Shown: piece after piece, positions 1 to 29,245 of the stretch | Position numbering within the stretch: position 1 is the first letter of the stretch | How the letters are laid out: each line of letters begins with the position of its first letter | Source: a virus | Taxonomy: Duplodnaviria > Heunggongvirae > Uroviricota > Caudoviricetes | IMG/VR virus record: IMGVR_UViG_2778261122_000007 | Coordinates: 1-29,245 of that record | Length of the DNA: 29,245 bases | Direction: 5' to 3' (one strand) | The notes under the pieces: generated by a model | Told to the model about the DNA's origin: nothing | Database searches by the model: none | The model's input: the letters and a program-made list of their open reading frames with translations, nothing else | Program-made: the position numbers and the translations under genes

Positions 1-567
1 TATCGCGTCCTCAACAATGAATTTTGTGATGCGGTGCCTGGTGCCTCCAGGTGACGTTAACCAGTTAACAATTAACGCCGGATACAGAGAATCCACCCAT
101 GACACTGTTTTTGGTTTTAACTGTTCCGCGTGCGCTCAGCCGCATTCACCGCATCACAAAATTCACTTTAAAAAGGGCGGCAGAGCAGTCACGGAGTAAA
201 ACTGATACCGCCAAACGTCACCAGAAAATTGATAACAGAGGGCGTTGCAGCGGGGTTGTCACTTAAGCGTATGGTCAACCTGACAACCCGGTGTCCTCAA
301 CGGGGAAGGAATAACCCCGCCATACTTACCGTCGCGCCATTTCGCGGAGTGCCACAACCGGAAGCGCACGGTCGAAGAAAATTTAACGACAGACTATCTA
401 TGAACCAGCAACCTCGCCGTGCGCTTTCGCGTTATGCTCTGACTTTTCAGGGAAATATCCTTTCAGTAAACTGTCAGTGCCGGATGCTGACCCGTGTCCG
501 GCGCACGCACTCCACCTCACCCGTGGAGAACTCCTTAATTACCAACCTTAGCTTCGTTGGTTAGCTA

Positions 568-786
568 TTAACGCGGGTATGTAATCATTCTGGCAATGCT
601 TAATGCCGCTGCTTTTTCCAGCCTGGTGATATCCTGCTCCAGAGCGGACAGGTTTTCAGCCTGCTTAGCCCTGGCTTCATTGGCCCATTTCAGATCCTGC
701 GCTGCATTAATTTTCTGGCGCATCCACTCATAAAGTTCATCATCGGTATAGTCTGGCGCGATGATGATGGGTTCTCGTTTCTGCAT
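568..786 (-). CDS. hypothetical small protein (72 aa), early-left operon
   Basis: Intact ORF from the track; AGGAG Shine-Dalgarno immediately upstream of the ATG on the reverse strand (787-800); ordinary codon usage; same orientation as the repressor. No family recognised. Confidence 0.5.
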   Translation of the reverse strand: MQKREPIIIAPDYTDDELYEWMRQKINAAQDLKWANEARAKQAENLSALEQDITRLEKAAALSIARMITYPR

Positions 787-857
787 GTCGGCTCCTTGTG
801 GTTAGCGTTGCCTGCTTTTAACCACGTCAGGCGAGGTGGTATCCTCTGAGGGGGCTG

Positions 858-1214
858 TTACTCGAGAGGAAATTGGTTATGAATACAATCAAGTTTTCTT
901 GCCCAGAATGTGGTGGCGAAGTCTTTGACACATCCTTTAAGCCGCAGGGCTCTGACAGTTTCGCGGGAGCCATCTGCAAAAATTGTGGTCACCTTGTAAC
1001 TGAAGATGAGTCCTCGCAGTTCGATGACGAAATCGTTGACAATATCTTCGGTGCACTCACCAGAGACTTTCTGAAGTAAAGGCGCATACCGCTTAGTTAC
1101 CGCTCTGATAACTCTTACCTGTCCGGCAATGGCGCTGATATCAATATAAAGCGCCATCGCTGTTTCTTTGCTGATCCCTGGACGCCTTCCATTCTGATGT
1201 TTGACTTCGCCCAC
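858..1214 (-). CDS. hypothetical protein (118 aa), possible first gene of a leftward PL-like operon; overlaps and may be mutually exclusive with 879-1079 (+)
   Basis: ORF from the track; GTG start at 1214 preceded by GAGGA; lies downstream of a candidate leftward promoter/operator at 1395-1445; contains several AGA/AGG/GGA codons, which weakens the call. Confidence 0.3.
   Translation of the reverse strand: MGEVKHQNGRRPGISKETAMALYIDISAIAGQVRVIRAVTKRYAPLLQKVSGECTEDIVNDFVIELRGLIFSYKVTTIFADGSRETVRALRLKGCVKDFATTFWARKLDCIHNQFPLE
879..1079 (+). CDS. small zinc-ribbon protein (67 aa; CPECGG ... CKNCGH)
   Basis: ATG at 879 with GAGAGGA Shine-Dalgarno at 864-870; two CxxC pairs about 27 residues apart, typical of a zinc ribbon; clean codon usage. 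Fully overlapped by the antisense ORF 858-1214. Confidence 0.4.
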   Translation: MNTIKFSCPECGGEVFDTSFKPQGSDSFAGAICKNCGHLVTEDESSQFDDEIVDNIFGALTRDFLK

Positions 1215-1394
1215 TGAGAAATCCTCTGTTTCCCCTTAACGCCGGGGTAGCGGAACAAAAACCTGCTGCATAGTTATTAAAGTTGAACCCTGCCGTCATG
1301 TTCTTACGCCTCAGGCTGGCTACTTAACCCCTGACCACTGCCGGGTAACTCGAAGTATTGCCCTGCATTCTGTGGGGCGGGGTGGGTGGCAGGT

Positions 1395-1445
1395 ATATAA
1401 TGTACTTTGCGTTCATTGTTGTAAAGTACTTTTAGTACATTTTGT
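1395..1445. promoter_or_regulatory. candidate OL/PL-like operator-promoter region downstream of the repressor gene
   Basis: AATGTACT at 1399-1406, its inverted copy AGTACATT at 1434-1441 and AAAGTACT at 1423-1430; TATAAT/TATATA at 1394-1400 readable on either strand; the same ATGTACT motif recurs at 1960-1966 and 1984-1990 on the other side of the repressor. Confidence 0.35.
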
Positions 1446-1515
1446 GTGTAAAAAAATGAGATGGGATAAAGTGAAGCACAAACCCGGAGGAAGGCACTAC
1501 CGGATTTATGCTGGT

Positions 1516-1935
1516 TTAAGAGGCTTTTTGTTTTTTCTTTCGTGCTAACTCTTCGTAAATTGCATTGTACTTCTGTTTTTTCTCTTCAAGAGTTTTTAAA
1601 AGTTCATCTGTCTCACTGTCAGGGAGCTCGTCCAGAAGGTCAATGATGATTTTTTGTCTTGGATTTAACTCCTGATAGAAACGTACCTGTCCACTTTCTT
1701 CTGTATCCTCTCCCAAAAGATAGGTTGGTGTTGTTCCTATTAGTGTTGCTAATTCCCTTAATTTCTCCCGGCGAGGAATTGTTTCGCCATTAAACCATTT
1801 GCTAACCGCTTTTGGTGTTAATTTCATTCGACGGGCAATTTCTGCCTGCCTTCCATGTTGTTCATAACCAGCGTTTTCACAGGCTAGCGCAAGCCTACTG
1901 GCGAACTCTTTACGCGCTTTATCTTCATGAACCAT
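1516..1935 (-). CDS. prophage repressor, XRE-family helix-turn-helix (DicA/CI-like)
   Basis: 139 aa; HTH segment (MKLTPKAVSKWFNGETIPRREKLRELATLIGTTPTYLL) followed by an acidic/coiled C-terminal tail, the same architecture as DicA as I recall it; divergent from a Cro-like gene. Confidence 0.85.
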   Translation of the reverse strand: MVHEDKARKEFASRLALACENAGYEQHGRQAEIARRMKLTPKAVSKWFNGETIPRREKLRELATLIGTTPTYLLGEDTEESGQVRFYQELNPRQKIIIDLLDELPDSETDELLKTLEEKKQKYNAIYEELARKKKQKAS

Positions 1936-2014
1936 AAGTTCAATGATATTCGCTCTTGAATGTACTGTCAGTTCTGTTATAGCATGTACTCAAAGTTCAC
2001 ATTGTGAGGGTGAT
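1936..2014. promoter_or_regulatory. divergent promoter/operator region between repressor and cro-like gene (OR-like)
   Basis: 79-bp gap between divergent genes; direct repeats of ATGTACT at 1960-1966 and 1984-1990; inverted repeat TCACA-TT-TGTGA around 1996-2006; GAGGG Shine-Dalgarno at 2005-2009. Confidence 0.5.
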
Positions 2015-2269
2015 ATGAACCAGAAAACACTTGAAGATGTAATCAAAACTGTTCGCGTTGCTGTTGTGGCCGACGTTTGTGGTGTCAGCCAAAGAGCAAT
2101 CTATAAATGGATGGATAACGGGAAATTGCCTCGCACAGAATATACCGGCGAAACAAATTACGCTGAAAAAATCGCTCTTGCATCAAACGGATTATTTTCT
2201 GCCGATGCAATTTTAACTATTGGCAGGAATAAAACTACTACGAAAAAGCTGATGGGAGTTGATTCATGA
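2015..2269 (+). CDS. Cro/DicC/YdaS-family small HTH regulator
   Basis: 84 aa from ATG 2015 (the track ORF starts earlier at 1943); GAGGG Shine-Dalgarno 5 nt upstream; HTH-like segment CGVSQRAIYKWMDNGKLP; divergent from the repressor. Confidence 0.75.
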   Translation: MNQKTLEDVIKTVRVAVVADVCGVSQRAIYKWMDNGKLPRTEYTGETNYAEKIALASNGLFSADAILTIGRNKTTTKKLMGVDS

Positions 2270-2691
2270 AAATCAAGCATGAACACATCCGCATGGCGAT
2301 GAATGACTGGGCGCGTCCTGATGGTGAAAAAGTTCCGGCAGCTGGAATAACCCAGGCTTATTTTGAGTTGGGTATGACGTTTCCTGAACTGTACGACGAC
2401 AGCCATCCGGAAGCCCTGGCTCGCAATACCCAGAAAATTTTCCGCTGGATAGAGAAAGACACCCCTGATGCAGTTGAAAAAATTCAGGCGTTGTTACCAG
2501 CGATCGAAAAGGCAATGCCACCTTTGCTGGTGGCCAGAATGCGCAGCCACAGTTCAGCTTATTTTCGGGAGCTGGTGGAGACGCGGGAGCGACTGGTGAG
2601 AGACGCTGATGATTTTGTCGCAGTGGCAATCGCCGGTTTCAATCAGATGAACCGTGGTGGCCCGGCAGGAAATGCTGTGGCAGTACATTGA
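2266..2691 (+). CDS. YdaT-like protein (CII-like regulator/toxin family of Rac-type prophages)
   Basis: 141 aa; start overlaps the upstream stop (ATGA); N-terminus MKIKHEHI and C-terminal ...VH match my recollection of Rac YdaT; position after the cro-like gene is as in Rac (ydaS-ydaT-ydaU). Confidence 0.65.
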   Translation: MKIKHEHIRMAMNDWARPDGEKVPAAGITQAYFELGMTFPELYDDSHPEALARNTQKIFRWIEKDTPDAVEKIQALLPAIEKAMPPLLVARMRSHSSAYFRELVETRERLVRDADDFVAVAIAGFNQMNRGGPAGNAVAVH

Positions 2692-2762
2692 CTGACAATA
2701 GCCATATCGAATCGCTTCCGGCAACTCGTGAGTAAAAAGATTCGGTATCAGAAGAGGTGAGT

Positions 2763-3833
2763 ATGGCTAACGCCTGGCTCAGATTATGGCATGACATGCC
2801 AAATGACCCTAAGTGGCGAACAATTGCCAGGGTGTCAGGGCAGCCAATTGCAACAGTGATGGCAGTGTATATCCACCTCCTGGTGAGTGCGTCACGAAAT
2901 GTCACGCGAGGTCACATTGATGTCACGACAGAAGATTTGGCAAGTGCGCTCGACGTGACAGAAGAGGTAATTGATTCAATTTTGCAGACGATGCAGGGGC
3001 GGGTACTTGATGGTGATTTAATCACTGGATGGGAAAAACGCCAGGTGCTTAAAGAGGACAACGGCAATATTTCGCAAACCGCAAAATCTCCTGCAGAGCG
3101 CAAGAGGGCGCAGCGAGAGAGGGAAAGAAAGCGGGAACAAAATGGCGATTGTCACGGCGCGTCACGAAATGTCACGCACATGTCACGACGAGTCACGACA
3201 GATAAAGATACAGATAAAGATACAGATCAAGAAGATCAAAACACTATGGTCCATGGCGTAAAAAACGCCACGAACCAGGCAGGGGATGTTCAGACCGTCA
3301 ATCCTGGTCAGCCAGCAGGCACGACACCGGAAGCCGATTCAGCGTATGCGCTGAAAGCCGATTCGGGCGCTGTGCAGCAGGCGATGACCGCAGGGTCGGA
3401 GCAATCACACCAACTGCAGCAGCCTGAAGCCGATTCCGCCATTCAGCGGGAAGCCGATCGGGTAGTCCCGAAAAACACCGGGCAGCCTGTGGGACGAGTG
3501 GATTATCCGGATGTGTTCGAACAGATCTGGCGGGAGTACCCGTTGCGTGCCGGGGCAAACCCGAAGAAATCCGCTTTCAGTGCCTGGAAGGCCAGATTAC
3601 GCGAGGGGGTGCCACCAGAGGCCATGCTGGATGGCGTGAGGCGTTACGCAAGATACCTAGCGGTTACCGGGAAAACGGGAACGGAATTTGTTCAGCGGGC
3701 GACGACGTTTTTTGGACCGGACCGGAATTTTGAAAACCCCTGGTTGCTCCCGGTAAGCGGCACGAACAACCAGCGTTGTGTGAATCATATTTCTGAACCG
3801 GATACCGAAATTCCGCCGGGCTTCAGGGGGTAA
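2763..3833 (+). CDS. replication initiation protein (lambda O / YdaU-like), with internal iterons
   Basis: 356 aa from ATG 2763 (GAAGAGG Shine-Dalgarno; the track begins at GTG 2757); position after the cro/cII-like genes; contains two GTCACG iteron arrays and an adjacent tandem repeat, as lambda O contains its origin; basic/acidic low-complexity linker. Confidence 0.7.
   Translation: MANAWLRLWHDMPNDPKWRTIARVSGQPIATVMAVYIHLLVSASRNVTRGHIDVTTEDLASALDVTEEVIDSILQTMQGRVLDGDLITGWEKRQVLKEDNGNISQTAKSPAERKRAQRERERKREQNGDCHGASRNVTHMSRRVTTDKDTDKDTDQEDQNTMVHGVKNATNQAGDVQTVNPGQPAGTTPEADSAYALKADSGAVQQAMTAGSEQSHQLQQPEADSAIQREADRVVPKNTGQPVGRVDYPDVFEQIWREYPLRAGANPKKSAFSAWKARLREGVPPEAMLDGVRRYARYLAVTGKTGTEFVQRATTFFGPDRNFENPWLLPVSGTNNQRCVNHISEPDTEIPPGFRG
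2889..2959. repeat. iteron array 1: GTCAC(G/A) at 2891, 2901, 2911, 2922 (10-11 bp phasing) plus an inverted copy at 2954-2959
   Basis: Counted directly from the sequence; the 19-mer GCGTCACGAAATGTCACGC at 2889-2907 is repeated exactly at 3159-3177. Confidence 0.75.
3151..3197. repeat. iteron array 2: GTCACG at 3151, 3161, 3171, 3182, 3192 (10-11 bp phasing)
   Basis: Counted directly from the sequence; five helically phased copies; encodes the repeated RNVT/RRVT peptide motif in frame. Confidence 0.75.
3201..3228. repeat. tandem repeat GATAAAGATACA (about 2.3 copies), A/T-rich, immediately after iteron array 2
   Basis: Seen directly (gataaagataca gataaagataca gatc); encodes DKDTDKDTD; its position matches the A/T-rich unwinding element next to the iterons in lambda ori. 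Confidence 0.6.
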
Positions 3834-3873
3834 GTGTTTATTTCAGCTCATGAGGTAATTATCAGGAGGAGTT

Positions 3874-4299
3874 GTGGCAAAAGTTTTTACACAAGAAGAG
3901 CGGGAAAAAATTAAAGGGCAGGTTGTTGAACTTGTACGCCAGAGTGGGCGCGAGACGTTACGGCAACTGGAAGCCAAGACAGGTGCGACAAGATATTTGA
4001 TGAGTGTTCTCGCCAGAGAGCTGGTTGCCAGTGGCGATGTATACAATTCTGGCTACGGGTTATTCCCGTCTGAACAGGCTCGTAAAGACTGGCAAAACGC
4101 CCGCAAAAAATTATCGAGGGCAAAGCTGAAGAAACCGGTTGTGGTTGATCCGGACCTTATGTGGTCATTACCAGATGGAGAAATACGTCGCTACGACAGG
4201 CACCTGAATATAATCTGTCGCGAGTGCCGGGAGAGCGAAGTTATGCAGCGCATACTGGCATTTTATCAAGGAAATGTTAGGTATTTTAGACGTTACTAG
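3874..4299 (+). CDS. hypothetical protein (141 aa), possibly winged-helix-like
   Basis: ORF from the track with AGGAGG Shine-Dalgarno upstream (3862-3867); sits where a helicase loader (lambda P / DnaC-like) would be expected but is far too small and has no ATPase motifs. Confidence 0.55.
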   Translation: MAKVFTQEEREKIKGQVVELVRQSGRETLRQLEAKTGATRYLMSVLARELVASGDVYNSGYGLFPSEQARKDWQNARKKLSRAKLKKPVVVDPDLMWSLPDGEIRRYDRHLNIICRECRESEVMQRILAFYQGNVRYFRRY

Positions 4300-4527
4300 A
4301 TTAAAGAGCATTAGTTCAGATGTGAATTGACATTTTCATGGCGCAGGGTAGAGCTAGCGTGGTAGTTTTCTTTGTGCCAGAAACGGCATTTGCAAATATG
4401 GCCATGCGCTGTCACTTAGAGAGGAGCACAGGATTTACCTGTGCTCAAGTTCAATAGTAAAGATGAAAATATTATGAAGATGGTGGGGGAAATGTAACTG
4501 CAGTAATACTTTGTGCAAAAGTAGTAA

Positions 4528-5034
4528 TTATTTCTTTGCAGCCAGAATCAGGCCGTCAAGCCACTCCTGGTGACCATTGAGCATTGGGTTCGGACGAGTA
4601 TTTGCCAGGTCTTTTGCTGGAACTCCGTTCTGCGTTTCCTGTGTCAGGATACGGAGTCTGTTACCCGAGAGTTCCTCCAGTAGCCACGCATGATGAACAT
4701 CTAGGCGTTGTACAGTATCTTTTTCACCGGACCATCCGTGCCATGCCAAACGAGCAGGTTTACCTTCAGTAGGTGGAATAAATTCCACGACCTGAGCTTC
4801 AACCGGAAATCCAAATGTGCTGAAGTAAAAGCGCACGCCATTTTCCAGCTCCGGACCTTTATTGTTATAAAAGCGCACATCTGCTGAATTTTTATAGTAT
4901 TCCGGCCATAGTAATGGCTGACTAAGGAGTGGCCAAACATCATTGATGTTCAGACCGGAGATGATCATTTCATTAGACACAAAGTTATCAGTAAATCCCG
5001 GAACAAAGCCTTCTGGCCAGTGAATAGCGTTCAT
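4528..5034 (-). CDS. SRPBCC (Bet v1-like / polyketide cyclase-like) family protein
   Basis: 168 aa from ATG at 5034 (GGAGG Shine-Dalgarno on the reverse strand; the track ORF starts at TTG 5046); aromatic-rich composition typical of SRPBCC ligand-binding folds; family assigned by recognition, not by search. Confidence 0.7.
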   Translation of the reverse strand: MNAIHWPEGFVPGFTDNFVSNEMIISGLNINDVWPLLSQPLLWPEYYKNSADVRFYNNKGPELENGVRFYFSTFGFPVEAQVVEFIPPTEGKPARLAWHGWSGEKDTVQRLDVHHAWLLEELSGNRLRILTQETQNGVPAKDLANTRPNPMLNGHQEWLDGLILAAKK

Positions 5035-5169
5035 AAATGCCTCCAATTGCGGTAGTTAATTGTACTGGGTTTGCTGCGTTACGACCGCAACACGATGGCA
5101 GTGATTATTAGCGCAATGAAGTTATAAGGCGAATTATGATTACTTATAATCTTAATAAGATAAATTATA

Positions 5170-6078
5170 TCAGGAGCCAGTATCTTGGCTAACTTCTACG
5201 CATAAAGCCCGAATCCACTGATGGCTAGGGTCACGATGAGTTCGTTCATGCCAGGCCATACTCTTGGTAAAGCCCGGAACTTTCAGGGGCAAAGGGAGTA
5301 TGATTAGATCGTTGTTAGTCAGGACCATGCGGTGGGGGACAACAGCGATCATATCAGTCACTTGCAATATATCAGGAACTACTTGAAAACTATTAACTGA
5401 CATGCCTACTCGTCGTGTCAGACTGAGCTTAGCCAGTGCTTCATCTGTAACACCGGAGAAGCTACCTTCTGAAGACACCAGAATATGTTCCTGTTTGCAA
5501 AATTGTTCGAGAGTCATTTCTGAATTCGCTGACAACGGATGATTCCGTCGTGCTATGCAAACATAATCTTCTTCATAAAGTGCTCTGCCGTGCAGCTCTC
5601 CGGGAGTGGTTTGTGGTGTTACCAAAGCCAGATCAACTTCTCCCTGAGATAACTGCTGATATATTCGTTTATTGTCTACAGGCCGCACAGAGATTTTAAT
5701 ATTCGGTGCTCGATGTTTCAGCGCAGCCATCAATGGGACAACAACAGCCTTAACTGCATAGTCCGTTGCGACAATGGTATAAGTTAGTTCTGCCGTCATG
5801 GGGTCAAATTTACTTGGTTTCAGCAGAATCGCGATATCGGTGAGAATTTGTTTTACCGGCATAGCAAGCTCTTTGGCACGTAGTGTGGGAACCATACCGT
5901 GACTGGTGCGAACAAAGAGAGGATCGCAAAAATAATCACGTAATCGAATAAGCATGCCACTGACAGCGGGCTGCGTCAGGGAGAGTCGCTGCGCAGCCCG
6001 AGTCACGCTTCCCTCATCCATTAACGCATCAAAGGTCTTAAGTAAGTTAAGGTCGAGGGTTTTGATATCATTTTTCAT
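5170..6078 (-). CDS. LysR-family transcriptional regulator
   Basis: 302 aa; canonical LysR N-terminal HTH (LNLLKTFDALMDEGSVTRAAQRLSLTQPAVSGMLIRLRDYF) followed by a substrate-binding domain. Confidence 0.9.
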   Translation of the reverse strand: MKNDIKTLDLNLLKTFDALMDEGSVTRAAQRLSLTQPAVSGMLIRLRDYFCDPLFVRTSHGMVPTLRAKELAMPVKQILTDIAILLKPSKFDPMTAELTYTIVATDYAVKAVVVPLMAALKHRAPNIKISVRPVDNKRIYQQLSQGEVDLALVTPQTTPGELHGRALYEEDYVCIARRNHPLSANSEMTLEQFCKQEHILVSSEGSFSGVTDEALAKLSLTRRVGMSVNSFQVVPDILQVTDMIAVVPHRMVLTNNDLIILPLPLKVPGFTKSMAWHERTHRDPSHQWIRALCVEVSQDTGS

Positions 6079-6409
6079 AATGAGGTCACCTGACAGATAT
6101 AAAAATGTTGATTGAGGCTAATTGCCCCGATGAAGGTTGTCGAGGGGAACCAGGAGTTTTTTCTTTTGGGTGATTTCCATTGCTGGATAGTTCCCTTGTA
6201 CAGATAAGTCCGTTCTTCGCACAAAGCGGACTGGAAGGTTAGCTTGAGTCGGACTTTGCGTATTAGAAGAAGTGCTGGTGGTGACTGGTTCTTGAGCCCC
6301 ATTTCCCCAGAAAAAATCAGAGAAACTATACCCAATAGTTGTATTGATTCACTGACGAGACGGCCTCATATTGATAGGGACTAGTGTGCATCCAATACAG
6401 GAGGTTGTT

Positions 6410-6499
6410 GTGCTGGTTCTCAAATGTGCGCTGGCTATTGCGGCTGTAATGGCAATTTATTGTCTTTCTGTTGTTCTTATGGATCGCCTTTCTGATTGA
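6410..6499 (+). CDS. candidate small hydrophobic membrane peptide (29 aa; MLVLKCALAIAAVMAIYCLSVVLMDRLSD)
   Basis: Not in the ORF track (shorter than 60 aa). Strong CAGGAGG Shine-Dalgarno at 6398-6404, 5 nt before GTG 6410; single predicted transmembrane helix; lies upstream of hok. Confidence 0.35.
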   Translation: MLVLKCALAIAAVMAIYCLSVVLMDRLSD

Positions 6500-6653
6500 T
6501 TTCATATTGGCGAGGTAACGGTAGTTAAGTAGAATTGCTGCGGGTGCTTGAGGCTATCTGCCTCGGGCATGAACACCAACGGCAGATAGAGAAAAGCCCC
6601 AGTTAACATTACGCGTCCTGCAAGACGTTTAACATTAATCTGAGGCCATATCT

Positions 6654-6713
6654 ATGCGACACATAGAGATTAGCCTCTTACGGACCGAAAGGTCAAGGAG
6701 AAGCAGGCTATGA
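6654..6713 (+). CDS. mok-like leader ORF (19 codons) translationally coupled to hok
   Basis: ATG 6654 to TGA 6711-6713; the stop overlaps the hok start (ctATGa). Classic mok is longer, so this is an inference. Confidence 0.3.
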   Translation: MRHIEISLLRTERSRRSRL

Positions 6714-6865
6714 AGCAGCAAAAGGCGATGCTAATCGCCCTGATCGTCATCTGTTTAACCGTCATAGTGACGGCACTGGTAACGAGGAAAGACCTCTGCG
6801 AGGTACGAATCCGAACCGGCCAGACGGAGGTCGCTGTCTTCACAGCTTACGAACCTGAGGAGTAA
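6710..6865 (+). CDS. hok: Hok/Gef-family type I toxin (51 aa), HokD/RelF-like
   Basis: Not in the ORF track. Translation MKQQKAMLIALIVICLTVIVTALVTRKDLCEVRIRTGQTEVAVFTAYEPEE has the Hok signature (TM helix, TRK.LCE.R motif, conserved Cys); matches HokD as I recall it; structured leader upstream and terminator downstream. Confidence 0.85.
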   Translation: MKQQKAMLIALIVICLTVIVTALVTRKDLCEVRIRTGQTEVAVFTAYEPEE

Positions 6866-6933
6866 GAGACCAGGCGGGGGAGAAATCCCTCGCCACCTCT
6901 GATGTGTCAGGCATCCTCAACGCACCCGCACTT

Positions 6934-6960
6934 AACCCGCTTCGGCGGGTTTTGTTTTTT
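6934..6960 (+). terminator. rho-independent terminator downstream of hok
   Basis: AACCCGC-TTCG-GCGGGTT hairpin followed by TTTGTTTTTT. Confidence 0.7.
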
Positions 6961-7032
6961 CCTAGCATTCTGGTTTACAATTCGCACGCCAGCCTGAACA
7001 ACTGGCACCTGCTGCGCCAGCAGAGACAACCG

Positions 7033-7311
7033 ATGGCGCGCGATACCAAATTACACAATTCTAATGATTCTGCCGTCTTTGCCAGCAGGTGCGGACGGCG
7101 TTTTCACGCATTCAAATCAGACTGGTTCCAGCATCCTCCATGCACTGAAGAGCAGGCTGAATGGATAATTCAGTGTTACCGCAGGCGTGGATACGAGGTT
7201 AAGAAAGCTCTTAGTCTCGACTATCGTCACTGGATAATCTCAGTCAGACTCCCTTACTCCGAACGCCCACCGCGTCCGTCCCGCACATTCCAGCAACGGA
7301 TTTGGAGGTAA
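7033..7311 (+). CDS. hypothetical protein (92 aa), rem-like by position between hok and the DUF968 gene
   Basis: The track ORF 6904-7311 spans the hok terminator, so the first ATG after it (7033) is used; the hok-rem-ydfU-Q order is as I recall it for Qin. Start and identity are uncertain. Confidence 0.4.
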   Translation: MARDTKLHNSNDSAVFASRCGRRFHAFKSDWFQHPPCTEEQAEWIIQCYRRRGYEVKKALSLDYRHWIISVRLPYSERPPRPSRTFQQRIWR

Positions 7312-7312
7312 C

Positions 7313-8362
7313 GTGCGGGTATTACTTCGACCTGTTCTGGTACCGGAACTCGGGCTGGTGGTCCTTAAGCCAGGTCGTGAATCCATGCAGGTATTTCACA
7401 ATCCTCGAGTGCTGGTGGAGCCGGAACCGAAAAGCATGTGCGGCCTGCCATCCGGAGTCGTCCCTGCCGTTCGCCAGCCGCTGGCGGAGGATAAATCATT
7501 ACTGCCATTTTTCAGCGATGAGCGGGTGATTCGTGCTGCTGGCGGCGCTGGGGCACTGTCTGACTGGCTGTTGCGTCATGTCAAATCCTGCCAGTGGCCT
7601 CATGGTGACTATCATCACAGTGAAATCGTCATACATCGTTACGGTACCGGCGCGATGGTGTTGTGCTGGCACTGCGACAACCAGCTGCGTGACCAGACAT
7701 CCGAATCACTCGAGCAACTTGCTCATCAAAATCTGTCAGCATGGATGATTGACGTCATACGCCATGCAATGAATGGCACGCAGGAGAGGGAGTTATCGCT
7801 GGCTGAATTATCCTGGTGGGCGGTCTGCAATCAAGTGGCGGACGCGCTTCCGGAGGCAGTATTACGTCGTTCTCTGGGGTTACGTGCGGAAAAAATCCGC
7901 TCAATGTACCGTGAAAGCGACATCGTACCGGGAGAGCAGACCGCCACCAGCATACTGAAGCAGCGCACAAAAAATCTTGCGCCGTTGCTTCACACCCACC
8001 AGCCACAGAACCCAGCACAGGAAAAGCAGGTGGTCAGCATTGCCGTTGATCCGGAGTCTCCGGAATCTTTCATGAGGCGACCTAAACGTCGCCGTTGGGT
8101 AAATGAGAAATATACGCGCTGGGTGAAGACACAGCCGTGTGCGTGTTGTGGTCAACCAGCCGACGATCCCCATCACCTGATTGGTCACGGTCAGGGAGGG
8201 ATGGGAACAAAGGCCCACGATATTTTCACGCTACCGTTGTGCCGGGAACATCACAACGAACTTCATGCGGATCCGCTGGCGTTCGAAGAAAAGCATGGTT
8301 CTCAGGTTGATTTAATTTTTCGTTTTCTTGATCACGCCTTTGCAACCGGCGTGCTTGGGTAA
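7313..8362 (+). CDS. DUF968-family prophage protein (YdfU-like) with a C-terminal Cys/His cluster
   Basis: 349 aa; GTG 7313 preceded by GGAGG at 7304-7308; C-terminus CACCGQPADDPHHLIGHGQGGMGTKAHDIFTLPLCREHHNELH resembles an HNH/zinc-binding motif; position just upstream of rusA and Q. Confidence 0.7.
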   Translation: MRVLLRPVLVPELGLVVLKPGRESMQVFHNPRVLVEPEPKSMCGLPSGVVPAVRQPLAEDKSLLPFFSDERVIRAAGGAGALSDWLLRHVKSCQWPHGDYHHSEIVIHRYGTGAMVLCWHCDNQLRDQTSESLEQLAHQNLSAWMIDVIRHAMNGTQERELSLAELSWWAVCNQVADALPEAVLRRSLGLRAEKIRSMYRESDIVPGEQTATSILKQRTKNLAPLLHTHQPQNPAQEKQVVSIAVDPESPESFMRRPKRRRWVNEKYTRWVKTQPCACCGQPADDPHHLIGHGQGGMGTKAHDIFTLPLCREHHNELHADPLAFEEKHGSQVDLIFRFLDHAFATGVLG

Positions 8363-8374
8363 AAGAGGTTACTG

Positions 8375-8734
8375 ATGCGTATAGAGTTTGTTTTGCCTTA
8401 TCCGCCGACGGTGAATACTTACTGGCGACGTCGTGGCAGCACATATTTTGTATCAAAAGTCGGTGAGTGTTATCGCCGTGATGTGGCGCTTATTGTTCGC
8501 CAGCAGCGGCTGAAATTAAAACTGTCCGGAAGGCTGGCGATAAAGATTATTGCAGAGCCACCGGATAAGCGCCGTCGTGACCTGGACAATATCCTGAAAG
8601 CACCACTGGATGCGCTGACGCATGCCGGACTACTCATAGACGACGAGCAGTTTGATGAAATCAATATTGTGCGCGGTCAGCTCGTTCCTGGTGGGCGGCT
8701 GGGGATAAAAATCACAGAACTGGAGTGCGCATGA
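8375..8734 (+). CDS. rusA: RusA Holliday-junction resolvase
   Basis: 119 aa; DKRRRDLDN motif and overall similarity to E. coli RusA; located in the nin-like region before Q. Confidence 0.9.
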   Translation: MRIEFVLPYPPTVNTYWRRRGSTYFVSKVGECYRRDVALIVRQQRLKLKLSGRLAIKIIAEPPDKRRRDLDNILKAPLDALTHAGLLIDDEQFDEINIVRGQLVPGGRLGIKITELECA

Positions 8735-9420
8735 ATAACCAGTATTTACAGTTTGTGCGTGAGCAGCTCATTATCGCCACCGCTGATTTGAGTGGGGCAA
8801 CAAAAGGTCAGCTTGAAGTCTGGCAGGAGAATGCCATGTTCGATACAGGGCGTTACAGGCGAAAAAAAATCCGGTACCGCGATGAAGTGACTGGAAAAAT
8901 GATAACGCGGGATAATCCACCAATCCCGGGAAAGCAATCGCTGGCGAAGGGGACGTCAATTCCTCTGGTCAGTCCGGTTGAGTTTTCGACATCATCGTGG
9001 CGGCGGGCTGTTCTGTCTCTTGAAGAACATCATAAAGCCTGGTTGTTATGGTGTTACAGCGGGAGTATTTGTTGGGAATATCAGATCGCGATAACACAGT
9101 GGGCGTGGAATGAATTTAATACTCAATCCGGTACCAGAAAAATTGCAGGGAAAACGCAGGAACGCCTGAAAAAATTAATCTGGCTGGCGGCGCAGGCAGT
9201 AAAAGCAGAACTTTTAGATGGGGAAGGTTATGAATACCAGGAGCTGGCATTACTGGCGGGAGTGACAACTAAAAACTGGTCCAAAACATTTACTCGTCAC
9301 TGGGTTGCAATGAAACACATTTTTCAACGACTGGATAGTGAGGCTTTATTGTTTGTAATGAGAACGCGTTCAAAACAAAAGGCGGCATTTTCAAAGCAAA
9401 GTGTTGCAAAAGTAGATTGA
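8731..9420 (+). CDS. late-gene antiterminator Q-like protein
   Basis: 229 aa from ATG 8731 (overlaps the rusA stop in ATGA; the track starts at GTG 8725); last early gene before the tRNA/lysis region; Q family assigned by position and size, not by a recognised motif. Confidence 0.7.
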   Translation: MNNQYLQFVREQLIIATADLSGATKGQLEVWQENAMFDTGRYRRKKIRYRDEVTGKMITRDNPPIPGKQSLAKGTSIPLVSPVEFSTSSWRRAVLSLEEHHKAWLLWCYSGSICWEYQIAITQWAWNEFNTQSGTRKIAGKTQERLKKLIWLAAQAVKAELLDGEGYEYQELALLAGVTTKNWSKTFTRHWVAMKHIFQRLDSEALLFVMRTRSKQKAAFSKQSVAKVD

Positions 9421-9485
9421 AAGGCATATATTTCATGCAAATCTGATATTTTGCCGATTTTGTACGTGATGGCAAAAGCAAACAA

Positions 9486-9511
9486 AACCCGCCCACAAGC
9501 GGGTTTTTTTG
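9486..9511 (+). terminator. rho-independent terminator after Q (tR'-like candidate)
   Basis: AAACCCGC-CCACAA-GCGGGTTT hairpin followed by a T7 run. Confidence 0.7.
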
Positions 9512-9630
9512 TGCCACTTATCTCGGATAGACATGGTGAATGCGCTGGTGGAGGAAGTAAGGGTAATTTTTAACCAGGTGATTCTTGAATGCTTGCAACA
9601 TTGATTTCGTAACGTTATTATCCTGCGCCC

Positions 9631-9706
9631 GGCCCTTTAGCTCAGTGGTGAGAGCGAGCGACTCATAATCGCCAGGTCGCTGGTTCAAATCCAGCAAGGG
9701 CCACCA
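9631..9706 (+). tRNA. tRNA with CAU anticodon, Ile2 (lysidine) type, ileX/ileZ-like
   Basis: Manual cloverleaf: acceptor GGCCCTT/AAGGGCC, anticodon arm GCGACTCATAATCGC, T-loop TTCAAAT, encoded CCA; very close to my recollection of E. coli ileX. Confidence 0.8.
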
Positions 9707-9707
9707 A

Positions 9708-9784
9708 CCGCCACTAGCTCATCAGGAAAGAGCGTCAACCCTTTAAGTTGAGTGTGCGAGGTTCGAGTCCCCGGTGGCGGTCCA
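9708..9784 (+). tRNA. tRNA-like gene, anticodon loop CCUUUAA (apparent anticodon UUU, Lys); non-canonical C33 and an A-C mismatch in the T-stem
   Basis: Manual fold: acceptor CCGCCAC/GTGGCGG, D-arm GCTC/GAGC, anticodon stem TCAAC/GTTGA, T-loop TTCGAGT, encoded CCA. Identity is uncertain; it could be a degenerate or specialised tRNA. Confidence 0.5.
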
Positions 9785-9786
9785 GT

Positions 9787-9862
<76 letters not shown>

Positions 9863-9865
9863 TAT

Positions 9866-9940
<75 letters not shown>

Positions 9941-10283
9941 GCAAAACGGATGAGGTACAGGTTTTTCAGCACTGGCGTTTTCTCGTGGGGAATGGTCTCT
10001 TCAATATATTGATTGGAACCCCAAACTATAACTGAGGCCAGATATAGTTTCAGTGCTGTGTTTTTTGACAACAGTGGAATAGGGCATTGTCAGTAGGCGT
10101 TTAGCGTTTTTAGAAACTGATTAGGCACTACTCCGGTGTTGTTAACACCATCCAATGAGGTGAACTCTTGTGCGGAGGTGGTTTCATACGTTGTCTGACG
10201 GGAAACCTCGTATCTGGTGTAGGGGCAGATATTTCGGGTGAATCCCGACACCTCAAATATAAAAGATGTATCTACATGCTTTT

Positions 10284-10309
10284 AGCCGCCGCTCCGGCGG
10301 CTTTTTTTA
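10284..10309 (+). terminator. rho-independent terminator between the tRNA cluster and the lysis genes
   Basis: AGCCGCC-GCTCC-GGCGGCT hairpin followed by TTTTTTT. Confidence 0.65.
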
Positions 10310-10427
10310 TTCATGCTGACTTCCTTCATTGTTAGTTATGGTGTTCTAAGGACTTTCTGTAACTGCATTTTCCCTGCACAAATTATTCATATTAACTACG
10401 CCATCCGTTATTTGCGGAGGTGAGGCT

Positions 10428-10643
10428 ATGAAATCCATGGACAAAATCTCAACGGGCATTGCCTACGGCACCTCCGCAGGCAGTGCTGGCTACTGGTTTT
10501 TACAGTGGCTTGATCAGGTCAGTCCGTCACAGTGGGCTGCGATTGGTGTACTGGGGAGTCTGGTTCTGGGCTTGCTGACGTATCTGACAAACCTTTATTT
10601 CAAGATTAAAGAAGATAAGCGTAAGGCTGCGAGAGGTGAATAA
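10428..10643 (+). CDS. S: class II holin / pinholin (phage 21 S-like) with dual start (Met1 antiholin, Met4 holin)
   Basis: 71 aa; [30 protein letters not shown]... is near-identical to phage 21 S as I recall it; GGAGG Shine-Dalgarno upstream; two TM segments. Confidence 0.9.
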
Positions 10644-11140
10644 TGCCGCCATCATTACGCAAGGCTGTTGCTGCTGCTATTGGTGGTGGGGCTGTTGCCA
10701 TAGCGTCTGTGCTCATCACTGGTCCGAGTGGTGACGATGGCCTGGAAGGTGTCAGCTACATACCATACAAAGATATCGTTGGCGTATGGACTGTATGTCA
10801 CGGACACACCGGAAAAGACATCATTCCCGGTAAAACGTATACCGAAGCAGAATGCAAAGCCCTCCTGAATAAAGACCTTGCCACGGTCGCCAGACAAATT
10901 AACCCGTACATCAAAGTCGATATACCGGAAACAACGCGCGGCGCTCTTTACTCGTTCGTTTACAACGTGGGCGCTGGCAATTTCAGAACATCGACGCTTC
11001 TTCGCAAAATCAACCAGGGTGATATCAAAGGTGCGTGTGATCAGCTACGTCGCTGGACATACGCTGGTGGTAAGCAACGGAAAGGTCTCATGACTCGCCG
11101 TGAGATTGAGCGTGAAGTCTGTTTGTGGGGGCAACAATGA
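10643..11140 (+). CDS. R: SAR endolysin (lysozyme, phage 21 R-like)
   Basis: 165 aa; Gly/Ala-rich N-terminal signal-anchor-release helix ([20 protein letters not shown]) followed by a lysozyme domain; start overlaps the holin stop. Confidence 0.9.
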
Positions 11141-11601
11141 GCAGAGTAACCGCGATTATCTCCGCTCTGGTTATCTGCATCATCGTCAGCCTGTCATGGG
11201 CAGTCAATTATTACCGTGATAACGCCATCTCCTACAAAGACCAGCGCGATAAAGCGAAGGAAAAACTCAGCCAGGCGAACGCCACCATCACTGACATGCA
11301 GCAGCGCCAGCGTGATGTTGCTGCACTGGATGAAAAATACTCAAGGGAGTTAGCTGATGCAAAAGCTGAAAATGATGCTCTGCGTGATGATATTGCCACT
11401 GGTCGTCGTCGGTTGCGCATCAGAGCAGTCTGTCAGACCGTGCGTGAAGCCACCGCCGCCTCCGACATGGGTAATGCAGCCGCCCCCCGACTGGCAGACA
11501 CCGCTGAACGGGATTATTTCACCCTCAGAGAGCGGCTGATAATAATGCAAAAACAACTGGAAGGGGCACAGCTATACATTCGTGAGCAATGTCTCAGATA
11601 A
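11137..11601 (+). CDS. Rz: Rz i-spanin
   Basis: ATG 11137 overlaps the endolysin stop (ATGA); N-terminal TM segment followed by a coiled-coil periplasmic domain; Rz1 is embedded in the +1 frame. Confidence 0.85.
11357..11539 (+). CDS. Rz1: Rz1 o-spanin lipoprotein, embedded within Rz
   Basis: 60 aa; lipobox LVVVGC; proline-rich ([18 protein letters not shown]); entirely inside Rz in another frame. Confidence 0.85.
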
Positions 11602-11756
11602 AAACCGGCCAAGGATAATCCGCTGAAGATTCGCCGGTGGCGAAAGAGAGCCAAGGTGTCAACCTACGCTATTTCTTATGATAATGCAACGGACGAAGCG
11701 GGACATATTGGCGCATAACAAATCAGTGCAGGCTAACTGCAGGAAGAACTTAGGGC

Positions 11757-12023
11757 GTGAACGTAGAAAACCTAAGTAACGCACATTACATCTATAACGA
11801 GATGAAAGAGCTACAGCGACAGAAAGGTATACTGGAAAGTGGTGCAGGGCTTGGTGTGACAATCCAGTCTGCCTATCAATATAGTGCTTTTCTTGAGGCC
11901 ATACGCCCGCATGCAGTTGCTGAACTTGACAGCCGTATTGAGGAAAAGAAATCCGCGCTGGTTAATTTGGGTGCTTCCTTCTCTATATACGAGCATAATA
12001 AGGCGGGTTGGAAACCCGCCTAA
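11757..12023 (+). CDS. hypothetical protein (88 aa); doubtful
   Basis: ORF from the track; its 3' end reads through the hairpin at 12002-12020; no clear Shine-Dalgarno noted. Confidence 0.3.
   Translation: MNVENLSNAHYIYNEMKELQRQKGILESGAGLGVTIQSAYQYSAFLEAIRPHAVAELDSRIEEKKSALVNLGASFSIYEHNKAGWKPA
12002..12020. terminator. stem-loop between the convergent 11757-12023 ORF and the YfbU-like gene; likely terminator of the minus-strand gene
   Basis: GGCGGGT-TGGAA-ACCCGCC perfect 7-bp stem; on the minus strand it is followed by UUAUUAU. Confidence 0.45.
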
Positions 12024-12028
12024 AGCAC

Positions 12029-12568
12029 TTAGAAACTGCGTGGAGCTGTGGAAAGAATGGATGCCAGTTCTTCCTTCGATAAATCCCAGCTTCGATTTAC
12101 AGCGTCAATTTTCTTACACTCATCAAGCATTGCGTTATAGAGATGTTCTGTAAGTGAATGAGTATTGGCAATGGGCTGTTTCTGTTCGGGGAAGCGATCA
12201 AATTTCTGATACGCCTCAATGATACTGAAGTAATCGCATTCATTATTACCGTCGAAACCTGGAAGCTGAATTGCCCCATCATGTATTTTTAGATGATGGT
12301 CACGGACTAATTCTTTTTGCTCGTCATCACTAAGTTTCCTGAAAGCATTGGAAAGTCCGCGATACATATTCAAGACAGCAGTAACAAAATCACGATCTTC
12401 TTTACTTGGTTCGTCAACATCCAAATGTGAATATTCGGCCTTGATAACCCAATCATTACCAGATGACACAGCATATTTAACAAGCTGTGGATCAATATCA
12501 GTTTCGATACCTAGGTGGATGGCAATGTCACATAACAAAATGGTATTGATTTTATCTTTAATATCCAT
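12029..12568 (-). CDS. YfbU-family (UPF0304-like) protein; moron between the lysis and packaging modules
   Basis: 179 aa; recalled similarity to E. coli YfbU (VLNMY..L, GFDGNNE versus GFDAATE, FDRFPEQ region); opposite orientation to the flanking phage operons. Confidence 0.6.
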   Translation of the reverse strand: MDIKDKINTILLCDIAIHLGIETDIDPQLVKYAVSSGNDWVIKAEYSHLDVDEPSKEDRDFVTAVLNMYRGLSNAFRKLSDDEQKELVRDHHLKIHDGAIQLPGFDGNNECDYFSIIEAYQKFDRFPEQKQPIANTHSLTEHLYNAMLDECKKIDAVNRSWDLSKEELASILSTAPRSF

Positions 12569-12706
12569 GAGTTAACCCTCTGAAGTAAAAAGTAATATCT
12601 ATACCCGTTGGCTCATGAAGTCTATTGATCTGTCTCATATCAGCAGCAAATCTATTCCATGGAGATACTCAATGCAGGTCACCTTTGATTTATATAAGGG
12701 CGAAAC

Positions 12707-13057
12707 ATGCCAGCACTAATCCCACGCGCCTGCCGTAAGCGTGGATGTGCAGGTACAACCACAGACAGTTCTGGTTACTGCGATAAACATCGTGGCGAAG
12801 GATGGGTACAGCATCAACGCGGACTGAGCCGCCACCAGCGTGGCTATGGCTCGAAATGGGATGCCATACGTGCGCGCATACTGAAGCGTGATAATCATCT
12901 GTGTCAGAACTGCCTGCGCAATGGCAGAGCCGTTGAAGCCAGAACTGTGGACCACATCATTCCGAAAGCTCATGGTGGCACGGATGCAGACAGTAACCTG
13001 CAGACTCTGTGCTGGCCCTGTCATAAAGCAAAAACAGCGCGCGAACGCATCAATTGA
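12707..13057 (+). CDS. HNH endonuclease (terminase-associated)
   Basis: 116 aa; N-terminal Cys cluster and HNH core (DHIIPKAHGGTDADSNLQTLCWPCH); immediately upstream of the small terminase. Confidence 0.85.
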   Translation: MPALIPRACRKRGCAGTTTDSSGYCDKHRGEGWVQHQRGLSRHQRGYGSKWDAIRARILKRDNHLCQNCLRNGRAVEARTVDHIIPKAHGGTDADSNLQTLCWPCHKAKTARERIN

Positions 13058-13204
13058 TAACAGCTCCCATCTGCAGGGGAGGGGCGGGTCAAATCTCTGC
13101 AACCCTGGCTGTTCAGTACCGCCGCCTGACCTTTCCTCGCATCGCCGCAGGTTCGAAAACTTTTTTTTGGAATGTGATTAAATGATTGATAGGTAAAATC
13201 GATT

Positions 13205-13687
13205 ATGTCAGGCCCCCCGAAAACCCCGCCACGCCTGCATTTGATACGAGGCAACCCCTCAAAGCGCCCCGTTAAAGACCCCAAAAAAACCGCTAAAAAG
13301 GATGAAAAAGGTCTCCCTAAAATTCCGCAACATTTAGGGTCGCAGGGGAAGTACTGGTTCAGGCGAATGGCGGAAGAACTGAATGCGGAAGGGATCATTT
13401 CTCAGCTTGATGCGCGTGCACTCGAGTTACTGGTGGAAGCCTACACCGAATACCGGCATCACTGCGAAACACTTGATGCTGAGGGGTATACCTACCGCAC
13501 GGAAACGCAGAACGGTGATGTGCTGATTAAGGCACACCCGGCTGCTGCGATGAAGGCGGATGCCTGGAAGCGGATCCGGGCGATGCTTGCAGAGTTTGGT
13601 ATGTCACCGGCAAGCCGGGCTAAAGTAAATACCGCCGGACCGGATGATGTTGATCCGCTGGCGGAGCTTTTAAAAGCGAGAGACTGA
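13205..13687 (+). CDS. terminase small subunit (P27 family-like)
   Basis: 160 aa; basic N-terminus (PKTPPRLHLIRGNPSKRP); immediately precedes and overlaps the large terminase. Confidence 0.8.
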   Translation: MSGPPKTPPRLHLIRGNPSKRPVKDPKKTAKKDEKGLPKIPQHLGSQGKYWFRRMAEELNAEGIISQLDARALELLVEAYTEYRHHCETLDAEGYTYRTETQNGDVLIKAHPAAAMKADAWKRIRAMLAEFGMSPASRAKVNTAGPDDVDPLAELLKARD

Positions 13688-15444
13688 TGGCAAAAGTGGC
13701 TGACGGGATCCGCTACGCCGAACGTGTTGTTGCAGGAGAAATTGTCGCTGGCGAATTTGTCCGTCTGGCCTGCCAGCGTTTTCTTGATGATCTGAAGTAC
13801 GGCGAAGAGCGGGGGATTTATTTCAGTGAATCCCGTGCGCAGCACATCCTGAATTTCTACAAATTTGTGCCCCATGTGAAAGGGGCGCTGGCAGGCCAGC
13901 CCATTGAGTTGATGGACTGGCATGTATTTATCCTCATTAATATTTTTGGTTTTGTCATTCCGCTGGTGAATGAAGAGACCGGGGAAGTTGTCATGCGCAG
14001 CGATGGCAGCGGACGCCCGGTGATGGTGCGCCGGTTCCGGACGGCGTACAACGAAGTCGCCCGTAAAAACGCAAAATCAACCCTGTCATCGGGTATCGGC
14101 CTGTATATGACGGGGGCAGATGGTGAAGGCGGTGCTGAGGTGTATTCAGCCGCAACCACGCGTGACCAGGCCAGAATCGTGTTTGAAGACGCCAAAAATA
14201 TGGTCAGAAAAGCCCGGTCGACACTCGGGCGGTTGTTTGATTTCAACAAGCTGGCGATTTACCAGGAGCAGAGCGCATCAAAATTTGAACCGCTTTCTTC
14301 GGATGCAAACAACCTGGATGGTCTGAACATCCACTGCGCCATTATTGATGAGCTGCATGCACATAAAACCCGCGACGTGTGGGACGTTCTGGAAACGGCA
14401 ACTGGTGCCCGTCTGCAGTCCCTTTTATTTGGTATCACCACGGCTGGCTTTAACAAGGAAGGGATTTGTTACGAGCAACGCGATTACGCCATCAAGGTAT
14501 TGCGAGGCTATAACAGCGACGTGGAGGGCGCGGTAAAAGACGACTCCTACTTTGCGATTATTTACACCCTCGATGAGGGAGATGATCCGTTTGATGAAAC
14601 GGTCTGGCAGAAAGCGAATCCCGGCCTGGGCATCTGTAAACGCTGGGATGATCTGCGTCGTCTGGCGAAAAAGGCGAAGGAGCAGGTCTCGGCGCGGGTG
14701 AATTTTTTCACAAAACACATGAATGTGTGGGTCACTGCCGAGTCTGCCTGGATGGACATGATTAAGTGGGAGAAATGCGAATATATTGCCCCACGACATG
14801 AGCTGAAAACGTATCCCATGTGGGTCGGCGTTGACCTTGCTCATAAGATTGATATCTGTGCGGCGGCAAAACTCTGGCGAACGGATAACGGGCATGTTCA
14901 TGCCGATTTTAAATTCTGGCTCCCGGAAGGACGGCTGGAACGATGCTCGCGGCAGCAGGCAGAACTTTACCGGAAGTGGGCGGAGATGGATAAGCTGATT
15001 CTGACGGATGGTGATGTTATCGATCATGCTCAGATAAAAAGTGACTTACTGGAATGGATTGGCGGTGAAAACCTGAGGGAACTGGGATTTGACCCGTGGA
15101 GCGCGATGCAGTTCAGCCTGGCACTGGCTGAAGAAGGGATACCGCTGGTGGAGGTTCCGCAGACGGTTCGCAATCTGTCAGAGGCCATGAAGGAAACGGA
15201 ATCACTGGTCTATGCCGGGCGTTTCCATCACAGCAATCATCCGGTCATGAACTGGATGATGTCTAACGTTACGGTAAAACCGGACAAAAACGACAATATC
15301 TTCCCGAATAAATCCACGCCGGAAGCCAAAATCGACGGCCCTGTTGCGATGTTTACAGCAATGAGCCGGATGCTGGTCAATAGTGGTGAACCGGAGCCGG
15401 ATCTGTCTGAACATCTGGTCAGCGTGGGCATCCGCTCACTTTAA
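13687..15444 (+). CDS. terminase large subunit
   Basis: 585 aa; ATPase region followed by a nuclease region (IIDELH Walker B-like); position and size. Confidence 0.9.
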
Positions 15445-15455
15445 CCGAGGTCATT

Positions 15456-15638
15456 ATGTTTCTGATAATTCTCGCGCCACTGGTGGGCGTGCTGGGTGCG
15501 CTTTTGCTGGCGTATGGTGCCTGGCTGATTTATCCCCCGGCGGGTTTTGTTGTTGCCGGGGTGCTGTGCCTGCTCTGGTCGTGGCTGGTGGCGCGATATC
15601 TCGACCGCACACAGTCGTCTGTCGGCGGAGGTAAATAG
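15456..15638 (+). CDS. small hydrophobic membrane protein (60 aa) between terminase and portal
   Basis: ORF from the track; two predicted TM helices ([24 protein letters not shown] / [16 protein letters not shown]). Confidence 0.45.
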
Positions 15639-25463: not shown

Positions 25464-26161
25464 TGCAGGATATACAGCAGGAAACACTGAATGAGTGTAC
25501 AAAAGCGGAGCAATCCGCGCTGGTCGTGCTCTGGGAAGTCGATCTGACAGAAGTCGGCGGAGAGCGTTATTTTTTCTGTAATGAGCAGAACGAAAAAGGT
25601 GAGCCGGTCACCTGGCAGGGGCGACAGTATCAGGCGTACCCCATCCAGGGGAGCGGATTTGAGATGAACGGTAAAGGAGCCAGCGCCAGGCCAACTCTGA
25701 AAGTCTCTAATCTGCACGGCATGGTCACCGGGATGGTGGAAGATTTGCAGAGCTTGGTCGGCGGAACGGTGGTCAGGCGTAAGGTTTACGCCCGTTTTCT
25801 GGATGCGGTGAACTTCGTCAACGGAAACAGCGACGCCGATCCGGAGCAGGAGGTGATCAGCCGCTGGCGCATCGAGCAGTGCAGCGAACTGAGCGCGGTC
25901 AGTGCCTCCTTTGTGCTCTCCACACCGACGGAAACGGACGGCGCTGTTTTTCCGGGACGTATCATGCTGGCCAACACCTGCACCTGGACCTATCGCGGTG
26001 ATGAGTGCGGTTATAGTGGTCCGGCGGTCGCGGATGAATATGACCAGCCAACGTCCGATATCACGAAGGATAAATGCAGCAAATGCCTGAGTGGCTGTAA
26101 GTTCCGCAATAACGTCGATAACTTTGGCGGCTTCCTTTCCATTAACAAACTTTCGCAGTAA
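25463..26161 (+). CDS. L: minor tail protein L
   Basis: 232 aa; strong similarity to lambda L as I recall it, including the C-terminal Cys cluster (CGYSG ... CSKCLSGCKFRNN). Confidence 0.9.
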   Translation: MQDIQQETLNECTKAEQSALVVLWEVDLTEVGGERYFFCNEQNEKGEPVTWQGRQYQAYPIQGSGFEMNGKGASARPTLKVSNLHGMVTGMVEDLQSLVGGTVVRRKVYARFLDAVNFVNGNSDADPEQEVISRWRIEQCSELSAVSASFVLSTPTETDGAVFPGRIMLANTCTWTYRGDECGYSGPAVADEYDQPTSDITKDKCSKCLSGCKFRNNVDNFGGFLSINKLSQ

Positions 26162-26165
26162 TCCC

Positions 26166-26909
26166 ATGACAGAGACAGAATCAGCGATTCTGGCGCACGC
26201 CCGGCGATGTGCGCCAGCGGAGTCGTGCGGCTTCGTGGTGAGAACGCCGGAGGGGGAAAGATATTTTCCCTGTGTGAATATTTCCGGTGAGCCGGAGGAT
26301 TATTTCCGGATGGCTCCGGAGGACTGGCTGCATGCAGAGATGCAGGGTGAGATTGTGGCGCTGGTCCACAGTCACCCCGGTGGTCTGCCCTGGCTGAGTG
26401 AGGCTGACCGGCGGCTGCAGGTGCAGAGTGATTTGCCGTGGTGGCTGGTCTGCCGGGGGGCGATTCATAAGTTCCGCTGTGTGCCGCATCTCACCGGGCG
26501 GCGCTTTGAGCACGGGGTGACGGACTGTTACACGCTGTTCCGGGATGCTTATCATCTGGCGGGGATTGAGATGCCGGATTTTCATCGCGGGGATGACTGG
26601 TGGCGTCACGGTCAGAATCTCTATCTGGATAATCTGGAGGCCACAGGACTGTATCAGGTGCCGTTGTCAGCGGCGCAGCCGGGCGATGTGCTGCTGTGCT
26701 GTTTTGGTTCATCGGTGCCGAATCATGCCGCCATTTACTGTGGTGACGGCGAGCTGCTGCACCATATTCCTGAACAACTGAGCAAACGAGAGAGGTATAC
26801 CGACAAATGGCAGCGACGCACACACTCCCTCTGGCGTCACCGGGCATGGCACGCATCTGCCTTTACGGGGATTTACAACGATTTGGCCGCCGCATCGACC
26901 TTCGTGTAA
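26166..26909 (+). CDS. K: tail assembly protein K (MPN/JAB and NlpC/P60 domains)
   Basis: ATG 26166 within the track ORF 26091-26909; MTETESAILAHARRCAPAESCGFVV... is near-identical to lambda K as I recall it. Confidence 0.9.
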   Translation: MTETESAILAHARRCAPAESCGFVVRTPEGERYFPCVNISGEPEDYFRMAPEDWLHAEMQGEIVALVHSHPGGLPWLSEADRRLQVQSDLPWWLVCRGAIHKFRCVPHLTGRRFEHGVTDCYTLFRDAYHLAGIEMPDFHRGDDWWRHGQNLYLDNLEATGLYQVPLSAAQPGDVLLCCFGSSVPNHAAIYCGDGELLHHIPEQLSKRERYTDKWQRRTHSLWRHRAWHASAFTGIYNDLAAASTFV

Positions 26910-27478
26910 AAACGGGGGCTGAAGCCATCCGGGCGCTGTCCACACAGGTCCCGGCGTTTCGTCAGAAACTGAATGACGGCTGGTATCAGGTGCGCATTGC
27001 CGGGCGTGATGCAGGTGAAACCGAATTATCTGCCCGTCTTAATGAGCCGCTGGCAAATGGTGCCGTGATCCATATCGTGCCGCGTCTGGCGGGAGCTAAA
27101 AGTGGCGGTGTGTTTCAGGCTGTGCTGGGGGCGGCGCTGATTGCGGTGGCATGGTGGAACCCTGTGGGCTGGCTGGGTGCCGCGGCTGTATCGGGCATGT
27201 ATGCGGCAGGGGCCAGTATGATCCTGGGCGGTGTGGCGCAGATGCTGGCACCGAAAGCCAGGACGCCCACGGCAGCAAGTACAGATAACGGCAAACAGAA
27301 CACCTATTTCTCGTCACTGGATAACATGGTTGCCCAGGGCAATGTTCTGCCTGTTCTGTACGGTGAAATGCGTGTGGGGTCGCGGGTGATTTCGCAGGAA
27401 GTCAGTACCCGTGATGAAGGGAACGATGGGAATATAGTGGTTATAGGGCGACAGGTATACAACAGCAGACATCTGTGA
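26807..27478 (+). CDS. I: tail assembly protein I
   Basis: 223 aa; MAATHTLPLASPGMARICLYGDLQRFGRRIDLRVKTG... is near-identical to lambda I as I recall it; overlaps the 3' end of K. Confidence 0.85.
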   Translation: MAATHTLPLASPGMARICLYGDLQRFGRRIDLRVKTGAEAIRALSTQVPAFRQKLNDGWYQVRIAGRDAGETELSARLNEPLANGAVIHIVPRLAGAKSGGVFQAVLGAALIAVAWWNPVGWLGAAAVSGMYAAGASMILGGVAQMLAPKARTPTAASTDNGKQNTYFSSLDNMVAQGNVLPVLYGEMRVGSRVISQEVSTRDEGNDGNIVVIGRQVYNSRHL

Positions 27479-27523
27479 GAACCCTCTTTGCATGGAAAAA
27501 TTGTTCAATGGTTATGGCGTAAG

Positions 27524-27547
27524 GGTAAGGGGGCTGCTCCCCTTACC
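27524..27547. terminator. perfect 9-bp stem-loop between convergent I and sodC; candidate bidirectional terminator
   Basis: GGTAAGGGG-GCTGCT-CCCCTTACC; no strong U tract on either side. Confidence 0.45.
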
Positions 27548-27554
27548 AGATTGA

Positions 27555-28082
27555 TTATGGAATGATGCCGCAGGCTATTCTCGCCCCGCCACCGCCGAGT
27601 GGCTCAGGATGGTCATGATGGTTGTCACCGCCTATGTGGATCATGAGAGAACGCCCGCCTATCTCTTGTAACCCTGTCAGTTTCGGTGCGAGTACAGGAT
27701 AGTTCGCCTTTCCATCATGAGTCACATACAGCGCAGGGAGATCACCGAGATGTCCGTCAGGAGACCAGGGGCCAAGATGCTTCCCGGTTTTTTTCGGGTC
27801 AAAGTGACCTCCTGCCGATAATGCCGCGACAGGTTTCCCGTCTTTCAGTGCCGGAGCGCAGTTTCCGTTCTCGTGTACATGAAAACCATGAATACCTTCG
27901 GGTAAAGAGTGAAGATCCGGAGTGAACAGCAGACCATAGGTCGTCTCCTGGACAGTTATTTTTCCAATGCTCTGTTCTTTTCCATCAGCATTCACAAGGT
28001 TCATCGGGACTTCTTTTGTGGCTGCGTATCCACACGATGATGCTGCCAGCATTGCAATGGCAGCAATAACGTTACATTTCAT
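27555..28082 (-). CDS. sodC: periplasmic Cu,Zn superoxide dismutase (prophage-borne moron)
   Basis: Start taken at ATG 28082 (GAGGG Shine-Dalgarno; the track ORF begins 4 codons earlier); signal peptide [20 protein letters not shown]; metal-ligand His motifs ([39 protein letters not shown]) typical of SodC. Confidence 0.9.
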
Positions 28083-28219
28083 AAAACCCCTCATTAAATC
28101 CTGTTAACAGACTGAGTTCGCTGCTTGCAGGAAAACAAGCAGCATTTCGATGATATCGCGCAAAAGTTATGCAATGTGGCTATTGCTGTGATTAATCATA
28201 TCAATCATAAGAGAGCATT

Positions 28220-29245
28220 ATGGGTAAAGGTGGCGGTAAAGCACGTACTCCGCATGAAGTGAAAGATAATCTCAAATCCACGCAGTTACTGAGTGTGATC
28301 GATGCCATCAGCGAAGGGCCGATTGAAGGTCCGGTGGATGGGTTAAAAAGCGTGCTACTGAACAGTACGCCGGTGCTGGACACTGAGGGGAATACCAATA
28401 TCTCCGGTGTCACGGTGGTGTTCCGGGCAGGTGAGCAGGAGCAGACTCCGCCGGAGGGGTTTGAATCCTCCGGCTCCGAGACGGTGCTGGGTACGGAAGT
28501 GAAATATGACACGCCGATAACCCGCACCATCACGTCGGCAAACATCGACCGTCTGCGTTTTACCTTCGGTGTGCAGGCACTGGTGGAAACCACTTCAAAG
28601 GGTGACCGGAATCCGTCGGAAGTTCGCCTGCTGGTTCAGATACAGCGTAACGGTGGCTGGGTGACGGAAAAAGACATCACCATTAAGGGCAAAACCACCT
28701 CGCAGTATCTGGCCTCGGTGGTGGTGGATAACCTGCCTCCGCGCCCGTTCAATATCCGGATGCGCAGGATGACACCGGACAGCACCACAGACCAGCTGCA
28801 GAACAAAACGCTCTGGTCGTCATACACCGAAATCATCGATATGAAACAGTGCTACCCGAACACGGCACTGGTCGGTGTGCAGGTGGACTCGGAGCAGTTC
28901 GGCAGTCAGCAGGTGAGTCGTAATTATCATCTGCGCGGGCGCATTCTGCAGGTGCCGTCGAACTATAACCCGCAGACGCGACAATACAGCGGTATCTGGG
29001 ACGGAACGTTAAAACCGGCATACAGCAACAACATGGCCTGGTGTCTGTGGGATATGCTGACCCATCCGCGCTACGGCATGGGGAAACGTCTTGGTGCGGC
29101 GGATGTGGACAAATGGGCGCTGTATGTCATCGGCCAGAATTGCGACCAGTCGGTGCCGGATGGCTTTGGTGGCACGGAGCCGCGCATCACCTGTAATGCC
29201 TGGCTGACCACACAGCGTAAGGCGTGGGATGTTCTCAGTGATTTC
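28220..29245 (+). CDS. J: tail tip / host-specificity protein J, N-terminal 342 codons (3'-truncated at window end)
   Basis: Absent from the ORF track because it has no stop codon in the window; from ATG 28220 the translation MGKGGGKARTPHEVKDNLKSTQLLSVIDAISEGPIEGPVDGLKSVLLNSTPVLDTEGNTNISGV... closely matches lambda J as I recall it. Confidence 0.9.
   Translation, partial: MGKGGGKARTPHEVKDNLKSTQLLSVIDAISEGPIEGPVDGLKSVLLNSTPVLDTEGNTNISGVTVVFRAGEQEQTPPEGFESSGSETVLGTEVKYDTPITRTITSANIDRLRFTFGVQALVETTSKGDRNPSEVRLLVQIQRNGGWVTEKDITIKGKTTSQYLASVVVDNLPPRPFNIRMRRMTPDSTTDQLQNKTLWSSYTEIIDMKQCYPNTALVGVQVDSEQFGSQQVSRNYHLRGRILQVPSNYNPQTRQYSGIWDGTLKPAYSNNMAWCLWDMLTHPRYGMGKRLGAADVDKWALYVIGQNCDQSVPDGFGGTEPRITCNAWLTTQRKAWDVLSDF

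Follow-up and report, generated by a model that had tools for sequence, protein, structure and literature searches.

The window analysed here (a phage DNA stretch of 29,245 nt) raises the question whether it derives from one phage or was put together from modules of several, and whether the element is intact or cryptic. We consider it highly probable (about 90%) that these 29.2 kb belong to an Escherichia coli prophage, a temperate lambdoid siphovirus recombined from modules in circulation among the many lambdoid prophages of this species. It is the immunity-to-tail-tip part, extending from just right of dicB (leftward early operon) into the first third of the tail-tip gene J. The patchwork is real but textbook: this is an ordinary lambdoid prophage with nothing unusual about it.

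Two sets were searched, phage records (50,697) and complete E. coli genomes (5,426), with coverage stated for bases 1-24000. Among phage records, the highest coverage is 76%, with 95.7% identity, and none of the 50,697 reaches at least 80%. Among the genomes it is 85%, with 98.2% identity, and only 34 of 5,426 reach 80%; all 5,426 have some match to the window, at a median of five places per genome. Uniform identity across 1-29245 to any named phage or prophage lineage (lambda, HK97, phage 21, Qin) was not found. Long colinear stretches at 95-97%, as in the relatives vB_EcoM-606R7, phi467 and Evi, would fit a single described phage, essentially unchanged, with module labels that reflect merely family-wide similarity. 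We give this reading next to no weight: in addition to the low coverage by phage records, the immunity cassette left of 2261 differs even in JBRXKB010000006, a relative at 99.8%. In CP148323 and 606R7, the closest relatives, the lysozyme is non-homologous in type to the window endolysin and shares, like that of Qin, 32-35% aa with it. The mosaic predicted originally is thus borne out, with modules of differing affinity and no single-phage identity, as are the predicted gene content and lambdoid gene order.

The many matching places per genome make repeat-induced misjoins in drafts plausible in principle, and the mosaic could then be an assembly chimera joining co-resident prophages across shared repeats. 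This is very improbable, as the draft contig DADHBO010000030, 100% identical over 1-11034, spans the junctions at 786, 1229, 1387, 2260, 4372, 6210, 9941 and 10644. Those from 2261, or from 12707, to 29245 are bridged by the draft contig JBRXKB010000006 (2261-22568 at 99.83% and 17558-29245 at 99.88%, gapless) and by two complete chromosomes, CP128888 and CP148323.

Module junctions are listed at 786, 1387, 2260, 9941, 10630-10644, 11138, 12707 and 25443. Homology breakpoints against more than 30 relatives lie at a median of 58 nt from a gene border versus 140 nt for random positions, and 43% versus 14% are within 30 nt of one; because breakpoint clusters are non-independent and the relatives were picked via exact-protein look-ups, the permutation P of about 2e-4 is merely indicative. 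From the breakpoint positions, we infer that co-resident prophages exchanged segments by homologous recombination, at gene borders and conserved linkers; cargo was probably gained by illegitimate recombination. The first module is a Qin-type leftward backbone (dicF, ydfC). It is followed by a self-contained immunity cassette (repressor, cro-like gene and flanking operator-like repeats), whose repressor occurs in identical form in prophages at Rac, Qin and mtfA sites, and by a replication block (YdaT, O-like, DUF977) with iterons in the initiator gene. A Qin-type hok/sok-DUF968 block, RusA, a PF06323-type Q and a tRNA cluster come next, then pinholin and SAR endolysin of phage-21 type and a head module of the HK97 family with HNH and P27 terminase. 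The series ends with head-tail joining and tail-shaft genes that resemble HK97 and with a tail tip (L, K, I, J) that resembles lambda and phage 21. The features are listed in Table 1.

Table 1. Features of the window, with coordinates, strand and supporting matches.
Feature	Coordinates	Strand	Evidence
DicF small RNA, within Qin-like block 1-786	175-226	-	Rfam RF00039, 76.7 bits (gathering score 48)
ydfC homologue	568-786	-	97% aa, full length, to Qin YdfC
99-aa hypothetical gene in ydfA/ydfB place	858-1157	-	phrog_21318, E 2e-67
Conserved 159-bp linker between variable segments	1229-1387		86-99% nt shared with prophages of differing repressors
Immunity repressor, XRE helix-turn-helix	1516-1935	-	PF01381, E 1.8e-9
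cro-like HTH protein, 84 aa	2015-2269	+	phrog_35, E 7e-14; called as 84 aa in relatives too
YdaT-family/CII-like protein	2266-2691	+	PF06254, 39.9 bits (cut-off 21); phrog_163 CII-like, E 1.5e-44
Replication initiator, O-like	2757-3833	+	phrog_3729, E 4e-254
DUF977/Ren-like protein	3874-4299	+	PF06163, E 9e-28; phrog_142
Cargo cassette: LysR regulator (5170-6078), then 168-aa SRPBCC-named protein (4528-5034)	4372-6227	-	LysR: PF00126, PF03466
sok/hok type I toxin-antitoxin locus (hokD 6710-6865)	6542-6865	+	Rfam RF01794, 101.3 bits
92-aa hypothetical, not Rem	7033-7311	+	phrog_1212
DUF968 protein, YdfU homologue	7313-8362	+	PF06147, E 5e-78
RusA Holliday-junction resolvase, between DUF968 and Q	8375-8734	+	PF05866
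Late-gene antiterminator Q	8725-9420	+	PF06323, E 6e-91
Four-tRNA cluster (CAU, Lys-UUU, Thr-UGU, Gly-UCC)	9631-9940	+	ARAGORN, Rfam
Class II holin, phage 21 pinholin type	10428-10643	+	PF04971, E 7e-36
SAR endolysin, phage 21 R type	10643-11140	+	PF00959
Rz i-spanin (Rz1 o-spanin embedded at 11357-11539)	11137-11601	+	PF03245
88-aa hypothetical, in insert between Rz and HNH	11757-12023	+	phrog_5415, E 6e-38
YfbU-family cargo gene	12029-12568	-	PF03887, 41.8 bits (cut-off 25); phrog_6084; NCBI name YfbU family protein; GC 0.411
Packaging: HNH endonuclease (12707-13057), P27-family small terminase (13205-13687), large terminase (13687-15444)	12707-15444	+	PF01844; PF05119; PF03354, PF20441
Head: portal (15638-16879), S78 prohead protease (16857-17507), HK97-fold major capsid protein (17522-18727)	15638-18727	+	PF04860; PF04586; PF05065
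Head-tail joining: gp6-like connector, head closure, HK97 gp10-like, tail completion	18978-20417	+	PF05135, PF05521, PF04883, PF11367
Tail shaft: major tail protein (20478-21182), chaperones G and G-T (21197-21870), tape measure (21911-25129)	20478-25129	+	PF06222, PF06223, PF06120 (HK97 tape measure)
Minor tail protein M	25164-25463	+	PF05939
Tail tip: L (25463-26161), K (26166-26909), I (26807-27478)	25463-27478	+	aa identity to lambda/phage 21
Cu,Zn superoxide dismutase sodC, I-J gap	27555-28082	-	NCBIfam NF007628, 219.5 bits (cut-off 165)
Tail tip protein J, first 342 codons, runs off window	28220-29245	+	PF24801

Complete relatives have tRNA-Ser and int on the left and zinT on the right; relatives sit between tRNA-Ser/mtfA and zinT. 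At this locus, the closest relatives of the window carry cdtABC type I, which in TUM14697 lies beside zinT as an operon 97.4% nt identical to phage cdtI. Extrapolated from relatives with 99.8-99.9% identity, the window copy would also sit at the tRNA-Ser(serU)/mtfA-zinT locus, with cdtABC type I downstream. As stated originally, no integrase or attachment site is found in the window, the tRNA-Ser att core included, and it is correct that the window alone cannot tell an intact element from a cryptic one. It is quite possible, at somewhat less than an even chance, that the element resembles Qin or Rac in being a domesticated, defective prophage, which can neither excise nor form particles and is not an inducible phage. 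Both relatives with complete genomes have an integrase annotated with a frameshift, and TUM14697 also has a split side tail fibre; in L031, a relative at 99.88% identity, a truncated J is joined to genes of the chromosome. Lacking an S24 peptidase domain, the repressor is unlikely to undergo RecA-mediated self-cleavage, and the window shows no antirepressor. However, the structural, lysis and regulatory genes of the window are all full length and 97-100% identical over their full length to those of relatives. The slippery A_AAA_AAG (21559-21565) and the -1 frame layout of G/G-T are kept, and iterons and operator-like repeats are present. GenBank phage records cover 56-76% of the window at 94-96%, the best being a partial genome that includes host genes.

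The predicted module origins hold for dicF-ydfC, hok, lysis, the head family and L/K/J but not for rem, Q, the repressor, the cro-like gene, the tail shaft and the identity of M and I. The "Qin/Rac-like early region" applies to the backbone (dicF, ydfC, hok/sok, DUF968 and the YdaT-family gene) but not to the repressor/cro pair, the replication gene and Q. Block 1-786 is 97.1% nt identical to Qin. Exact copies of the adjacent 99-aa protein occur in 7661 collection blocks, in prophages at Qin and ompW sites; the segment around it (787-1228) is missing from K-12 Qin, K-12 Rac, CP148323 and 606R7. The linker has no RNA-structure signal (z 0.44), and HSP ends accumulate at its edges (14 at 1229, 11 at 1387). 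Of the prophages that share it, Rac carries RacR as its repressor gene, CP148323 a LexA-family gene, L024 a 123-aa gene beside a ParE/PaaA2 pair and L013-L018 the repressor of the window.

This repressor is flanked by operator-like A[T/A]GTACT-type repeats (1400-1441 and 1960-1999). An identical copy of the protein is present in 32452 blocks, the prophages lying at ttcA, rspB and mtfA sites. Calling it DicA-like was overstated: it is only distantly so, with 29% aa identity to DicA and 56.8 bits on the NCBIfam DicA model (cut-off 101). From the proposed Rac-like YdaS/YdaT pair, the YdaT-family gene is retained (33% aa to Rac YdaT) but YdaS is not: the cro-like gene has only a weak sub-cut-off HTH_17 match in Pfam and none to PF15943 (YdaS_toxin), on which Rac YdaS scores 107.7 bits. 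Breakpoint 2260/2261 recurs in five relatives. The replication initiator does not match the replication genes of Rac and Qin; its gene contains eight GTCACG repeats (iterons) at 2891-2929 and 3151-3199, phased at 10-11 bp.

In the predicted Qin-like order hok-rem-DUF968-Q, hok and DUF968 are confirmed: HokD is 100% aa identical to that of Qin (sok/hok segment 98.9% nt, 6696-6959 98.5% nt), and the DUF968 protein is 85% aa identical to YdfU. Rem had to be rejected. Upstream of DUF968 lies an unnamed 92-aa gene, which corresponds to an unnamed Qin ORF beside ydfU (76% aa); ORF 6904-7311, which covers it, has no Pfam match, Rem (PF27490) included. The 422-nt rem-containing stretch of Qin corresponds to just 56 nt (6960-7015), and the relatives L027 and L040 have Rem as a gene of its own. 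RusA (64% aa to HK97 RusA) intervenes before Q and is absent from Qin. Q itself belongs to a family other than those of Qin YdfT (PF03589) and phage 21 (PF06530), and tblastn gives no match to the Q genes of Qin, lambda, HK97 and phage 21. The CAU tRNA is annotated as tRNA-Ile by RefSeq in relatives.

The LysR+SRPBCC pair, the 88-aa gene with YfbU, and sodC are three low-GC, oppositely oriented cargo units and classic morons. The LysR, SRPBCC, YfbU and sodC genes are all on the minus strand, and their slots are empty or otherwise filled in relatives. They had been correctly named and placed at module junctions, but hok/sok, also counted as a cargo insertion, is conserved backbone common to nearly all relatives. 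Promoter and terminator scans around the cargo genes give no excess over shuffled sequence, which leaves one element of the moron definition, a promoter and terminator of their own, unproven for them. The LysR+SRPBCC cassette (GC of slot 4300-6500, 0.447) has breakpoints at 4372 and 6210. Its 168-aa protein, named SRPBCC/polyketide cyclase by NCBI, matches PDB 4R7K (jhp0584; E 4e-51) but nothing in Pfam and NCBIfam. The cassette recurs in an Enterobacter huaxiensis contig (84.3% nt) and beside pspF on a Pantoea chromosome (76.5% nt), where the pair is a chromosomal unit. The 88-aa gene adjoins the YfbU gene in all five relatives shown; their insert (11742-12706) is missing from CP148323 (GNAT gene instead) and 606R7 (nothing there). 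For sodC, GC is 0.484 versus 0.56 in the flanks. The I-J gap is 741 nt versus 60 nt in lambda, and an O157 Stx2a phage has a SodC with 87% aa identity in the same slot. Prophage sodC-F genes have been described in O157 (PMC2569942).

The lysis genes are phage-21-like, as predicted: the holin shares 68/71 residues (95.8%) with phage 21 S and the endolysin 157/165 (95.2%) with phage 21 R. Rz is 79% aa identical to phage 21 and 80.5% to lambda, and Rz1 85% to both. The HK97-type head holds for the Pfam domains but is a family-level resemblance, with 32% (portal), 36% (protease) and 25% aa (major capsid protein) to HK97; HNH and TerL reach 37% and 29%. Shigella phage SfIV is 97% nt identical over 15425-18851. 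Judged by aa identity, the stronger HK97 affinity is that of the head-tail joining and tail-shaft genes (51-79%), not of the head genes (25-36%). Head closure, gp10-like protein and tail completion are 63%, 79% and 51% aa identical to HK97 gp7, gp10 and tail terminator, and major tail protein, G, G-T and tape measure 71%, 65%, 64% and 55%. To the tail-shaft genes, lambda has no similarity, bar a weak 26% over 30% of the tape measure. The proposed lambda-like tail is thus confined to the tip genes L-K-I-J. Homology to lambda and phage 21 begins at 25443, the M/L border, with 87-88% DNA identity over 25443-27450. M, L, K, I and J were described as near-identical to lambda, which does not apply to M (39% aa to lambda, 42% to phage 21, 39% to HK97) or to I (73% aa to lambda overall but patchy, 40/40 identical at the N-terminus and 21/40 mid-protein). 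It does apply to L (94% aa to lambda), to K (94.7% nt to lambda; 96.8% aa to phage 21) and to residues 1-342 of J (96.5% aa with lambda, 95.9% with phage 21).

The 29,245-nt window carries a complete lambdoid gene map, which was assembled from the ORF listing, Pfam, PHROG and NCBIfam assignments and annotated relatives; it lies on the plus strand, with a divergent repressor. Rfam contributes DicF, sok and the tRNAs. The immunity, replication, nin/Q, lysis, packaging, head and tail regions are colinear in the order of a lambdoid temperate phage (Pfam, PHROG, tblastn), and every gene of the window has the full length of its RefSeq counterpart. The original prediction had proposed a mosaic of modules of different origin with cargo genes at the module junctions. 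Both the mosaicism and the cargo at junctions are real: the modules differ in affinity, and there is no identity to a single phage throughout. The observation is partly confirmed and its interpretation partly supported, while five of its specific attributions have to be revised.

Features of the window in map order, with positions and strand where reported
Module	Feature	Position	Strand
Leftward early genes	DicF RNA	175-226	minus
Leftward early genes	ydfC		
Leftward early genes	99-aa gene	858-1157	minus
Intergenic	conserved linker, 159 bp	1229-1387	
Immunity	repeats, first group (candidate operator)	1400-1441	
Immunity	repressor gene	1516-1935	minus
Immunity	repeats, second group (candidate operator)	1960-1999	
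Immunity	cro-like gene	2015-2269	
Replication	YdaT-family protein		
Replication	O-like initiator		
Replication	GTCACG repeats, two clusters (putative origin)	2891-2929, 3151-3199	
Replication	DUF977		
After the replication genes	LysR gene and 168-aa gene	4372-6227	minus
nin/Q region	sok/hok		
nin/Q region	92-aa ORF, DUF968, RusA, Q		
tRNA cluster	four tRNAs	9631-9940	
tRNA cluster	terminator-like hairpin	10284-10302	
Lysis	holin, endolysin, Rz/Rz1		
After the lysis genes	88-aa ORF and YfbU-family gene	11742-12706	minus (YfbU)
Packaging and head	HNH, TerS, TerL, portal, S78 protease, capsid		
Packaging and head	four head-tail joining genes		
Tail	major tail protein, G and G-T, tape measure, M, L, K, I		
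Between I and J	sodC	27555-28082	minus
Tail	J, first 342 codons		

Uniform identity to one known phage, which would speak against a mosaic, was found neither among the phage records nor among the complete genomes. Bases 1-24000 matched 716 phage records, none of which covers 80% of this part; the best is phage vB_EcoM-606R7 (76% at 95.7%). Bases 24000-29245 are best covered (84%) by phages without sodC. All of the 5,426 complete E. coli genomes match somewhere, at a median of 5 places each; a coverage of at least 80% is reached in only 34 of them, the best being 85% at 98.2%. Two draft contigs also match. DADHBO010000030 (GCA_017001795.1) is 100% identical over 1-11034; it ends inside TerL, and the locus taken from it reaches left as far as the exonuclease gene beyond dicB. 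JBRXKB010000006 matches at 99.83% over 2261-22568 and at 99.88% over 17558-29245, free of gaps. The arrangement seen in the window is not an assembly artefact.

The origin of the modules was assessed against lambda, HK97, phage 21 and the cryptic K-12 prophages Qin and Rac (tblastn for each protein of the window, blastn for each module). One change concerns head and tail, which had been called HK97-like and lambda-like, respectively. The head does belong to the HK97 family. The assignments to PF05065, PF04586 (S78) and PF04860 score far above the Pfam cut-offs, the HNH gene lies by the terminase, and there is no decoration or scaffold gene between protease and capsid. Gene order is shared with HK97 (HNH, TerS, TerL, portal, S78 protease, HK97-fold capsid, connectors, tail shaft). 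The proteins themselves are not near-identical: TerL, portal, protease and capsid share only 25-36% aa with HK97, TerS has no match, and the packaging and head genes as a whole lie at 25-37%. The block from portal to capsid is 97% identical (nt) to Shigella phage SfIV and others. Closeness to HK97 is found mainly in the tail shaft (51-79% aa), with head closure at 63%, the gp10-like protein at 79%, tail completion at 51%, the major tail protein at 71%, G at 65%, T at 64% and the tape measure at 55%. The -1 frameshift arrangement of G and T is also shared; G ends in the slippery sequence A_AAA_AAG (21559-21565), and T is open in the -1 frame.

Lambda homology starts abruptly at 25443, the M/L border. 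From Nu1 through U, V, G and T, the lambda genes have no detectable similarity to those of the window, and for the tail-shaft proteins Z, U, V, G, T and H no tblastn match at E 1e-3 or better was obtained, except for a weak, partial one of H, the tape measure (26% over 30%). Beyond the border, nucleotide identity to lambda is 87% over 25443-27450 and 94.5% over 28220-29245. Tail genes M, L, K, I and J had been described as near-identical to lambda. This holds for L (94% aa), K (94.7% nt; phage 21 K 96.8% aa) and the N-terminus of J (96.5% aa), the rest of J being outside the window, but not for M (39% aa) or for I, which is internally patchy (73% aa). To HK97, the tail-tip proteins L, K, I and J show 34-39% aa, compared with 73-97% to lambda or phage 21. 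Because the HK97 affinity lies in the shaft and homology to the lambda tail begins at 25443, the label should read HK97-family head, HK97-like tail shaft and lambda/21-like tail tip.

The lysis genes resemble those of phage 21, as had been proposed, although only in part. The similarity extends over 10394-11600 at the DNA level (88.4%). The holin S is identical to its phage 21 counterpart at 68 of 71 residues (95.8%), including the MKSM start (PF04971), and the endolysin R at 157 of 165 (95.2%), including the N-terminal hydrophobic segment (PF00959). From these sequences, the pair is predicted to be a pinholin with dual start and a signal-anchor-release endolysin of the phage 21 type. Rz and Rz1, the latter embedded within the former, are equally close to phage 21 (79% and 85% aa) and to lambda (80.5% and 85%). 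The lysozymes of prophage CP148323 (E. coli Z1323HEC0477) and of 606R7 are of a different type (32-35% aa). Since the closest whole-prophage relatives carry this other type, the 21-type endolysin is itself a swapped unit; breaks are seen at the S/R border (10630-10644) and at the R/Rz border (11138).

In phage 21, tRNAs also lie between Q and S, but the tRNA sets differ. The CAU tRNA in the four-tRNA cluster is called Met by ARAGORN, and its RefSeq counterpart in relatives is annotated as Ile. Behind the cluster lies a low-GC spacer of 452 bp, which is missing from the closest annotated relatives; at its end is a strong terminator-like hairpin with 8 pairs (7 G-C) and a subsequent T run. Phage 21 has bor downstream of Rz, where the window has YfbU.

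For the early region, a hok-rem-DUF968-Q order as in Qin had been suggested. Qin shares the dicF-ydfC segment (97.1% nt over 1-786; Rfam score of DicF 76.7 bits) and the hok segment (98.5% nt, HokD 100% aa). Its copy of the 92-aa ORF is at 76% aa, YdfU and the DUF968 protein of the window are at 85%, and the holins are at 85%. The Qin likeness is thus borne out for hokD and ydfU, but not for rem, the Q family or the gene order, which in Qin is free of RusA. Qin carries rem and relBE, both of which the window lacks; the 422-nt rem-bearing interval of Qin corresponds to only 56 nt in the window (6960-7015), and the ORF upstream of DUF968 is an unnamed 92-aa gene, not rem. RusA stands between DUF968 and Q in the window. 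The Q proteins belong to three families (window PF06323, Qin YdfT PF03589, phage 21 PF06530). The lysozyme of Qin is of another type (34% aa), and Qin offers no head or tail shaft for comparison. In place of ydfA/ydfB, the window has the 99-aa gene (phrog_21318). With 7661 collection blocks, the exact protein is very common; its prophages occupy the Qin and ompW sites, O157 included.

The repressor had been called DicA-like. It shares 29% aa with Qin DicA over 78% of the protein and scores 56.8 bits with the NCBIfam DicA model, far below the cut-off of 101, so this assignment has to be dropped. Of the Rac-like YdaS/YdaT pair, one half is retained. The window encodes a YdaT-family protein (PF06254, 39.9 bits) that shares 33% aa with YdaT of Rac and, as there, comes right after cro. 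The cro-like protein of the window, by contrast, has no match to the YdaS family (PF15943), with which YdaS of Rac scores 107.7 bits. YdaS, RacR and the replication genes YdaU/YdaV of Rac lack a counterpart: the only tblastn match of YdaU/YdaV to the window covers 5% of the O-like protein, and the initiator belongs to phrog_3729 instead. Rz of Rac is at 77% aa.

The combination of identical 139-aa repressor, 84-aa cro-like protein and YdaT gene was found in 32,452 collection blocks by exact-protein look-up. The identical repressor is present in prophages beside ttcA (the Rac site), rspB/ynfP (the Qin site) and mtfA. A[T/A]GTACT-N5-GT[T/A]CA repeats occur only in two places, which flank the repressor gene on both sides. 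The two groups resemble OL and OR and are part of a swapped cassette (1388-2260). The O-like initiator gene contains eight GTCACG repeats in two clusters, with a phase of 10-11 bp. They probably mark a replication origin inside the initiator gene, an arrangement as in lambda. These repeats, the candidate operators, the slippery site of G and T, the embedded Rz1 and the full-length genes speak for a functional design.

Left of the immunity cassette lies the conserved 159-bp linker. It is 86-99% identical beside several different repressor genes (86% nt in Rac), and alignment ends pile up on either side of it. The linker may be a promoter or leader of the leftward operon, or simply a recombination linker. 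RNA folding gave no signal (z 0.44), and no Rfam match was obtained at E 1 or better. An assignment of 1229-1384 as a DUF1391 gene is wrong, as this segment is intergenic and lies upstream of the DUF1391 gene in relatives.

Four cargo insertions had been listed. Three of these, LysR-SRPBCC, YfbU and sodC, do sit at module junctions. All three are on the minus strand, and they differ in base composition from their surroundings (GC 0.447, 0.411 and 0.484, compared with 0.51-0.56 in the flanks). In relatives, the respective slots are empty or differently filled. These are two of the properties of morons, reportedly extra genes that occur between genes that are neighbours in related phages (Juhala et al. 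2000). The fourth, hok/sok, is no insertion specific to this element but part of the conserved backbone, as Qin and nearly all relatives have it too. For a promoter and terminator of their own, a further property of morons, scans at the three cargo sites gave sites such as a 10/12 promoter-like one on the minus strand (5191-5164), with counts not above those in shuffled sequence.

The 168-aa protein encoded beside LysR has no Pfam or NCBIfam match. Its SRPBCC label rests on the NCBI name (SRPBCC/polyketide cyclase) and on homology to PDB 4R7K (Helicobacter pylori jhp0584, E 4e-51) and should be read as putative. The 4R7K entry is the solved structure of an uncharacterised protein. A single-sequence AlphaFold model of the 168-aa protein was unusable (pLDDT 39.5). 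More than 1,500 homologues exist, most of them chromosomal (Pantoea, Erwinia, Enterobacter, Rhizobium and others), and Pantoea has the same LysR-then-SRPBCC pair beside pspF. The cassette is 84.3% identical (nt) to a plasmid-like contig of Enterobacter huaxiensis, and the ends of this match meet the prophage breakpoints at 4372 and 6210. The Enterobacter match with its ends at the breakpoints and the chromosomal pair in Pantoea indicate a captured chromosomal two-gene unit.

In relatives, the slot between DUF977 and hok holds QueH, an FRG-domain protein, SMODS+SLATT, a GAPS4-type PDDEXK nuclease, an M78/HTH pair and others. The site has the appearance of a hotspot for genes of accessory and defence type. 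SMODS+SLATT, GAPS4-type nucleases, FRG and RES are families which we take to be typical of anti-phage defence systems. Hypervariability of this slot (window 4300-6500) is seen in the relative loci L014, L016, L020, L021 and L022; a RES NAD+ phosphorylase is annotated somewhere under a match in NZ_CP038791 (H39). As a Pantoea/Enterobacter-type chromosomal unit located in a slot with defence-type families, the LysR+SRPBCC pair might be a conversion or anti-phage module and not passive cargo. Ten proteins from the early region and the cargo were run against the PADLOC models, with no defence-system match. We consider it very improbable that this 1.86-kb pair is an undescribed lysogenic-conversion or anti-phage module, or that the 159-bp linker is a dedicated recombination or regulatory element.

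The second insert, with the 88-aa ORF and YfbU, separates Rz from HNH; lambda and phage 21 have bor at this position. This slot has a GNAT gene in CP148323 and is empty in 606R7 (gap of 42 nt). The third, sodC, fills a gap of 741 nt between I and J that is 60 nt long in lambda, which has no gene there. In the O157 Stx2a phage Stx2_EH1846, SodC (87% aa) is encoded in the same I-J slot and in the same opposite orientation, and it has a similar signal peptide with a cysteine. The surrounding tail genes of that phage are only about 78% identical (nt) to those of the window. Prophage sodC-F genes (sodC-F1/F2) are on record for E. coli O157:H7 (PMC2569942).

Breakpoints between the window and its relatives fall into 49 clusters, with a median distance of 58 nt to the nearest gene border compared with 140 nt for random positions (P ~2e-4), and 43% rather than 14% lie within 30 nt, figures that are indicative only, as clusters are not independent events and as the relatives, gathered by exact-protein look-ups, are a biased sample. 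Two thirds of the breakpoints are within the first 12.7 kb. Five relatives share a break at 2260/2261 (cro stop/ydaT start). The overall distribution is consistent with homologous recombination between co-resident prophages at gene borders and conserved linkers.

As had been stated, the window contains neither an integrase nor an attachment site. No similarity to an integrase or excisionase was found (six integrases gave chance-level matches, best E 0.33), and the 3' end of tRNA-Ser has no match of at least 12 nt in the window. In relatives, the integrase lies about 3.2-4.3 kb left of the position corresponding to the window start, so integrase and att site lie outside the window and are not shown to be absent from the element. 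In the complete-genome relatives, the prophage is located beside tRNA-Ser and mtfA; in TUM14697 (CP128888), the right end is marked by zinT after the cdt genes, for a total of about 43 kb. Both complete-genome relatives have an integrase annotated with a frameshift (L001:7248-8298, L034:2807-3857), which suggests that prophages of this lineage may be unable to leave the chromosome. Furthermore, TUM14697 has a split side tail fibre, and J is truncated in another relative (L031). That the copy represented here is itself excision-defective is a real possibility, though we would put it at somewhat under even odds.

The nearest relatives of the window (JBRXKB010000006, CP128888 and others) have side tail fibre genes after J, and cdtA-cdtB-cdtC comes next. 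RefSeq types cdtABC as I in CP128888, and in the two relatives compared (L028 and L030), the operon is 97.4% identical (nt) to phage cdtI. Downstream of J, cdtABC is found at L030:138-2238, L028:618-2718 and L034:42531-44631. Judging from these relatives, the window probably belongs to a family of CDT-I-converting prophages located between tRNA-Ser/mtfA and zinT. Such a family would be a vehicle of CDT-I and prophage sodC in extraintestinal or avian-associated E. coli. The practical yield is a corrected module map, with the shaft/tip junction at the M/L border, Q and immunity regions that are neither Qin- nor Rac-type, and no rem. Together with the pointer to CDT-I and sodC, it is useful for annotating or typing extraintestinal or avian-associated E. 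coli strains.

Exchange by homologous recombination is the standard model of lambdoid phages (Botstein's modular theory; Juhala et al. 2000). Mosaicism with morons is textbook lambdoid architecture and has little discovery value. Among named phage records, 606R7 (ON470580, partial) is the best match, with colinearity extending from dicF as far as tail gene I; Phi467, Evi and vB_EcoS-689R5 resemble it. Phage 606R7 differs in being devoid of the 99-aa gene, the immunity cassette of the window, LysR+SRPBCC, the 21-type endolysin, the YfbU insert and sodC. Closer still are the tRNA-Ser/mtfA prophages (CP128888, CP148323, JBRXKB010000006), which are 99.3-99.9% identical (nt) from HNH (or ydaT) to J, in the same order and with sodC between I and J. 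The immunity cassette differs in all three: CP148323 and JBRXKB010000006 have a LexA/S24-type repressor (left of 2261 in JBRXKB010000006), and CP128888 has another LexA-family one. LysR+SRPBCC is shared by CP148323 and JBRXKB010000006, while CP128888, which has other replication genes, carries QueH in its place. The YfbU insert and the 21-type lysis genes are present in CP128888 and JBRXKB010000006; CP148323 has the other endolysin type, YagU/AraC genes between the tRNAs and S, and GNAT instead of YfbU. Near-identical elements are already present in public genomes, and the architecture, that of a textbook lambdoid prophage, is already known.

Follow-up and report, generated by a model that had tools for sequence, protein, structure and literature searches.

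Two reading frames on opposite strands of one prophage module: a predicted zinc-ribbon gene and a probable antisense gene in the early-left region of a Qin/DicB-type lambdoid prophage

Introduction

Antisense overlapping genes (OLGs) have been described in Escherichia coli O157:H7 (for example ano/ECs2385, asa and three OLGs in PMC9927249) as well as in Pseudomonas aeruginosa (PMC8850804). The locus analysed here, which is mentioned in none of the papers found, two OLG papers among them, resembles the described cases in that two frames lie on opposite strands with one embedded in the other, in that annotation pipelines keep one of the two, and in that the argument is built on conserved open reading frames (ORFs) and on tests of the NN/NS/SN/SS type. 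The differences concern the kind of evidence, the apparent age of the pair and the relative standing of its partners. Support for the described OLGs comes mainly from RNA-seq, Ribo-seq and phenotypes, whereas this pair is known through sequence comparison. The ORF that lies inside the other is in those cases mostly young and confined to few taxa, whereas the two ORFs of the present pair occur together in prophages of Escherichia, Klebsiella, Citrobacter and Enterobacter, at identities that go down to about 50%. Here, unlike in the described OLGs, it is the embedded ORF that has the better support and the better conservation. We regard the locus as an unusually well-conserved case of a known but contested kind, the antisense overlapping gene pair.

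Three further systems bear on the comparison. The first is the dicB operon of the K-12 prophage Qin (dicA-ydfA-ydfB-ydfC-dicF-dicB), in which ydfA-ydfB fill the slot that is taken here by the module, from the repressor and PL-like promoter to ydfC. The K-12 slot holds two short genes on the same strand, without an antisense ORF. The second is the cII/oop arrangement of phage lambda: in two of the sequences that we compared (L005 and L006) the longer ORF of the pair stands just after cro, in the place of cII, and faces a complementary leftward transcript unit. Unlike oop, the antisense partner here would encode a conserved protein, and it covers two thirds of the minus-strand gene. The third comprises small, putatively zinc-binding proteins. 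The family NF047912 has a name without a tested function, and its description is silent on an antisense partner, while the Lar/Ral-type zinc-ribbon proteins (TIGR03655, PHROG 6422) are likewise small CxxC...CxxC proteins of the lambdoid early region; the resemblance of our zinc-ribbon product to these lies far below threshold (PHROG 6422, E=0.0098) and serves as a lead only. A literature search under the locus tags, accessions and family identifiers of this locus returned nothing.

The locus and its setting in the prophage

At the left end of the window, by which we mean the whole stretch of 29,245 nucleotides that was analysed, an E. coli prophage of the lambdoid Qin/DicB type has its immunity/early-left region (Table 1). 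A sequence-only reading of the window had claimed a fully overlapping pair of ORFs, each with a plausible Shine-Dalgarno (SD) sequence, and this pair is present as described. The plus-strand product carries the two CxxC pairs with zinc-ribbon spacing that had been noted, and the minus-strand ORF does stand as the first ORF of a leftward PL-like operon, its promoter-like site lying inside operator-like repeats and placed, together with these, between the DicA-like repressor gene and the antisense ORF. The repeats occur a second time at 1960-1998, beside the rightward promoter region. The heavier use of rare codons in the antisense ORF is also borne out, with rare Arg, Gly, Ile and Leu codons making up 10-11% of its codons vs 3% in the zinc-ribbon ORF; its AGA and GGA codons are nothing other than the TCT and TCC serine codons of the plus strand read as complements.

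Table 1. Features of the antisense ORF pair and of its surroundings at the left end of the window
Feature	Position	Strand	Details
Zinc-ribbon ORF	ATG 879 to stop 1077-1079 (879..1079)	+	66 codons plus stop
Upstream alternative start of the zinc-ribbon ORF	TTG 873	+	
CxxC pairs of the zinc-ribbon product	residues 8-11 and 33-36		CPEC (8-11), CKNC (33-36); CKNCGH 33-38
Antisense ORF, longest form	GTG 1214 to stop 858-860	-	118 codons
Antisense ORF, conserved core	858..1157	-	99 codons from internal ATG 1157
Antisense ORF, N-terminal codons outside the zinc-ribbon ORF	1080..1157	-	26 codons
Antisense ORF, 5' extension	1158..1214	-	19 codons, E. coli-clade-specific
SD of the zinc-ribbon ORF	864..870	+	GAGAGGA, 8 nt before ATG 879
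SD of the antisense ORF	1222..1227	-	AGAGGA (complement), 7 nt before GTG 1214
Promoter-like site of the zinc-ribbon ORF	818..845	+	-35 TTAACC 818-823, 16 nt, extended -10 TGg-TATCCT 837-845
Inverted repeat	810..832	none	GCCTG 810-814 / CAGGC 828-832, over -35 and spacer
Leftward PL-like promoter	1425-1397	-	TTTACA-17-CATTAT
Operator-like repeats	1398-1417 and 1422-1441		around the PL-like promoter
ydfC	568..786	-	next gene of the leftward operon; PHROG 1744, annotated ydfC
dicF RNA	175-226	-	Rfam DicF, 76.7 bits; after ydfC
DicA-like HTH repressor gene	1516-1935	-	
cro-like gene and YdaT-family gene	from 2015 on	+	

The module that carries the pair extends over about 360 bp (~799-1157 in the window), occurs in 937 out of 5426 complete E. 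coli genomes and is strain-specific prophage DNA. Compared with K-12 Qin, the leader up to the SD (1256-1229) is shared, the SD of GTG 1214 being the leader/SD that precedes ydfA there, and from ydfC onward the two sequences are 97% identical. We considered whether the module might itself be ydfA/ydfB and rejected this identification, blastn with a word size of 7 showing no similarity and Pfam no DUF1391 match.

The zinc-ribbon ORF lies wholly within the antisense ORF and the two are codon-aligned, such that positions 1, 2 and 3 of a plus-strand codon pair with positions 3, 2 and 1 of a minus-strand codon. In this register only TTA, CTA or TCA codons can close the antisense frame, and with the codon usage of this prophage a 64-codon stretch of the zinc-ribbon protein would leave it open by chance with a probability of about 0.07-0.19. 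The same window contains a 236-codon ORF of this shadow kind antisense to the gene for minor tail protein L, which is still open in 59 of 69 close relatives. The pair as seen in a single sequence is not beyond chance, and only comparative data make it remarkable. The chance frequency and the tail protein L shadow both favour a reading in which the zinc-ribbon ORF alone is a gene and the antisense ORF is its shadow, with a conservation that mirrors that of the zinc-ribbon protein; we consider it unlikely, albeit deserving of serious weight, and return to it with the evidence from each part of the antisense ORF.

Relatives sampled and their annotation in public records

The comparison covers 55 distinct sequences in about ten lineages (E. 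coli-type, L014, L005/6/15, L223, L009/96, the L012 group, L010, L176-8, L179 and L189), including viral and metagenome contigs. Protein searches revealed relatives of both proteins in Escherichia, Citrobacter, Klebsiella and Enterobacter, and a profile search added more distant relatives of the antisense ORF. Whichever of the two served as query, both ORFs were found together in every lineage, and both frames are open and co-occur in all of them. A stop codon in the minus frame was seen in 0 of 55 sequences; nonsense alleles of the plus frame are restricted to some E. coli. Some of the sequences were retrieved via the antisense ORF, and the conclusion holds in the 24 sequences that were found via the zinc-ribbon ORF or the DNA. 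One frameshifted copy in which both ORFs are broken (L224) was left out, and two metagenome matches (L227 and L228, 35% identity) were rejected as members of the family, each being a short CxxC ORF before a ribosomal-protein-L5-like gene. A scan of contigs with the alignment of the zinc-ribbon protein gave just two irrelevant weak matches, the module being missing from the species representatives, and tblastn of a phage collection returned near-identical E. coli phages only.

In every record that we checked, only one ORF of the pair is called. RefSeq names the plus-strand ORF an ECs_2282 family putative zinc-binding protein in many genomes; in others RefSeq/PGAP presents the 99-codon antisense ORF as a hypothetical protein (WP_001240336.1 / WP_096037934.1), and the coordinates of our antisense ORF are identical to those annotated in STEC genomes. 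In O157:H7 and its relatives, where the zinc-ribbon ORF carries the nonsense allele E14*, PGAP calls the antisense ORF. Judging from the records checked, the strand that is annotated apparently depends on this single nonsense allele.

The zinc-ribbon ORF

The plus-strand ORF is almost certainly a bona fide gene, as its family membership, sequence conservation and substitution pattern all suggest. Its product scores 57.3 bits (E=1e-15) against a cut-off of 37 with the NCBIfam model NF047912 (ECs_2282 family putative zinc-binding protein), residues 4-59 aligning with model positions 1-56 of 60, and it also matches PHROG 4852 (E=1e-9). Cysteines C8, C11, C33 and C36, which would form the predicted zinc ribbon, are invariant in seven lineage representatives, a variant of the protein (P0002) departing at C33, and the GH that follows the second Cys pair is conserved. 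The ORF measures exactly 66 codons, with unchanged start and stop positions, in all lineages, and the identity of its product falls to about 47-52% between lineages. An assignment as Lar restriction alleviation protein was rejected (TIGR03655, 15.7 bits vs a cut-off of 39.6, E=0.014); among the PADLOC models the best match, PDC-M14A (E=0.0019, 16.5 bits), is not significant, and when the family profile was run against PDB sequences no match came below E=0.26.

Putative signals for expression are conserved along with the protein. About 35 nt upstream of the ATG most lineages carry a promoter-like motif, TT(A/C)ACC-N16-TGGTAT(C/T)(C/T)T, which is more strongly conserved than its flanks (the exceptions being the L005 group and L177); in the window this is the predicted site at 818-845, which was read from the alignment and was not among the output of a generic promoter scan. 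The GCCTG/CAGGC inverted repeat is kept in most lineages, as is AGGA/AGGAGG at SD distance from the ATG.

Codon-position bias across homologous prophages, a check that had been proposed for deciding between the two strands and that turned out to be decisive, reveals clear purifying selection on the plus frame. The closest informative pair, the window and L014, differs at 21 positions, distributed 4/2/15 over the plus codon positions, with 6 amino-acid changes in the zinc-ribbon protein and 18 in the antisense protein. On the tree of all sequences the omega-like ratio of the plus frame is 0.45 (P=5e-13), and within the E. coli-type clade of the window omega is about 0.27. Synonymous sites of the minus frame evolve inside the overlap at 0.43x the rate of those outside (P=8e-10), the rate ratios for the plus frame in the overlap are 0.34 (NS/SS) and 0.41 (NN/SN), and among events that are synonymous in the minus frame 12 are synonymous in the plus frame as well, vs 4.0 expected (P=0.0003).

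A reading with the roles reversed, in which only the antisense ORF is a gene and the zinc-ribbon ORF a shadow, draws on the nonsense alleles E14* in O157:H7 and its relatives and E44* in L150, set against an antisense ORF that is never interrupted, on the many gene callers and PGAP runs that pick the antisense ORF, and on AlphaFold confidence (65 for the antisense vs 55 for the zinc-ribbon product). These nonsense alleles are confined to some E. coli; where E14* is carried, in O157:H7 and its relatives, the zinc-ribbon ORF is dispensable. The substitution pattern contradicts this reading, which leaves unaccounted for the wobble bias on the plus frame (omega 0.27-0.45, P down to 5e-13), the four invariant cysteines and invariant length, the conserved promoter-like site, SD and ATG, and the score above the cut-off of a curated NCBIfam model, and a plus frame this open under selection on the minus frame only has a P of about 0.01. 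We consider it extremely improbable.

The antisense ORF outside the overlap

The 26 N-terminal codons of the antisense core that lie outside the zinc-ribbon ORF provide a view of the minus frame that is free of the other gene. Of the six frames across 1080-1157, that of the antisense ORF alone is open throughout the lineages. Substitution events are distributed 114:50:65 over minus codon positions 3:2:1, the omega-like ratio is 0.50-0.53 (P=6e-6), and the sole indel among lineages in this part removes or adds exactly one codon (3 nt, in L176-178). Homology between lineages drops from 0.60 to a random 0.29 exactly at the start of the core, at about 1157, and an SD and an ATG stand at this start in most lineages other than the E. 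coli ones; in L005, L006, L009, L010 and L179 they are found there, with a good SD, despite unrelated DNA upstream. The ORF varies between 93 and 118 codons in length and is always co-directional with the flanking early operon, either after cI/PL or after cro. The minus frame thus bears a coding signature outside the overlap, and the shadow reading of the antisense ORF leaves several of these features unexplained, namely the periodicity and the omega of 0.5 in the 26 non-overlapped codons, the in-frame indel outside the zinc-ribbon ORF, and the end of homology at the minus start with an SD and ATG in unrelated upstream DNA.

The start itself differs in the clade of the window, the E. coli-type one: a poor SD precedes ATG 1157, the 19-codon extension up to GTG 1214 shows no codon periodicity (13:12:12), and a 1-nt deletion in O157:H7 strains destroys it.

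Profile searches with both translations, which had likewise been suggested as a check, gave an uneven outcome. The zinc-ribbon product exceeds the curated cut-off of NF047912, whereas no curated family of Pfam or NCBIfam reaches threshold with the antisense product, which suits the shadow reading, and the one family that this product matches is PHROG 21318 (E=3.9e-67, residues 20-118 against all 99 positions of the profile). The high score per position of this match fits near-identical members only, and the match is therefore not independent evidence of a protein family. PADLOC models did not match the antisense product, it shows no cII or HTH signature, and a recognisable fold match was found for neither of the two proteins. 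AlphaFold models the 118-residue product with pLDDT 72-80 over residues 30-110, as a compact helix-helix-hairpin-helix arrangement over the conserved part that is encoded in the overlap; the predicted fold lends weak support to a real protein.

Double constraint inside the overlap

Inside the overlap the two frames have to be judged against each other. The naive dN/dS of the minus frame, 0.91, was set aside as uninformative because the synonymous sites of the minus frame are the first positions of plus codons. Instead, events were sorted into four classes, synonymous (S) or non-synonymous (N) in the plus and then in the minus frame, with rates per site of 5.72 (SS), 3.28 (SN), 1.93 (NS) and 1.35 (NN). 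These four rates fit a multiplicative model with omega+ of about 0.35-0.4 and omega- of about 0.6-0.7, the ratios for the minus frame being 0.57 (SN/SS) and 0.70 (NN/NS), and synonymous sites of the plus frame evolve at 0.68x the outside synonymous rate (P=0.0017). There is, in other words, a constraint on the synonymous sites of the zinc-ribbon ORF.

The null expectation used for these events is one of mutation plus codon usage, calibrated on the shadow ORF antisense to tail protein L. In this control (69 sequences, 793 events) it accounts for the doubly synonymous events, with 34 observed and 34.9 expected, and for stop-creating events, with 8 observed and 12.7 expected. Two earlier tests were discarded. 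A uniform-mutation simulation (P<=0.0007) was discounted after it predicted 33 stop-creating events in the tail protein L control, in which 8 occurred, an overstatement of stop avoidance by about 4-fold, and a conditional BLOSUM test was dropped after a phantom control frame gave an equal upward shift. Both were miscalibrated and were therefore replaced by the codon-usage-aware null, which fits the control.

Under the calibrated null the module has 14 doubly synonymous events vs 5.2 expected (2.7-fold, P about 8e-4), and the minus frame has 0 real stops vs 3.5-5.5 expected over 382 overlap events. At the TCN and CCN (Ser and Pro) codons of the zinc-ribbon ORF, 8 of the 12 changes at the third base are G<->T transversions, which keep an Arg in the minus frame (AGA/CGA, AGG/CGG). 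The codons TCA and CTA occur in the zinc-ribbon ORF at codon 2 only, exactly where they make the minus-strand stop. Taken singly, the tests of the minus frame within the overlap have moderate strength (P about 1e-3 to 3e-2 each), and they rest on parsimony over a small NJ tree whose sequences are mosaic and possibly recombining. The shadow reading accounts for the rare codons of the antisense ORF, which are forced by the serine codons of the plus strand; the excess of doubly synonymous events, the Arg-preserving G<->T toggling and the lack of minus-strand stops are left unexplained by it.

The contrast between the avoidance of stops and the weak amino-acid constraint in the overlap (omega- of about 0.6-0.7) raises a further alternative, that the minus frame is translated and kept open for a reason other than the protein it encodes. 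If the first cistron is translated without a break, the early mRNA would be shielded from Rho-dependent polarity, or kept from pairing with the zinc-ribbon transcript, and of the product itself just a short N-terminal stretch would count, as a peptide or in initiation. It would be in keeping with such a role that the ORF is always found in the early operon, co-directional with the other genes and ahead of them, and that its start region (SD, ATG and the first 26 codons) is the best-supported part. Arguing for a function of the protein itself are the specific Arg residues of the minus frame that are preserved through synonymous changes of the plus frame, and the compact AlphaFold fold (pLDDT 72-80) across the overlap-encoded part. 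We judge translation for its own sake to be quite improbable.

The E. coli-type clade of the window

The signal for the minus frame is not evenly spread over the lineages. Within the E. coli-type clade to which the window belongs, omega of the minus frame outside the overlap is 0.67 and not significant (P=0.14), and inside the overlap it is 1.35, as predicted by selection on the plus frame only; the events in the overlap (19/11/53) show the same pattern. The check across homologous prophages thus came out in full for the zinc-ribbon ORF, and for the antisense ORF overall, but for the latter it is not significant in the window's own clade. Since the minus-frame signal in this clade is not significant by itself, a single real gene, the zinc-ribbon gene, is possible there, and this pattern is a further point in favour of the shadow reading; the antisense ORF may be relaxing in this lineage.

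Discussion

The sequence-only reading had held that only one of the two ORFs is likely real. The comparison speaks against this exclusive choice, in that the minus frame also carries a coding signature, is never interrupted and constrains the synonymous sites of the zinc-ribbon ORF. With the zinc-ribbon ORF as a nearly secure gene, it is likely that the antisense ORF, too, is a gene kept by selection in the module family, if we include the possibility that the ORF is translated but kept open for some purpose apart from its protein. That both ORFs encode functional proteins is the interpretation we favour, with somewhat less assurance, and we infer that both are expressed as proteins. The choice between the ORFs had also been said to change the reading of the early-left operon. 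It need not, because both ORFs can stand.

We propose that a small mobile module codes on both strands. The zinc-ribbon gene would be autonomous, with its own promoter-like site, SD and ATG, and would point against the early operon, in which the antisense gene would be the first cistron after the PL-like promoter, under control of the repressor. Translation of the latter would begin at the conserved start at 1157, or in this clade possibly at GTG 1214, and would run through the complement of the zinc-ribbon gene. Being convergent and complementary over the whole of the zinc-ribbon gene, the two mRNAs can be expected to antagonise each other's expression. The zinc-ribbon mRNA would presumably be made as long as the early operon is repressed, and activity of PL would then lead to its being overrun or paired.

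A more ambitious and, in our judgement, rather doubtful extension of this proposal is a dual-coding switch, in which the zinc-ribbon protein would be made in the repressed prophage and the antisense protein only when the early operon fires. Complete complementarity of the mRNAs would enforce mutually exclusive expression, and the two products might share a process, for example as an antagonistic pair guarding the toxic dicF/dicB operon or the choice between lysis and lysogeny. If true, the switch would be a protein-coding counterpart of antisense control of the cII/oop type.

Protein coding on both strands of one piece of DNA is still disputed for bacteria and phages, most proposed cases being young, strain-specific and based on ribosome profiling alone. 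The pair described here is old enough for comparison across genera. Each of its ORFs is already present in public databases, never both in one record among those checked, and since the strand that gets annotated differs between these records, this single locus is probably listed as two unrelated 'genes' in pan-genome and orthology tables. The alignment offers mutations, natural or designable, that affect one frame while staying silent in its partner, and the pair would thus make a clean test case for antisense protein coding.

An antisense control

The window contains a second antisense pair, in which the two ORFs overlap completely and are codon-aligned. Its plus-strand member, which matches Pfam PF05100 at E=4e-100, is the minor tail protein L. 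A family match was sought for the 236-codon minus-strand ORF and none was found. Of 69 close relatives, 10 have acquired stops in this ORF; as it lacks a family match as well, it is a genuine shadow ORF, which serves as the negative control.

Features of the window discussed in the text
Feature	Position	Strand	Remarks
STnc100-like stretch	23-163	-	directly downstream of dicF
Inverted repeat GCCTG-N13-CAGGC	810-832		covers the -35 element and spacer of the promoter-like site of the zinc-ribbon ORF
28-nt leader block	1229-1256	-	small GC hairpin, CCCC (1232-1235)...GGGG (1244-1247)
Operator-like repeat pair as 10-bp hairpin	1402-1429	+	followed by TTTTAGT
236-codon shadow ORF	25457-26167	-	second antisense pair
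Minor tail protein L	25463-26161	+	second antisense pair

The zinc-ribbon ORF and its transcript

The zinc-ribbon ORF carries a nonsense allele, E14* (GAA to TAA at codon 14, window 918), in L186, L187, L172, L169, L174 and L221, which are module relatives from other genomes. The allele is frequent among prophages of O157:H7 and other STEC, its effect on the minus-strand product is an F to L exchange only, and in strain SS52 the same codon reads AAA (Lys). Where the stop occurs, the RefSeq annotation moves to the minus-strand ORF.

The GCCTG-N13-CAGGC repeat is kept in most lineages, better than its flanks, and may either bind a regulator or form an RNA hairpin directly past the minus-strand stop. 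The hairpin formed by the operator-like repeats is a candidate terminator that could end the zinc-ribbon transcript ahead of antisense entry into the repressor gene.

The module and its surroundings

In several E. coli-type relatives (L180-L184) a toxin-antitoxin pair, either ParE/PaaA2 or HigB plus an HTH protein, separates the repressor gene from the module that carries both ORFs. What follows the module in L184 and L185 is not ydfC but a Rha/ASH-family gene and dicB. Beyond dicF, the Rfam sRNA family STnc100 gives a match of 38.8 bits, which falls short of its gathering score of 47.

The leader block matches the leader 5' of ydfA in K-12 Qin at 96%, and the point at which the two operon variants have recombined lies right at the Shine-Dalgarno sequence.

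Length forms of the minus-strand ORF

In the O157:H7 strains L187 and L188, a 1-nt deletion at the equivalent of window ~1205-1210 puts the extension from GTG 1214 out of frame; the 99-codon product from ATG 1157 is the sole form possible there. Upstream-lengthened forms of 174 or 126 codons occur in Citrobacter freundii (L007 and L008, 2495-3019, minus strand) and Enterobacter (L012, 2594-2974, minus strand), their N-terminal additions being unrelated in sequence. The forms of the family thus span 93 to 174 codons, and their common part is the module-encoded portion only.

Follow-up and report, generated by a model that had tools for sequence, protein, structure and literature searches.

The region surrounding the repressor gene of the virus record IMGVR_UViG_2778261122_000007, analysed here over positions 1 to 29,245 (29,245 nucleotides, referred to as the window), very probably serves a lambdoid E. 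coli prophage as its lambda-style immunity switch, with operators of the HK022/933W family. The original prediction had proposed an OL/OR-type layout around a single repressor, and this layout is supported by four lines of evidence: homology to HK022 and 933W, a weight matrix scan, the footprint of polymorphism among related loci and the retention of the layout in diverged relatives. The further proposal that this one repressor would control a cro promoter directed rightward as well as a PL-like promoter directed leftward is supported by the same four lines. The components of a lambdoid OL/OR cassette are all found, namely divergent repressor and cro genes with OR and a second operator set over a putative leftward promoter.

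The heptamer ATGTACT, on which the prediction had been built, was found on re-reading of the sequence exactly where it had been placed, that is, at 1960-1966 and 1984-1990 of the plus strand and, downstream of the repressor gene, as AATGTACT (1399-1406, plus strand), AGTACATT (1434-1441), which is the reverse complement of AATGTACT, and AAAGTACT (1423-1430). As an operator, however, the heptamer is only a part: it amounts to one flanking base together with positions 1-6 of a half-site in a 15-bp pseudo-palindrome with the sequence (T/A)G(T/A)AC-N5-GT(T/A)C(A/T), the second half-sites of which (GTTCA, GTTCT and GTACA) were absent from the earlier reading. A search of the whole window for the heptamer returned five matches against 2.07 expected, a count which is not significant alone (five or more matches in 6 of 100 shuffles), whereas the longer pattern TGTACT-N4-GTTC with at most one mismatch was matched seven times against 1.09 expected; none of 100 shuffles reached seven, and five of the seven matches fall inside the two regions flanking the repressor gene. 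The above-chance signal is the longer site together with its placement, beyond the bare heptamer.

For the matrix scan, a 15-bp weight matrix trained solely on the operators of HK022 and 933W was run over the 29-kb window. The five highest-ranking sites (13.9-19.4 bits) were OR3, OR2, OR1, OL1 and OL2, all of which fit the HK022/933W-type definition of G-(A/T)-A-C at positions 2-5 of each half with a variable centre; the sixth-ranked site scored 9.97 bits. The best score of a shuffled window averaged 11.6, with a 95th percentile of 14.6, so that OL1, at a slightly lower 13.9, is not significant by itself. An extra copy of ATGTACT on the minus strand (2682-2688) belongs to no longer site. In HK022, a CI operator is located ~300 bp downstream of OR (PMC8053113), and the matrix finds a site in HK022 324 bp past OR; as a far-right operator of this kind, the copy at 2682-2688 was rejected and treated as chance, no 15-bp site being present there among the matrix top 20. 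Chance recurrence of an AT-rich heptamer in AT-rich intergenic DNA, devoid of function, would suit the heptamer count and this stray copy, but it does not explain why the 15-bp sites are the five best in 29 kb for a matrix derived from other phages.

Both direct repeats noticed in the gap between the repressor and cro genes lie in operators, although OR holds three sites rather than two. OR1 (TGTACTCAAAGTTCA, 1985-1999; matrix score 18.5) can be aligned both with the HK022 OR1 and with the OR1 annotated in phi24B/933W, and sits just 3' of the PR -10, over the predicted PR start. OR2 (TGTACTGTCAGTTCT, 1961-1975; 16.8) is situated inside the PR spacer. OR3 (TGAACCATAAGTTCA, 1928-1942), which the earlier reading did not include, has the best score in the window (19.4) and covers the repressor ATG together with the predicted PRM start; its minus-strand sequence, TGAACTTATGGTTCA, is the same as that of OR3 of HK022, and its counterpart in phi24B is likewise annotated as OR3. 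The centres of OR1 and OR2 are 24 bp apart, those of OR2 and OR3 33 bp.

The PR-like promoter (1956-1985, plus strand) is composed of a -35 hexamer TTGAAT (1956-1961) and a -10 hexamer lying somewhere in 1978-1985, which is ambiguous and weak, being either TATAGC (16-bp spacer, upstream TG) or TAGCAT (18-bp spacer). These hexamers were identified by visual inspection and through alignment with HK022 and with the annotated pR -35 and -10 of phi24B (GenBank HM208303); the promoter did not reach the threshold set for the promoter scan. The PRM-like promoter (1943-1971, minus strand; 10 of 12 consensus positions in the promoter scan) has its -35, CTGACA, at 1971-1966 and its -10, TATCAT, at 1948-1943. 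OR2 overlies this -35: the centre of OR2 contains CTGACA on the minus strand, and the form CTGA(C/T/A)A is kept across all relatives, while the centres of the other operators are not. In the GenBank record of phi24B, pRM begins at CTGAAA, the equivalent of the OR2 centre. The CTGACA-17-TATCAT element stops 7 nt short of the repressor ATG, and the PRM start is predicted at or beside the ATG (1935), which would yield a leaderless repressor mRNA; the pRM start annotated for phi24B is located 1 nt ahead of cI, and leaderless mRNAs have been described for paaR2 and lambda cI (PMC8630535). The sequence layout is that of a tripartite OR, in which OR3 overlies the leaderless cI start and the PRM -35 lies within OR2.

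Downstream of the repressor gene, the OL region can be aligned base for base with OL/PL of HK022. OL1 (TGTACTTTGCGTTCA, 1401-1415; matrix score 13.9) and OL2 (AGTACTTTTAGTACA, 1425-1439; 18.1) align with their HK022 counterparts, and their centres are separated by 24 bp, equal to the OR1-OR2 distance. The putative PL promoter (1397-1425, minus strand) consists of a -35 TTTACA (1425-1420) located between the two OL sites, a 17-bp spacer and a -10 CATTAT (1402-1397), with a predicted start at ~1390; it was found by the promoter scan with 9 of 12 consensus matches and is homologous to TTTACA-17-CATCAT of HK022. OL1 occupies the space between -35 and -10, and OL2 lies just upstream of the -35, which it overlaps by 1 bp. 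It had been suggested that a TATATA element might serve as a -10 on either strand; the leftward -10 does overlap TATATA, yet the hexamer itself, judged by homology, is CATTAT. A rightward promoter at the plus-strand TATAAT (1396-1401) was rejected on inspection: TATAAT has no usable -35, transcription from it would enter the hairpin at 1402-1429, and the conserved TTTACA belongs to the minus strand. No equivalent of OL3, which in HK022 and Raoultella is found 53 bp from OL2, was detected in the window by the matrix. The PL leader was likewise rejected as the source of a put-like antitermination RNA, of which HK022 has an example (putL) at the same position: segment 1215-1392 (minus strand) folds no better than shuffled sequences do (z = +1.0), and the leader matches no Rfam family even at E values up to 5.

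The hairpin at 1402-1429 offers another reading of the 1399-1441 segment, namely that it is mainly an intrinsic terminator, in which the inverted repeat GTACTTTGCG...TGTAAAGTAC and a T-run after it would halt plus-strand transcription, e.g., that of the zinc-ribbon gene (873-1079, plus strand; RefSeq annotation), before it enters the repressor gene in antisense. The terminator scan does flag 1402-1429 plus the T-run on the plus strand, the plus-strand fold is favourable (-13.7 kcal/mol, z = -3.2), and pairing of the stem tolerates the variants that are common at 1409 and 1410. On the other hand, the stem contains just three G-C pairs, unlike the stable GC-rich stem, conserved through compensatory changes, of a rho-independent terminator, and its 10-bp length is clade-specific; in HK022, Salmonella and Raoultella pairing would be limited to the self-complementary GTAC cores (4-6 bp), while the operator half-sites and promoter hexamers remain invariant where the long stem is missing. 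Moreover, the plus-strand gene to be terminated is missing from 78 of the 80 related loci described below, the minus-strand fold of the OL hairpin does not reach significance (z = -1.65), and the repressor transcript has a far superior candidate terminator at 1475-1512. Termination as the primary function of the plus-strand hairpin, which is not conserved in relatives, was dismissed; such a reading is very unlikely, and the OL hairpin has at most a secondary, clade-specific role of this kind.

The cassette was found in at least 80 IMG/VR loci. The loci are near-identical, and since the repressors are at least 99% identical in all 80, the set was used for delineating mosaic boundaries and for the polymorphism footprint, not for repressor-operator covariation. 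Within 1390-1450, none of the 20 half-site positions is polymorphic, as opposed to 17 of the 41 others (Fisher p = 0.0005); with the -35 and -10 hexamers counted together with the half-sites, the figures are 1/29 versus 16/32 (p = 4e-5). The half-sites of OL1 are nearly invariant, with changes in single loci only, and it is the central positions 1409 and 1410 that vary; variation in OL2 is mostly confined to the centre (1430-1434), and changes in its half-sites occur in one or two loci of the 80. A common variant at position 1399 converts the -10 CATTAT to CATCAT, the HK022 form.

The layout has also been retained at much greater distances. Relatives with repressors 89%, 65% and 62% identical to the one studied here possess three OR sites (24 and 33 bp apart) and an OL pair (24 bp), and the same layout of three plus two sites, with the same spacing, accompanies an S24-type repressor which shares the N-terminal domain only. 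At the K-12 Qin dicA locus, which served as a negative control, no sites of the HK022 type were found by the matrix. The matrix ranking, the sparing of the half-sites by polymorphism, the 24-bp spacing on both sides of the repressor gene and the layout kept in diverged loci leave the chance reading with a negligible probability; the matrix, the footprint and the conservation of the layout have effectively refuted it.

The same comparison bears on whether the OL pair is accompanied by a promoter at all. The two sites could be auxiliary operators, acting as a loop anchor or in autoregulation, with ydfC, DicF and dicB transcribed from elsewhere; in keeping with this, PL matches the consensus at just 9 of 12 positions, and HK022 CI does loop OL to OR (PMC8053113). 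However, TTTACA, the 17-bp spacing, the CAT of the -10 and its final T are invariant in six diverged loci, the flanks of which have diverged wholly. The OL pair of Salmonella and Raoultella is located 0.9-1.7 kb past the repressor gene, beyond cargo genes and beside TTTACA-17-CAT..T, so that with cargo in between the sites stay with the promoter-like element and not with the repressor gene. In addition, the homologous OL of HK022 has a pL promoter (PMC8053113), and dicBp, which occupies the corresponding position in Qin, is a promoter that has been mapped (PMC10448788). Operators without a promoter at OL are considered very unlikely.

The repressor gene (1516-1935, minus strand) encodes a protein of 139 aa with a Pfam HTH_3 match, in which an HTH of the HK022/933W type is followed by a short DicA-like helical tail. 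It is 47% identical to HK022 CI (aa 4-102) and 51% identical to 933W-type CI (aa 1-73). That the N-terminal domain is only ~50% identical to those of HK022 and 933W CI is a point against assigning the switch to this family. The recognition region, LTPKAVSKWFNGETIPR, is close to VTPKAISKWFNGESIPR of HK022 and LSSKGVSKWFNAESLPR of 933W, and the recognition helix KAVSKWFNG is nearly identical to KAISKWFNG of HK022 (KGVSKWFNA in 933W). K42 and K46 (933W numbering), which were shown by mutagenesis to be base contacts of the 933W repressor (PMC3317979), are kept in the 139-aa protein, and residue 41 is P versus S in 933W. BLASTP against K-12 DicA gave 29% identity over aa 30-137 (112 aligned residues, E 5e-15). 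DicA, unlike the S24 domains found in the repressors of HK022, 933W and Raoultella, can be aligned with the tail, and Pfam detects HTH domains alone, with no Peptidase_S24 domain. An HTH, a DicA-homologous tail of ~50 aa and a gene upstream of a dicBF-type operon are the attributes of a DicA-type short repressor, all present here.

The divergent Cro-like gene (2015-2269, plus strand) codes for 84 aa, 60% identical to HK022 Cro and assigned to phrog_35 (transcriptional repressor). It might be argued that the sites serve mainly this protein and that the 139-aa HTH protein has another target, the Cro-like protein being nearer to its HK022 counterpart than the repressor is; YdaS of CP-933P, moreover, footprints over the same region as PaaR2 (PMC8630535). 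Such an arrangement is extremely improbable, given the repressor's nearly HK022-like recognition helix and the retention of K42 and K46. To our knowledge, repressor and Cro share their operators in all characterised lambdoid switches, hence the reading is not truly exclusive of a switch governed by the repressor.

The repressor is 100% identical to the CI protein of phage Tritos, which is live and temperate and expresses CI in the lysogenic state (PMC9928086). The prophages reported as induced by ciprofloxacin did not include Tritos, the production of which fell slightly under trimethoprim (PMC9928086), behaviour that fits a repressor lacking the S24 domain.

Two genes, 568-786 and 858-1214, had been named as targets of the leftward promoter. 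The former is ydfC (minus strand; RefSeq annotation of near-identical loci, phrog_1744), the first conserved gene of the leftward operon. The latter is not a gene: the minus-strand ORF at 858-1214 has no Pfam match, RefSeq annotates the zinc-ribbon ORF on the opposite strand, and the segment is found in just 2 of the 80 related loci. Further along the leftward operon, the DicF small RNA was identified at 175-226 (minus strand; Rfam RF00039, 76.7 bits); dicB lies past the window edge and adjoins DicF in loci L001, L002 and L092. With this gene order, PL would feed ydfC-DicF-dicB. Four nt past the repressor stop codon, a hairpin with a 13-bp stem (1475-1512, minus strand; -20.2 kcal/mol, z = -5.7), with the polymorphic positions 1491, 1492, 1494 and 1496 in its loop, is the likely terminator of the PRM transcript, parting PRM from OL/PL.

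The PL leader, OL, the terminator, the repressor gene, OR and cro together make up an immunity cassette (1243-2290), which is present in 76-80 of the 80 loci, as compared with 2 of 80 for its left flank (~850-1200) and 44 of 80 for its right flank (beyond ~2300). The cassette is inherited as a unit, and the nearest relative of the whole window carries a different cassette within the same backbone.

In the proposed switch, the 139-aa repressor most likely binds the 15-bp pseudo-palindromes as a dimer. Occupancy of OR1 and OR2 would cover the PR start and spacer and shut off the cro promoter, occupancy of OR3 would cover the PRM start and the ATG, resulting in negative autoregulation, occupancy of OR2 could either activate or repress PRM, and OL1 and OL2, occupied across the PL spacer and -35, would silence the early-left operon ydfC-DicF-dicB. 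The Cro-like protein probably acts on the same sites with a reversed order of preference. We infer binding, promoter activity and starts from this arrangement, as well as cooperativity and OL-OR looping across ~560 bp; since the repressor shares no related C-terminal domain with HK022 CI and the 933W repressor is reported to be non-cooperative, cooperativity and looping would not be simply transferable. Because the tail is DicA-like and an S24 domain is absent, induction would presumably follow a route other than RecA-stimulated self-cleavage.

The predicted protein shows an HK022-type DNA-binding domain joined to a DicA-type tail that would not undergo SOS cleavage. The S24 module is found in HK022 and in the Raoultella relative, the DicA-like tail here and in Salmonella; a single operator code served by two unrelated C-terminal modules is a tentative generalisation, to which we would give somewhat less than even chances, and the same applies to what follows from it. 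If the 139-aa protein binds HK022-type operators, the prophages could be blind to SOS and still repress incoming phages of the HK022 type (cross-immunity). A swap of tails would then alter the mode of induction with the operators untouched, and the slot between repressor and OL would be one that cargo has entered repeatedly, examples being the HigB toxin pair and the 480-aa AAA ATPase. An uncleaved tail of the DicA type would also account for Tritos not being reported as induced by ciprofloxacin. The analysis provides a testable map of five operator sites and three candidate promoters for a cassette widespread in E. coli prophages, carried by no fewer than 80 IMG/VR loci, among them that of the live phage Tritos from LF82, a strain associated with Crohn's disease. 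The repressor is an uncharacterised variant, with operators of a kind already mapped in HK022 and 933W; as the switch logic is textbook lambdoid biology, the conceptual gain is small.

Of the known switches, that of HK022 was compared using operator positions taken from the HK022 genome sequence; the source for its immunity region is Carlson & Little 1993, cited through PMC8053113. HK022 has a general OL/OR layout with 53 bp from OL2 to OL3, its CI is cooperative on adjacent operators and loops OL to OR, and its OL element, with the pL promoter, controls the leftward lytic operon (PMC8053113). The two systems are alike in their operator sequences, which nearly coincide, in the identical OR3, located over a leaderless cI start, in the aligned OL2-PL-OL1 block including TTTACA-17-CAT(T/C)AT, and in the spacings of 24, 33 and 24 bp. 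They differ in the repressor, which in HK022 is a 235-aa protein with an S24 self-cleavage/oligomerisation domain as opposed to 139 aa with a DicA-like tail, and in the weak OL3 and far-right operator of HK022, neither of which the matrix finds here. Moreover, PL of HK022 drives nun and carries putL, whereas PL here is predicted to drive ydfC-DicF-dicB behind a leader devoid of significant structure, and the place of CII is taken by a YdaT-type protein.

The switch of the Stx phages 933W/phi24B, studied by the Koudelka lab, shares the three OR and two OL sites, OR3 over the cI start, the leaderless pRM and its -35 within OR2. The 933W repressor recognises a 15-bp symmetric site with its specificity in positions 2-5, G-(A/T)-A-C, T being preferred at position 3, and is reportedly non-cooperative on adjacent sites (PMC3317979). 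The core conserved here is exactly this G-(A/T)-A-C specificity core, but 933W favours C at position 1 (CGTAC) where T or A is found here, and its C-terminal domain is of the S24 type, unlike that of the present repressor.

With DicA/DicC of Qin, a cryptic prophage of E. coli K-12, the cassette has in common the order of a cro-like gene, a short repressor gene and a leftward promoter, here a putative one, leading to ydfC-DicF-dicB, as well as the homologous C-terminal tail of DicA without the Ala-Gly/S24 cleavage module. In Qin, the antirepressor Rem relieves DicA-type repression. The recognition helix of DicA is VSVSQWERG versus KAVSKWFNG here, and the DNA specificity differs; Qin is defective, whereas the present cassette also occurs in the live phage Tritos. 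Operators have been reported on either side of dicA, and dicBp, the positional equivalent of PL here, is a mapped promoter repressed by DicA, from the transcript of which DicF is processed (PMC10448788).

CP-933P of E. coli O157:H7 differs in its operator consensus, which is of the GTTTAGTAA type and unrelated to the sites described here, and in the toxin-antitoxin pair that follows the repressor gene in the same operon. It nevertheless resembles the present switch in its components: the repressor is short and made from a leaderless mRNA, a Cro-like protein is present, and YdaT is the CII equivalent (PMC8630535, PMC9986795). PaaR2 and YdaS act at both OR and OL of CP-933P, the PL promoter of which has been shown experimentally (PMC8630535), and the YdaT site at its ydaS/ydaT junction, TTGATT-N6-AATCAA, has an exact match here at 2259-2276.

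The window belongs to a lambdoid E. coli prophage and carries a 139-aa HTH repressor gene (1516-1935, minus strand), followed on the plus strand by genes for a Cro-like protein (2015-2269) and a YdaT-type CII equivalent (2266-2691). The minus strand also encodes ydfC (568-786) and the small RNA DicF (175-226; Rfam, 76.7 bits), after which dicB comes in related loci. Strain LF82 carries a plaque-forming prophage, phage Tritos (PMC9928086), and the CI protein of Tritos matches the repressor at 100% identity. In its N-terminal domain the repressor shares 47% identity with HK022 CI (aa 4-102) and 51% with the 933W-type CI encoded by phi24B (aa 1-73); its recognition region is hardly altered (LTPKAVSKWFNGETIPR in the window, VTPKAISKWFNGESIPR in HK022, LSSKGVSKWFNAESLPR in 933W), and the 933W contact lysines K42 and K46 are both kept. 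HK022 Cro and the Cro-like protein share 60% identity. The repressor tail does not align with an S24 peptidase domain; it aligns with the tail of K-12 DicA (29% identity, E 5e-15). At the junction of the cro stop and the ydaT start (2259-2276, plus strand), TTGATTCATGAAAATCAA matches exactly the published YdaT site TTGATT-N6-AATCAA, and the footprinted OM site next to PRE in CP-933P is located alike. The plus strand further carries a sok antitoxin RNA (6542-6712), which hokD adjoins in relatives, and, downstream of the Q region, four clustered tRNA genes (9631-9937).

According to the original prediction, the motif ATGTACT flanks the repressor gene on both sides. It is indeed read at 1960-1966 and 1984-1990, and the downstream set is present as AATGTACT (1399-1406), AAAGTACT (1423-1430) and the reverse complement AGTACATT (1434-1441), so that the repetition is confirmed throughout. 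The count of the bare 7-mer is unremarkable (5 in the window versus 2.07 expected, equalled in 6 of 100 shuffles). The notable point is that the copies form parts of a longer site. When up to one mismatch is allowed, TGTACT-N4-GTTC is found at 7 places versus 1.09 expected, a number reached in none of 100 shuffles, and five of the seven matches fall in the two repressor-flanking regions. As defined by experiment, the site of the 933W repressor is a rotationally symmetric 15-bp sequence with specificity at positions 2-5, G-(A/T)-A-C, where T is favoured at position 3 and contacts are made by K42 and K46 (PMC3317979). These lysines are conserved here. ATGTACT thus corresponds to a flanking A plus half-site positions 1-6; the copies are real, but the operator is the 15-bp site.

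A symmetrised weight matrix was derived from eight HK022 and 933W operators, with no window sequence used. The five best-scoring sites of the window were OR3 (1928-1942, 19.4 bits), OR1 (1985-1999, 18.5 bits), OL2 (1425-1439, 18.1 bits), OR2 (1961-1975, 16.8 bits) and OL1 (1401-1415, 13.9 bits), the sixth scoring 9.97 bits; in shuffled windows the best score averages 11.6, with a 95th percentile of 14.6. Centre-to-centre distances are 24 bp for OR1-OR2, 33 bp for OR2-OR3 and 24 bp for OL1-OL2. The proposed layout with operators on both sides of the repressor gene is thus retained, but OR holds three sites, including OR3, which covers the repressor start codon and had been overlooked, and OL two. 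The matrix also recovered the known extra HK022 operator beyond OR, and found no HK022-type sites in the K-12 Qin dicA locus, taken as a negative control. Near HK022 cI, TGAACTTATGGTTCA, GGAACTGATAGTACA and TGAACTTATGGTTCA lie upstream and ATGTACTATTGGTACTTTACATTAATGAACTTTAAGTACATCAT downstream. A weak operator-like sequence recurs in the gap from ydfC to DicF: in the window (467-481, TAAACTGTCAGTGCC, 8.6 bits), in Tritos (L002 3838-3852, GGCACTGACAGTTTA) and even in Qin, which has no repressor of the window type (L085 2629-2643, GGAACTGACAGTTTA, 12.6 bits); it is probably unrelated to the switch.

A promoter scan placed PRM on the minus strand at 1971-1943 (CTGACA-17-TATCAT). Its -10 ends 7 nt before the ATG, and therefore a leaderless repressor mRNA is implied, resembling the leaderless pRM annotated in phi24B; leaderless mRNA has been demonstrated for PaaR2 and lambda cI (PMC8630535). 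Alignment suggests a plus-strand PR with a -35 TTGAAT (1956-1961) and a weak -10 within 1978-1985, OR2 sitting in its spacer and OR1 over the predicted start. The leftward PL-like promoter expected downstream of the repressor was located by promoter scan at 1425-1397 (minus strand) as TTTACA-17-CATTAT, homologous to TTTACA-17-CATCAT of HK022, with OL1 in its spacer and OL2 adjoining its -35. Two details had to be revised, however: the -10 is CATTAT rather than the palindromic element first proposed, and the downstream genes are ydfC, then DicF and dicB. Where Tritos and Qin have ydfA and ydfB, the window has a segment (~850-1200) with a plus-strand zinc-ribbon gene (873-1079, ‘ECs_2282 family’); a leftward transcript would cross this segment antisense.

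Directly 3′ of the repressor gene, 4 nt past its stop codon, the minus strand can form a hairpin with a 13-bp stem (1475-1512, -20.2 kcal/mol, z = -5.7), the polymorphism of which is confined to the loop (1491, 1492, 1494, 1496). It is likely the terminator of the repressor transcript, insulating PL from it. A plus-strand hairpin at 1402-1429 might be regarded as the function of the downstream motif set, but it arises incidentally because the GTAC cores are self-complementary, and its long stem is unconserved in HK022, Salmonella and Raoultella.

Among 80 IMG/VR loci with a repressor at least 99% identical to that of the window, a block from ~1243 to ~2290 is common to 76-80, whereas the left flank (~850-1200, the zinc-ribbon segment) occurs in only two and the right flank in 44, as would be expected if the block were an immunity cassette. 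The closest whole-window relative (NZ_CP148323; L092 2908-3881) has the same backbone and another immunity cassette, with a repressor of the LexA family and a cro gene that is frameshifted, and illustrates cassette exchange at these boundaries. With 34 haplotypes within 1390-1450, the OL region (1385-1455) varies among the 80 loci, while in the repressor-OR stretch (1516-2016) the protein is at least 99% identical and OR matches that of the window exactly in 52; nearly all OL-region changes lie outside half-sites. When positions varying in at least three loci were counted as polymorphic, this applied to 0 of 20 half-site positions versus 17 of 41 others (Fisher p=0.0005), and to 1 of 29 versus 16 of 32 when the -35 and -10 were added to the half-sites (p=4e-5), both p values being rough as the loci are mutually related. 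Variation resides in the operator centres (1409, 1410, 1430-1434) and the inter-operator spacer (1416-1419); a frequent change at 1399 converts CATTAT to the HK022 form CATCAT.

The diverged relatives comprised one E. coli locus (repressor 89% identical), a pair of loci from Salmonella (65% and 62%) and one from Raoultella, the repressor of which has only the N-terminal domain in common with that of the window and bears an S24 domain. All retain three OR sites 24 and 33 bp apart, OR3 on the start codon, and an OL pair 24 bp apart. The OL pair lies ~0.9 kb past the repressor gene in Salmonella, beyond a HigB-type toxin gene and an HTH gene, and ~1.7 kb past it in Raoultella, beyond a gene for a 480-aa AAA ATPase; because such cargo separates the two, the pair tracks the leftward promoter and not the repressor 3′ end. 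The cargo (L086 3053-3720, L087 3088-3755, L091 3308-4750) occupies the position of rexAB in lambda, which suggests that morons or defence genes have repeatedly settled in the repressor-to-OL gap. In one Salmonella locus the 151-aa repressor call (L087 2501-2956) begins upstream of OR2 and OR3; the position of OR3 (2539-2553) points to the ATG within that site as the true start, which would give ~138 aa as in L086.

When six OL regions are aligned, all four half-sites are invariant, as are TTTACA and, in the -10, the initial CAT and the last T; centres, spacers and flanks diverge. An operator pair serving looping alone, without a promoter, is difficult to reconcile with such constancy of the -35 and -10 and with the mapping of dicBp, the equivalent promoter, in Qin (PMC10448788). 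Among the OR sites, OR2 alone keeps its centre, CTGA(C/T/A)A, in keeping with its additional function as -35 of PRM. A chance origin of the repeats is excluded by the matrix ranks, the avoidance of half-sites by polymorphism and the layout kept in diverged loci.

The best-supported reading of these sequences is a standard lambdoid switch, so that the OL/OR interpretation of the original prediction is upheld in its corrected form. The predicted repressor would block PR from OR1 and OR2 and, from OL1 and OL2, PL, thereby silencing ydfC-DicF-dicB; occupancy of OR3 would restrict PRM, and Cro would act at the same operators. From the observed sites, homology and conservation we infer that the repressor binds, where transcription starts, that binding is cooperative and that OL and OR are looped together across ~560 bp. 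HK022 CI is cooperative and loops OL-OR over ~700 bp (PMC8053113), but the repressor of the window has a different C-terminal domain, and non-cooperative binding has been reported for the 933W repressor (PMC3317979). Induction is likely independent of repressor self-cleavage, because the tail is DicA-like and lacks S24, repression by DicA is lifted by the antirepressor Rem rather than by RecA (PMC10448788), and Tritos is absent from the prophages reported as ciprofloxacin-induced, trimethoprim slightly lowering its production (PMC9928086).

No paper on the operators of this very cassette was found, the Tritos paper being silent on them. The layout has counterparts with experimental support: the operators match HK022 and 933W, the repressor architecture and downstream operon match Qin DicA-dicBp, and the YdaS/YdaT partners match CP-933P. 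The window aligns with the immunity regions of both HK022 and phi24B, the GenBank record of the latter listing three 15-bp operators, pR and pRM arranged in the same way. Domain shuffling among lambdoid repressors has already been documented (PMC3202840); the mildly new point would be that one operator code appears to be read by repressors whose C-terminal modules are of two unrelated kinds.

What the first reader, a model, noticed from the sequence alone, without database searches (positions are those of the whole stretch)
2889..3228. Two helically phased GTCACG iteron arrays plus an A/T-rich tandem repeat inside the replication initiator gene: candidate origin
Nine direct GTCAC(G/A) copies and one inverted copy lie within about 300 bp, in two clusters (2891-2927 and 3151-3197) with 10-11 bp spacing, and they share an exact 19-mer (GCGTCACGAAATGTCACGC). 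Cluster 2 is followed directly by a GATAAAGATACA tandem repeat. This mirrors lambda ori, which sits inside gene O as iterons plus an A/T-rich unwinding element. The DNA repeats also force a repeated RNVT / DKDTD peptide into the initiator's linker.
Basis: partly seen in the sequence, partly recalled or inferred. Interest (0 to 1): 0.6.

Follow-up and report, generated by a model that had tools for sequence, protein, structure and literature searches.

The report
Prophage replication origin inside initiator gene
The repeats are real and are conserved as DNA rather than as protein across very different bacteria, so they are most likely the replication origin of this E. coli prophage, sitting inside the gene of the protein that recognises it, a familiar phage design seen here in a common initiator family for which I found no published origin.

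Summary
Nine of the window's 22 GTCACG copies lie within 2889-3228 (Poisson P about 1e-13). They fall in all three reading frames, 10-11 bp apart, in two arrays, and array 2 abuts an ACAGATAAAGAT tandem tract.

The gene (2763-3833) encodes a lambdoid replication initiator: a winged-helix N-domain, a disordered linker, and a shuffled C-module with a DnaT-like tail.

In 24 diverged homologues, from hosts of 34-69% GC in the gamma- and beta-proteobacteria, GTCAC sits at the same gene positions. Codons inside the hexamers are frozen (98.6% same codon, against 37.8% elsewhere). A (GATAAA)n tract always follows array 2. Sister clades keep this layout but carry other hexamers (GTAACG, CGAACGC). An unrelated O157 N-module has its own AAGGGGCTT arrays.

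In E. coli the N-domain plus arrays recombine as one module, and the junction lies in the AT tract. The DNA signature was found only inside this gene family (113 of 114 assessable viral contigs).

Best reading: an iteron-plus-unwinding-element origin bound by the gene's own N-domain, analogous to lambda ori in gene O and SPP1 oriL in gene 38. It is a new member of a known kind. Binding and autonomous replication remain untested.

The parts
2763..3833 (+). Replication initiator gene (356 aa, ATG at 2763), the only recognisable replication gene of the prophage
   Evidence: PHROG phrog_3729 'replication initiation protein', E = 3.8e-254. RefSeq names it 'phage replisome organizer'. Homologues start MANxW. 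No helicase or loader gene was found among the window ORFs tested (1-9420 plus two others) or is annotated in phage Tritos.
2763..3050 (+). Coding sequence of the winged-helix N-terminal domain (aa 1-96), the presumed iteron reader
2889..2927 (+). Iteron array 1: GTCACG at 2891, 2901 and 2922, GTCACA at 2911; spacing 10, 10, 11 bp. It encodes the loop SRNVTRGHIDVT (aa 44-55) between helix 29-45 and helix 56-63
   Evidence: Same gene positions (129, 139, 149, 160) in most of the 24 diverged loci. Codons V47 GTC, T48 ACG, G50 GGT, H51 CAC, V54 GTC and T55 ACG are each 19/19.
2954..2959 (-). Single inverted hexamer copy (CGTGAC on the + strand), 33 bp after array 1
   Evidence: A minus-strand GTCAC at gene position ~193 (or the shifted equivalent) is present in most GTCAC-clade loci. 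Val65 is GTG in 16/16 here, while Val in the direct copies is GTC in 19/19.
3151..3197 (+). Iteron array 2: five GTCACG at 3151, 3161, 3171, 3182 and 3192, in the disordered linker (aa 130-145)
   Evidence: Homologues carry 3-6 copies at the same place. Of 141 adjacent-copy spacings, 100 are 10 bp and 30 are 11 bp.
3198..3238 (+). AT- and purine-rich tandem tract (ACAGATAAAGAT x 2.9, then CAAGAAGATC): presumed DNA unwinding element and the module junction
   Evidence: It is the least stable 30-mer of the gene and lies in the top 0.24% of the window. AGATAAAGATAAAGA-type sequence follows the last iteron in most of the 24 loci, with AGATAAGAGAAG-type or degenerate variants in the rest, including a 69% GC host, and in clades with other iterons, in different reading frames. 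The homology breakpoint between the N- and C-modules lies at 3220-3238.
3247..3277 (.). Inverted repeat TGGTCCATGGCG-N7-CGCCACGAACCA just right of the AT tract; a possible third origin element
   Evidence: The DNA hairpin is -8.7 kcal/mol, z = -3.1. GC-rich inverted repeats sit at the same relative position in many homologues (the control is imperfect).
3238..3833 (+). C-terminal module (rest of the linker, helical domain aa 245-335, DnaT-like tail aa 336-356): presumed helicase-recruiting part
   Evidence: In other proteins it is joined to unrelated N-domains: PF13730, PF07120/DUF1376, PF04492 (lambda O N-terminal) and the O157 type. The last 21 aa match the E. coli DnaT C-terminus, 14/21 identical.

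Best explanation
Positions 2889-3238 are the cis-acting replication origin of this lambdoid prophage, embedded in the gene of its own initiator. After prophage induction, the gene is transcribed and translated from the rightward early promoter. The winged-helix N-domain then binds the GTCACG hexamers. These sit once per helical turn, so all lie on one face of the DNA, in two arrays about 260 bp apart. The bound proteins oligomerise into a nucleoprotein complex. This strains and opens the adjacent, exceptionally unstable (GATAAA)n tract next to array 2. The C-terminal module, with its DnaT-like tail, then brings the host DnaB helicase (with DnaC) to the opened DNA. Related phages instead encode their own P-like, DnaC-like or DnaB-like partner next to the initiator gene. 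Array 1 probably acts as an auxiliary or nucleating array, or as a looping partner. Shown here by computation: the repeats, their phasing, selection at the DNA level, strict linkage to the N-domain, the unstable tract, the fold, and the modular context. Inferred: binding, oligomerisation, unwinding, helicase recruitment and the role of array 1.
For: (1) Clustering: 9 of 22 hexamers lie in 340 bp, P = 1e-13, in all three reading frames.
(2) DNA-level selection: among 19 homologues that are about 69% identical in nucleotides, residues shared by two sequences use the same codon 98.6% of the time inside hexamers and 37.8% elsewhere. Invariant residues outside the hexamers use 4-6 different codons.
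(3) The arrays keep the same gene positions in hosts of 34-69% GC from Enterobacterales, Pseudomonadales, Burkholderiales, Neisseriales and Xanthomonadales. Adjacent copies are 10 bp apart in 100 cases and 11 bp in 30.
(4) The AT tract follows array 2 in most loci and clades (degenerate purine-rich variants in the rest), is read in different frames, and is the least stable stretch of the gene.
(5) Architecture is kept while sequence changes: sister clades carry GTAACG or CGAACGC at the same two places. The unrelated O157 N-module has AAGGGGCTT in two arrays 256 bp apart.
(6) Co-inheritance: in E. coli, gene nt 1-458 (N-domain plus both arrays) and nt 476-1071 recombine independently.
(7) The signature GTCACG-N4-GTCACG-NN-AGATAAAGAT was found in at least 120 viral contigs. 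113 of 114 assessable cases lie about 420-440 nt into a gene of this family, and the exception is a truncated copy.
(8) The N-domain is a winged helix similar to the DnaD N-terminal domain and to plasmid RepA initiators.
(9) Downstream genes in homologues are lambda-P-like, DnaC/IstB-like, DnaB-like or primase-helicase.
(10) The C-module is also fused to the lambda O-type N-domain PF04492.
(11) Precedent: lambda ori lies in gene O (PMC7466680, PMC3349717) and SPP1 oriL lies in gene 38 (PMC6316719).
Against: There is no experimental evidence for binding, unwinding or autonomous replication. I found no small natural plasmid that relies on this gene alone: only 11 plasmid records carry it, all either large or phage-like. 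The window encodes no helicase loader, so recruitment of host DnaB/DnaC is pure inference. Origin sites and autoregulatory or copy-control sites for the same protein cannot be told apart by sequence. Array 1 has no AT tract of its own, and a few distant clades lack a clear array 1. The winged-helix helix 67-77, which by position would be the recognition helix, is acidic and variable, so how the domain reads DNA is unclear.
Confidence: 0.82

Rival explanations
1. The hexamers are binding sites for the gene's own product, but they serve autoregulation or copy control (titration, handcuffing, a roadblock to transcription through the gene) and not initiation. The true origin lies elsewhere.
For: The linkage to the N-domain and the DNA-level conservation fit any cognate binding site. 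Array 1 has no adjacent AT tract. Iterons of plasmids and of lambda are known to titrate their initiators (discussed in PMC3349717).
Against: Array 2 is always joined to a highly unstable AT tract, even in a 69% GC host. No other hexamer cluster exists in the window or in the whole Tritos genome. Position and layout match the proven origins in lambda O and SPP1 gene 38. This explanation is not exclusive with the best one: iterons commonly do both jobs.
Confidence: 0.1
2. The element is a cis site for something other than the initiator: a host protein conserved across proteobacteria, another phage protein, or simply a recombination linker that promotes module exchange.
For: The mosaic junction lies exactly in the shared (GATAAA)n tract. 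The same tract also occurs in the unrelated Rac ydaU gene, so it can act as microhomology for shuffling. The hosts span two classes, so a conserved host factor is conceivable.
Against: The flanking genes (repressor/cro types upstream, loader types downstream) vary, and only the N-domain stays constant with the arrays. The hexamer changes between clades of the N-domain, which a conserved host factor would not predict. The hexamer is not a site of DnaA, IHF or Fis that I recognise (own knowledge). A recombination role for the AT tract is compatible with the origin reading.
Confidence: 0.06
3. There is no DNA function. The repeats reflect a repeated peptide or a low-complexity linker that the protein needs, or a chance or slippage expansion.
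For: The peptide ASRNVTRGH-DVT is the most conserved motif of the family. The search tool picked it as a family pattern. R49-G50 is kept through varying codons, so there is some selection at the protein level.
Against: The hexamers are read in all three frames. Synonymous sites are frozen only inside them (98.6% against 37.8%). Val-Thr is GTC-ACG in the direct copies but GTG-ACA in the inverted copy. The loop tolerates 7-residue insertions and complete replacement in sister clades. The AT tract is conserved across reading frames.
Confidence: 0.02

Closest known systems
Lambda origin (ori-lambda) inside gene O, and its Stx-phage variants
   Same: The origin lies inside the initiator gene, in the segment between the DNA-binding N-domain and the C-domain. 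Direct iterons are followed at once by an AT-rich tract about 40 bp long. The position is nearly identical (+349 to +475 in O, +389 to +470 here). Iteron number varies between relatives and adds residues to the protein. The N-module plus origin is exchanged as a unit. (PMC7466680, PMC3349717.)
   Different: The N-domain is not Pfam Phage_rep_O. The sites are 6-bp cores every 10-11 bp, not 18-19-bp units. There is a second array, inside the coding sequence of the folded DNA-binding domain, plus an inverted copy. No P gene follows in this prophage.
SPP1 replisome organiser G38P with oriL inside gene 38 (and lactococcal phage Rep proteins of Pfam Phage_rep_org_N)
   Same: An origin-binding 'replisome organiser' whose gene contains direct repeats plus an AT-rich unwinding element (PMC6316719). 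The repeats in gene 38 lie at +362 to +449. RefSeq gives the window protein the same name. There is a weak but full-length match to PF09681.
   Different: The Pfam and TIGRFAM scores are below threshold. A profile comparison with G38P finds nothing. SPP1 has a second origin 13 kb away and its own loader and helicase. Here both arrays lie in one gene, and this prophage encodes no loader.
RepA_N plasmid initiators of Gram-positive bacteria (e.g. pSK41 RepA) and the DnaD N-terminal domain
   Different: No sequence similarity was detected. The hosts differ, these are plasmids and not phages, and the C-domains differ.
Rac prophage YdaU (DUF1376) region / oriJ
   Same: Same gene position in the same kind of immunity-replication module. 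The gene has its own internal repeats ((A/G)TGTTCAA) followed by almost the same AAAGATACAGATAAAGATC tract, and the same IPPGFRG C-terminal tail. Rac has an active origin, oriJ (PMC3945230).
   Different: The N-domain family and the repeat sequence are different. The published oriJ qPCR primers lie about 0.7 kb downstream in ydaV, so I could not establish the exact position of oriJ relative to these repeats.

Membership tests
Iteron-type theta origin (general) | Three or more direct repeats of one short sequence, clustered and helically phased | tested here: met
   4 + 5 direct copies at 10-11 bp spacing. Across 24 loci, adjacent copies are 10 bp apart in 100 cases and 11 bp in 30.
Iteron-type theta origin (general) | Adjacent AT-rich DNA unwinding element | tested here: met
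   3198-3232 is the least stable 30-mer of the gene and lies in the top 0.24% of the window. It or a purine-rich variant is present next to array 2 in all 24 homologues.
Iteron-type theta origin (general) | Repeats are bound by the cognate initiator | not testable with these tools
   Only indirect evidence: strict co-occurrence with the N-domain and a switch of repeat type between N-domain clades.
Iteron-type theta origin (general) | The fragment supports autonomous replication when the initiator is present | not testable with these tools
   No natural mini-replicon was found among the plasmids.
Lambda O / ori-lambda | Initiator N-domain belongs to Pfam PF04492 (Phage_rep_O) | tested here: not met
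   No hit even at E <= 5. PF04492 is found only on other proteins that share the C-module.
Lambda O / ori-lambda | Origin lies within the initiator gene: iterons, then an AT-rich tract | tested here: met
   lambda layout from PMC3349717 and PMC7466680.
Lambda O / ori-lambda | 18-19-bp iterons with internal dyad symmetry, each bound by an O dimer | tested here: not met
   The conserved core is 6 bp and the flanking positions are variable. That lambda iterons have dyad symmetry is from my own knowledge.
Phage replisome organiser (Pfam PF09681 / TIGR01714) | N-domain scores above the curated cut-off | tested here: not met
   16.6 bits against 23.3 (domain alone), 12.8 bits (full protein), and TIGR01714 15.4 against 49.8. 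Only 1 of 30 family members reaches E <= 0.01. hhalign against SPP1 G38P gives probability 0.2%. The alignment does span the whole model, so remote homology is not excluded.
Phage replisome organiser (Pfam PF09681 / TIGR01714) | Origin repeats inside the organiser gene | tested here: met
   PMC6316719.
DnaD-like / RepA_N winged-helix initiators | N-terminal winged-helix fold of the DnaD-NTD type | tested here: inconclusive

The most novel reading that the evidence does not exclude
Array 1 is more than a passenger in the coding sequence. The beta-loop it encodes (aa 44-55, SRNVT-RG-HxDVT) would take part in reading the very hexamers that encode it. Binding site and reading head would then be written by the same nucleotides and would switch together between clades: GTCACG with SRNVT, CGAACGC with SNATE, GTAACG with QNVT/GVT. 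The conserved RG turn in all clades, and the fact that the loop sequence is the main difference between clades within an otherwise conserved winged helix, do not exclude this.
Probability: 0.07. Interest if true: 0.75.

Novelty: new member of a known kind. Interest (0 to 1): 0.42.

Why it matters
This initiator is present nearly full-length in 1,647 of 5,426 complete E. coli genomes. Its N-domain family numbers about 1,000-2,200 clusters at 50% identity across the proteobacteria. It is not covered by Pfam, is mostly annotated 'hypothetical', and I found no paper describing its origin.

Defining the origin signature (GTCACG every 10-11 bp, in two arrays, followed by (GATAAA)n) has several uses:
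- Origins could be annotated in thousands of prophages.
- It gives a clean design for experiments, because the hexamers can be recoded synonymously to separate the cis function from the trans function.
- It explains why the family's most conserved peptide motif exists: it is imposed by the DNA.
- It offers a natural series of initiator and iteron specificities for studying how origin recognition evolves.

It does not change the textbook picture of lambdoid replication.

Tried and rejected
- Literature searches for a published origin of this family found nothing relevant. Two searches were wasted on ambiguous words: 'phage Evi' and 'oriJ', which is also an author name. The Weigel and Seitz 2006 review, which may list predicted origins of such modules, is not held.
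- I tried to tie the Rac ydaU repeats to the mapped oriJ. The only coordinates I could recover are qPCR primers lying in ydaV, so that link remains open.
- A search of plasmids for a natural mini-replicon carrying only this gene found none.
- A profile comparison with SPP1 G38P gave no similarity.
- The Rfam scan found nothing in the region, and the promoter/terminator scan found nothing above shuffle expectation. An RNA-element reading was therefore dropped.
- The test for a conserved hairpin after the AT tract gave mean z = -1.6 and 11 of 30 below -2. Dinucleotide shuffles destroy the AT/GC block structure, so I treat this result as suggestive only.
- I looked for residues of the winged helix that co-vary with iteron type. 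There are too many differences between clades to single out determinants.

Full report
**What is in the sequence**

The window is a lambdoid (Rac/Qin-like) E. coli prophage. Its early region runs as follows:
- DicF RNA (175-226, minus strand)
- a repressor (1516-1935, minus strand)
- a Cro-like gene (1943-2269)
- a YdaT/CII-like gene (2266-2691)
- a 356-aa gene (2763-3833)
- a DUF977/Ren-like gene (3874-4299)

These are followed by cargo genes, hok/sok, DUF968, RusA, Q, four tRNAs, and the lysis and virion genes.

The 356-aa protein matches PHROG 3729, 'replication initiation protein', at E = 3.8e-254. RefSeq calls it 'phage replisome organizer' or 'hypothetical protein'.

Near-identical genes occur in the isolated phages Tritos, Evi and 204576. 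The gene covers at least 80% of its length in 1,647 of 5,426 complete E. coli genomes.

- GTCACG occurs 22 times in the window, and 9 copies lie in 2889-3228. About 0.15 are expected there, giving P = 1.1e-13. No other 340-bp stretch holds more than 2.
- With the GTCACA at 2911, there are four direct copies in array 1 (spacing 10, 10, 11 bp), one inverted copy at 2954, and five direct copies in array 2 (spacing 10, 10, 11, 10 bp).
- The 19-mer shared by the two arrays is exact.
- ACAGATAAAGAT x 2.9 starts at 3198, the base after the last hexamer.
- The copies are read in all three frames, so this is a DNA repeat.
- In the complete 46-kb Tritos genome, the only such cluster is in this gene.

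**Selection acts on the DNA**

The N-domain (aa 1-128) has 2,252 relatives at E <= 1e-3 in a library clustered at 50% identity.

I fetched 39 loci from one-genome-per-species contigs. About 27 of them carry GTCAC at the same gene positions: 129, 139, 149, 160, an inverted copy at 193, and 3-5 copies near 387-420. Their local GC content runs from 34% (Entomomonas) to 69% (Pseudothauera). The hosts include Serratia, Rahnella, Pseudomonas, Bordetella, Acidovorax, Chromobacterium, Aquitalea and Stenotrophomonas.

In 19 of these, mean nucleotide identity is 69%. Invariant residues outside the hexamers use 4-6 synonymous codons (R7 six, L8 five, P13, T20, V32 and V81 four each).

Inside the hexamers the codons are fixed:
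- V47 GTC, T48 ACG, G50 GGT, H51 CAC, V54 GTC and T55 ACG, each 19/19
- S44 TCA, 18/19

The Val of the inverted copy is GTG in 16/16.

Over 171 sequence pairs, identical residues share the same codon in 98.6% of cases inside hexamers and in 37.8% elsewhere. This rules out a purely protein-level explanation.

**The layout is conserved while the sequence changes**

Across 24 loci, 100 of the adjacent-copy spacings are 10 bp and 30 are 11 bp. Each array has 3-6 copies, and the array starts are mostly 250-260 bp apart.

In most loci the last hexamer of array 2 is followed after two bases by AGATAAAGATAAAGA-type sequence. The rest carry AGATAAGAGAAG-type or more degenerate purine-rich variants. The reading frame of the tract differs between homologues. 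In the window this tract is the least stable 30-mer of the gene and lies in the top 0.24% of the window.

Sister clades of the same N-domain carry GTAACG (or mixed GTNACG) or CGAACGC at the same two positions, and again a GATA(A/C)AG tract follows.

An O157:H7 prophage initiator has an unrelated N-module but the same C-module (90% identity). It carries AAGGGGCTT at 11-bp spacing in two arrays 256 bp apart, followed by a (CAGGAA)n purine tract.

Rac ydaU belongs to a third N-domain family, DUF1376. It has (A/G)TGTTCAA repeats followed by AAAGATACAGATAAAGATC.

**The arrays travel with the N-domain**

In E. coli genomes, gene nt 1-458 (N-domain, both arrays, start of the AT tract) and nt 476-1071 are found separately, joined to other partners.

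- Strains STEC276 and KY176 have this N-module at 89% and 84% identity. Their hexamers are invariant, their spacers vary, and array 1 holds two extra copies. The N-module is fused to a DnaT-domain C-module and followed by a lambda-P-like gene.
- The C-module occurs behind N-domains of Pfam HTH_36, DUF1376 and Phage_rep_O, the lambda O N-domain.

Of the 114 matches far enough from a contig end to assess, 113 lie 398-482 nt into a gene that begins with the family motif. The exception is a 5'-truncated copy of the same gene.

Genes directly downstream of the initiator in diverse homologues include lambda-P-like, DnaC/IstB-like, DnaB-like and primase-helicase genes. Others are unrelated or unassigned. 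That mix is the usual context of an origin-binding initiator.

**The protein**

The AlphaFold2 model has four parts:
- a confident N-domain (aa 4-95), with helices 2-14, 16-25, 29-45, 56-63 and 67-77 and a beta hairpin at 78-88
- a basic helix (aa 110-129)
- a disordered stretch (aa 128-224)
- a helical C-domain (aa 245-335)

Array 1 encodes the loop between helix 29-45 and helix 56-63. Array 2 and the AT tract lie in the disordered linker.

Sequence matches to Phage_rep_org_N are full-length but below threshold. A profile comparison with SPP1 G38P is negative.

The last 21 residues match the C-terminus of E. coli DnaT, 14/21 identical.

**Interpretation**

The most economical reading is an origin of the iterons-plus-unwinding-element kind, bound by the gene's own N-domain. 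It is functionally analogous to two characterised cases:
- Lambda ori in gene O: four 18-bp iterons plus a 38-bp AT-rich tract at 39034-39160. With the O start at 38686 (own knowledge), that is +349 to +475 of the gene (PMC3349717, PMC7466680).
- SPP1 oriL in gene 38 (PMC6316719). I find its repeats at +362 to +449.

The differences from these are:
- a 6-bp core repeated once per helical turn
- a second array inside the coding sequence of the folded DNA-binding domain
- a single inverted copy
- an AT tract shared by clades, and even by N-domain families, that have different iterons
- no helicase loader gene in this prophage or in phage Tritos

The last point suggests direct use of host DnaB/DnaC through the C-module. 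That is an inference.

Binding, unwinding and autonomous replication are untested, so I give the origin reading 0.82. The main rival is that the sites serve copy control or autoregulation for the same protein. That rival is not exclusive with the origin reading.

**Novelty and interest**

An origin inside the initiator gene is textbook for lambdoid phages, so a specialist would not be surprised. The new elements are:
- the specific signature for a very common initiator family that is uncurated in Pfam and for which I found no published origin
- unusually clean evidence from frozen synonymous sites across a 34-69% GC range
- the fact that the family's most conserved peptide motif is imposed by the DNA sites

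I rate it a new member of a known kind, with interest 0.42.

Noticed in passing
window 3768-3830: The last 21 residues of the initiator (NQRCVNHISEPDTEIPPGFRG) match the extreme C-terminus of E. coli DnaT ([21 protein letters not shown]), 14/21 identical. The same IPPGFRG ending occurs on Rac YdaU and on several homologues with other C-modules. It may be a short motif for a shared host partner.
   Followed up: partly
window 3247-3277: An inverted repeat (12-nt arms, 7-nt A-rich loop) lies 15 bp after the AT tract. As a DNA hairpin it is -8.7 kcal/mol, z = -3.1. GC-rich inverted repeats (CCCCCC..GGGGG, CGCGC..GCGCG, CACCTACC..GGTAGGTG) sit at the same relative place in many homologues. The statistical control was imperfect.
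   Followed up: partly
L006 (E. coli K-12 Rac) 2763-3125: ydaU (DUF1376) contains (A/G)TGTTCAA repeats followed by AAAGATACAGATAAAGATC, almost the same tract as window 3203-3228. The published 'oriJ' qPCR primers map about 0.7 kb downstream in ydaV (L006 3741-3895).
   Followed up: partly
L004 (E. coli O157:H7 F3113) 2160-2500: This initiator has an unrelated N-module and the same C-module. It carries AAGGGGCTT repeats at 11-bp spacing in two arrays 256 bp apart, then a (CAGGAA)n purine tract: the same layout with a different iteron.
   Followed up: partly
window 4528-6078 (minus strand): A LysR-family regulator (5170-6078) and a 172-aa ORF with no Pfam hit (4528-5046) sit between the DUF977 and DUF968 phage genes. 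Some relatives carry DnaC-like and DUF1627 genes between the initiator and the DUF977 gene, which this prophage lacks. These two genes look like cargo.
   Followed up: no
window 6542-6865, 175-226 and 9631-9937: Rfam finds sok antitoxin RNA (6542-6712) next to a Hok-like 51-aa ORF (6710-6865), DicF RNA (175-226, minus strand) and four tRNA genes (9631-9937) downstream of the Q antiterminator gene.
   Followed up: no
L043 and L044, about 3300-3480: In two distant homologues (Serratia MAG, Pantoea), the conserved N-domain is followed by a segment that looks like a GIY-YIG nuclease motif (YVYxV...GIS.NPW.R) in place of iteron array 2.
   Followed up: no
window 3224-3237: Two GATC (Dam) sites lie at the right end of the AT tract. 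A GATC (..AAAGATCTAAA..) ends the tract in several homologues and in Rac ydaU. Significance was not tested.
   Followed up: no
L002, L003 and L008 against window 2901-2911: Array 1 differs by a 21-bp insertion (two extra hexamers, 10 + 11 bp, seven codons) between close alleles. Copy number therefore changes in steps that keep both the reading frame and the helical phase.
   Followed up: partly

Follow-up and report, generated by a model that had tools for sequence, protein, structure and literature searches.

Here we report that a LysR-type regulator gene and an SRPBCC protein gene in a virus genome (IMG/VR record IMGVR_UViG_2778261122_000007; Caudoviricetes) lie together on a cassette at 4365-6231. 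Judged by sequence comparison, this cassette is a horizontally acquired insert in the accessory slot that the phage family keeps as standard between a DUF977 gene and hokD. The window, meaning the whole stretch analysed, comprises 29,245 nucleotides, and the prophage that carries the slot is a common E. coli lambda-like prophage. The full account joins a DUF977 backbone gene, a foreign LysR-SRPBCC cassette, an initiator-only phage family and a slot bounded by specific sites; we give this joint account a probability of roughly 0.75. A preliminary description of the same DNA had treated three genes (3874-6078) as one cargo block at the place of a helicase loader. The open reading frames that it listed are all present at the positions given, i.e., those for a protein of 141 aa (3874-4299, plus strand), the SRPBCC protein of 168 aa (4528-5034, minus strand, with an alternative TTG start at 5046) and the LysR regulator of 302 aa (5170-6078, minus strand), preceded by that for the initiator (2757/2763-3833, plus strand). 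The LysR and SRPBCC genes are indeed cargo, but the 141-aa reading frame belongs to the phage backbone and lies outside the cargo, whose true limits are 4365-6231 (1.87 kb). As originally worded, the observation is an ordinary one: a moron in a region already known to vary, in a lambdoid family without a loader; the boundary sites of the slot, described below, are out of the ordinary.

Of 5,426 complete E. coli genomes, 5 carry the cassette and 2,482 the flanks of the slot, and a search of the cargo DNA against 50,697 phage records gave no match. The pair is thus non-phage cargo, as had been proposed, and not a core component of the relatives of this prophage. The same LysR-SRPBCC unit occurs on plasmids of Pantoea and Klebsiella. 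Five non-phage loci have only 1.87 kb in common, with 91-99% identity and identical ends; their match to the window is 85% over 4370-6231. The cassette is considered discrete because the comparison of donors with each other shows these identical ends; the identical endpoints of the window-donor alignments (4370 and 6231) were rejected as proof because they are set by the junctions of the window itself. Homology of the phage backbone ends at 4379-4386 and resumes at 6207-6208, and donor homology extends from 4370 to 6231. The G + C content, a comparison suggested in the preliminary description, is 44.9% over 4365-6231 and thus lower than the values of about 51% in the flanking backbone (51.4% and 50.6%).

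In relatives, the DUF977-hokD slot holds other cargo, and across 42 viral contigs its length takes at least 11 values. Even the smallest slot has 226 nt between the arms, and no truly empty one was found. The conserved neighbour on the right side of the slot is the sok antisense RNA/hokD toxin locus (6542-6865, plus strand; Rfam sok, 101 bits; Pfam HOK_GEF, E=1e-23). The cargo has the features of a moron or of hotspot cargo, i.e., absence in close relatives, a deviating composition, its own (predicted) promoter and a position between otherwise neighbouring genes. Like the morons and hotspots of other temperate phages (lambda ren-nin; P2 and P4 defence), which often carry anti-phage defence, the slot holds variable, independently transcribed cargo of deviating composition between conserved genes, directed against lytic transcription and absent from close relatives. 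Unlike them, it has a specific pair of 24-bp sites as its borders, and the same bounded unit is found also on plasmids and chromosomes of other genera.

The 141-aa product of 3874-4299 (plus strand), previously called hypothetical, is a full-length DUF977/Ren-like protein, whose gene is a conserved part of the phage backbone and occupies the place that ren has in lambda. The protein matches Pfam PF06163 (DUF977) over residues 1-135 of 141 (E=9e-28, 97.4 bits against a cut-off of 22.1), falls into PHROG 142 'Ren-like exclusion protein' (E=5e-46), is 67% identical to POCJ13 gp19 'Ren-like exclusion protein' and is similar to the C-terminus of lambda Ren in BLASTP (E=2e-6). There was no match in NCBIfam, and a literature search on DUF977 yielded nothing relevant. 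The product contains no Walker A motif, in agreement with the earlier remark that it lacks ATPase motifs. The protein is not a member of the helicase loaders of the DnaC/IstB AAA+ or lambda P type; DUF977 is the sole Pfam match, and the HMM searches assigned it to no known helicase-loader family. On this annotation, the gene closes the early-right replication module and is neither loader nor cargo.

The absence of a loader from the window is real: a six-frame tblastn search of the 29 kb with lambda P, the DnaC-like loaders of Rac, Gifsy-2 and POCJ13, and DUF1627 as queries detected no homolog (all E>0.5). The cargo did not take the place of a loader, which this family never has. The gene order in POCJ13 is initiator, DnaC-like, DUF1627 and then Ren-like/DUF977, and in Rac (ydaU-ydaV-ydaW) the loader again directly follows the initiator; an identification of Rac YdaW as DUF977 was wrong, as YdaW is DUF1627. 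In the window, a gap of only 40 bp separates the initiator from DUF977 where relatives place the loader. The loader position therefore lies upstream of the 141-aa gene and not downstream of DUF977, where the cargo resides, so that neither the claim that the cargo sits at the expected loader site nor the suggested replacement of a ydaV or P gene is borne out by synteny.

The whole family is loader-less whichever cargo fills the slot, and in strain A20 the slot is almost empty and the loader still absent. The initiator of phage Tritos is 97.5% identical and is likewise accompanied by DUF977 but not by a loader, yet this phage produces virions and forms plaques on MG1655 (PMC9928086); its propagation with the same module, together with the family-wide absence, contradicts the suggestion that the missing loader signifies a replication defect. 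A replacement of a P/DnaC-type loader gene by the cargo block, with a prophage unable to replicate as the outcome, is thus extremely improbable on grounds of loader position, slot variants, A20 and Tritos alike, even though POCJ13, whose initiator is 63% identical in the C-terminal domain, encodes a DnaC-like loader right behind the initiator, and a frameshifted integrase in the nearest genome suggests that this particular prophage may be decaying.

The phage family is of the initiator-only type, and the cassette displaced no loader. Initiator-only modules are a recognised class that comprises 34 of 314 lambdoid phages (PMC12315714), and the window agrees with the definition of such lambdoid modules in having an initiator and no helicase or loader gene. 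As in the class of phage LLS (PMC12315714), there is one origin-binding initiator with neither helicase nor loader; unlike in that class, the initiator is of the replisome-organizer type and not a lambda O homolog. The mechanism of helicase loading in initiator-only phages is stated as not understood (PMC12315714), and the DnaT-like tail described below is not mentioned in that publication, whose text does not contain 'DnaT'.

The initiator (2763-3833, plus strand) is the sole replication gene in the replication module of the window. It matches PHROG 3729 'replication initiation protein' (E=4e-254); the name 'phage replisome organizer' was taken from RefSeq annotation. Alignment revealed an N-terminal domain (approximately aa 1-100), a low-complexity linker, a conserved C-terminal domain (approximately aa 247-330) and, at the end, a tail like that of DnaT. 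Within PHROG, the C-terminal half is also similar to family 1701 'DnaD-like helicase loader' (E=5e-62), and a Pfam search gave no domain match for the protein. Positions 3780-3830 (plus strand) encode the C-terminal tail, VNHISEPDTEIPPGFRG, a peptide near-identical to the last 17 residues of the host primosomal protein DnaT, with 13 of the 17 residues identical to the end of E. coli DnaT. The NCBIfam model of DnaT matches the last 24 aa of the initiator (E=0.0015), and phmmer aligns the tail with the DnaT chains 6aep, 2ru8 and 9zbt of the PDB; taken alone, the match is short and statistically weak (E=0.0015-0.07).

Unlike E. coli DnaT, with which it nearly shares these last residues, the initiator has the tail without the DnaT domains: neither the three-helix ssDNA-binding domain nor the N-terminal domain of DnaT was detectable. 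It is thus not a member of the DnaT family (PF17948 plus N-terminal oligomerisation domain), as the alignment is confined to the last 17-24 residues. The DnaT-like ssDNA-binding domain of Pfam, PF17948, is present in sister initiators that share the N-domain. A PDB search with a profile of initiator homologs recovered the DnaT tail only, and the AF2 model was uninformative because of its poor quality (mean pLDDT 50; best Foldseek match not below E=1.3). A literature search on the tail string PPGFRG found nothing relevant.

The occurrence of the DnaT-like tail in at least five unrelated initiator families points to the use of host DnaB-DnaC. The initiator probably recruits host DnaB-DnaC itself, and the C-terminal tail is likely the docking element through which the initiator alone would do so. 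The dependence on host DnaC suggested in the preliminary description is plausible. The same tail is found also on initiators that have their own DnaC-like loader, so that the tail alone does not explain how a phage does without one. Two open questions in the literature, helicase loading in initiator-only lambdoid phages and the recruitment of DnaB-DnaC by DnaT, can both be approached via this one short peptide, which is common to DnaT and at least five unrelated phage initiator families.

A different source of loading activity would be the DUF977/Ren-like protein itself, acting as a non-canonical adaptor in place of P or DnaC. Its gene is always located directly 3' of the initiator in this phage family, and it travels together with the tail-encoding 3' end in two unrelated initiator types, whose last 20 aa are 100% identical and whose remainder is not alignable. 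We nevertheless consider this role highly unlikely, since the protein has no ATPase motif, since POCJ13 has both DUF977 and a DnaC-like loader, and since the loader-less SPN1S and Klebsiella phages lack DUF977 and carry DUF1064 instead. Moreover, the lambda homolog, Ren, is dispensable for the replication of lambda.

At either end of the slot lies a 24-bp site; the two are inverted relative to each other, with the arms GTCCGCTTT/AAAGCGGAC and the spacers GTGCCA (left) and GAGCGA (right). The left (L-type) boundary site (4365-4388, plus strand) was placed by the alignment of phage backbones with donor loci and a listing of junctions. It is degenerate (GTTTTCTTTGTGCCAGAAACGGCA), with 18 of 24 matches to GTCCGCTTTGTGCCAGAAGCGGAC, and this copy of the cassette may for that reason no longer be mobile. 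The right (R-type) boundary site (6208-6231, minus strand), found by motif scan and the junction listing, reads GTCCGCTTTGTGCGAAGAACGGAC on the minus strand, and its spacer, GTGCGA, is a hybrid of the L and R types. The sites have a 9-6-9 layout with type-specific spacers: GTGCCA is present in all 17 correctly registered L sites and GAGCGA in 11 of 13 R sites. The arms are conserved independently of each other, without compensatory changes.

Other cargo, defence systems among it, lies between the same L/R pair at several phage hotspots, umuC to SRAP and P2-like regions among them, and in a Pantoea plasmid array, where R and L are separated by junctions of 14 or 18 bp. In five non-phage contexts and in the phage, unrelated replicons cease to be homologous exactly where the motifs have their outer edge. 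None of the 12 elements inspected is flanked by a target-site duplication. A transposable cassette bounded by terminal inverted repeats (MITE or mobile insertion cassette) was rejected because the inverted 24-bp ends come without such a duplication, a REP-like repeat because the copy number is too low (a median of one in E. coli genomes, 55% of which have none), and an intrinsic terminator because no T-run follows the motif. A folded hairpin is not favoured as the substrate, since the changes in the stem affect one side only. The architecture is similar to that of Xer/dif-type modules, but the sequence of the arms is unlike that of dif arms. A literature search on the boundary motif gave nothing relevant.

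From their comparative anatomy, the two inverted 24-bp sites are most likely recombination sites for swapping cassettes between phages and plasmids. Inverted sites with different spacers would let whole cassettes swap. The 9-6-9 layout fits the core site of a tyrosine recombinase; no such gene is linked in the phage slots, and a 200-aa tyrosine recombinase, such as that of pVag1, is encoded within or beside the cassettes in three Pantoea loci. Arrays of such cassettes together with a small tyrosine recombinase are present on a Pantoea megaplasmid.

The motifs could instead be insulators, terminators or operators at module borders, with turnover by ordinary homologous recombination in the flanks, which is the accepted explanation of phage hotspots. 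The missing recombinase gene in the phage slots and the lack of a target-site duplication are in line with such a function, as is an inverted repeat in phages that reaches 36-40 nt, past the 24-bp core. We regard it as the less likely of the two and rather doubtful, since homology ends exactly at the outer edges of the motifs in both phage and non-phage contexts, since the same pair recurs at unrelated loci with unrelated flanks, and since the two ends consistently differ in their spacers; the missing T-run argues against termination and the low copy number against a REP-like element.

To go further and view L and R as heterospecific sites of an undescribed cassette-exchange system of Enterobacterales, similar to a natural recombinase-mediated cassette exchange, is a tentative proposal, to which we give somewhat less than an even chance. 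If it is true, whole cassettes would be swappable between any two replicons with an L...R slot, and recombination between the two ends of one cassette, which face each other and differ in spacer, would neither remove nor invert it. This would explain the identical bounded units in phages, plasmids and chromosomes, the boundaries common to unrelated hotspots (DUF977 to hokD, umuC to SRAP, P2-like), the turnover of defence systems at these phage hotspots, and the Pantoea megaplasmid arrays beside a small tyrosine recombinase. The turnover of accessory and defence genes at hotspots is generally credited to homologous recombination between conserved flanking sequences; if the ends of cassettes in phages, plasmids and chromosomes were instead marked by a defined pair of sites, this would give a concrete and testable route for the movement of defence genes and other cargo between unrelated elements, and would also supply a simple sequence signature for locating such cassettes.

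The pdif modules of Acinetobacter plasmids are discrete cargo flanked by inversely oriented XerC/XerD sites. The cassettes described here resemble them as units of one to few genes with short inverted sites that occur in many contexts and in arrays, without a recombinase of their own. They differ in that the site sequence of the window is unrelated to dif, that neighbouring cassettes keep two sites each (R-14/18 bp-L) and share none, and that the hosts are Enterobacterales and their phages. With integron gene cassettes they have in common the arrays of small mobile cassettes and the imperfect-palindrome sites. Unlike integron cassettes, they have no attC core (GTTRRRY), no IntI and two sites per cassette instead of one, they carry their own promoters and regulators, and the lack of compensatory stem changes leaves a folded-strand substrate unsupported.

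The LysR-type regulator (5170-6078, minus strand) has both defining domains above the Pfam cut-offs (HTH_1, 64 bits, E=1e-17; LysR_substrate, 126.9 bits, E=9e-37), which confirms its earlier identification. It is of a LeuO/BsrA-like subfamily and stays below the NCBIfam equivalog cut-offs of both BsrA (206 vs 480 bits) and LeuO (172 vs 262 bits). The SRPBCC protein (4528-5034, minus strand), a presumed ligand binder with a Bet v1/START-like helix-grip fold that belongs to the jhp0584 family and has 1,552 homologs, had no match in Pfam or NCBIfam, and a literature search on jhp0584 yielded nothing relevant. Its identity is upheld by an AF2 model with a helix-grip fold (pLDDT 93.7; beta-strands followed by a C-terminal helix at 150-167) and by the match to PDB 4r7k (52% identity over the Foldseek structural alignment, TM 0.93; phmmer E=4e-51). 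The next Foldseek matches were a cytokinin-binding protein, PYL receptors, Bet v 1 and CoxG-like proteins (probability 1.0).

In 59 of 80 species, a LysR ortholog and the SRPBCC gene are no more than 600 bp apart, in divergent (34), tandem (18) or downstream (7) arrangement. In the closest enterobacterial loci the arrangement is tandem in 16 of 16 cases, as in the window, where the SRPBCC gene is 135 bp downstream of the LysR gene and both are directed leftward, against lytic transcription. This linkage marks the two genes as a conserved, predicted regulator-target pair and agrees, together with their status as non-phage cargo, with the small regulated accessory unit that had been suggested. 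The pair resembles LeuO and BsrA with their adjacent targets in the HTH_1 and LysR substrate domains, the T-N11-A dyads and the close linkage of the target; it differs in the scores of the regulator, below both cut-offs, and in a target that is tandem and not divergent.

The intergenic control region (5035-5172, minus strand) contains a predicted extended -10 element, TGATATAAT, at 5172-5164 (10 of 12 matches in the promoter scan, with TG), and a candidate T-N11-A dyad, CTTATTAAGATTATAAG, at 5159-5143, plus a second half-site, TTATAA. These elements are invariant or nearly so across 14 genera. The candidate dyads sit in AT-rich DNA, where such patterns arise easily, and the LysR stop codon and the predicted -10 overlap, so that activation and repression are indistinguishable. 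The upstream/promoter region of the LysR gene itself (6079-6207, minus strand) lies inside the cassette and is common also to the chromosomal ykgR locus. In a lysogen, the LysR protein would bind the conserved AT-rich dyads at the SRPBCC promoter and adjust expression in response to a small-ligand signal; the SRPBCC protein would bind or convert a hydrophobic or electrophilic compound, and its activity would benefit the host, as expected of a moron, and not serve a phage function.

The company kept by the cassette raises the question of whether the pair could be an anti-phage defence system not described before. PD-T7-1 occupies this slot in mEp460 (E=4e-157) and a PDC-S15 candidate does so in Tritos (E=1e-98); DarTG, a type III-A retron and a caspase-like protein are carried elsewhere by cassettes with these same 24-bp boundary sites. 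Such cassettes also carry plainly non-defence genes (MFS, ASCH, glyoxalase), the pair is widespread across Proteobacteria as a chromosomal or plasmid unit, its neighbours are genes for OYE flavin reductases, Zn-ADH, DJ-1/PfpI and glyoxalase, and the PADLOC catalogue had no match for either protein, nor for the DUF977 and initiator proteins; a defence function is therefore improbable. Among the five E. coli copies of the cassette, two are hit by IS elements and one has a frameshifted LysR gene, which argues against strong selection in E. coli.

The observation that prompted this analysis, an accessory block beside the initiator of the prophage, was real and its interpretation is partly supported; as first written the finding is ordinary. 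The unexpected part is that the cargo is a cassette with defined ends; the interest comes from its boundary sites and secondarily from a DnaT-like tail of the initiator, which may dock the helicase or a helicase loader.

Gene calls and profile searches identified the window as a Qin/Rac-like lambdoid prophage of Escherichia coli, with 99.7% identity between window 2700-7400 and strain ChlosBP-23-1. In order it carries DicF (175-226, minus strand), a cI-like repressor, cro-like and YdaT-like genes, the initiator, DUF977 and a variable slot, followed by sok/hokD, DUF968, RusA, Q, a cluster of four tRNAs (9631-9937, plus strand), and the lysis and structural genes. In a nearly identical genome (L001:1-14, 5340-5583), PGAP assigns frameshifts to both the prophage integrase and the cro-like gene; despite this mark the cro-like ORF is as long (108 aa) as its annotated counterpart in phage Tritos. 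Another variable position lies between hokD and a 92-aa gene preceding DUF968 (L005:6763-7601; L011:9236-10992). It is empty in the window; some relatives have an HTH plus ImmA/IrrE pair there, and Tritos has an RmrT/RmrA-like pair (RmrA E = 6e-102).

Every ORF of the preliminary description was recovered at the same position, and profile searches of the three products in question matched LysR domains and DUF977. The 302-aa product of 5170-6078 (minus strand) is a LysR regulator, as labelled (HTH_1 and LysR_substrate), closest to BsrA and LeuO and under both equivalog cut-offs. The 168-aa product of 4528-5034 (minus strand) had no Pfam match, is homologous to Helicobacter pylori jhp0584 of solved structure (PDB 4r7k; phmmer E = 4e-51) and shares 52% identity with it over the Foldseek structural alignment. 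Its AF2 model (pLDDT 93.7) superposes on 4r7k with a TM of 0.93, and next on Bet v 1, PYL, cytokinin-binding and CoxG-type proteins, which confirms the SRPBCC label at the level of the fold. Literature searches found no publication on this family, and neither it nor the LysR protein matched the defence models. The 141-aa product of 3874-4299 (plus strand) does lack an ATPase motif (no Walker A); rather than hypothetical, it is a full-length DUF977 protein (E = 9e-28) and belongs to PHROG 142, 'Ren-like exclusion protein'. It shares 67% identity with the protein that is annotated as Ren-like in Shigella phage POCJ13, and a C-terminal motif with lambda Ren.

Relatives that carry a different cargo are homologous to the window up to 4379-4386 and again from 6207. 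Whatever the cargo, the DUF977-hokD slot is bracketed in every phage relative by the same inverted pair of 24-bp sites, left (L) and right (R), which an independent repeat finder returned as a 36-40-nt inverted repeat; in the window the L-site (4365-4388) is degenerate (18/24) and the R-site (6208-6231) has a hybrid spacer. The 1.87-kb unit is also the sole sequence common, pairwise, to five non-phage loci (Pantoea vagans pVag1, a Klebsiella michiganensis plasmid, Yokenella, Atlantibacter and 'Ca. Pantoea alvi'), with identical endpoints. The left end reads GTCCGCTTT-GTGCCA-(A/G)(A/G)AGCGGAC in every copy and the right end, inverted, GTCCGCT(T/A)T-GAGCGA-NNAGCGGAC. Scanning IMG/VR with the exact pattern gave 80 loci, in 56 of which an R-site lies 0.4-5.8 kb after the L-site (chance about 3e-4 per locus). 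The context was DUF977 in 42 loci, with at least 11 slot lengths, and unrelated in 36 (a umuC to SRAP/YedK-like slot, P2-like regions and others), where tandem units joined R-18 bp-L also occur. Among the genes carried by the units are PD-T7-1, PDC-S15, DarTG, a type III-A retron with PRTase and a caspase-like protein, as well as MFS, ASCH and glyoxalase genes. The umuC-SRAP/YedK interval is a second hotspot with the same L/R pair on six viral contigs (L102, L118, L138, L147, L152, L155), its cargo differing per contig (caspase-like, AbiC-like, MFS, ASCH or a multi-cassette array). The only near-empty slot in 5,426 genomes, that of E. coli A20 (L100:1603-1876), contains no ORF: an L-site is followed by 226 non-coding nt and an R-site in partial decay.

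In E. coli, 45% of genomes have the sites (median 1, at most 6); all of them lie between genes, and 158 are on plasmids. This low copy number rules out a REP-like repeat, and the lack of a T-run after the sites rules out an intrinsic terminator. A folded hairpin is disfavoured because the stem pairs of 78 distinct sites vary on a single side (pair 4-21: CG 51, TG 9, CA 8, TA 1), a pattern that argues for duplex protein-recognition sites of two inverted 9-bp arms and an asymmetric 6-bp spacer. These 78 sites were chosen by spacer and are uninformative on its conservation; among hand-collected sites it was GTGCCA in 17/17 correctly registered L-sites and GAGCGA in 11/13 R-sites. The core sites of tyrosine recombinases share this layout, and engineered cassette exchange follows the same logic, with two heterospecific sites facing each other. 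No target-site duplication was found beside the units inspected, and a recombinase acting on the sites was sought and none identified. Literature searches returned no description of them, an absence that is no proof of novelty.

On pVag1, a 50-kb stretch (438000-487900; L101) contains at least 11 sites (L101:8964, 11629, 15614, 20933, 24024, 24062, 25908, 28288, 33415, 33454 and 35941), which divide it into units of 1.9-5 kb that abut as R-14/15 bp-L. Many are small regulator-plus-enzyme pairs. Two contain a 200-aa tyrosine recombinase (L101:13788-14390 and 32096-32698), each copy adjoining a ycgZ-ymgB cluster; in L021, a third locus from Pantoea, the same recombinase is found beside the cassette.

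The cargo is accessory and regulated, as in the earlier view, and also foreign, to judge from its rarity, plasmid homologues, G + C content and conserved LysR linkage. The LysR-SRPBCC unit occurs in 5 of 5,426 complete E. coli genomes (slot flanks in 2,482) and in no phage record searched; it is found at 85% over its whole length on megaplasmids of Pantoea vagans and P. agglomerans and on a Klebsiella michiganensis plasmid, and its G + C content is 44.9% versus 51%. An orthologous LysR gene (45-88% identity) lies within 600 bp of the SRPBCC ortholog in 59 of 80 species-level loci (34 divergent, 18 tandem, 7 downstream), and the tandem layout of the window recurs in 16/16 of the closest enterobacterial loci; judged by this linkage, the two genes belong together. 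The elements of their 135-bp spacer that are conserved in 14 genera are an extended -10 (TGATATAAT) and, in the form CTTAT-N7-ATAAG, T-N11-A dyads. Recurrent further neighbours (OYE flavin oxidoreductases, Zn-ADH-type reductases, DJ-1/PfpI, glyoxalase, 3-hydroxyacid dehydrogenases) point loosely to electrophile or quinone handling. Two E. coli copies bear insertions, of IS66-family elements at the 3' end of DUF977 (L003:4596-6981) and between SRPBCC and LysR (L007:4304-6919), and of IS3 upstream of LysR (L007:8303-9516), with flanking alignment overlaps of 8-9 bp (IS66) and 3 bp (IS3); LysR is frameshifted in L007. The right end of the cassette (window 6063-6236; L010:3001-3180) shares 88-92% identity with the ykgR locus on the chromosome of some 430 E. 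coli genomes. The shared stretch begins at an R-like site and spans a promoter/5' region of about 130 bp up to the start codon, where ykgR takes the place of the LysR start; this locus is probably the remnant of a related cassette end.

The cargo does not occupy the expected place of a helicase loader. The gene orders of lambda (O-P-ren), POCJ13 (initiator, DnaC-like loader, DUF1627, Ren-like; initiator C-domain 63% identical to that of the window) and Rac (ydaU, DnaC-like ydaV, ydaW) put the loader between the initiator and the 141-aa gene, upstream of the latter, where the window has a 40-bp gap. Searched in six frames, the entire window gave no match to lambda P, DUF1627 or three DnaC-like loaders, and a loader was absent from every relative examined irrespective of slot content, including A20 with its almost empty slot. 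Replication deficiency for want of a loader, as previously considered, is contradicted by isolated phages that have the same initiator. The initiator (97% identity) is present in the isolated phages Evi, Tritos, vB_EcoS-640R1 and others, and Tritos, which shares the initiator-DUF977 arrangement, is spontaneously induced (2.8e6 genomes/mL), plaques on MG1655 hsdR- and has been propagated and imaged (PMC9928086). Loader absence is a normal, viable trait of this phage family. Rac ydaW is ruled out as a DUF977 gene: K-12 YdaW (L014:3753-4313) belongs to DUF1627 (E = 4e-34), its N-terminus being HTH-like. The C-terminus annotated for YdaW aligns with the lysis region of the window (11192-11266), in agreement with the deletion fusion known in Rac.

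In the initiator (2763-3833, plus strand), a low-complexity linker connects an N-terminal domain to a conserved C-terminal one, which matches PHROGs described as DnaD-like. The protein ends in the peptide VNHISEPDTEIPPGFRG (3780-3830), almost the same as the C-terminal sequence of DnaT from the host, VNTVSEPDSQIPPGFRG. This tail of 17-20 aa (R-x-VN-x-[IV]-[SP]-x-PD-x-x-IP-[PT]-GFRG) is the C-terminus of at least five unrelated families of phage initiators (also L007:3004-3063; L014:2921-2977; L016-L019). The initiators that share it cannot otherwise be aligned: the O-type proteins of prophage RM9088 (100% identity over the last 20 aa) and phage mEp460 (95%), Rac YdaU, the O proteins of Gifsy-1 and Gifsy-2, SPN1S-type and Klebsiella phage initiators, and POCJ13. 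The tail is absent from lambda O. In DnaT itself, no structure has been solved for residues 154-179, whose loss raises the Kd for ssDNA only about twofold, and the recruitment of DnaB-DnaC by DnaT is described as unexplained (PMC4132743, PMC13377028). From this short match we infer that the tail could be a portable docking peptide for DnaB or DnaC-type loaders; an initiator model and structure search yielded no structural support. Tail-bearing initiators occur with and without a DnaC-like loader of their own: Rac, Gifsy-2 and POCJ13 bring a DnaC paralog, and the window family, mEp460 and SPN1S would use host DnaC. A connection with DnaT is already visible in annotation, since Pfam PF17948 (DnaT-like ssDNA-binding domain) is found on sister initiators sharing the N-domain of the window initiator. 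The family is mosaic by domain: the same N-domain (85% identity) is fused to PF17948 in other E. coli prophages, and the C-domain of the window initiator is joined in other proteins to two or more different N-domains.

Follow-up and report, generated by a model that had tools for sequence, protein, structure and literature searches.

A probable LysR-type operator upstream of a prophage-borne SRPBCC gene and the place of a 7-bp palindrome within it

The lysR-SRPBCC module and its gene arrangements

The DNA analysed here (the window, 29,245 nucleotides in all) is a lambdoid (Qin/Rac-like) E. coli prophage bearing ydaT-like, DUF977, hokD/sok, DUF968 and rusA genes, the gene for Q, a tRNA cluster and lysis genes. 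It carries a two-gene module (4528-6078) with both genes on the minus strand. The upstream gene, lysR (5170..6078, with its stop codon TGA at 5172..5170), encodes a LysR-type regulator of 302 aa with matches to the Pfam domains HTH_1 (1.2e-17) and LysR_substrate (9.1e-37), in agreement with the RefSeq annotation in E. coli ChlosBP-23-1 (locus L001). The downstream gene, its presumed target (4528..5034, ATG at 5034..5032), encodes a protein of 168 aa, whose designation as an SRPBCC protein or "polyketide cyclase" comes from the RefSeq annotation of a 100%-identical protein in the same strain. The window protein itself has no match in Pfam or NCBIfam; a homolog from the chromosomal group B loci described below gives weak matches to Polyketide_cyc2 and Polyketide_cyc. 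A Shine-Dalgarno sequence, GGAGG, can be read ahead of the SRPBCC gene at 5040..5044 on the minus strand, with GGAG conserved in the alignment. The spacer between the two genes displays no terminator-like site in a terminator scan and no RNA family match in a search against Rfam. Further upstream, TCGACA-N17-TAGCCT (6115..6143, minus strand) is a consensus-level match for a promoter and is likely that of lysR; it reads TAGACA-N17-TAGCCT in four aligned Pantoea and Klebsiella relatives, including the 70%-identical P. deleyi, leaving the window one base off.

The module has a G+C content of 45.5% as against 51% for the window and was found in 4 of 5,426 complete E. coli genomes, while a phage database search returned no record with the lysR-SRPBCC module. 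More broadly, it is widespread in Enterobacterales and also occurs in Aeromonas, Vibrio and Paraburkholderia, being rare in E. coli. The same two genes are present at ~87% DNA identity on Pantoea and Klebsiella plasmids, with unrelated flanks, and at ~70% identity in Pantoea deleyi. As the closest relatives (~87%) reside on large Pantoea plasmids, sequence similarity points to an import of the module from plant-associated Erwiniaceae. At its upstream edge, a stem-loop (~6206-6256; minus strand GTCCGCTTTGTGCGAAGAACGGAC, then TTATCTGT), which is kept in the Pantoea and Klebsiella copies, sits where the similarity to other E. coli prophages (from ~6208) overlaps with that to the plasmid modules (to ~6260); it is a possible terminator or junction element.

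To place the spacer in a comparative framework, one genome per species was scanned, which recovered 69 loci with LysR identities of 53-90%, and the upstream DNA was extracted for every SRPBCC homolog regardless of gene arrangement. This provided 19 distinct tandem spacers (lysR followed by SRPBCC) and 55 distinct homologous promoters over all arrangements. SRPBCC genes are associated with this LysR clade in at least five gene arrangements across several bacterial families. In the window and the 19 tandem loci, lysR is adjacent and in the same orientation, not divergent. In the group B loci, on the chromosomes of Citrobacter, Enterobacter, Klebsiella, Kluyvera and Raoultella, SRPBCC lies between yicN (DUF1198) and nepI, with lysR divergent from yicN. 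Directly divergent lysR-SRPBCC pairs occur in Paraburkholderia (L060), Vibrio furnissii (L031) and on a P. agglomerans plasmid (L075), and in Rosenbergiella the order is SRPBCC followed by LysR. Throughout these arrangement groups, the recognition helix of the regulator, LTQPAVSxMLxRxR, is invariant, which is consistent with an operator vocabulary common to the groups.

The palindrome and the conserved region upstream of SRPBCC

On the plus strand of the spacer, TTATAAG (5122-5128) and CTTATAA (5143-5149) form a perfect 7-bp inverted repeat whose arms are separated by 14 nt, exactly as a preliminary description of this DNA had reported. That description further placed the repeat in A/T-rich surroundings, within a 135-bp gap (5035-5169) downstream of the lysR stop and upstream of the SRPBCC start. 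Both points hold: the gap has 35% G+C as against 51% for the whole window, and, given that both genes lie on the minus strand, the directions are correct only when read on that strand. Taken alone, the palindrome is no more than what chance would produce. When the gap was shuffled 5000 times with dinucleotides preserved, 15%, 19% or 25% of the shuffles contained a perfect 7-bp inverted repeat for maximum spacers of 14, 20 or 30 nt, respectively; across the whole window there are 117 such repeats (~0.5 per 123 bp), with ~10 further ones within 2.4 kb around the palindrome. Additionally, TTATAA is a self-palindromic hexamer, hence the arms can equally be viewed as a direct repeat of TTATAA at a distance of 22 bp or as an inverted repeat, with the G/C pair at 5143/5128 being the sole feature that makes the repeat specifically inverted. 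The arms are 21-22 bp apart from centre to centre, i.e., about two helical turns, in an element of 28 bp.

The alignments place this repeat within a much larger conserved region. Across the 19 tandem spacers, ~75 bp, beginning at the lysR stop and ending with (A/G)ATAAT, form a block almost free of indels, with the leader beyond it being variable. Numbering from the T of the lysR stop codon as p1 (window coordinate = 5173 - p), the block comprises, in order, TGATAT(A/C)A (p1-8), a dyad (p5-18), AT (p26-27), (G/A/C)ATT (p38-41), YTTATAWC (p45-52) and, after 11 nt, a hexamer (p64-69). All 55 sequences fit this architecture, one 1-nt indel aside. The regular expression used for anchoring imposes some of the invariance (p4-6, p39-41, p46-49); unanchored MAFFT alignments display the same conserved blocks as the anchored set. 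The anchors were unmet by 5 of 60 loci (three from Rosenbergiella, L041 and L052). The architecture is shared upstream of SRPBCC by the tandem loci, chromosomal group B, the spaced locus L025, Aeromonas (L058), the divergent pairs, L076 and L077. This conservation supports the view that the spacer is a regulatory region for the SRPBCC gene.

The first two elements of the block are Box L, TGATATAA, which includes the lysR stop TGA, and the Box 1 dyad, ATAATTTATCTTAT, of the form ATAA-N6-TTAT; together they occupy 5155..5172 on the minus strand and are proposed to constitute a high-affinity regulatory site at about -65. Box 1 proper spans 5168..5155, with a predicted centre at ~-64.5, and overlaps the lysR stop codon. 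Its core is intact in 18 of the 19 tandem loci, and its half-sites are 95% complementary over the 55 sequences, a value reached in none of 1000 arm shuffles (mean 86%). The variants preserve the dyad, with ATCA/TGAT in 28 sequences, ATAA/TTAT in 18 and ATTA/TAAT in L075, such that the third half-site position co-varies as C.G, A.T and T.A, respectively; as the clades differ as blocks, this co-variation represents few independent events. The spacing also differs between groups: the tandem form is ATAA-N6-TTAT (T-N10-A), most others display ATCA-N7-TGAT (T-N11-A), and the P. agglomerans plasmid has ATTA-N7-TAAT. The Box 1 of the window is thus 1 bp short of the T-N11-A of other groups. Nevertheless, T-N10-A and T-N9-A variants are known to occur among LysR-type transcriptional regulators (LTTRs), whose dimer sites span 12-24 bp (PMC8407307), so the N6 form falls within the known range. 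In two divergent loci Box 1 overlaps the lysR start codon (L060) or abuts it (L075), which by analogy corresponds to the usual autoregulatory layout.

Downstream of Box 1, an AT-N11-AT (T-N11-A) box, ATAAGTAATCATAAT (5133..5147, minus strand), is proposed as an upstream activation sub-site centred at ~-43. Its two AT pairs (p26-27 and p39-40, the latter among the anchored positions) are invariant in 55 of 55 sequences, many relatives read ATC-N9-GAT, and the observed complementarity of 78% compares with 8-44% in slid registers. It is followed by Box R, (G/A/C)ATT-N3-YTTATAWC (5135..5121), and the second ATAA-N6-TTAT of the window, ATAATTCGCCTTATAAC (5137..5124), which jointly span 5121..5137 on the minus strand and are proposed as a proximal activation sub-site. 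This second ATAA-N6-TTAT is centred at ~-33.5, over a weak -35, and its left half is degenerate in relatives (mean 2.4/4), as would be expected of a low-symmetry activation site. Within the 29-kb window, the only two copies of ATAA-N6-TTAT are these, 31 bp apart; in shuffles, P(>=2) = 5e-5 for this pattern, which was chosen post hoc. Dyads of the T-N11-A type are therefore present in the region and conserved in relatives, in the form of Box 1 and the AT-N11-AT box; the AT-rich sequence permits several overlapping dyad readings that are not distinguishable from each other. One more such reading, CTTAT-N7-ATAAG (5159..5143), is formally a perfect T-N11-A dyad and was rejected: it is retained at 5/5 in near relatives and lost in distant tandem relatives, and its complementarity of 67% is reached by 137 of 1000 arm shuffles.

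The hexamer that ends the block, AATAAT (5104..5109, minus strand), is predicted to be the -10 element of the SRPBCC promoter and lies at a fixed 11 nt past Box R, a few sequences deviating by one base. The tandem loci have AATAAT or GATAAT at this place; group B has CATGAT, CATAGT or CACCAT. The best conserved positions of the hexamer are the second-position A and the sixth-position T (each in 48 of 55), which are the most important positions of a sigma-70 -10 element. Transcription would accordingly start ~7 nt further on, at 5095..5099 (near 5097) on the minus strand, a placement derived from the position of the -10 only, and the predicted leader of ~62 nt is poorly conserved and rich in indels. 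In this frame, in which all positions relative to +1 rest on the predicted -10 (5109..5104), Box 1 is centred at -64.5, the AT-N11-AT box at -43 and the proximal sub-site at ~-33, with the activation region extending from -50 to -24.

The TGA of Box L (TGATATAA / TGATATCA) terminates lysR in the tandem loci and the unrelated yicN in the chromosomal Enterobacteriaceae; in L028 this was verified at ~2443-2445, where YicN ends in ...HWLH*. The same first box overlaps the start of the divergent lysR in Paraburkholderia. Given that it provides the stop of two unrelated genes or overlaps a lysR start, the SRPBCC promoter cassette seems, from these sequences, to have become linked with various upstream genes at precisely this element.

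In front of its lysR gene, the window lacks the Box L-to-Box R architecture, with only a partial ATTA-N7-TGAT being found. The lysR start codon sits in this near-dyad, which is of the T-N11-A type and similar to Box 1 (6067-6081, minus strand, ATTATGAAAAATGAT). The counterpart is a perfect ATCA-N7-TGAT (ATCATGAAATCTGAT) in group B loci of Klebsiella/Raoultella and Citrobacter. Its right half is set by the conserved M-K-x-D codons (M-K-N-D in the window) and its occurrence is patchy across group B; it might function in autoregulation or be a relic of the divergent arrangement. In group B, the conserved operator is located in the yicN-SRPBCC spacer; a search of the divergent lysR-yicN spacer with a position weight matrix built from the stop-codon box produced marginal hits (p ~0.03-0.2), absent in several clades, and a LysR site there was not retained.

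A proposed operator and competing explanations

The reading we favour, as the probable one, is that the palindrome is part of a LysR-type operator of ~52 bp (5172..5121, minus strand) controlling the SRPBCC promoter through the anchoring and sliding of dimers, its arms being two of several repeated TTAT/ATAA-type contacts as opposed to a stand-alone site. In LTTRs, a dimer site covers ~13 bp across two adjacent major grooves, and the classical layout pairs a regulatory site of high symmetry near -65 with two activation sites of lower symmetry that extend to -35/-10; a "sliding dimer" moves between the latter two upon ligand binding (PMC11495319). With the predicted -10 at p64-69, Box 1 at ~-64.5 and the activation region at -50 to -24 match this layout (PMC11495319). 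Hence, one dimer of the adjacently encoded LysR would anchor on ATAATTTATCTTAT at the lysR stop (5168..5155, ~-65), and the second dimer of the tetramer would contact the lower-symmetry activation region (5147..5121, ~-50 to -24) over the weak -35. A ligand would then shift the second dimer between the overlapping sub-sites, allowing RNA polymerase to use the -10 AATAAT (5109..5104); the LysR of the module is the presumed binder and activation, not repression, the presumed outcome. The arms of the palindrome would be the outer contacts of two alternative sub-sites, about two helical turns apart and on the same face of the DNA. Specifically, the promoter-distal arm (5143..5149; minus-strand TTATAAG, predicted -52..-46) shares positions with the left half of the AT-N11-AT box, and the promoter-proximal arm (5122..5128; CTTATAA on the minus strand, predicted -31..-25) lies inside YTTATAWC, the most conserved box. 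The type of dyad, the conservation and the adjacency of the regulator gene all support assignment to the LTTR operator class; binding of LysR to the spacer is inferred from comparative genomics.

Against this stands the view that the palindrome is a chance occurrence in an AT-rich promoter, with its conserved bases serving RNA polymerase (as a -35 or UP-like element) or another AT-binding protein, e.g., a nucleoid protein, in place of LysR. The 15-25% of shuffled spacers that contain a perfect 7-bp inverted repeat and the many similar repeats nearby are what such a view predicts; further, the arm at 5122-5128 falls between the predicted -35 and -10, and the connection to LysR is inferential. 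Nevertheless, we regard it as unlikely, as it does not account for a fixed-spacing architecture that accompanies the LysR clade through at least five gene arrangements and several families, for the dyad-preserving co-variation of Box 1 and its overlap with the lysR start in divergent loci, or for the invariant recognition helix. The weakness of the predicted -35 is itself what would be expected of an activator-dependent promoter.

A different possibility is that the 7-N14-7 palindrome is itself the LysR recognition dyad, with a single symmetric protein unit reading both arms. The alignments provide some grounds for this. In the register of the preliminary description the arms are 71% complementary over the 55 distinct sequences (a mean of ~5/7), as against 26-47% in slid registers; 10 sequences form 7/7 pairs, 12 form 6/7 and 13 form 5/7, the first two sets including group B forms with other letters (TTATAAA...TTTATAA), and at the innermost pair 26 sequences have A.T and 10 have G.C. 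This register-specific pairing, together with the exchange of A.T for G.C at the innermost pair, indicates that the symmetry is probably more than a pure accident. However, most of the complementarity comes from conserved columns, as shuffling of the arms already yields a mean of 67%. Among the tandem loci, the 11 closest sequences retain 5-7 of the 7 pairs of the dyad, which scores 4-5 of 7 in L004, L017 and L020 and is down to 2-3 of 7 in five distant relatives that retain the gene pair (L013, L065, L018, L015 and L016). The two arms also behave differently. In the proximal arm, T5127, A5125 and T5124, all within the anchored positions, are present in 55 of 55 sequences and T5126 and A5123 in 52 of 55, and this arm is kept in the non-tandem loci L025, L058, L060 and L075-L077. 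In the distal arm, the A5147 and T5146 of the AT pair are invariant in 55 of 55 and the remaining five positions vary, making 5149..5143, save for that pair, the least conserved stretch of the block.

Geometry also speaks against the palindrome being a recognition dyad. Arms separated by two helical turns are too far apart for one dimer or one T-N11-A site, and the "T-N11-A type" label given to the palindrome in the preliminary description does not apply to it: at 7-N14-7 and 28 bp it exceeds both the ~13-bp dimer site (PMC11495319) and the 12-24 bp range of known sites (PMC8407307). Moreover, the self-complementary TTATAA leaves direct and inverted repeats indistinguishable, and the best-supported high-symmetry site, with greater symmetry and conservation, is a different dyad, namely Box 1 at the lysR stop codon (5168..5155). 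A literal recognition dyad is, on balance, improbable. The origin of the complementarity in conserved columns, the wide spacing, and symmetry and conservation inferior to those of Box 1 are the reasons for regarding the palindrome as a pair of outer contacts in a composite activation region; the comparison shows it, as far as alignments can convey, to be a by-product of repeated TTAT-type contacts and not a functional unit. Of the earlier proposal of a candidate LysR-type site linking the two genes, what survives is that the arms fall on conserved positions within a conserved SRPBCC control region, and what does not is the palindrome as the recognition dyad.

The operator reading also has to be weighed against an alternative origin of the transcript. 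A promoter scan picked out TAGCCA-16-TATAAT with an upstream TG, which includes a perfect extended -10 (TGnTATAAT), TGATATAAT (5164..5172, minus strand), overlapping Box 1; its conservation extends to the closest tandem relatives, and it may serve as a second promoter or as an alternative one. Were SRPBCC transcribed from it, with a start near 5157, the palindrome would fall at ~+8..+35 and act as a downstream repressor operator or roadblock. We consider this quite improbable, as the hexamer becomes TATAAG in distant tandem relatives, with loss of the critical last T, and GATATC in other groups, whereas the downstream hexamer at its fixed distance from Box R keeps A2 and T6 in 48 of 55 sequences; the scan overall found 5 sites as against 3.9 expected from shuffles.

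Lastly, although a read-through RNA would contain the dyad, lysR and SRPBCC being co-oriented with no other terminator between them, its action there as a hairpin, intrinsic terminator or attenuator is effectively refuted by an A/U stem that is not G+C-rich, a 14-nt loop without a U-tract, the lack of an Rfam match in the spacer and a folding energy of -3.1 kcal/mol (z = -0.30) that 68 of 200 shuffles equal or better.

Relationship to known LysR-type systems and wider implications

The nearest NCBIfam models to the regulator are BsrA, with 206 bits (cutoff 480), and LeuO, with 172 bits (cutoff 262); given scores so far under the equivalog cutoffs, it is neither, and both identifications were rejected. 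The likeness to BsrA (PA2121) and LeuO is one of full-length LTTR similarity. BsrA sites are T-N11-A boxes, several per promoter (PMC8407307), but the boxes found here bear no relation to its SELEX motif, NAGTAGACNNGTCTACTN. A parallel in layout is offered by the operators of BenM/CatM, CbnR, DntR and OccR (PMC11495319), with which the proposed operator shares a symmetric dyad at ~-65 (a predicted position here) and a less symmetric region extending to -35. Additional points of likeness to such classical operators are the T-N11-A/T-N10-A spacing in the sub-sites, a span of ~50 bp that would suit a tetramer, and an adjacent regulator gene, which in several relatives is divergent with the dyad over its start. 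The window and its closest relatives depart from them in having the regulator gene upstream of and co-oriented with the presumed target, its stop codon and not its promoter being overlapped by the dyad, and in their half-sites, which are TTAT/ATAA (ATCA/TGAT in other clades).

LTTR boxes of the nod-box type read ATC-N9-GAT. The boxes of group B and of the distant tandem loci literally read ATCAC-N5-GTGAT and ATC-N9-GAT and resemble them in this respect, whereas the regulator clade and target are different and the boxes of the window have drifted to ATAA-N6-TTAT and ATA-N9-AAT. Within the literature library searched, no paper connects a LysR regulator to an SRPBCC target gene like this one.

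The neighbors of the module vary between loci. The divergent pair on the P. agglomerans plasmid (L075, 2323-5098) adjoins a gene for a phenolic acid decarboxylase, that on another Pantoea plasmid (L077) a glutamine amidotransferase-like gene, and the pair on Enterobacteriaceae chromosomes the nucleoside efflux pump gene nepI. These neighborhoods, which are inconsistent between loci, hint at a small aromatic or heterocyclic ligand.

In general terms, the proposed gene switch is of an ordinary bacterial type, borne as cargo by an E. coli prophage, and it implies no new mechanism. What is unusual is the tandem orientation with the regulatory dyad over the stop codon of the regulator, and the reuse of the TGA of the box by two upstream genes. 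It is conceivable, if rather doubtful, that LysR, SRPBCC and the operator form a self-contained mobile ligand-sensing cassette for which the first box (TGATATCA / TGATATAA) has repeatedly been the junction with the upstream gene. Were this so, the box would supply the upstream stop, that of lysR in tandem loci or of yicN on Enterobacteriaceae chromosomes, or would overlap the lysR start in the divergent form. With the box as the junction in the tandem form, the regulator would bind atop the end of its own coding sequence, coupling lysR read-through to the control of the target, and the prophage cargo would provide E. coli with a small-molecule response imported from plant-associated Erwiniaceae. 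The value of the result is modest: comparative genomics alone delimits where the operator and promoter of an uncharacterised LysR-SRPBCC module probably lie, furnishing precise coordinates for footprinting, reporter mutagenesis and ligand screening.

Two further features of the prophage may be recorded. First, it contains a complete hok/sok type I toxin-antitoxin locus (6542-6865), comprising the sok RNA (6542-6712; Rfam RF01794, 101 bits) and hokD (6710-6865; Pfam HOK_GEF). Second, the tRNA cluster (9631-9940), downstream of the Q antiterminator gene, has the anticodons CAT, TTT (Lys), TGT (Thr) and TCC (Gly). The tRNA with the CAT anticodon is called tRNA-Met by ARAGORN and tRNA-Ile by the RefSeq match in E. 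coli ChlosBP-23-1, its anticodon presumably being lysidine-modified.

Follow-up and report, generated by a model that had tools for sequence, protein, structure and literature searches.

A hok locus in an Escherichia coli lambdoid prophage with the elements of a hok/mok/sok module and a leader reading frame of 19 codons

Introduction

What is a hok toxin gene doing in a phage genome when the reading frame in front of it is only 19 codons long and the relBE genes that precede its closest K-12 relative are missing? The locus that raises this question lies in a stretch of viral DNA of 29,245 nucleotides (IMG/VR record IMGVR_UViG_2778261122_000007, positions 1 to 29,245; hereafter the window). Judged by gene content, the window is part of an E. 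coli lambdoid prophage, with DicF, dicB-type genes, a replication module, a DUF968–RusA–Q block, four tRNA genes, lysis genes, and terminase. A first-pass annotation, made from the letters alone, had pointed to a short Hok/Gef-family reading frame with a mok-like upstream frame, an inverted repeat in the leader, and a terminator of its own, and had expected an antisense RNA on the opposite strand.

Here, we compare the locus with related loci from phages and bacteria, fold its RNAs, and measure where it varies. We conclude, with a probability that we put at about 0.88, that positions 6507–6960 form a complete hok/mok/sok type I toxin–antitoxin module of the hokD/hokW lineage, residing in a lambdoid prophage. 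The locus is ordinary apart from carrying a minority allele in which the leader reading frame is cut to 19 codons.

Results

The toxin gene and its setting

The 51-residue product of the toxin reading frame (MKQQKAMLIALIVICLTVIVTALVTRKDLCEVRIRTGQTEVAVFTAYEPEE) matches the Pfam family HOK_GEF (PF01848) with an E-value of 1.2e-23 and 82.9 bits against a cutoff of 22, and the coordinates that the first-pass annotation had given for a 51-codon Hok/Gef frame are right (Table 1). The alignment to HokD that it had called for shows 100% amino acid identity to HokD (RelF) of E. coli K-12; the two coding sequences differ at one base, which is synonymous. With 51 codons the frame falls below the 60-residue default of the ORF listing, yet NCBI PGAP calls the gene, and PGAP/RefSeq annotates hokD in near-identical genomes as "type I toxin-antitoxin system toxin HokD". 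A query of 801 nt has its nearest match in E. coli ChlosBP-23-1 (99.6% over 801 nt), is covered to at least 80% in 1,433 genomes, and finds some match in 4,796 of 5,426 complete E. coli genomes.

The module sits between accessory cargo genes and the DUF968–RusA–Q late-regulation block. Its 5' neighbor is a LysR regulator gene (5170–6078, minus strand) plus unannotated DNA, and relBE was not found upstream of hok within the window, in agreement with the earlier reading of the sequence. Comparison of related loci bounds the conserved segment at ~6530 and ~6955. A 42-residue ORF at 6371–6499 was considered as part of the module and rejected, because conservation among hok loci starts only at ~6530.

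Table 1. Features of the hok locus, in order of position in the window. Strands are given where they apply; the extents of the full-length mRNA and of Sok are predicted.
Feature	Position	Strand	Remarks
hok mRNA promoter	6507–6535	+	−35 TTGGCG 6507–6512, 17-nt spacer, −10 TAGAAT 6530–6535
hok mRNA, full-length, ~417 nt	6542–6958	+	start inferred from promoter and from position 1 of the Rfam model
tac (translational activator element)	6542–6553	+	GGGUGCUUGAGG; first 12 nt of the mRNA
5' leader hairpin	6554–6589	+	inverted repeat CTATCTGCC 6554–6562 / GGCAGATAG 6581–6589
Sok-type antisense RNA, putative, ~71 nt	6590–6662	−	placed from its fold, the size of sokW, and the position of sokC
ucb / anti-SD GCCCC	6596–6600	+	sequesters the mok SD in the closed fold; role follows R1 (PMC9841398)
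mok Shine–Dalgarno (SD) GAGG	6642–6645	+	8 nt upstream of ATG 6654
Hypervariable patch, 23 nt	6647–6669		stem and loop of the Sok-target hairpin around the mok ATG
mok-type leader ORF	6654–6713	+	19 codons, MRHIEISLLRTERSRRSRL; stop TGA 6711–6713
Sok promoter, putative	6667–6696	−	−35 TTGACC 6696→6691, 18-nt spacer, −10 TAATCT 6672→6667
dcb GCCUC	6673–6677	+	pairs with mok SD region GAGGC 6642–6646 in the open/target hairpin
hok Shine–Dalgarno (SD) GGAG	6697–6700	+	within AAGGAGAAG 6695–6703; read from sequence
hok CDS	6710–6865	+	ATG 6710 to TAA 6863–6865; 51 codons; Pfam, K-12 identity, PGAP
3'-UTR hairpin	6873–6894	+	GGCGGGGGA-GAAA-UCCCUCGCC; forms in full-length and truncated folds
fbi (fold-back inhibitory element)	6915–6927	+	CCUCAACGCACCC; complementary to tac
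Intrinsic terminator of hok mRNA	6934–6960	+	stem-loop 6934–6951, then T run

The mRNA and its closed and open folds

Every named element of a hok locus is present in the sequence: the promoter, tac, ucb, the mok SD and ATG, dcb, the hok SD, the 3' hairpin, fbi, and the terminator. The promoter is of the sigma-70 type, scores 9/12 in a consensus scan, and is positioned for a start at ~6542; its −10 is conserved across loci, whereas the sequence 5' of ~6530 is not. The Rfam family RF01794 ("sok") matches 6542–6712 on the plus strand at full length (model 1–157; 101.3 bits against a gathering score of 59, E = 3.7e-22), with model position 1 aligned to 6542. Because it matches on the plus strand and has the hok AUG at its end, the model as built describes the leader of the hok mRNA, to which Sok is the antisense.

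The RNA 6542–6958 has a minimum free energy (MFE) of −173.9 kcal/mol (z = −9.3); taken with the Pfam and Rfam scores, this puts the locus well outside the range of chance. In this predicted fold, tac forms a 12-bp helix with fbi, the ucb region 6596–6602 pairs with 6640–6646, and the hok SD is paired with 6676–6680. Folding for tac/fbi-type elements, a check that had been suggested earlier, thus returns a tac–fbi helix, and the modeled structure corresponds to the closed, untranslatable conformation known for the R1 hok mRNA (PMC9841398).

The closed structure is 96.3% paired across 73 distinct loci, with compensatory change at 14 pairs. Its tac–fbi helix is 99.5% paired and does not vary in that set, so that covariation between the two arms was sought within the hokD set without result; one compensatory change, U4:A versus C4:G, appears once R1-type, hokC, and Photorhabdus loci are added. 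The inverted repeat that had caught the eye at about 6554–6591 was recovered as the core of the conserved 5' helix of the hok leader, which is 98.6% paired in the 73 loci and shows compensatory AU→GC (5 sequences) and CG→UA (2 sequences) changes. The 3'-UTR hairpin is 98.8% paired in the same set, with GU/AU/GC variation and a GC→AU compensatory change, and by analogy with R1 it is likely to be the protective 3' stem-loop, that is, the 3' end of the processed mRNA (PMC9841398). The strong terminator proposed at the end of the locus is indeed a stem-loop followed by a T run, and homology with K-12 and other loci stops there. As for the other elements, ucb is invariant in the 73 loci and in four subfamilies, and the pairing of dcb with the mok SD region is part of the Rfam consensus structure, its pairs being 100% conserved. 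Conservation of tac and ucb, of the SD and ATG of mok, of dcb (GCCUCUUAC), and of the hok SD extends to R1-type, hokC, and Photorhabdus loci; among related loci and subfamilies the hok SD does not vary.

When the leader 6542–6712 is folded in isolation, tac changes its partner and pairs with ucb (6594–6600), which is the defining helix of the open form. The open form was not obtained in the MFE of the 3'-truncated RNA 6542–6912, which instead shows a 5' local hairpin resembling the metastable structure of nascent mRNA and keeps the mok SD paired with ucb. In silico, then, the switch is reproduced only in part. The Rfam-derived open structure is only 75.5% paired on the 73-locus alignment, because indel-bearing alleles are out of register with the hairpin of the window; folding the alleles singly resolved this.

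The putative Sok antisense RNA

The promoter of the expected antisense RNA had been described as impossible to locate by eye. It can be placed by homology, on the minus strand (Table 1), but a simple consensus promoter scan of the window did not call it either, and we therefore infer Sok from its relatives. The putative −10, TAATCT, is weak. All 21 alleles of the region carry either the majority hexamers TTGCCT-17-TAACCT or, like the window, TTGACC-18-TAATCT, and the key −10 positions are invariant (pi = 0).

Two routes lead to nearly the same start: 7 nt past the −10 is ~6660, and K-12 sokC, annotated on the opposite strand with its start 9 nt inside mokC, maps to ~6662. An RNA from ~6660–6662 to ~6590 would be ~71 nt long; sokW is reported as 71 nt and complementary to the hokW leader (PMC8621323). 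The predicted RNA would begin with a 5' single-stranded tail (~6660→6648), continue into a long hairpin (6647→6595), and close with a U-rich tail (6594→6588, UUUUCUCU), and the reverse strand from 6666 to 6588 folds with −29.5 kcal/mol (z = −5.0). Its homologues sokW and sokC are real RNAs (PMC8621323; K-12 annotation).

A diversity peak at the 5' end of the putative Sok

Nucleotide diversity (pi) by site class was measured among 68 loci that encode the identical Hok protein. It reaches 0.289 in the patch 6647–6669, against 0.012 at the 4-fold degenerate sites of hok and 0.05–0.08 at other unpaired positions, so that the patch is ~24 times more diverse than the 4-fold sites. Within it, the ATG (6654–6656) and the core of the Sok −10 have pi = 0. 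The patch also corresponds to nucleotides 1 to ~13 of Sok plus the discriminator of its promoter. Sok reportedly makes contact with the hok mRNA by way of its 5' single-stranded leader (Thisted et al. 1994, EMBO J 13:1960).

At least 21 patch alleles occur in 111 contigs, next to an identical toxin. They differ from one another at 1–5 of the first 16 nt of Sok, and all fold to the same hairpin (−10 to −14 kcal/mol), in which GAGGC/GCCUC forms the outer stem and the AUG tops the inner 5' arm; as all alleles keep the hairpin, its arms co-vary between alleles. Two earlier cases are of interest here: OrzO and OrzP are told apart by a 3-nt difference at the 5' end of the sRNA (PMC3919570), and the chromosomal Sok RNAs of K-12 do not repress R1 hok (PMC9841398). 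These precedents make diversifying selection for non-cross-reacting Sok/hok classes plausible, if unproven.

We consider it a tentative proposition, with the odds somewhat against it, that selection keeps the patch diverse and so maintains orthogonal Sok/hok specificity classes, that the indels in the patch shift the mok frame, and that the window carries a minimal mok working by termination–reinitiation. Relaxed constraint in an otherwise densely constrained locus remains the simpler alternative for the diversity. If selection were at work, specificity classes would let several lambdoid prophages with the same Hok coexist in one cell without cross-neutralization, and the movement of mok among all three frames would be a by-product of patch indels. 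Co-residence proved uninformative as a test of allele exclusion, since seven of eight same-genome pairs of loci carry different alleles and two loci taken at random do so in 88% of cases. Antisense specificity and cross-talk were expressly left aside in a recent survey of Hok diversity (bioRxiv 10.1101/2025.08.07.668861). A diversity peak beside an invariant toxin bears on both, among multi-copy type I systems, and its position at the Sok end is the only lead here that may be new.

The leader reading frame

The 19-codon frame upstream of hok, whose stop overlaps the hok start as ATGA just as had been stated at the outset, is mok. In alignments with R1-type, hokC, and Photorhabdus loci, ATG 6654 coincides with their mok ATG, and it never varies (pi = 0), although it lies inside the hypervariable patch; the GAGG upstream of it is likewise invariant (pi = 0) and is found in the same three kinds of loci, and it is the mok SD in R1 (PMC9841398). 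These observations bear out the suspected mok-like character of the frame, and the accompanying worry that classic mok is much longer dissolves on inspection of R1. There the mok AUG occupies nt 116–118 and the hok AUG nt 174–176 (PMC9841398), so that exactly 19 mok codons lie upstream of hok. Mutations in the R1 mok start codon and SD abolish toxicity, whereas mok stops placed 3' of the hok start have no such effect, and translation is required for no more than the first 19 codons (PMC9841398). Chance as the origin of the upstream ORF was rejected on account of the invariance of the ATG and its conserved spacing.

That spacing was surveyed in 80 IMG/VR loci with identical Hok and 53 loci from other species. 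The distance from the mok ATG to hok is always 56, 57, or 58 nt, from E. coli to Photorhabdus and Pantoea. A spacing of 57 nt puts mok in frame with hok, which gives the annotated 70-codon "MokW" and the 69-codon MokC of K-12; 58 nt gives an overlapping frame as in R1; and 56 nt gives 19 codons with the stop at AUGA, as any 56-nt allele must, because hok always starts AUGAA. A pattern scan of 111 distinct IMG/VR contigs found 57 nt in 94, 56 nt in 12, and 58 nt in 5, and the mok allele of the window itself is present in 12 of the 111. Compared with the majority, the window class has a T insertion (AAAGGTCAAGG) and a loop shorter by 2 nt. The T insertion alone leads to 58 nt, as in loci L093 and L094 (Kluyvera cryocrescens), and hokC-type loci of E. 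ruysiae and E. whittamii arrive at 56 nt via a different, 1-nt loop deletion.

The position of the mok start is thus conserved, but its frame, length, and peptide are not, which matches the view that it is mok translation, and not the Mok protein, that matters. The short mok of the window is a minority allele accounted for by known biology. It represents a minimal mok that occurs naturally; beyond the hok start, frame and length can vary freely. Coupling in the 56-nt allele would most simply proceed by termination–reinitiation, although a stop exactly at the hok start could in principle lower rather than preserve coupling.

A less favorable reading is that the locus is a decaying, non-functional copy in which the 56-nt spacing is a frameshift lesion, with mok truncated and the translation of Hok uncoupled or weakened, in the way that the five chromosomal hok loci of K-12 are thought to be inactivated. 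The 56-nt class is indeed a minority (12/111 contigs), K-12 hokD is itself a truncated remnant, and chromosomal hok loci are reported to be unable to mediate post-segregational killing (bioRxiv 10.1101/2025.08.07.668861). Yet every other element is intact and conserved, the allele of the window persists unchanged in many different prophage contexts, the 19-codon form arose independently in the hokC-type loci of E. ruysiae and E. whittamii, and the very change that gives the 56-nt spacing also improves the Sok −35 to TTGACC; we therefore regard decay as improbable. Least probable by a further step is that the 19-codon ORF goes untranslated, with Hok translated directly from a strong SD of its own (AAGGAG) while the ATG in the leader serves only as RNA sequence in the Sok-target hairpin: a good SD does stand 9 nt ahead of the hok ATG, and the leader peptide is not conserved and occurs in all three frames, but the ATG has pi = 0 while neighboring stem and loop positions vary freely and other triplets could keep the pairing, the invariant GAGG stands at ideal spacing, and the distance to hok is held at 56–58 nt from E. 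coli to Photorhabdus and Pantoea.

Discussion

Proposed mechanism and role

By homology with hok/sok of plasmid R1 and hokW-sokW of Sp5, a complete module of this kind would be expected to work as follows. A stable mRNA of ~417 nt would be made from the promoter at 6507–6535. In its full-length form the 5' tac would lie on the 3' fbi, ucb would cover the mok SD, and the hok SD would be paired, so that the mRNA would neither be translated nor bind Sok well. Slow 3' trimming to the hairpin 6873–6894 would remove fbi, upon which tac would switch to ucb and the mok SD and ATG would be presented in the target hairpin. The unstable Sok RNA of ~71 nt (~6660–6662 to 6590, minus strand) would then bind through its 5' tail, blocking mok initiation and leading to cleavage by RNase III. 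Once Sok is depleted, translation of the 19-codon mok ORF would carry ribosomes through the hok SD hairpin, melting it, and would end on the UGA overlapping the hok AUG; Hok would then be made and would depolarize the membrane.

As to its role, the module could help lysis after prophage induction, as hokW does, or could serve prophage retention or phage exclusion. In earlier tests, chromosomal hok loci failed to bring about post-segregational killing (summarized in bioRxiv 10.1101/2025.08.07.668861).

Significance

The feature is already known as a hokD/hokW-type module. As a finding it matters little, because hokD is annotated in RefSeq, the RNA is an Rfam family, and experiments have already been done on a prophage locus of 93% identity. 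What the window adds is, first, the form that the rearranged relBE–hokD remnant of K-12 had before truncation, and second, natural alleles that confirm the saturation mutagenesis of R1, in that the mok start and the first 19 codons are constrained, and not the frame or the length.

Comparison with known systems

The closest characterized relative is hokW-sokW of Sakai prophage 5 (VT2-Sakai, the Stx2 phage Sp5), with 92.8% nucleotide identity to the window over ~415 nt; several other phages are 94–96% identical to the window locus. HokW-sokW and the window share identical tac, ucb, SD, dcb, and fbi sequences, a lambdoid prophage as host replicon, a 51-residue toxin, and an antisense RNA of ~71 nt, which in the window is putative. 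HokW is 92% identical to the Hok of the window, with four C-terminal differences (T45V, A46D, P49S, E51K). The two loci differ in the leader, where hokW has a spacing of 57 nt and a "MokW" that is a 70-codon in-frame extension of HokW, whereas the window has 56 nt and a 19-codon ORF. They also carry different alleles of the Sok-target patch, different Sok promoters (TTGCCT-17-TAACCT in hokW-sokW versus TTGACC-18-TAATCT), and different terminators, and occupy different positions in the phage genome. HokW is toxic, and sokW driven by its own promoter neutralizes it (Takada et al. 2021, PMC8621323), the antitoxin activity of sokW depends partly on RNase III and Hfq, and hokW-sokW helps lysis after prophage induction (both PMC8621323). 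By analogy, the Hok of the window is probably toxic as well.

K-12 hokD (relF), in the cryptic prophage Qin, encodes a Hok identical to that of the window, and the two loci are near-identical over 6696–6960, which takes in the hok SD, the coding sequence, the 3' UTR, fbi, and the terminator. The homology sets in only at ~6696 (AGGAGAAGCAGGCTATG), ~16 nt short of the hok ATG, and extends as far as the terminator; in K-12, hokD lies directly downstream of relB-relE, which replace everything 5' of ~6696. Along with this upstream part, K-12 has lost the promoter, tac and ucb, the start of mok, and both the target and the gene of Sok. Its hokD is a remnant read through from relBE, whereas the window holds the complete autonomous module, which accounts for the absence of relBE remarked on in the first-pass annotation. 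A Qin-type relBE-hokD operon was rejected as a description of the window, since relBE is absent, the K-12 homology starts only at ~6696, and the full leader is in place. Downstream, both loci have the same kind of genes, DUF968/YdfU and then Q, but the gene between hok and DUF968 is rem in K-12 and an unrelated ORF in the window.

The type system, hok/mok/sok (parB) of plasmid R1, has all the named elements in the same order as the window. The two have in common the 19 mok codons upstream of hok, the mok SD GAGG, the dcb GCCUCUUAC, the pairing of the ends through tac and fbi, and the Rfam leader family. R1 Hok is diverged (HokW, which is 92% identical to the Hok of the window, is 44% identical to R1 Hok; PMC8621323), and R1 mok has 70 codons and overlaps hok out of frame with a spacing of 58 nt. 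R1 is plasmid-borne and acts in post-segregational killing, whereas the window locus is in a prophage; the R1 5' hairpin is longer, and its Sok hairpin shorter, than that of the window.

Finally, hokC/mokC/sokC (gef) of K-12 has the same architecture, in which mokC shares the frame of hokC and begins 57 nt upstream of it. HokC belongs to a different Hok subfamily (50 residues, ~82% identity), and its gene occupies a chromosomal, non-prophage site flanked by IS186, with a Sok hairpin shorter than that of the window. The hokC-type loci of E. ruysiae and E. whittamii, in turn, share with the window the 19-codon, AUGA-terminated form of the leader reading frame.

Strand of the Rfam model and variation within the hok locus

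RF01794, the family that Rfam calls 'sok antitoxin', has its match in the window on the sense strand, across the 5' part of the hok transcript, and its consensus finishes within the hok AUG. Because of the strand of this match and the end point of the consensus, the model depicts the leader of the hok mRNA in the open conformation rather than the antisense RNA. Strand calls based on RF01794 will place Sok on the wrong strand.

The leader itself exists in a second architecture. In a set of IMG/VR loci encoding an identical Hok protein (L023, L027, L034, L036, L064, L074, and L084), a shorter, unrelated segment stands in for window 6601-6641, the long segment of the Sok hairpin, and the distance from tac to hok is 147 nt, compared with ~169 nt otherwise. 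In this respect the alternative leader resembles hokC and R1 with their short hairpin. Within the coding sequence, the UACG motif formed by the Tyr47 codon UAC and the following G is without variation in all aligned loci. In hokB, a UACG-type site undergoes A-to-I editing by TadA, and the motif in the window is the same kind of site.

hokD sequences 96-100% identical to that of E. coli were also found on very short contigs of non-enterobacterial assemblies, namely of Acinetobacter idrijaensis (L100, 275 bp) and Xanthomonas pisi (L105, 431 bp). These most likely represent contamination of the assemblies by E. coli or prophage DNA, as may also be the case for a 2,995-bp contig of a MAG (L138).

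Features of the window in and around the hok module
Feature	Position	Strand	Remark
DicF sRNA gene	175-226	-	76.7 bits
'Polyketide cyclase' gene	within 4528-6078	-	label from nearest genome
LysR-family regulator	5170-6078	-	
Shine-Dalgarno AGGAGG of 29-codon ORF	6399-6404	+	strong
29-codon ORF, hydrophobic, unannotated	GTG 6410 to TGA 6497-6499	+	product V/MLVLKCALAIAAVMAIYCLSVVLMDRLSD
RF01794 match	6542-6712	+	
UACG motif in hok	6848-6851	+	
ORF unrelated to rem	~7033-7311	+	92-aa hypothetical protein in nearest genome
Four-tRNA gene cluster	9631-9937	+	Ile, Lys, Thr, Gly (annotation of nearest genome); downstream of Q antiterminator gene

Genes flanking the hok module

Directly 5' of the hok promoter lies a 29-codon ORF that could encode a small membrane protein. 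Its product has no matches in Pfam or NCBIfam; among homologues, the frame is retained and the few substitutions are conservative. A 200-bp stretch containing the ORF is carried, at a coverage of at least 80%, by 1,695 E. coli genomes, in which its annotation is almost always missing.

The LysR regulator and 'polyketide cyclase' genes form, on the minus strand, the cargo that separates hok from the prophage replication genes. Prophages that share this hok module have other genes in the slot. In K-12 Qin it is occupied by relBE, and in phage Evi by an acetyltransferase. Past the hok terminator (window 6961-7311), homology to Qin ends. Both the window and Qin then have the DUF968 gene, but the gene separating it from hok is rem in Qin and an unrelated ORF in the window.

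Follow-up and report, generated by a model that had tools for sequence, protein, structure and literature searches.

A predicted HNH nuclease module and a second Cys/His cluster in YdfU (DUF968), a protein encoded just before the Q antiterminator in lambdoid prophages

The YdfU protein encoded in the window, by which we mean the whole 29,245-nucleotide stretch of DNA analyzed here, very probably carries an HNH fold with an intact active site in its C-terminal part. In its N-terminal part, we identified a second cluster of Cys and His residues, a putative zinc cluster that had not been reported before and was absent from the earlier note on this DNA. With moderate confidence, we consider YdfU probably to be an active nuclease that functions in phage DNA metabolism. 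We infer that it is most likely a nickase associated with recombination or replication. The HNH-like C terminus of DUF968 proteins as such is already known, having been published in 2017 and being reflected in the name given to PHROG 96. Judged by its sequence, the window gene is an ordinary, already classified member of YdfU (DUF968), a very common prophage family.

The ydfU-family gene occupies positions 7313..8362 on the plus strand, stop codon included. According to the ORF list and its translation, it encodes 349 amino acids from a GTG start. A Shine-Dalgarno sequence, GGAGG, was read from the sequence at 7304..7308 (+), 4 nt upstream of the GTG, and the start residue is common to homologues of 26 to 57% identity in our alignment. 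The earlier note had assigned this reading frame to the DUF968 family, and the assignment was confirmed. Pfam DUF968 (PF06147) matched aa 160 to 346 with 261.4 bits against a cutoff of 27.8 (E = 5.3e-78), covering the whole model. RefSeq gives an ORF of the same coordinates, labeled "DUF968 domain-containing protein," in a 99.4%-identical Escherichia coli chromosome, where it lies within a lambdoid prophage with its integration site beside tRNA-Ser/mtfA. PHROG 96, named "HNH endonuclease," matched over the full length of the protein (E = 1.4e-176). A search of NCBIfam with the YdfU protein yielded nothing meaningful, and neither did the PADLOC defense models, where the only hit was a 9-bit PglZ match (E = 0.088). 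The window protein and K-12 YdfU are identical at 298 of 349 residues (85%) and align without gaps.

A 92-aa ORF of unknown function (phrog_1212) lies 5' of ydfU at 7033..7311 (+) and matched no family in the Pfam search. Its TAA stop codon, at 7309-7311, is separated from the GTG of ydfU by 1 nt, as read directly from the sequence. Given this 1-base spacing from stop to start, the two genes are probably translationally coupled, and within the E. coli clade the product of the 92-aa ORF may be a partner of YdfU.

To describe the layout of the protein, we used an AlphaFold2 model built on an alignment of 32 full-length homologues (26 to 86% identity), which were collected by searching 1.8 billion cluster representatives. 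The mean pLDDT of the model was 87. An N-terminal beta/alpha subdomain (aa 1 to 90; 7313..7582, +), delineated by AlphaFold2 secondary structure at a pLDDT of 80 to 96, is assigned to no Pfam family and is absent from the sequences of shorter relatives, such as P0220 and P0240. It is followed by the second Cys/His cluster, on a beta-hairpin and a helix (aa 93 to 125; 7589..7687, +; C93, H101, C118, and C121, then D122-N123), and by a helical region (aa 131 to 219; 7703..7969, +) with the conserved motif LSxxELxWWAV...LP, within which the Pfam DUF968 model begins at aa 160. A variable, disordered linker (aa 226 to 250; 7988..8062, +), with pLDDT values below 50 at aa 228 to 242, separates the two folded parts and coincides with a mosaic breakpoint. 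The HNH or His-Me finger module (aa 251 to 349; 8063..8359, +) has a basic lead-in, RRPKRRRW, before the zinc-ligand residues. It contains the Cys/His string CACCGQ...NELH (aa 276 to 318; 8138..8266, +) that the earlier note had quoted. The string is present as described, but its placement in the last roughly 60 residues was loose; it extends from 74 to 32 residues from the C terminus.

Only YdfU proteins of enterobacteria have the N-terminal part of ~220 residues. Shorter relatives of 264 to 279 aa lack the first ~80 residues; what they keep is the conserved core, made up of the second cluster, the HNH module, and the helical region between them. Apparent fusions of the YdfU N terminus to tail-tip, tail-fiber, portal, and Q domains were considered as signs of a mobile N-domain and rejected; they are better read as deletion chimeras of decaying prophages, similar to ones annotated in the reference genome. 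Proteins that appeared to consist of the N-domain only were likewise rejected, as they end in frameshift junk or are truncated.

Within the C-terminal module, the predicted zinc ligands are C276, conserved in all 32 homologues, C310 (27/32), C279 (26/32), and position 313, which is a His in the window protein and a Cys or His in 26 of the 32. The predicted active site comprises the invariant D303 (32/32) together with H314 and H318, both located on a helix and each conserved in 28 homologues. The putative general base, H288, is retained in 29. As far as can be judged from the 32 aligned homologues, conservation of this Cys/His cluster is far above chance. The residues between aa 276 and 318 follow the classical pattern CxxC...HH...(N/D)...Cxx(C/H)H...H, and the AlphaFold2 model places them on strands 285-288 and 306-309 and on helix 311-319, which together form a beta-beta-alpha element. 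The features by which His-Me finger proteins are recognized were found: a beta-beta-alpha-metal fold in the predicted model, a conserved His closing strand 1, and Asn/Asp and His residues of the metal site. The CxxC ... Cxx(C/H) signature of the zinc subclass is also present in the sequence, as C276, C279, C310, and H313.

These results bear out the earlier reading of the string as an HNH or treble-clef motif, as do the match to PHROG 96 and profile matches to PhiNM1 Gp16, YbcO, and P1 Ref. The profile searches and structure prediction that had been suggested as checks were both run, and structural similarity to HNH/treble-clef folds, the lack of which would have spoken against that reading, was found. 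HNHc_6 (PF16784) matched aa 271 to 319 only, with 22.2 bits against a cutoff of 26.6 (E = 1.2e-4), and thus remained below threshold; at an E value of 0.01 or less, it was matched by 17 of the 32 diverse YdfU homologues. RecA_dep_nuc (PF16786) was also below threshold (14.1 bits against a cutoff of 26.9), even though P1 Ref was the top structural match. The YbcO family DUF1364 (PF07102) gave no match at an E value of 1 or less, and YdfU has 349 aa, compared with ~95 aa for the stand-alone HNH proteins of that family. A Foldseek search of the PDB with the full-length two-domain model returned no match better than E = 0.5; the short top matches were HNH domains. Sequence searches of the PDB with the full protein, its last 100 residues, and the family profile gave nothing useful, returning only zinc fingers at chance level and, with an E value of 1.1, the HNH of IscB.

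The second cluster is conserved more strictly than the C-terminal zinc site across the same 32 homologues. C93 and C118 are present in all of them, position 101 is Cys or His in 30, and position 121 is His or Cys in all 32, while W119 and D122, which follow ligand positions, are kept in 31 and 30 homologues, respectively. Pfam detected nothing on this region. In both AlphaFold2 models, the cluster is located on a hairpin (105-110 and 113-118) that leads into a helix (119-125). As modeled, it would form a treble clef or a beta-beta-alpha element whose ligands are arranged in the same topology as those of the HNH module. We regard it as a putative structural zinc site and possibly as a degenerate His-Me finger. 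In an hhalign comparison, the N- and C-terminal modules aligned in register at an E value of 0.16, which is not significant, and a degenerate, duplicated His-Me finger is offered here as a hypothesis and not as a result. A broader version of this idea is that YdfU is a tandem His-Me finger protein and a widespread prophage factor, with a degenerate, zinc-only N-terminal copy for recognition and an active C-terminal copy that acts as a nickase dependent on RecA or on recombination intermediates. We consider this version doubtful. If true, it would reveal an unrecognized influence on recombination, on the SOS response and responses to antibiotics (compare P1 Ref and ciprofloxacin), and on prophage mosaicism.

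Position 102, the equivalent of the general base, is variable, and the N-terminal module is therefore not expected to be catalytic. This absence of a conserved catalytic His from the N-terminal cluster would also suit a protein that is noncatalytic throughout, that is, a zinc-finger protein that only binds DNA or other proteins, for example as a regulator or as an accessory factor of Q or RusA. Several further observations point the same way. A few homologues (P0207, P0221, and P0250) are full length despite having lost the catalytic histidines, and others have lost zinc cysteines. Zinc-site mutants of the homologue Gp16 had stronger phenotypes than its active-site mutants (PMC12817073). One member of the family has been called a "phage transcriptional regulator" (PMC5714182), and ydfU is nearly always located directly upstream of Q. 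However, H288, D303, H314, and H318 are retained in 28 to 32 of the 32 diverse homologues, and the Q genes found downstream belong to several unrelated families, which argues for a shared position rather than a partnership. Selection argues against a noncatalytic protein as well. Ratios of dN/dS were calculated against 65 distinct gap-free alleles, with the window sequence in every comparison, so that the values are not independent of one another; they amounted to 0.11 for the whole gene, 0.10 for the N-domain, 0.5 to 0.67 for the linker, and 0.05 for the HNH module. Purifying selection is strong and acts most tightly on the HNH module. Overall, we consider a noncatalytic role improbable and favor an active nuclease.

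The genes downstream of ydfU are those of a RusA Holliday-junction resolvase (8375..8734, +; Pfam RusA, E = 9e-15), 12 nt away, and of a Q antiterminator (8725..9420, +; Pfam Phage_antiter_Q, E = 6e-91), which overlaps the end of rusA. Gene context was evaluated for 80 close relatives in IMG/VR and for 80 loci representing one genome per species, essentially all of them from Enterobacterales; a 12-sequence subset of the homologue alignment was used for the locus searches. RusA was encoded downstream of ydfU at 63 of the 75 evaluable close-relative loci, and Q followed ydfU directly at 12. The 92-aa ORF was found upstream in 78/78 close relatives but at only 7/78 species-level loci. At the species level, a Q antiterminator was located directly downstream at no fewer than 61 of 76 loci, representing at least 4 Pfam types, whereas RusA was downstream at 3 of 76 and upstream at 17 of 78. 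Antirepressors of the Rha/ANT or KilA-N type were encoded upstream at 42 of these loci. What does not vary is that ydfU closes the early nin operon, with Q coming next. RusA is often a neighbor, though not an obligatory one, and its adjacency, to which the earlier note had drawn attention, is specific to the E. coli clade; across species, Q is the constant neighbor. A dedicated partnership between YdfU and RusA is therefore not required.

A terminator-like hairpin was observed at 6934-6951, after hok, which suggests delayed-early expression through antiterminated read-through. The regulator YnfL/HusR activates rusA in K-12 (PMC12844172). The LysR regulator encoded on the minus strand at 5170-6078 of the window was rejected as its ortholog; the two are only 22% identical, which corresponds to generic LysR similarity.

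As the prophage is a lambdoid one of the cos type, its HNH module could also belong to a terminase-associated packaging protein, such as HK97 gp74. The same prophage encodes a separate, canonical HNH protein of the PF01844 family (12707-13057; E = 7e-17) immediately upstream of the genes for the small and large terminase subunits. The ydfU gene is located in the early region, ~5 kb from this HNH gene and separated from it by Q and the lysis genes, and PF01844, the family of terminase-associated, gp74-like HNH proteins, gave no match in YdfU. Its position effectively refutes a packaging role, to which we attach next to no probability.

Many phage alleles match only nt 1 to 751 of the gene, with a breakpoint at about aa 250. 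Their C-terminal module is a different one that has a CCCC zinc-site pattern, for example in Stx2a-converting phages. The mosaic C-terminal module, together with the location of ydfU at a module boundary beside differing Q types and the frequent mobility of phage HNH genes, would be compatible with a selfish, homing-type HNH endonuclease that cuts a cognate site in phages lacking the gene and spreads by repair. Such an enzyme is difficult to reconcile with the large conserved N-terminal domain, the constant place of the gene in an operon whose members are closely spaced or overlap, and purifying selection over the whole length of the gene. In addition, the closest relatives, Ref, Gp16, and YbcO, are not homing enzymes. 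We regard homing as highly improbable and retain a nuclease that serves phage DNA metabolism as the preferred reading.

The earlier note described the family as functionally uncharacterized. This is correct for YdfU itself, in that we found no published experiment on YdfU or any other enterobacterial DUF968 protein in the literature, but it overlooks work on its relatives. Curtis et al. (2014) had reported that proteins assigned to DUF968 at the time carry an HNH zinc-finger extension (PMC4118853). Jablonska et al. (2017) assigned DUF968 and DUF1364 to group 7 of the His-Me finger nucleases, naming YdfU and YbcO (3g27); they noted RusA, Q, and antirepressor neighbors and proposed a role in recombination (PMC5714182). 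In 2026, the homologue Gp16 of phage PhiNM1 was characterized as an early protein that contains the motifs CxxC, CREH, and HH..H, binds double-stranded DNA, and nicks plasmid DNA. It is reported to interact with RecA, which stimulates it, to be required for efficient phage replication, and to lose activity when its zinc site is mutated (PMC12817073).

On this background, we propose that YdfU would be made as a delayed-early protein from the gene that precedes Q and completes the nin operon. A structural zinc would be held by C276, C279, C310, and H313, with H288, where the first strand ends, acting as the general base and D303, H314, and H318 organizing the catalytic metal. The N-terminal zinc and helical part may serve as a domain for recognition of DNA or a partner. 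The protein would introduce nicks or cuts into intermediates of recombination or replication, possibly with the aid of RecA in the manner of P1 Ref and PhiNM1 Gp16. The products would then serve as substrates for the RusA resolvase and for phage or host recombination systems, by which phage replication and recombination would be promoted. RecA dependence of YdfU specifically is suggested by analogy, and we hold it tentatively, as something short of probable.

A nuclease of this kind could instead be directed at the host or at competitors, attacking the chromosome (host shutoff) or the DNA of rival phages or plasmids (exclusion or counterdefense). Gp16, the closest characterized homologue, is reported to stop the host from growing and to compact its nucleoid (PMC12817073), and P1 Ref raises the lethality of ciprofloxacin for its host (PMC4713147). 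A match to ydfU was obtained in 4545 of 5426 complete E. coli genomes (~84%), in 3546 of which it covers at least 80% of the gene. The gene occupies up to 9 places per genome, often in decayed prophages, and such retention could reflect a benefit to the host. On the other hand, the PADLOC defense models were unmatched, no neighboring immunity or modification gene was recognized, and an early replication and recombination operon beside RusA is the usual site of phage recombination functions. A host- or competitor-directed nuclease is unlikely in our view, and a nickase associated with recombination or replication remains the reading we prefer.

The gene is among the commonest uncharacterized genes of E. 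coli prophages and is present in Stx-converting phages as well. Should YdfU prove to be a RecA-linked nickase, it could help explain recombination-dependent replication and mosaicism in lambdoid phages without Orf and Rap, could influence SOS induction and, thereby, induction of Stx phages, and would supply a function for a K-12 y-gene. With its predicted catalytic and zinc residues named, the DUF has now become a concrete, testable hypothesis.

Comparison with known systems places YdfU closest to its namesake. K-12 YdfU (b1560), encoded in the Qin prophage, keeps all of the Cys/His ligand residues and has the same hok ... ydfU ... Q neighborhood. Qin differs in lacking rusA between ydfU and Q, in having a YdfT-type Q, and in carrying no annotation for the 92-aa upstream ORF; the protein is otherwise the same.

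PhiNM1 Gp16 is more distant. The YdfU family profile aligned with it over 155 columns in hhalign (E = 4.3e-8, 95% probability), including an identical LCREHHNE. Gp16 belongs to Pfam HNHc_6 (E = 5e-117) and also scores above the DUF968 gathering threshold (29.1 versus 27.8 bits). Both proteins have a CxxC motif, 9 residues to a His, and then C-R-E-H-H-x3-H. C148, H157, C181, H184, H185, and H189 of Gp16 correspond to C279, H288, C310, H313, H314, and H318 of YdfU at near-identical spacing. The gp16 gene is also an early gene, in a Staphylococcus phage that likewise encodes RusA, with the context recombinase-SSB-gp16 as opposed to hok-ORF92-ydfU-rusA-Q here. Gp16 is only 223 aa long, and its N-terminal domain was modeled by its authors as Orf/NinB-like, whereas the N-terminal ~220 aa of YdfU are unrelated to it, contain a further Cys/His cluster, and include no Orf/NinB-like domain. 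As the Gp16 alignment reached back to aa 153, kinship of the middle region of YdfU with lambda Orf/NinB was considered; it is unsupported, the family profile giving no match to lambda Orf (E = 0.58).

P1 Ref, a RecA-dependent HNH endonuclease (PDB 3PLW), was matched by the family profile over 56 columns (E = 1.9e-5). It differs from YdfU in its shorter hairpin and its lack of a folded N-terminal domain; its N terminus is disordered, basic, and unrelated to that of YdfU. Since the N-domain of YdfU is unrelated to the N termini of both Gp16 and Ref, its partner and substrate specificity may differ from theirs. The match to YbcO of DLP12 (PDB 3G27, DUF1364) extended over 75 columns (E = 6.5e-6). 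YbcO is a stand-alone HNH protein of 96 aa without the 250-residue N-terminal part and has AH where YdfU has HH, and the two proteins are akin at the superfamily and group level only. The gene for lambda NinG/Rap, a His-Me finger nuclease, is located, like ydfU, in the nin region shortly before Q. The profile match was restricted to 18 columns (E = 0.006, 6% probability), and NinG/Rap, an endonuclease for branched DNA that cleaves recombination intermediates, would be a functional analogue of YdfU rather than a close relative.

Comparison of ydfU between phages placed a mosaic breakpoint where its HNH module begins, from about nucleotide 751 of the gene (window position 8063 onward). The first 751 nt are common to many phages, including Stx2a-converting phages, at 90 to 96% identity. 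Phages that share nt 1 to 751 of ydfU were found to carry a different C-terminal allele, encoding a 352-aa protein whose zinc site is of the CCCC type, and this alternative allele scores as Pfam HNHc_6, passing the threshold. Upstream of the breakpoint, on the plus strand, lies a second Cys/His cluster (aa 93 to 125, window 7589 to 7687), consisting of C93, H101, C118, and C121, followed by D122-N123. It is carried by a hairpin-plus-helix element and shows stricter conservation than the zinc site at the C terminus. The N-terminal domain that contains it corresponds to no Pfam family; the cluster may be a degenerate His-Me finger.

In the predicted database proteins P0145, P0190, P0191, P0125, P0152, and P0039, the YdfU N terminus is joined to tail-tip, tail-fiber, portal, or Q domains. 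These fusions resemble deletion chimeras, or products of read-through, in decaying prophages rather than genuine domain architectures. The ydfU loci L089, L093, L109, L142, and L147, with 50 to 86% identity, come from metagenome-assembled genomes (MAGs) or genomes labeled Veillonella, Geobacteraceae, Caulobacter, Vagococcus, and Actinomycetes. These labels probably reflect binning errors or contamination with enterobacterial prophage contigs.

Immediately 5' of ydfU, with 1 nt between its end and the ydfU start codon, is a plus-strand ORF for a basic protein of 92 aa (phrog_1212, 7033 to 7311), for which no Pfam match was obtained. The ORF preceded ydfU in all 78 close relatives in IMG/VR but at only 7 of the 78 species-level loci, and its product could act on YdfU as a clade-specific partner or modulator. 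A hok/sok type I toxin-antitoxin locus (6542 to 6951) precedes the ORF92-ydfU-rusA-Q block, comprising sok (6542 to 6712; Rfam match, 101 bits), the hok ORF (6710 to 6865), and, just 5' of the block, a terminator-like hairpin with a T-run (6934 to 6951). Between the replication genes and hok, a two-gene insert occupies the minus strand (4528 to 6078), encoding a LysR-family regulator (5170 to 6078) and a protein named polyketide cyclase in RefSeq (4528 to 5046). The rusA activator in K-12 is YnfL/HusR (PMC12844172); the LysR protein was rejected as its orthologue because the identity is only 22%.

Four plus-strand tRNA genes are located between Q and the lysis genes (9631 to 9940), namely, Lys-TTT, Thr-TGT, Gly-TCC, and a CAT tRNA assigned to Met by ARAGORN and annotated as tRNA-Ile in RefSeq. 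Further downstream, also on the plus strand, a canonical HNH endonuclease gene (12707 to 13057; Pfam HNH, E = 7e-17) directly precedes the small terminase gene (13205 to 13687), which is followed by the large terminase gene (13687 to 15444). The prophage's packaging-type HNH is encoded by this separate gene and is distinct from YdfU.

Follow-up and report, generated by a model that had tools for sequence, protein, structure and literature searches.

By which route would the prophage carried on this DNA lyse its host? In the window, by which we mean the whole 29,245-nucleotide stretch that was analyzed, the initial annotation placed a four-gene lysis cassette of the phage 21 type at positions 10428 to 11601. 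The open reading frame (ORF) list and the sequence bear this placement out to the base, and the segment is very probably the late-operon lysis cassette of an Escherichia coli lambdoid prophage (Qin/DicF type, with an HK97-like head) that is orthologous to phage 21 S-R-Rz/Rz1. The features on which this reading draws are collected in Table 1.

Table 1. Coordinates in the window of the lysis genes and of the leader elements upstream of them
Feature	Position	Strand	Basis
Late antiterminator Q (229 aa), which should drive cassette expression	8731..9420	+	phrog_304 "anti-termination protein Q-like," 3e-107
Four tRNA genes in the late-operon leader (CAT, Lys-TTT, Thr-TGT, Gly-TCC)	9631..9940	+	ARAGORN, Rfam tRNA, PGAP of near-identical locus
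STnc100/PasD-like structured RNA (subthreshold), ending in the terminator	10132..10312	+	Rfam RF02076
Intrinsic terminator ~120 nt upstream of S	10284..10310	+	8-pair stem (7 G-C), then T7 run
S Shine-Dalgarno region (GCGGAGGTGAGGC)	10412..10424	+	Read from sequence; matches ribosome binding site annotated in phage 21
S, long product (antiholin/antipinholin form, counterpart of S21-71)	10428..10643	+	71 aa from Met1; ORF list, Pfam
S, short product (pinholin form, counterpart of S21-68)	10437..10643	+	68 aa from Met4, in-frame ATG at codon 4
R, SAR endolysin (GH24 lysozyme)	10643..11140	+	165 aa; Pfam, PDB, alignment to R21
Rz, i-spanin	11137..11601	+	154 aa from ATG at 11137; Pfam, PHROGs
Rz1, o-spanin lipoprotein precursor	11357..11539	+	60 aa, inside Rz, +1 frame; Pfam, lipobox

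What the sequence shows directly is the structure of the genes, their homology, and the motifs and residues that are diagnostic of such a cassette. The claimed overlaps are present as TAATG at the S/R junction (...GAATAATGCC), where the S stop codon TAA shares one base with the R ATG, and as ATGA at the R/Rz junction (...CAACAATGAGC), where the Rz ATG overlaps the R TGA. A purine-rich Shine-Dalgarno (SD) sequence lies at the proper distance ahead of each of the four genes. With Pfam E values of 7e-36, 3e-45, 2e-48, and 3e-17 for S, R, Rz, and Rz1, the four-gene assignment is far beyond chance, and the PHROGs annotations (holin, endolysin, and Rz-like spanin for each of the last two) agree with Pfam. 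We treated the reverse-strand ORFs within the cassette (e.g., 10655-10897 and 11350-11556) as coding-strand shadows.

The closest test of the assignment is phage 21 itself (OL657228.1), whose curated record lists the antiholin S21-71, the class II holin S21-68, a SAR endolysin, an i-spanin, and an o-spanin. The initial annotation had named alignment to the four phage 21 proteins as the way to check it and a poor match to S21 or R21 as a reason to give it up. Global alignments gave protein identities of 96% for S (68/71), 95% for R (157/165), ~79% for Rz (~122/154), and 85% for Rz1 (51/60), and nucleotide identity is 89.3% over window positions 10394 to 11564. The two cassettes have all four genes, their order, the MKSMDK dual start, and the +1 embedded Rz1 in common; in the curated phage 21 coordinates, as in the window, the final base of S is also the first base of R, and Rz starts within R, 4 bases before its end. 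The differences in S are three conservative changes, F49L, R61K, and R64K, while R differs from R21 at eight positions, one of which, W146R, is nonconservative. Divergence is greater in Rz and Rz1, and the nucleotide match stops ~35 nt short of the end of Rz. The flanks differ as well: in the leader, phage 21 has tR' followed by two tRNAs, with S 120 nt later, whereas four tRNAs, a ~450-nt spacer, and a terminator are found there in the window, and downstream the window has phrog_5415 and yfbU where phage 21 has bor. Nothing that we found contradicts the phage 21-type assignment.

Like that of phage 21, the cassette lies where lambdoid lysis genes normally lie in the late operon. Upstream are DUF968/HNH and RusA genes, followed by Q, which PGAP names "bacteriophage antitermination protein Q" in a 99% identical locus and which matches Pfam PF06323 on identical contigs. 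Downstream come the phrog_5415 ORF, a reverse-strand YfbU gene, and genes for HNH, P27-type TerS, TerL, portal, and major capsid proteins, all as intact ORFs. Marks of the Qin/DicF type are present in the form of DicF at 175-226 and sok/hokD at ~6542-6712. From the identity of the cassette and this context, the window can be taken for the stretch from Q to packaging in a common E. coli lambdoid prophage.

Less usual is the leader. After Q come a promoter-like site and a hairpin with a T-run, at 9404-9512, and between the tRNAs and the cassette lies the ~450-nt spacer, which has the strong intrinsic terminator at its end and occurs in only 9 of 5,426 complete E. coli genomes. We infer that Q-modified RNA polymerase has to read through this terminator. 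The stx genes of Stx phages are a precedent for a toxin gene at such a position, and we considered whether the spacer (9941-10393) is a toxin or moron gene remnant; this was rejected, as a blastn search of 50,697 phage records gave no match even at word size 11 and the spacer has no convincing ORF. Its single hit is a subthreshold STnc100/manA-II RNA. The RF02076 match spans the full-length model but, at 35.4 bits against a gathering threshold of 47 (E value of 2.8e-6 in a 381-nt search), stays below threshold. A recent preprint places STnc100/PasD-family small RNAs (sRNAs) between Q and holin-lysozyme operons; among 20 related loci, none has a gathering-level STnc100 upstream of the S21-type holin.

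The endolysin carries the one deviation that we saw. R matches the Pfam phage lysozyme family PF00959 (3e-45), and a PDB sequence search returned 3HDE (R21; 3e-106), 3HDF, and 4ZPU (E. coli RrrD; 4e-107), with E values between 3e-90 and 4e-107. SAR endolysins are recognized by a weakly hydrophobic, Gly/Ala-rich helix after one to three basic residues, together with an E-X8-D-X5-T motif (PMC9239132). The initial annotation had pointed to such a helix, and R has one at about residues 8 to 27, with 65% Gly/Ala/Ser/Thr, basic residues R6 and K7 just before it, and I18V as the sole difference from R21. The catalytic triad E35-X8-D44-X5-T50 is present too, and E35, D44, and T50 are each conserved in 82/82 related loci (80 viral contigs, phage 21, and the nearest E. 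coli genome, the set used for all conservation counts here). The definitive test of a SAR endolysin is release from the membrane and activation upon depolarization (PMC9239132). At 95% identity to R21, R of the window would be expected to be released and activated when the pinholin depolarizes the membrane, at a level that W146R leaves uncertain.

R has more distant relatives of the same design. P1 Lyz, Mu gp22, and 933W R share the weakly hydrophobic N-terminal SAR helix and the E-X8-D-X5-T triad with it but are only distant relatives in sequence (P1 Lyz structures 1XJT/1XJU, about 2e-9 in the PDB sequence search). P1 Lyz is activated by disulfide isomerization, and Mu uses a releasin in place of a holin (PMC9239132).

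Codon 146 of R is CGG (Arg; 11078-11080) where the nearest genome has TGG (Trp). Trp occupies this position in 82/82 relatives, including phage 21, and in RrrD, and the aligned residue in distant solved homologs is Met. We therefore rejected the idea that position 146 is variable in the family. Nor is W146R a sequencing error or a private mutation: the exact R146 protein is found on at least 24 contigs of different assemblies, always in the same prophage context, and all seven loci fetched for inspection (L083 to L089) carry CGG. The cassettes on these contigs, one of which is the viral OTU contig vOTU_09187 in ENA, are nearly clonal, with differences of 0 to 3 nt. Because the change falls at a site that is Trp in all 82 relatives, full enzymatic activity of R is not guaranteed.

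What might W146R mean? One reading is that the window represents a lineage with an altered SAR endolysin, in which W146R affects folding, release, or activity, and hence the timing of lysis, together with a divergent STnc100/PasD-family sRNA (10132-10312) whose terminator gates Q-dependent entry into the lysis genes. We regard this combination as rather unlikely. Slightly less likely still is that W146R weakens R to the point of poor or no lysis, the cassette belonging to the same family but being attenuated, decaying, or domesticated like essD-rrrD-rzpD/rzoD of DLP12. In favor of decay, the altered residue is Trp throughout relatives of 95 to 99% identity and hydrophobic (Met) even in the distant solved homologs, a clearly degraded copy of this prophage lineage, with a portal-to-tail deletion, is present in the closest complete genome, and near-clonality of the R146 cassette means that there has been little time for purifying selection. 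Against it, all four ORFs are full length and keep their starts, SD sequences, and overlaps; neither the catalytic triad nor the SAR helix is disrupted; the window has its head and tail genes as intact ORFs; and on its at least 24 contigs, the R146 allele always sits in an otherwise intact-looking late region. The E. coli K-12 DLP12 genes essD, rrrD (ybcS), and rzpD-rzoD are indeed of the same family as the window cassette, RefSeq names homologs of the locus rrrD, rzpD, and essD, and apart from position 146, RrrD (4ZPU) has Thr97 and Val159, as does R of the window. However, DLP12 is a defective remnant, whereas the packaging, head, and tail ORFs of the prophage around the window cassette look intact.

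We return to the phage 21-type reading and to its holin. S matches Pfam PF04971, "Bacteriophage P21 holin S," at 7.4e-36 (122 bits; cut-off, 26), and its first 48 residues are all identical to those of phage 21 S71. It begins MKSMDK, Met1 being encoded by the ATG at 10428 and Met4 by the one at 10437, a motif that the initial annotation took to give an antiholin/holin pair and that is annotated as antiholin and holin in the phage 21 record. Lys2, between the two starts, gives the long product one extra positive charge, which is what sets the antiholin apart in the phage 21 system (PMC9636201). Met1 is present in 73/73 relatives, Met4 in 80/80, and Lys2 in 63/73. Called by hydropathy only, the transmembrane domains (TMDs) are a weakly hydrophobic TMD1 (residues 8 to 28; mean KD of 0.33, 57% Gly/Ala/Ser/Thr) and a hydrophobic TMD2 (residues 36 to 57; mean KD of 1.49), with the KD17 profile rising above 1.0 at residues ~31 to 58 only. 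G40, S44, and G48 are kept in 82/82 relatives, and the C-terminal tail is basic, with 6 Lys/Arg in residues 58 to 71. S21-68 makes small, ~2-nm heptameric channels that depolarize the membrane and do not release a cytoplasmic endolysin (PMC9636201); from its 96% identity to S21, S of the window would probably form channels of the same kind. Hairpins that could sequester the SD and pair both AUGs fold no better than shuffled sequences in the 81 nt around the S start (z score of -1.08; -0.69 for the corresponding 81 nt of phage 21) and are not conserved between the window and phage 21. We make no claim about RNA structure there.

This is also where the window parts from lambda, as the initial annotation had rightly said. 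Lambda shares the S-R-Rz/Rz1 gene order, the dual-start holin/antiholin logic, and the embedded Rz1, and its Rz and Rz1 are in the same Pfam families; however, the holin of lambda (class I, three TMDs) opens micron-scale holes, and its endolysin R is a transglycosylase that is soluble in the cytoplasm (PMC9636201; also established knowledge), whereas the window encodes a class II holin with two TMDs and a SAR lysozyme. A lambda-type system, with a canonical large-hole holin and a soluble cytoplasmic endolysin, has nothing in its favor beyond the common gene order and dual-start logic and is refuted by S, which has two hydrophobic segments instead of three and belongs to the P21 holin family, and by R, which has a membrane helix at its N terminus, is 95% identical to R21, and is a GH24 lysozyme and not a lambda-type transglycosylase.

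The spanin genes complete the cassette. Rz matches Pfam PF03245 (1.7e-48) and phrog_13 (5e-73). We start it at the ATG at 11137; the mechanical ORF list instead uses an upstream GTG at 11125. Its N-terminal TMD lies at about residues 4 to 24, in a hydrophobic segment (residues 1 to 28) that peaks at a KD17 of 2.69, and 36% of the residues in the periplasmic part beyond it are charged. Rz1 matches Pfam PF06085 (Rz1 precursor; 2.7e-17) and phrog_3198 (1.1e-26). It lies wholly within Rz in the +1 frame [(11357 - 11137) mod 3 = 1], and the same embedding is seen in 42 related loci in which an embedded lipobox ORF was found. Its own SD, AAGGGAG, lies 8 nt upstream of the start. The embedded, proline-rich Rz1 with the lipobox LVVVGC, whose absence from this frame would have counted against the initial annotation, is all there: LVVVGC occupies residues 15 to 20, with a predicted lipidation site at Cys20 (conserved in 62/62 relatives), and proline makes up 20% of the protein and 27% (11/41) of its mature part. 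The n-region has 2 basic residues, and Cys20 is followed by Ala-Ser, with no Asp (inner-membrane retention) after the Cys. The cysteines that form the intermolecular disulfides of the lambda spanins are C99 and C152 of Rz and C29 of Rz1. All have counterparts here: Rz Cys99 is kept in 77/77 relatives, Rz Cys152 in 70/76, and Rz1 Cys29 in 36/62.

That Rz alone is real and the embedded frame is a chance ORF might be suggested by annotation practice, since PGAP leaves Rz1 unannotated in the nearest complete genome and gene callers give Rz or Rz1, never both; at the level of sequence evidence, this idea is refuted by the Pfam and PHROGs matches, the separate SD, the invariant lipobox Cys20, the 85% identity to the annotated phage 21 o-spanin, and the exact sequence being named "Rz1 family lipoprotein" on 36 contigs.

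How would the cassette work? Its expression, topology dynamics, and activity can be projected from the 79 to 96% identity of its products to characterized phage 21 proteins, and for the sequence of events, we follow the scheme of phage 21 lysis in a published review (PMC9636201), with the SAR endolysin criteria from PMC9239132. After induction, Q would allow RNA polymerase to transcribe on from the late promoter across the tRNAs and the terminator into S. Translation from Met1 would yield the S71 antipinholin, in which Lys2 keeps TMD1 in the membrane, and translation from Met4 would yield the S68 pinholin. R, exported by Sec, would by then be tethered to the inner membrane through its Gly/Ala-rich SAR helix and so be kept inactive. 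S68 would accumulate, and at a set time, its TMD1 would exit the bilayer and TMD2 would oligomerize into the small heptameric channels of ~2 nm, collapsing the proton motive force. Depolarization would then release R, which would refold and cut peptidoglycan by means of E35, D44, and T50. Rz, anchored in the inner membrane, and the lipoprotein Rz1, anchored in the outer membrane, would form a complex across the periplasm, and once the wall is gone, this complex would disrupt or fuse the outer membrane.

The initial annotation had also called the module well known, and public data agree. Exact copies of the proteins are already public under lysis names, on 91 contigs for S, at least 24 for R, 30 for Rz, and 36 for Rz1, and related cassette DNA is present in 5,169 of 5,426 complete E. 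coli genomes and in 560 phage records. The closest complete genome, that of strain ChlosBP-23-1 (99.8% identity over 1,401 nt), is annotated with a class II holin family protein, lysozyme RrrD, and a lysis protein, Rz1 being omitted (PGAP). Thirty-four complete genomes contain 80% or more of the window's first 25 kb; induced or isolated phages (e.g., vB_EcoM-606R7 and phi467) share 54 to 77% of these 25 kb at 95 to 97% identity.

Thus, we conclude that the locus is a textbook module of pinholin, SAR endolysin, and embedded spanin, nearly identical to the one in phage 21 and already cataloged and known. Its significance goes little beyond correct annotation: the lysis route of this prophage is probably that of a pinholin and a SAR endolysin and not that of lambda, and an Rz1 o-spanin gene is present here, although pipelines often omit such an embedded gene. 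The W146R allele and the STnc100-like RNA are the sole items that might repay experiment; if real, an altered endolysin or a leader sRNA would amount to a small allelic or regulatory variation on a textbook system.

The endolysin R encoded in the window differs from its relatives at position 146. This residue is Trp (TGG) in 82 of 82 related loci (80 viral contigs, phage 21 and the nearest Escherichia coli genome) and in RrrD, the DLP12 endolysin of E. coli K-12, but Arg in the window; distant solved homologues have Met. The R146 allele is present on at least 24 public contigs, each time in the same prophage context. DicF and the sok antitoxin RNA (see the table) are both markers of a prophage of the Qin/DicF type.

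Features of the window around the lysis cassette
Feature	Window positions	Strand	Details
DicF antisense RNA	175-226	-	76.7 bits
Early-region cargo	4528-6078	-	Polyketide cyclase-like protein and LysR-family regulator (PGAP, near-identical locus)
sok antitoxin RNA of hokD/sok module	6542-6712	+	101.3 bits
Promoter-like site, then GC hairpin with T-run	9404-9512	+	TTGCAA-17-TATATT; directly 3' of Q
Four tRNA genes	9631-9940	+	Late-operon leader; anticodons CAT, TTT (Lys), TGT (Thr), TCC (Gly)
STnc100-like RNA	10132-10312	+	Rfam RF02076, full-length, sub-threshold
R codon 146	11078-11080		CGG, Arg
88-aa ORF, phrog_5415	11757-12023	+	Between Rz and HNH/terminase genes
YfbU-family gene	12029-12568	-	phrog_6084, PF03887; between Rz and HNH/terminase genes

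Upstream of the cassette, the promoter-like site, with its GC hairpin and T-run (9484-9512), resembles a pR' promoter followed by tR' and a short leader RNA; isrK/isrJ matches there are weak and sub-threshold. The corresponding position in phage 21 is taken by tRNAs for Asn and Thr, whereas the window has an array of four. The CAT tRNA was called Met by ARAGORN, but PGAP gives tRNA-Ile for its counterpart in NZ_CP048603.1, where the locus is 99% identical, in which case it would be a lysidine-type Ile2. Farther downstream, the STnc100 match scores 35.4 bits against a gathering threshold of 47 (E = 2.8e-6) and ends in an intrinsic terminator (10284-10310), ∼120 nt 5' of S; manA-II is a second, weaker Rfam match in this region. 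The STnc100/PasD family has been placed between Q and holin-lysozyme operons (2026 preprint). The spacer that separates S from the tRNA array (9941-10393) had no match among 50,697 phage records. Among 5,426 complete E. coli genomes, it was found in four at ≥99% and partially (74.5%) in five more. In 21-type cassettes elsewhere, homology with the window starts only ∼34 nt 5' of the S start. On the other side of the cassette, the phrog_5415 ORF and the YfbU gene occupy the moron position that holds bor in phage 21 and lambda.

The closest complete genome, that of E. coli ChlosBP-23-1 (NZ_CP048603.1), carries a decayed form of this prophage. Comparison of its positions 17340-24000 with window positions 16074-17809 revealed a deletion that extends from the portal gene as far as the tail tip, at which pseudogene fragments remain and downstream of which lies a cytolethal distending toxin operon (cdtABC); in contrast, the portal, protease, capsid, and tape-measure ORFs look intact in the window. 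Embedded Rz1 is missing from the PGAP annotation of this genome (12838-13302), and on seven identical contigs with the R146 allele (L083 to L089) the gene calls include Rz or Rz1 but in no case the two together. This is a gap in annotation. One of the seven, L089 (GCA_027951985.1), has a lysis cassette identical to that of the window, but the DUF968-RusA-Q genes upstream are replaced by others: positions 1-2700, 5' of the cassette, encode reverse-strand AntA/P22_AR, a DksA/TraR zinc finger protein, DUF4752, and Ead/Ea22. An identical cassette behind different upstream genes implies that a rearrangement or mosaic joint lies immediately 5' of S in L089.

Follow-up and report, generated by a model that had tools for sequence, protein, structure and literature searches.

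Why does the late region of a lambdoid Escherichia coli prophage carry, antisense to its late operon, a gene of the YfbU family? And is this gene a cargo on its own, or does it form a unit with the small open reading frame that converges on it? We addressed these questions for a stretch of 29,245 nucleotides, called the window below; ORF calls and Pfam matches assign the part around the gene to the late region of such a prophage. Positions 2261-16074 of the window are 99.1% identical to a prophage of E. coli ChlosBP-23-1. In the RefSeq annotation of that prophage the gene order is identical, and the minus-strand gene there is named "YfbU family protein". The window gene is already annotated in this sense, and the literature allows a probable role to be inferred for it. 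The features of the region are:

10428-10643, plus strand: class II holin (ORF list)
10643-11140, plus strand: lysozyme (ORF list)
11125-11601, plus strand: Rz i-spanin, which closes the lysis genes and bounds the variable region on its left (PF03245 Phage_lysis, 1.8e-48)
11357-11539: Rz1-type o-spanin ORF embedded in Rz (ORF list)
11757-12023, plus strand: orf88, 88 codons, phrog_5415 family (5.9e-38)
12001-12021, minus strand: GC-rich stem-loop of 9 bp with a 3-nt loop, regarded as yfbU's intrinsic terminator (fold)
12029-12568, minus strand: yfbU-family gene, the cargo, 179 aa, ATG start (PF03887, phrog_6084)
12569-12706, minus strand: upstream region of yfbU, 138 bp, right edge of the cassette (alignment of eight cassettes)
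12707-13057, plus strand: HNH endonuclease, first packaging gene and right flank of the slot (PF01844, 7.3e-17)
13205-13687, plus strand: P27-family small terminase TerS (RefSeq annotation of the 99%-identical prophage)
13687-15444, plus strand: large terminase TerL (RefSeq annotation of the 99%-identical prophage)

This layout agrees with a preliminary description of the locus, which had placed a reverse-oriented gene between the lysis and the packaging modules: holin, lysozyme and Rz lie upstream, and HNH, TerS and TerL downstream. The same description had assigned the gene to the YfbU family by resemblance and had suggested an HMM search. Run against Pfam, this search gave PF03887 with 41.8 bits against a gathering cut-off of 25 (E 1.5e-10), residues 46-172 of the 179-aa protein aligning with positions 46-164 of the 166 profile positions, and the fold agrees with the assignment. 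PF03887 was present in all full-length homologues, and phrog_6084 was matched end to end (2e-80). The relation to host YfbU is distant. The window protein scored 32.8 bits against NF003936, the NCBIfam equivalog model of host YfbU, below the cut-off of 90, and a single-sequence phmmer search with it against PDB sequences did not detect the solved YfbU structures (1WPB). A profile built from 35 homologues recovered 1wpb/4lr3 from the PDB sequences at E 4e-9, with the GFD...E motif aligned. We then modeled the protein with AF2 on the homologue alignment (pLDDT 91.7). In a Foldseek search of the PDB with this model, E. coli YfbU (4lr3_A and 1wpb) was the sole significant neighbor, with a TM of 0.69-0.75 over 176 columns, 15% identity and a probability of 1.00, and the two-domain all-helical 1WPB/4LR3 fold spans the full length of the window protein. 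The window protein belongs to the YfbU family as a genuine, though remote, member and is not an orthologue or equivalog of host YfbU. Other searches added little. The Cfr10I/Bse634I restriction endonuclease family was rejected as a candidate, with 19.1 bits against a cut-off of 27 and a fold search that gave YfbU only, and a BFVD fold search returned one unnamed viral match and nothing informative.

The chromosomal YfbU of E. coli (UPF0304; 1WPB, 4LR3) and the window protein have the Pfam family, the overall fold and the GFD...E motif in the C-terminal domain in common. Host YfbU lacks H137 of the phage clade (NTHS versus NAQT), and it is the product of a core chromosomal gene, whereas the window gene is mobile cargo. 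Structures of host YfbU have been solved since 2004, the crystals containing 16 chains per entry; to our knowledge, its biochemical function is not known. Within the clade of the window protein C13, A33, W40, G104-F105-D106, E110, H137 and Y144 are invariant, and from this alignment C13, W40, G104-F105-D106, E110, H137 and Y144 are candidate functional-site residues. Pairwise dN/dS of yfbU against relatives at 79-93% nucleotide identity was 0.08-0.13; the gene is under strong purifying selection.

Comparison with related phages delimits the site of insertion. In vB_EcoM-606R7 (ON470580), a 42-bp spacer is all that separates Rz from HNH, so that the slot is empty, and in vB_EcoS-640R1 (ON470612) the Rz-HNH slot holds bor on the minus strand. 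The homology to these phages breaks on the left at about 11571 (ON470580) and 11600 (ON470612), and to both it restarts precisely with the start codon of HNH, at 12707. Over 11950-12700 the GC content is lowered to 0.36-0.43, compared with 0.50-0.55 on either flank. Both observations bear out the earlier proposal of a moron-type site, and deviant GC together with insertion between genes that related phages have side by side is what the yfbU cassette has in common with classical morons. A repeat search found no direct or inverted repeats flanking the cassette that would point to transposition, and we therefore conclude that the cassette came by recombination. The analysis shows a cassette of about 0.7 kb (roughly 12001-12706) composed of the terminator hairpin, yfbU and its own upstream control region. 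In the classical sense yfbU is a solo moron, with a promoter that is predicted. The bor gene of ON470612 occupies the same slot as yfbU and encodes a protein of an unrelated family; bor is a serum-resistance conversion gene. Another host-directed moron, sodC, is also found in the window.

The stem-loop beyond the 3' end of yfbU is perfect, as had been reported: 12001-12009 pairs with 12013-12021 in nine pairs around a GGA loop. Its folding energy is -16.2 kcal/mol on the plus strand and -17.6 kcal/mol on the minus strand (z -3.1 and -3.4), and none of 200 shuffles folded as stably. A U-rich tail, UUAUUAUG, follows the stem on the yfbU strand only, and on the plus strand the tail after the stem is UAAAGCAC. 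The preliminary description had called the hairpin bidirectional. This held for the fold, which is stable on both strands, but not for the tail, and because of this difference between the two tails the stem-loop would act for yfbU only. A strict consensus terminator scan called it on neither strand. Compensatory changes preserve the stem in the cassettes of Klebsiella and others (GGCGGGT/ACCCGCC versus GGCGGGG/CCCCGCC), and nearly all diverged cassettes (48-82% protein identity) have a different GC-rich hairpin with a T-rich run, 10-25 nt past the stop codon. Taken together, the stem-loop looks like a terminator that belongs to the yfbU cassette and is not shared with orf88.

On the other side of the gene, a Shine-Dalgarno sequence, AGAGGG, can be read at 12576-12581, and blocks within the 138 bp upstream of yfbU are conserved in the eight-cassette alignment. 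A standard promoter scan found none for yfbU. With relaxed settings one weak candidate (8/12 match) was obtained as the sole sigma-70-like sequence upstream of the gene; its elements, TAGACT (12624-12619) and GATATT (12599-12594), are separated by 19 nt and lie within the conserved blocks. Since this sole candidate is weak, expression of yfbU in the lysogen is an assumption. An Rfam search of 11000-13300 with E up to 1 gave no match.

The 88-codon frame that converges on yfbU had been considered doubtful, and this view has to be abandoned. Besides the match to phrog_5415, the orf88 family comprises 276 homologous clusters from Citrobacter, Salmonella, Klebsiella and E. coli, almost all of 76 aa, and its dN/dS is 0.12-0.41, mostly about 0.2. 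Orf88 is under purifying selection and is a genuine, widespread and conserved small late-region phage gene. An AF2 model of its product shows a two-helix hairpin with a tail of low confidence. Orf88 does run into the hairpin, as had been noticed, and the cause can be read from the family alignment: the frame normally ends in ...TTC TCT TAA, whereas the window reads ...TTC TCT ATA TAC..., and 12 additional codons extend it across the hairpin up to the next TAA. Orf88 overlaps the hairpin because the ancestral TAA stop was lost, and the convergent overlap is thus a secondary accident. To the right of this family the cargo varies widely. In L220/L225 a single small ORF separates orf76 from HNH, and among the prophages with orf76 the two genes lie between 243 and 2714 bp apart. 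This space holds at least a dozen different genes, mostly of low GC, often antisense and without an assigned function; eight alternative cargo proteins gave only sub-threshold or weak hints in Pfam and PADLOC. The yfbU cassette occupies a hypervariable slot that immediately precedes the HNH-terminase packaging module. In E. coli lambdoid phages the site just upstream of the packaging module is recognized for anti-phage morons such as Tai (PMC11364771).

How widespread is the cassette? At 97% identity or more, 12024-12706 was found in 224 of 5426 complete E. coli genomes (about 4%), ExPEC and APEC strains among them; CE10 and ChlosBP-23-1 are examples of natural lysogens. All 224 copies are chromosomal, with a full-length ORF in the Rz-to-HNH context, and all carry the NCBI PGAP label "YfbU family protein". 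Relatives of the cassette are also present in Klebsiella, Enterobacter, Citrobacter-type and Salmonella-type prophages, and 177 IMG/VR contigs encode YfbU relatives. Among 50,697 deposited phage records, four have a relative, which is a close one in two of them. The survey of neighbors of YfbU homologues that the preliminary description had suggested covered 78 viral loci whose YfbU proteins are 28-100% identical to that of the window, and it returned the same antisense junction throughout: a recognizable lysis gene lay antisense beyond the 3' end of yfbU in 48 of 48 loci that had one, and a recognizable packaging gene lay antisense upstream in 45 of 46. Lysis and packaging genes were recognized here by similarity to the window's proteins, and the survey is for this reason biased to related phages. 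The junction position holds even at 28-39% identity, and it is unchanged in the Klebsiella loci L007-L009, which have quite different lysis cassettes. YfbU relatives are thus shown to occupy the lysis/packaging junction recurrently.

Two readings would deny yfbU the rank of a functional single-gene cargo. Orf88 and yfbU might form a two-gene convergent unit, acting as toxin and antitoxin or as sensor and effector with the hairpin as a bidirectional terminator, and the preliminary description had left the choice between such a unit and a single gene undecided. An orf88 homologue indeed adjoins YfbU in all 35 viral loci with a YfbU of at least 88% identity, convergent in all but one of them (L117, where it lies about 1.6 kb away), and in the window the two stop codons are 5 bp apart. 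The orf88 family is, however, far wider (276 clusters versus 44). Its members have no yfbU beside them in 43 of 76 viral loci, nor in L004-L006, a setting behind a DUF2514 spanin in a phage with a Nu1/gpA terminase, and no orf88 homologue stands beside the YfbU relatives of 82% identity or less to that of the window (0 of 43). In L194 and L238 orf88 has in-frame stops and the adjoining yfbU is intact. In phages with differing cargo the similarity breaks right after the orf76 stop codon, and the overlap with the hairpin goes back to the lost stop, the U-rich tail lying on the yfbU strand only. Since each gene occurs without the other and orf88 is a pseudogene in two loci with an intact yfbU, the cargo is a single gene and orf88 is no partner of yfbU. 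Of the two options the single-gene cargo stood, and we regard the convergent unit as very improbable. Alternatively, yfbU could be decaying passenger DNA without a current function, as one might think of L197, where yfbU is split by an IS5-like transposase, and of those prophages with the cassette that are degraded. The low dN/dS over a range of 71-93% nucleotide identity, the full-length ORF in 224 E. coli genomes and the conservation of terminator and upstream block speak against decay, to which we give next to no credence.

Beyond prophages the family is large. With E up to 1e-3, clustering at 50% identity gave 2080 clusters, for the most part single-domain proteins of 170-190 aa, and tblastn against PLSDB showed YfbU relatives to be common on plasmids of Acinetobacter, Xanthomonas, Enterococcus and many other genera. 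A subset of about 230 aa has an N-terminal extension that by eye is ribbon-helix-helix-like and putatively DNA-binding. We further surveyed 80 bacterial genome loci, whose YfbU proteins have 24-36% identity, with one exception at 60%. In 28 of them YfbU is immediately preceded, on the same strand, by a gene whose product has about 165-195 aa and begins with a hydrophobic helix; this small partner protein had no Pfam or PADLOC match, and its operons with YfbU are found in many Proteobacteria and other phyla. Nine of the 80 loci have an FRG-domain neighbor that matches the PADLOC candidate PDC-S15 (5.7e-82), two have a DUF4062-TIR protein downstream of YfbU, and the remaining neighbors are not conserved. 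Two distant YfbU relatives gave no match in PADLOC-DB 2.0.0. The operons with FRG/PDC-S15 or with the small membrane protein contain distant YfbU members (24-36%) in variable, island-like contexts, and altogether the bacterial contexts of distant YfbU relatives look like small mobile defence or addiction islands. These are two-gene arrangements, whereas the prophage copies are solo: neither partner was found in the window or in any of the viral loci examined.

The statement that the function of the YfbU family is unknown, still made in the preliminary description, is outdated, since a YfbU-domain protein of the same size is experimentally anti-phage (PMC11381338, PMC12184496). This protein, Kamadhenu (pUCCL624_130, BioProject PRJNA1086404), is a single-gene anti-phage system of Lactococcus plasmids with 180 aa and PF03887 (Grafakou et al., NAR 2024, PMC11381338). 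Expressed constitutively, it gave full resistance to every tested Skunavirus and Ceduovirus phage (PMC11381338; PMC12184496), and at high MOI an Abi-like phenotype was seen (PMC11381338). All escape mutants were altered at residue G22 of a Sak-like SSAP (PNAS 2025, PMC12184496). A 2026 review lists the YfbU domain without another defence link (PMC13064643), and in the literature mentioning YfbU we found no paper on enterobacterial prophage YfbU genes. Kamadhenu (180 aa) and the window protein (179 aa) are both stand-alone proteins that consist almost wholly of the YfbU domain (PF03887), two-domain helical like 1WPB, and both are encoded on mobile elements with no obligatory partner; this likeness is one of shared Pfam family, size and fold, by description, within a family whose members may drop to 15% identity. 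They differ in setting, Kamadhenu being encoded on a plasmid of a Gram-positive host and the window gene in an E. coli prophage. The resistance, Abi and SSAP-escape phenotypes belong to the lactococcal protein, whereas the window gene is known from its sequence. Plasmid tblastn (PLSDB) with the window protein and an Enterococcus YfbU as queries gave no Lactococcus record among the matches listed, and in a homologue search seeded with the Enterococcus YfbU no match was named Lactococcus, the named ones being from Enterococcus. PADLOC-DB 2.0.0 (2023), which predates Kamadhenu, had no match for the window YfbU protein or for orf88.

We propose that the window gene may be a Kamadhenu-like, prophage-borne anti-phage defence gene, and put the probability of this reading, which we favor over all others, at about one half. 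Family membership alone does not imply defence, because the family includes a chromosomal housekeeping branch, that of host YfbU. The reading is drawn from family membership together with architecture, genomic habit and one studied distant relative, Kamadhenu. Recombination would have brought a single-gene moron into the hypervariable slot, in an orientation opposite to that of the late operon, and there yfbU may be transcribed in the lysogen from its own predicted promoter. Its product would then act as a stand-alone defence of the abortive-infection type and shield the lysogen population from superinfecting phages. The trigger would probably be the recombination machinery of the invader, namely a single-strand annealing protein, or the DNA intermediates which this machinery produces.

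Instead of defending against other phages, yfbU might be a lysogenic-conversion gene that acts on host physiology, a paralogue of the host "death gene" yfbU that alters the response of the lysogen to DNA damage or stress, toward killing or survival, and could also tune prophage induction. In E. coli, host yfbU is reported to be required for cell death after DNA damage, and its deletion blocks this death and also slows growth (PMC2646832). The slot itself holds a conversion gene, bor, in ON470612, and host-directed cargo is found elsewhere in the window with sodC. Direct functional replacement of host YfbU is unlikely because of the 15% identity and the score below the equivalog cut-off (32.8 versus 90), and the mobile, defence-associated spread of the non-host branches together with the Kamadhenu phenotype suits defence better. 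We hold an effect on host physiology to be unlikely, though it is the main rival of the defence reading; it does not exclude defence, since abortive infection is in its own right a regulated route to cell death. The gene might also benefit the phage's own lytic growth or entry as a counter-defence factor or a recombination regulator. In favor of this, the gene lies near the late genes, and its product is homologous to a host protein that has been linked to cell death. One form of this, an improbable one like the reading as a whole, is a decoy that blocks the host YfbU-dependent death pathway. Yet yfbU runs against the late operon and ends at a terminator of its own, which uncouples it from late transcription. 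Mixed oligomers with host YfbU are unlikely because the identity is low. The gene is common in prophages, but among the 50,697 deposited phage records just four have it, two of these as close relatives, and solo relatives are also borne on plasmids, which have no lytic cycle to serve.

The defence reading extends, more tentatively, to the family. The non-housekeeping YfbU branches might constitute a broad, largely unrecognized anti-phage family with several architectures, a proposal against which we would still lay somewhat better than even odds. These architectures would comprise the solo genes at prophage junctions, the membrane-protein operons, the FRG/PDC-S15 pairs and the ribbon-helix-helix-like fusions. 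If the window gene is Kamadhenu-like, a prophage would confer immunity by a single gene that escapes current defence finders, with consequences for the host range of therapeutic phages, and the mechanism of the YfbU fold could be studied in E. coli. If it is not defensive, the locus is still a clean case of cassette exchange upstream of a packaging module. Should the non-housekeeping branches be a broad anti-phage family, the E. coli prophage copy would offer a tractable model for the sensing of phage recombination proteins by YfbU domains and, by extension, insight into the role of the host YfbU "death" protein.

Distant relatives of the prophage YfbU protein were examined at 80 bacterial loci. 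At 28 of these, a gene for a small protein lies about 30 bp upstream of the YfbU relative on the same strand, as exemplified by L021, where 3465-3968 (plus strand) is followed by 4001-4510 (plus strand). This upstream partner is conserved, about 165-195 aa long and carries a membrane helix at its N-terminus; neither Pfam nor PADLOC returned a match for it. Beyond the two genes, the neighborhoods of the 28 loci are unrelated. The membrane-helix protein and the YfbU relative form a two-gene module, which has not been described previously. At 9 of the 80 loci, the YfbU relative is adjoined on the same strand by an FRG-domain protein (for example L028:4545-5228 and L088:3120-3833) whose PADLOC match is the candidate system PDC-S15, with E-values down to 5.7e-82. 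Downstream, L035 and L043 encode a DUF4062-TIR protein. Some YfbU-family proteins of about 230 aa (P0221, P0224, P0250 and P0256) possess roughly 50 additional residues at the N-terminus, e.g., ERVELRLDETTLERVDDWRARQNDLPTRSEAIRRLI. Judged from its sequence, this extension looks like a ribbon-helix-helix-like DNA-binding domain of the antitoxin kind.

In one IMG/VR prophage (L197:3271-5010), an IS5-like transposase gene (326 aa) interrupts yfbU, leaving N- and C-terminal fragments. Since the gene is split in this prophage, the yfbU cassette is shown to be dispensable to it. The window itself contains further features, both next to the cassette and at other sites:

4528-5046, minus strand: early-region ORF, putative "polyketide cyclase"
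5170-6078, minus strand: early-region ORF, putative LysR-family regulator
about 6710-6865: hokD, following these two ORFs
9631-9940, plus strand: cluster of four tRNA genes, after the Q antiterminator gene and before the holin gene
11602-11756: non-coding spacer of 155 bp, from Rz to the GTG start of orf88
11656-11685, plus strand: promoter-like match (GTGTCA, 18 nt, GATAAT) within this spacer
11741-11727, minus strand: terminator-like hairpin, also within the spacer
27555-28094, minus strand: Cu/Zn superoxide dismutase gene, 179 aa (PF00080 Sod_Cu, 1.1e-32)

The superoxide dismutase gene is reverse-oriented cargo close to the tail-gene end of the window, and is a prophage moron of the sodC type. 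The next minus-strand ORF (28201-28593, 130 aa) had no Pfam match. The identities of hokD and the two early-region ORFs come solely from annotation transfer, for the ORFs by coordinates from the RefSeq annotation of a 99%-identical prophage; on this basis, the two ORFs would be additional non-phage cargo. ARAGORN calls the first tRNA Met (CAT), while RefSeq labels it tRNA-Ile in the 99%-identical prophage, as would be expected if the CAT anticodon is lysidine-modified. The remaining tRNA genes in this cluster are Lys-TTT, Thr-TGT and Gly-TCC.

Other prophages carry alternative cargo in the slot between orf76 and the HNH gene. The proteins encoded at L200:3306-3869 (plus strand), L237:3306-3920 (minus strand) and L217:3264-3944 (minus strand) have R-x4-H motifs (LRNAFLH, MRNDLAH, ARNSAHH).

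These motifs are reminiscent of HEPN nucleases, and one of the three proteins weakly matches PADLOC CARF_HEPN (E 0.004). The three could be Abi-type genes; if so, the orf76-HNH slot would be a defence hotspot.
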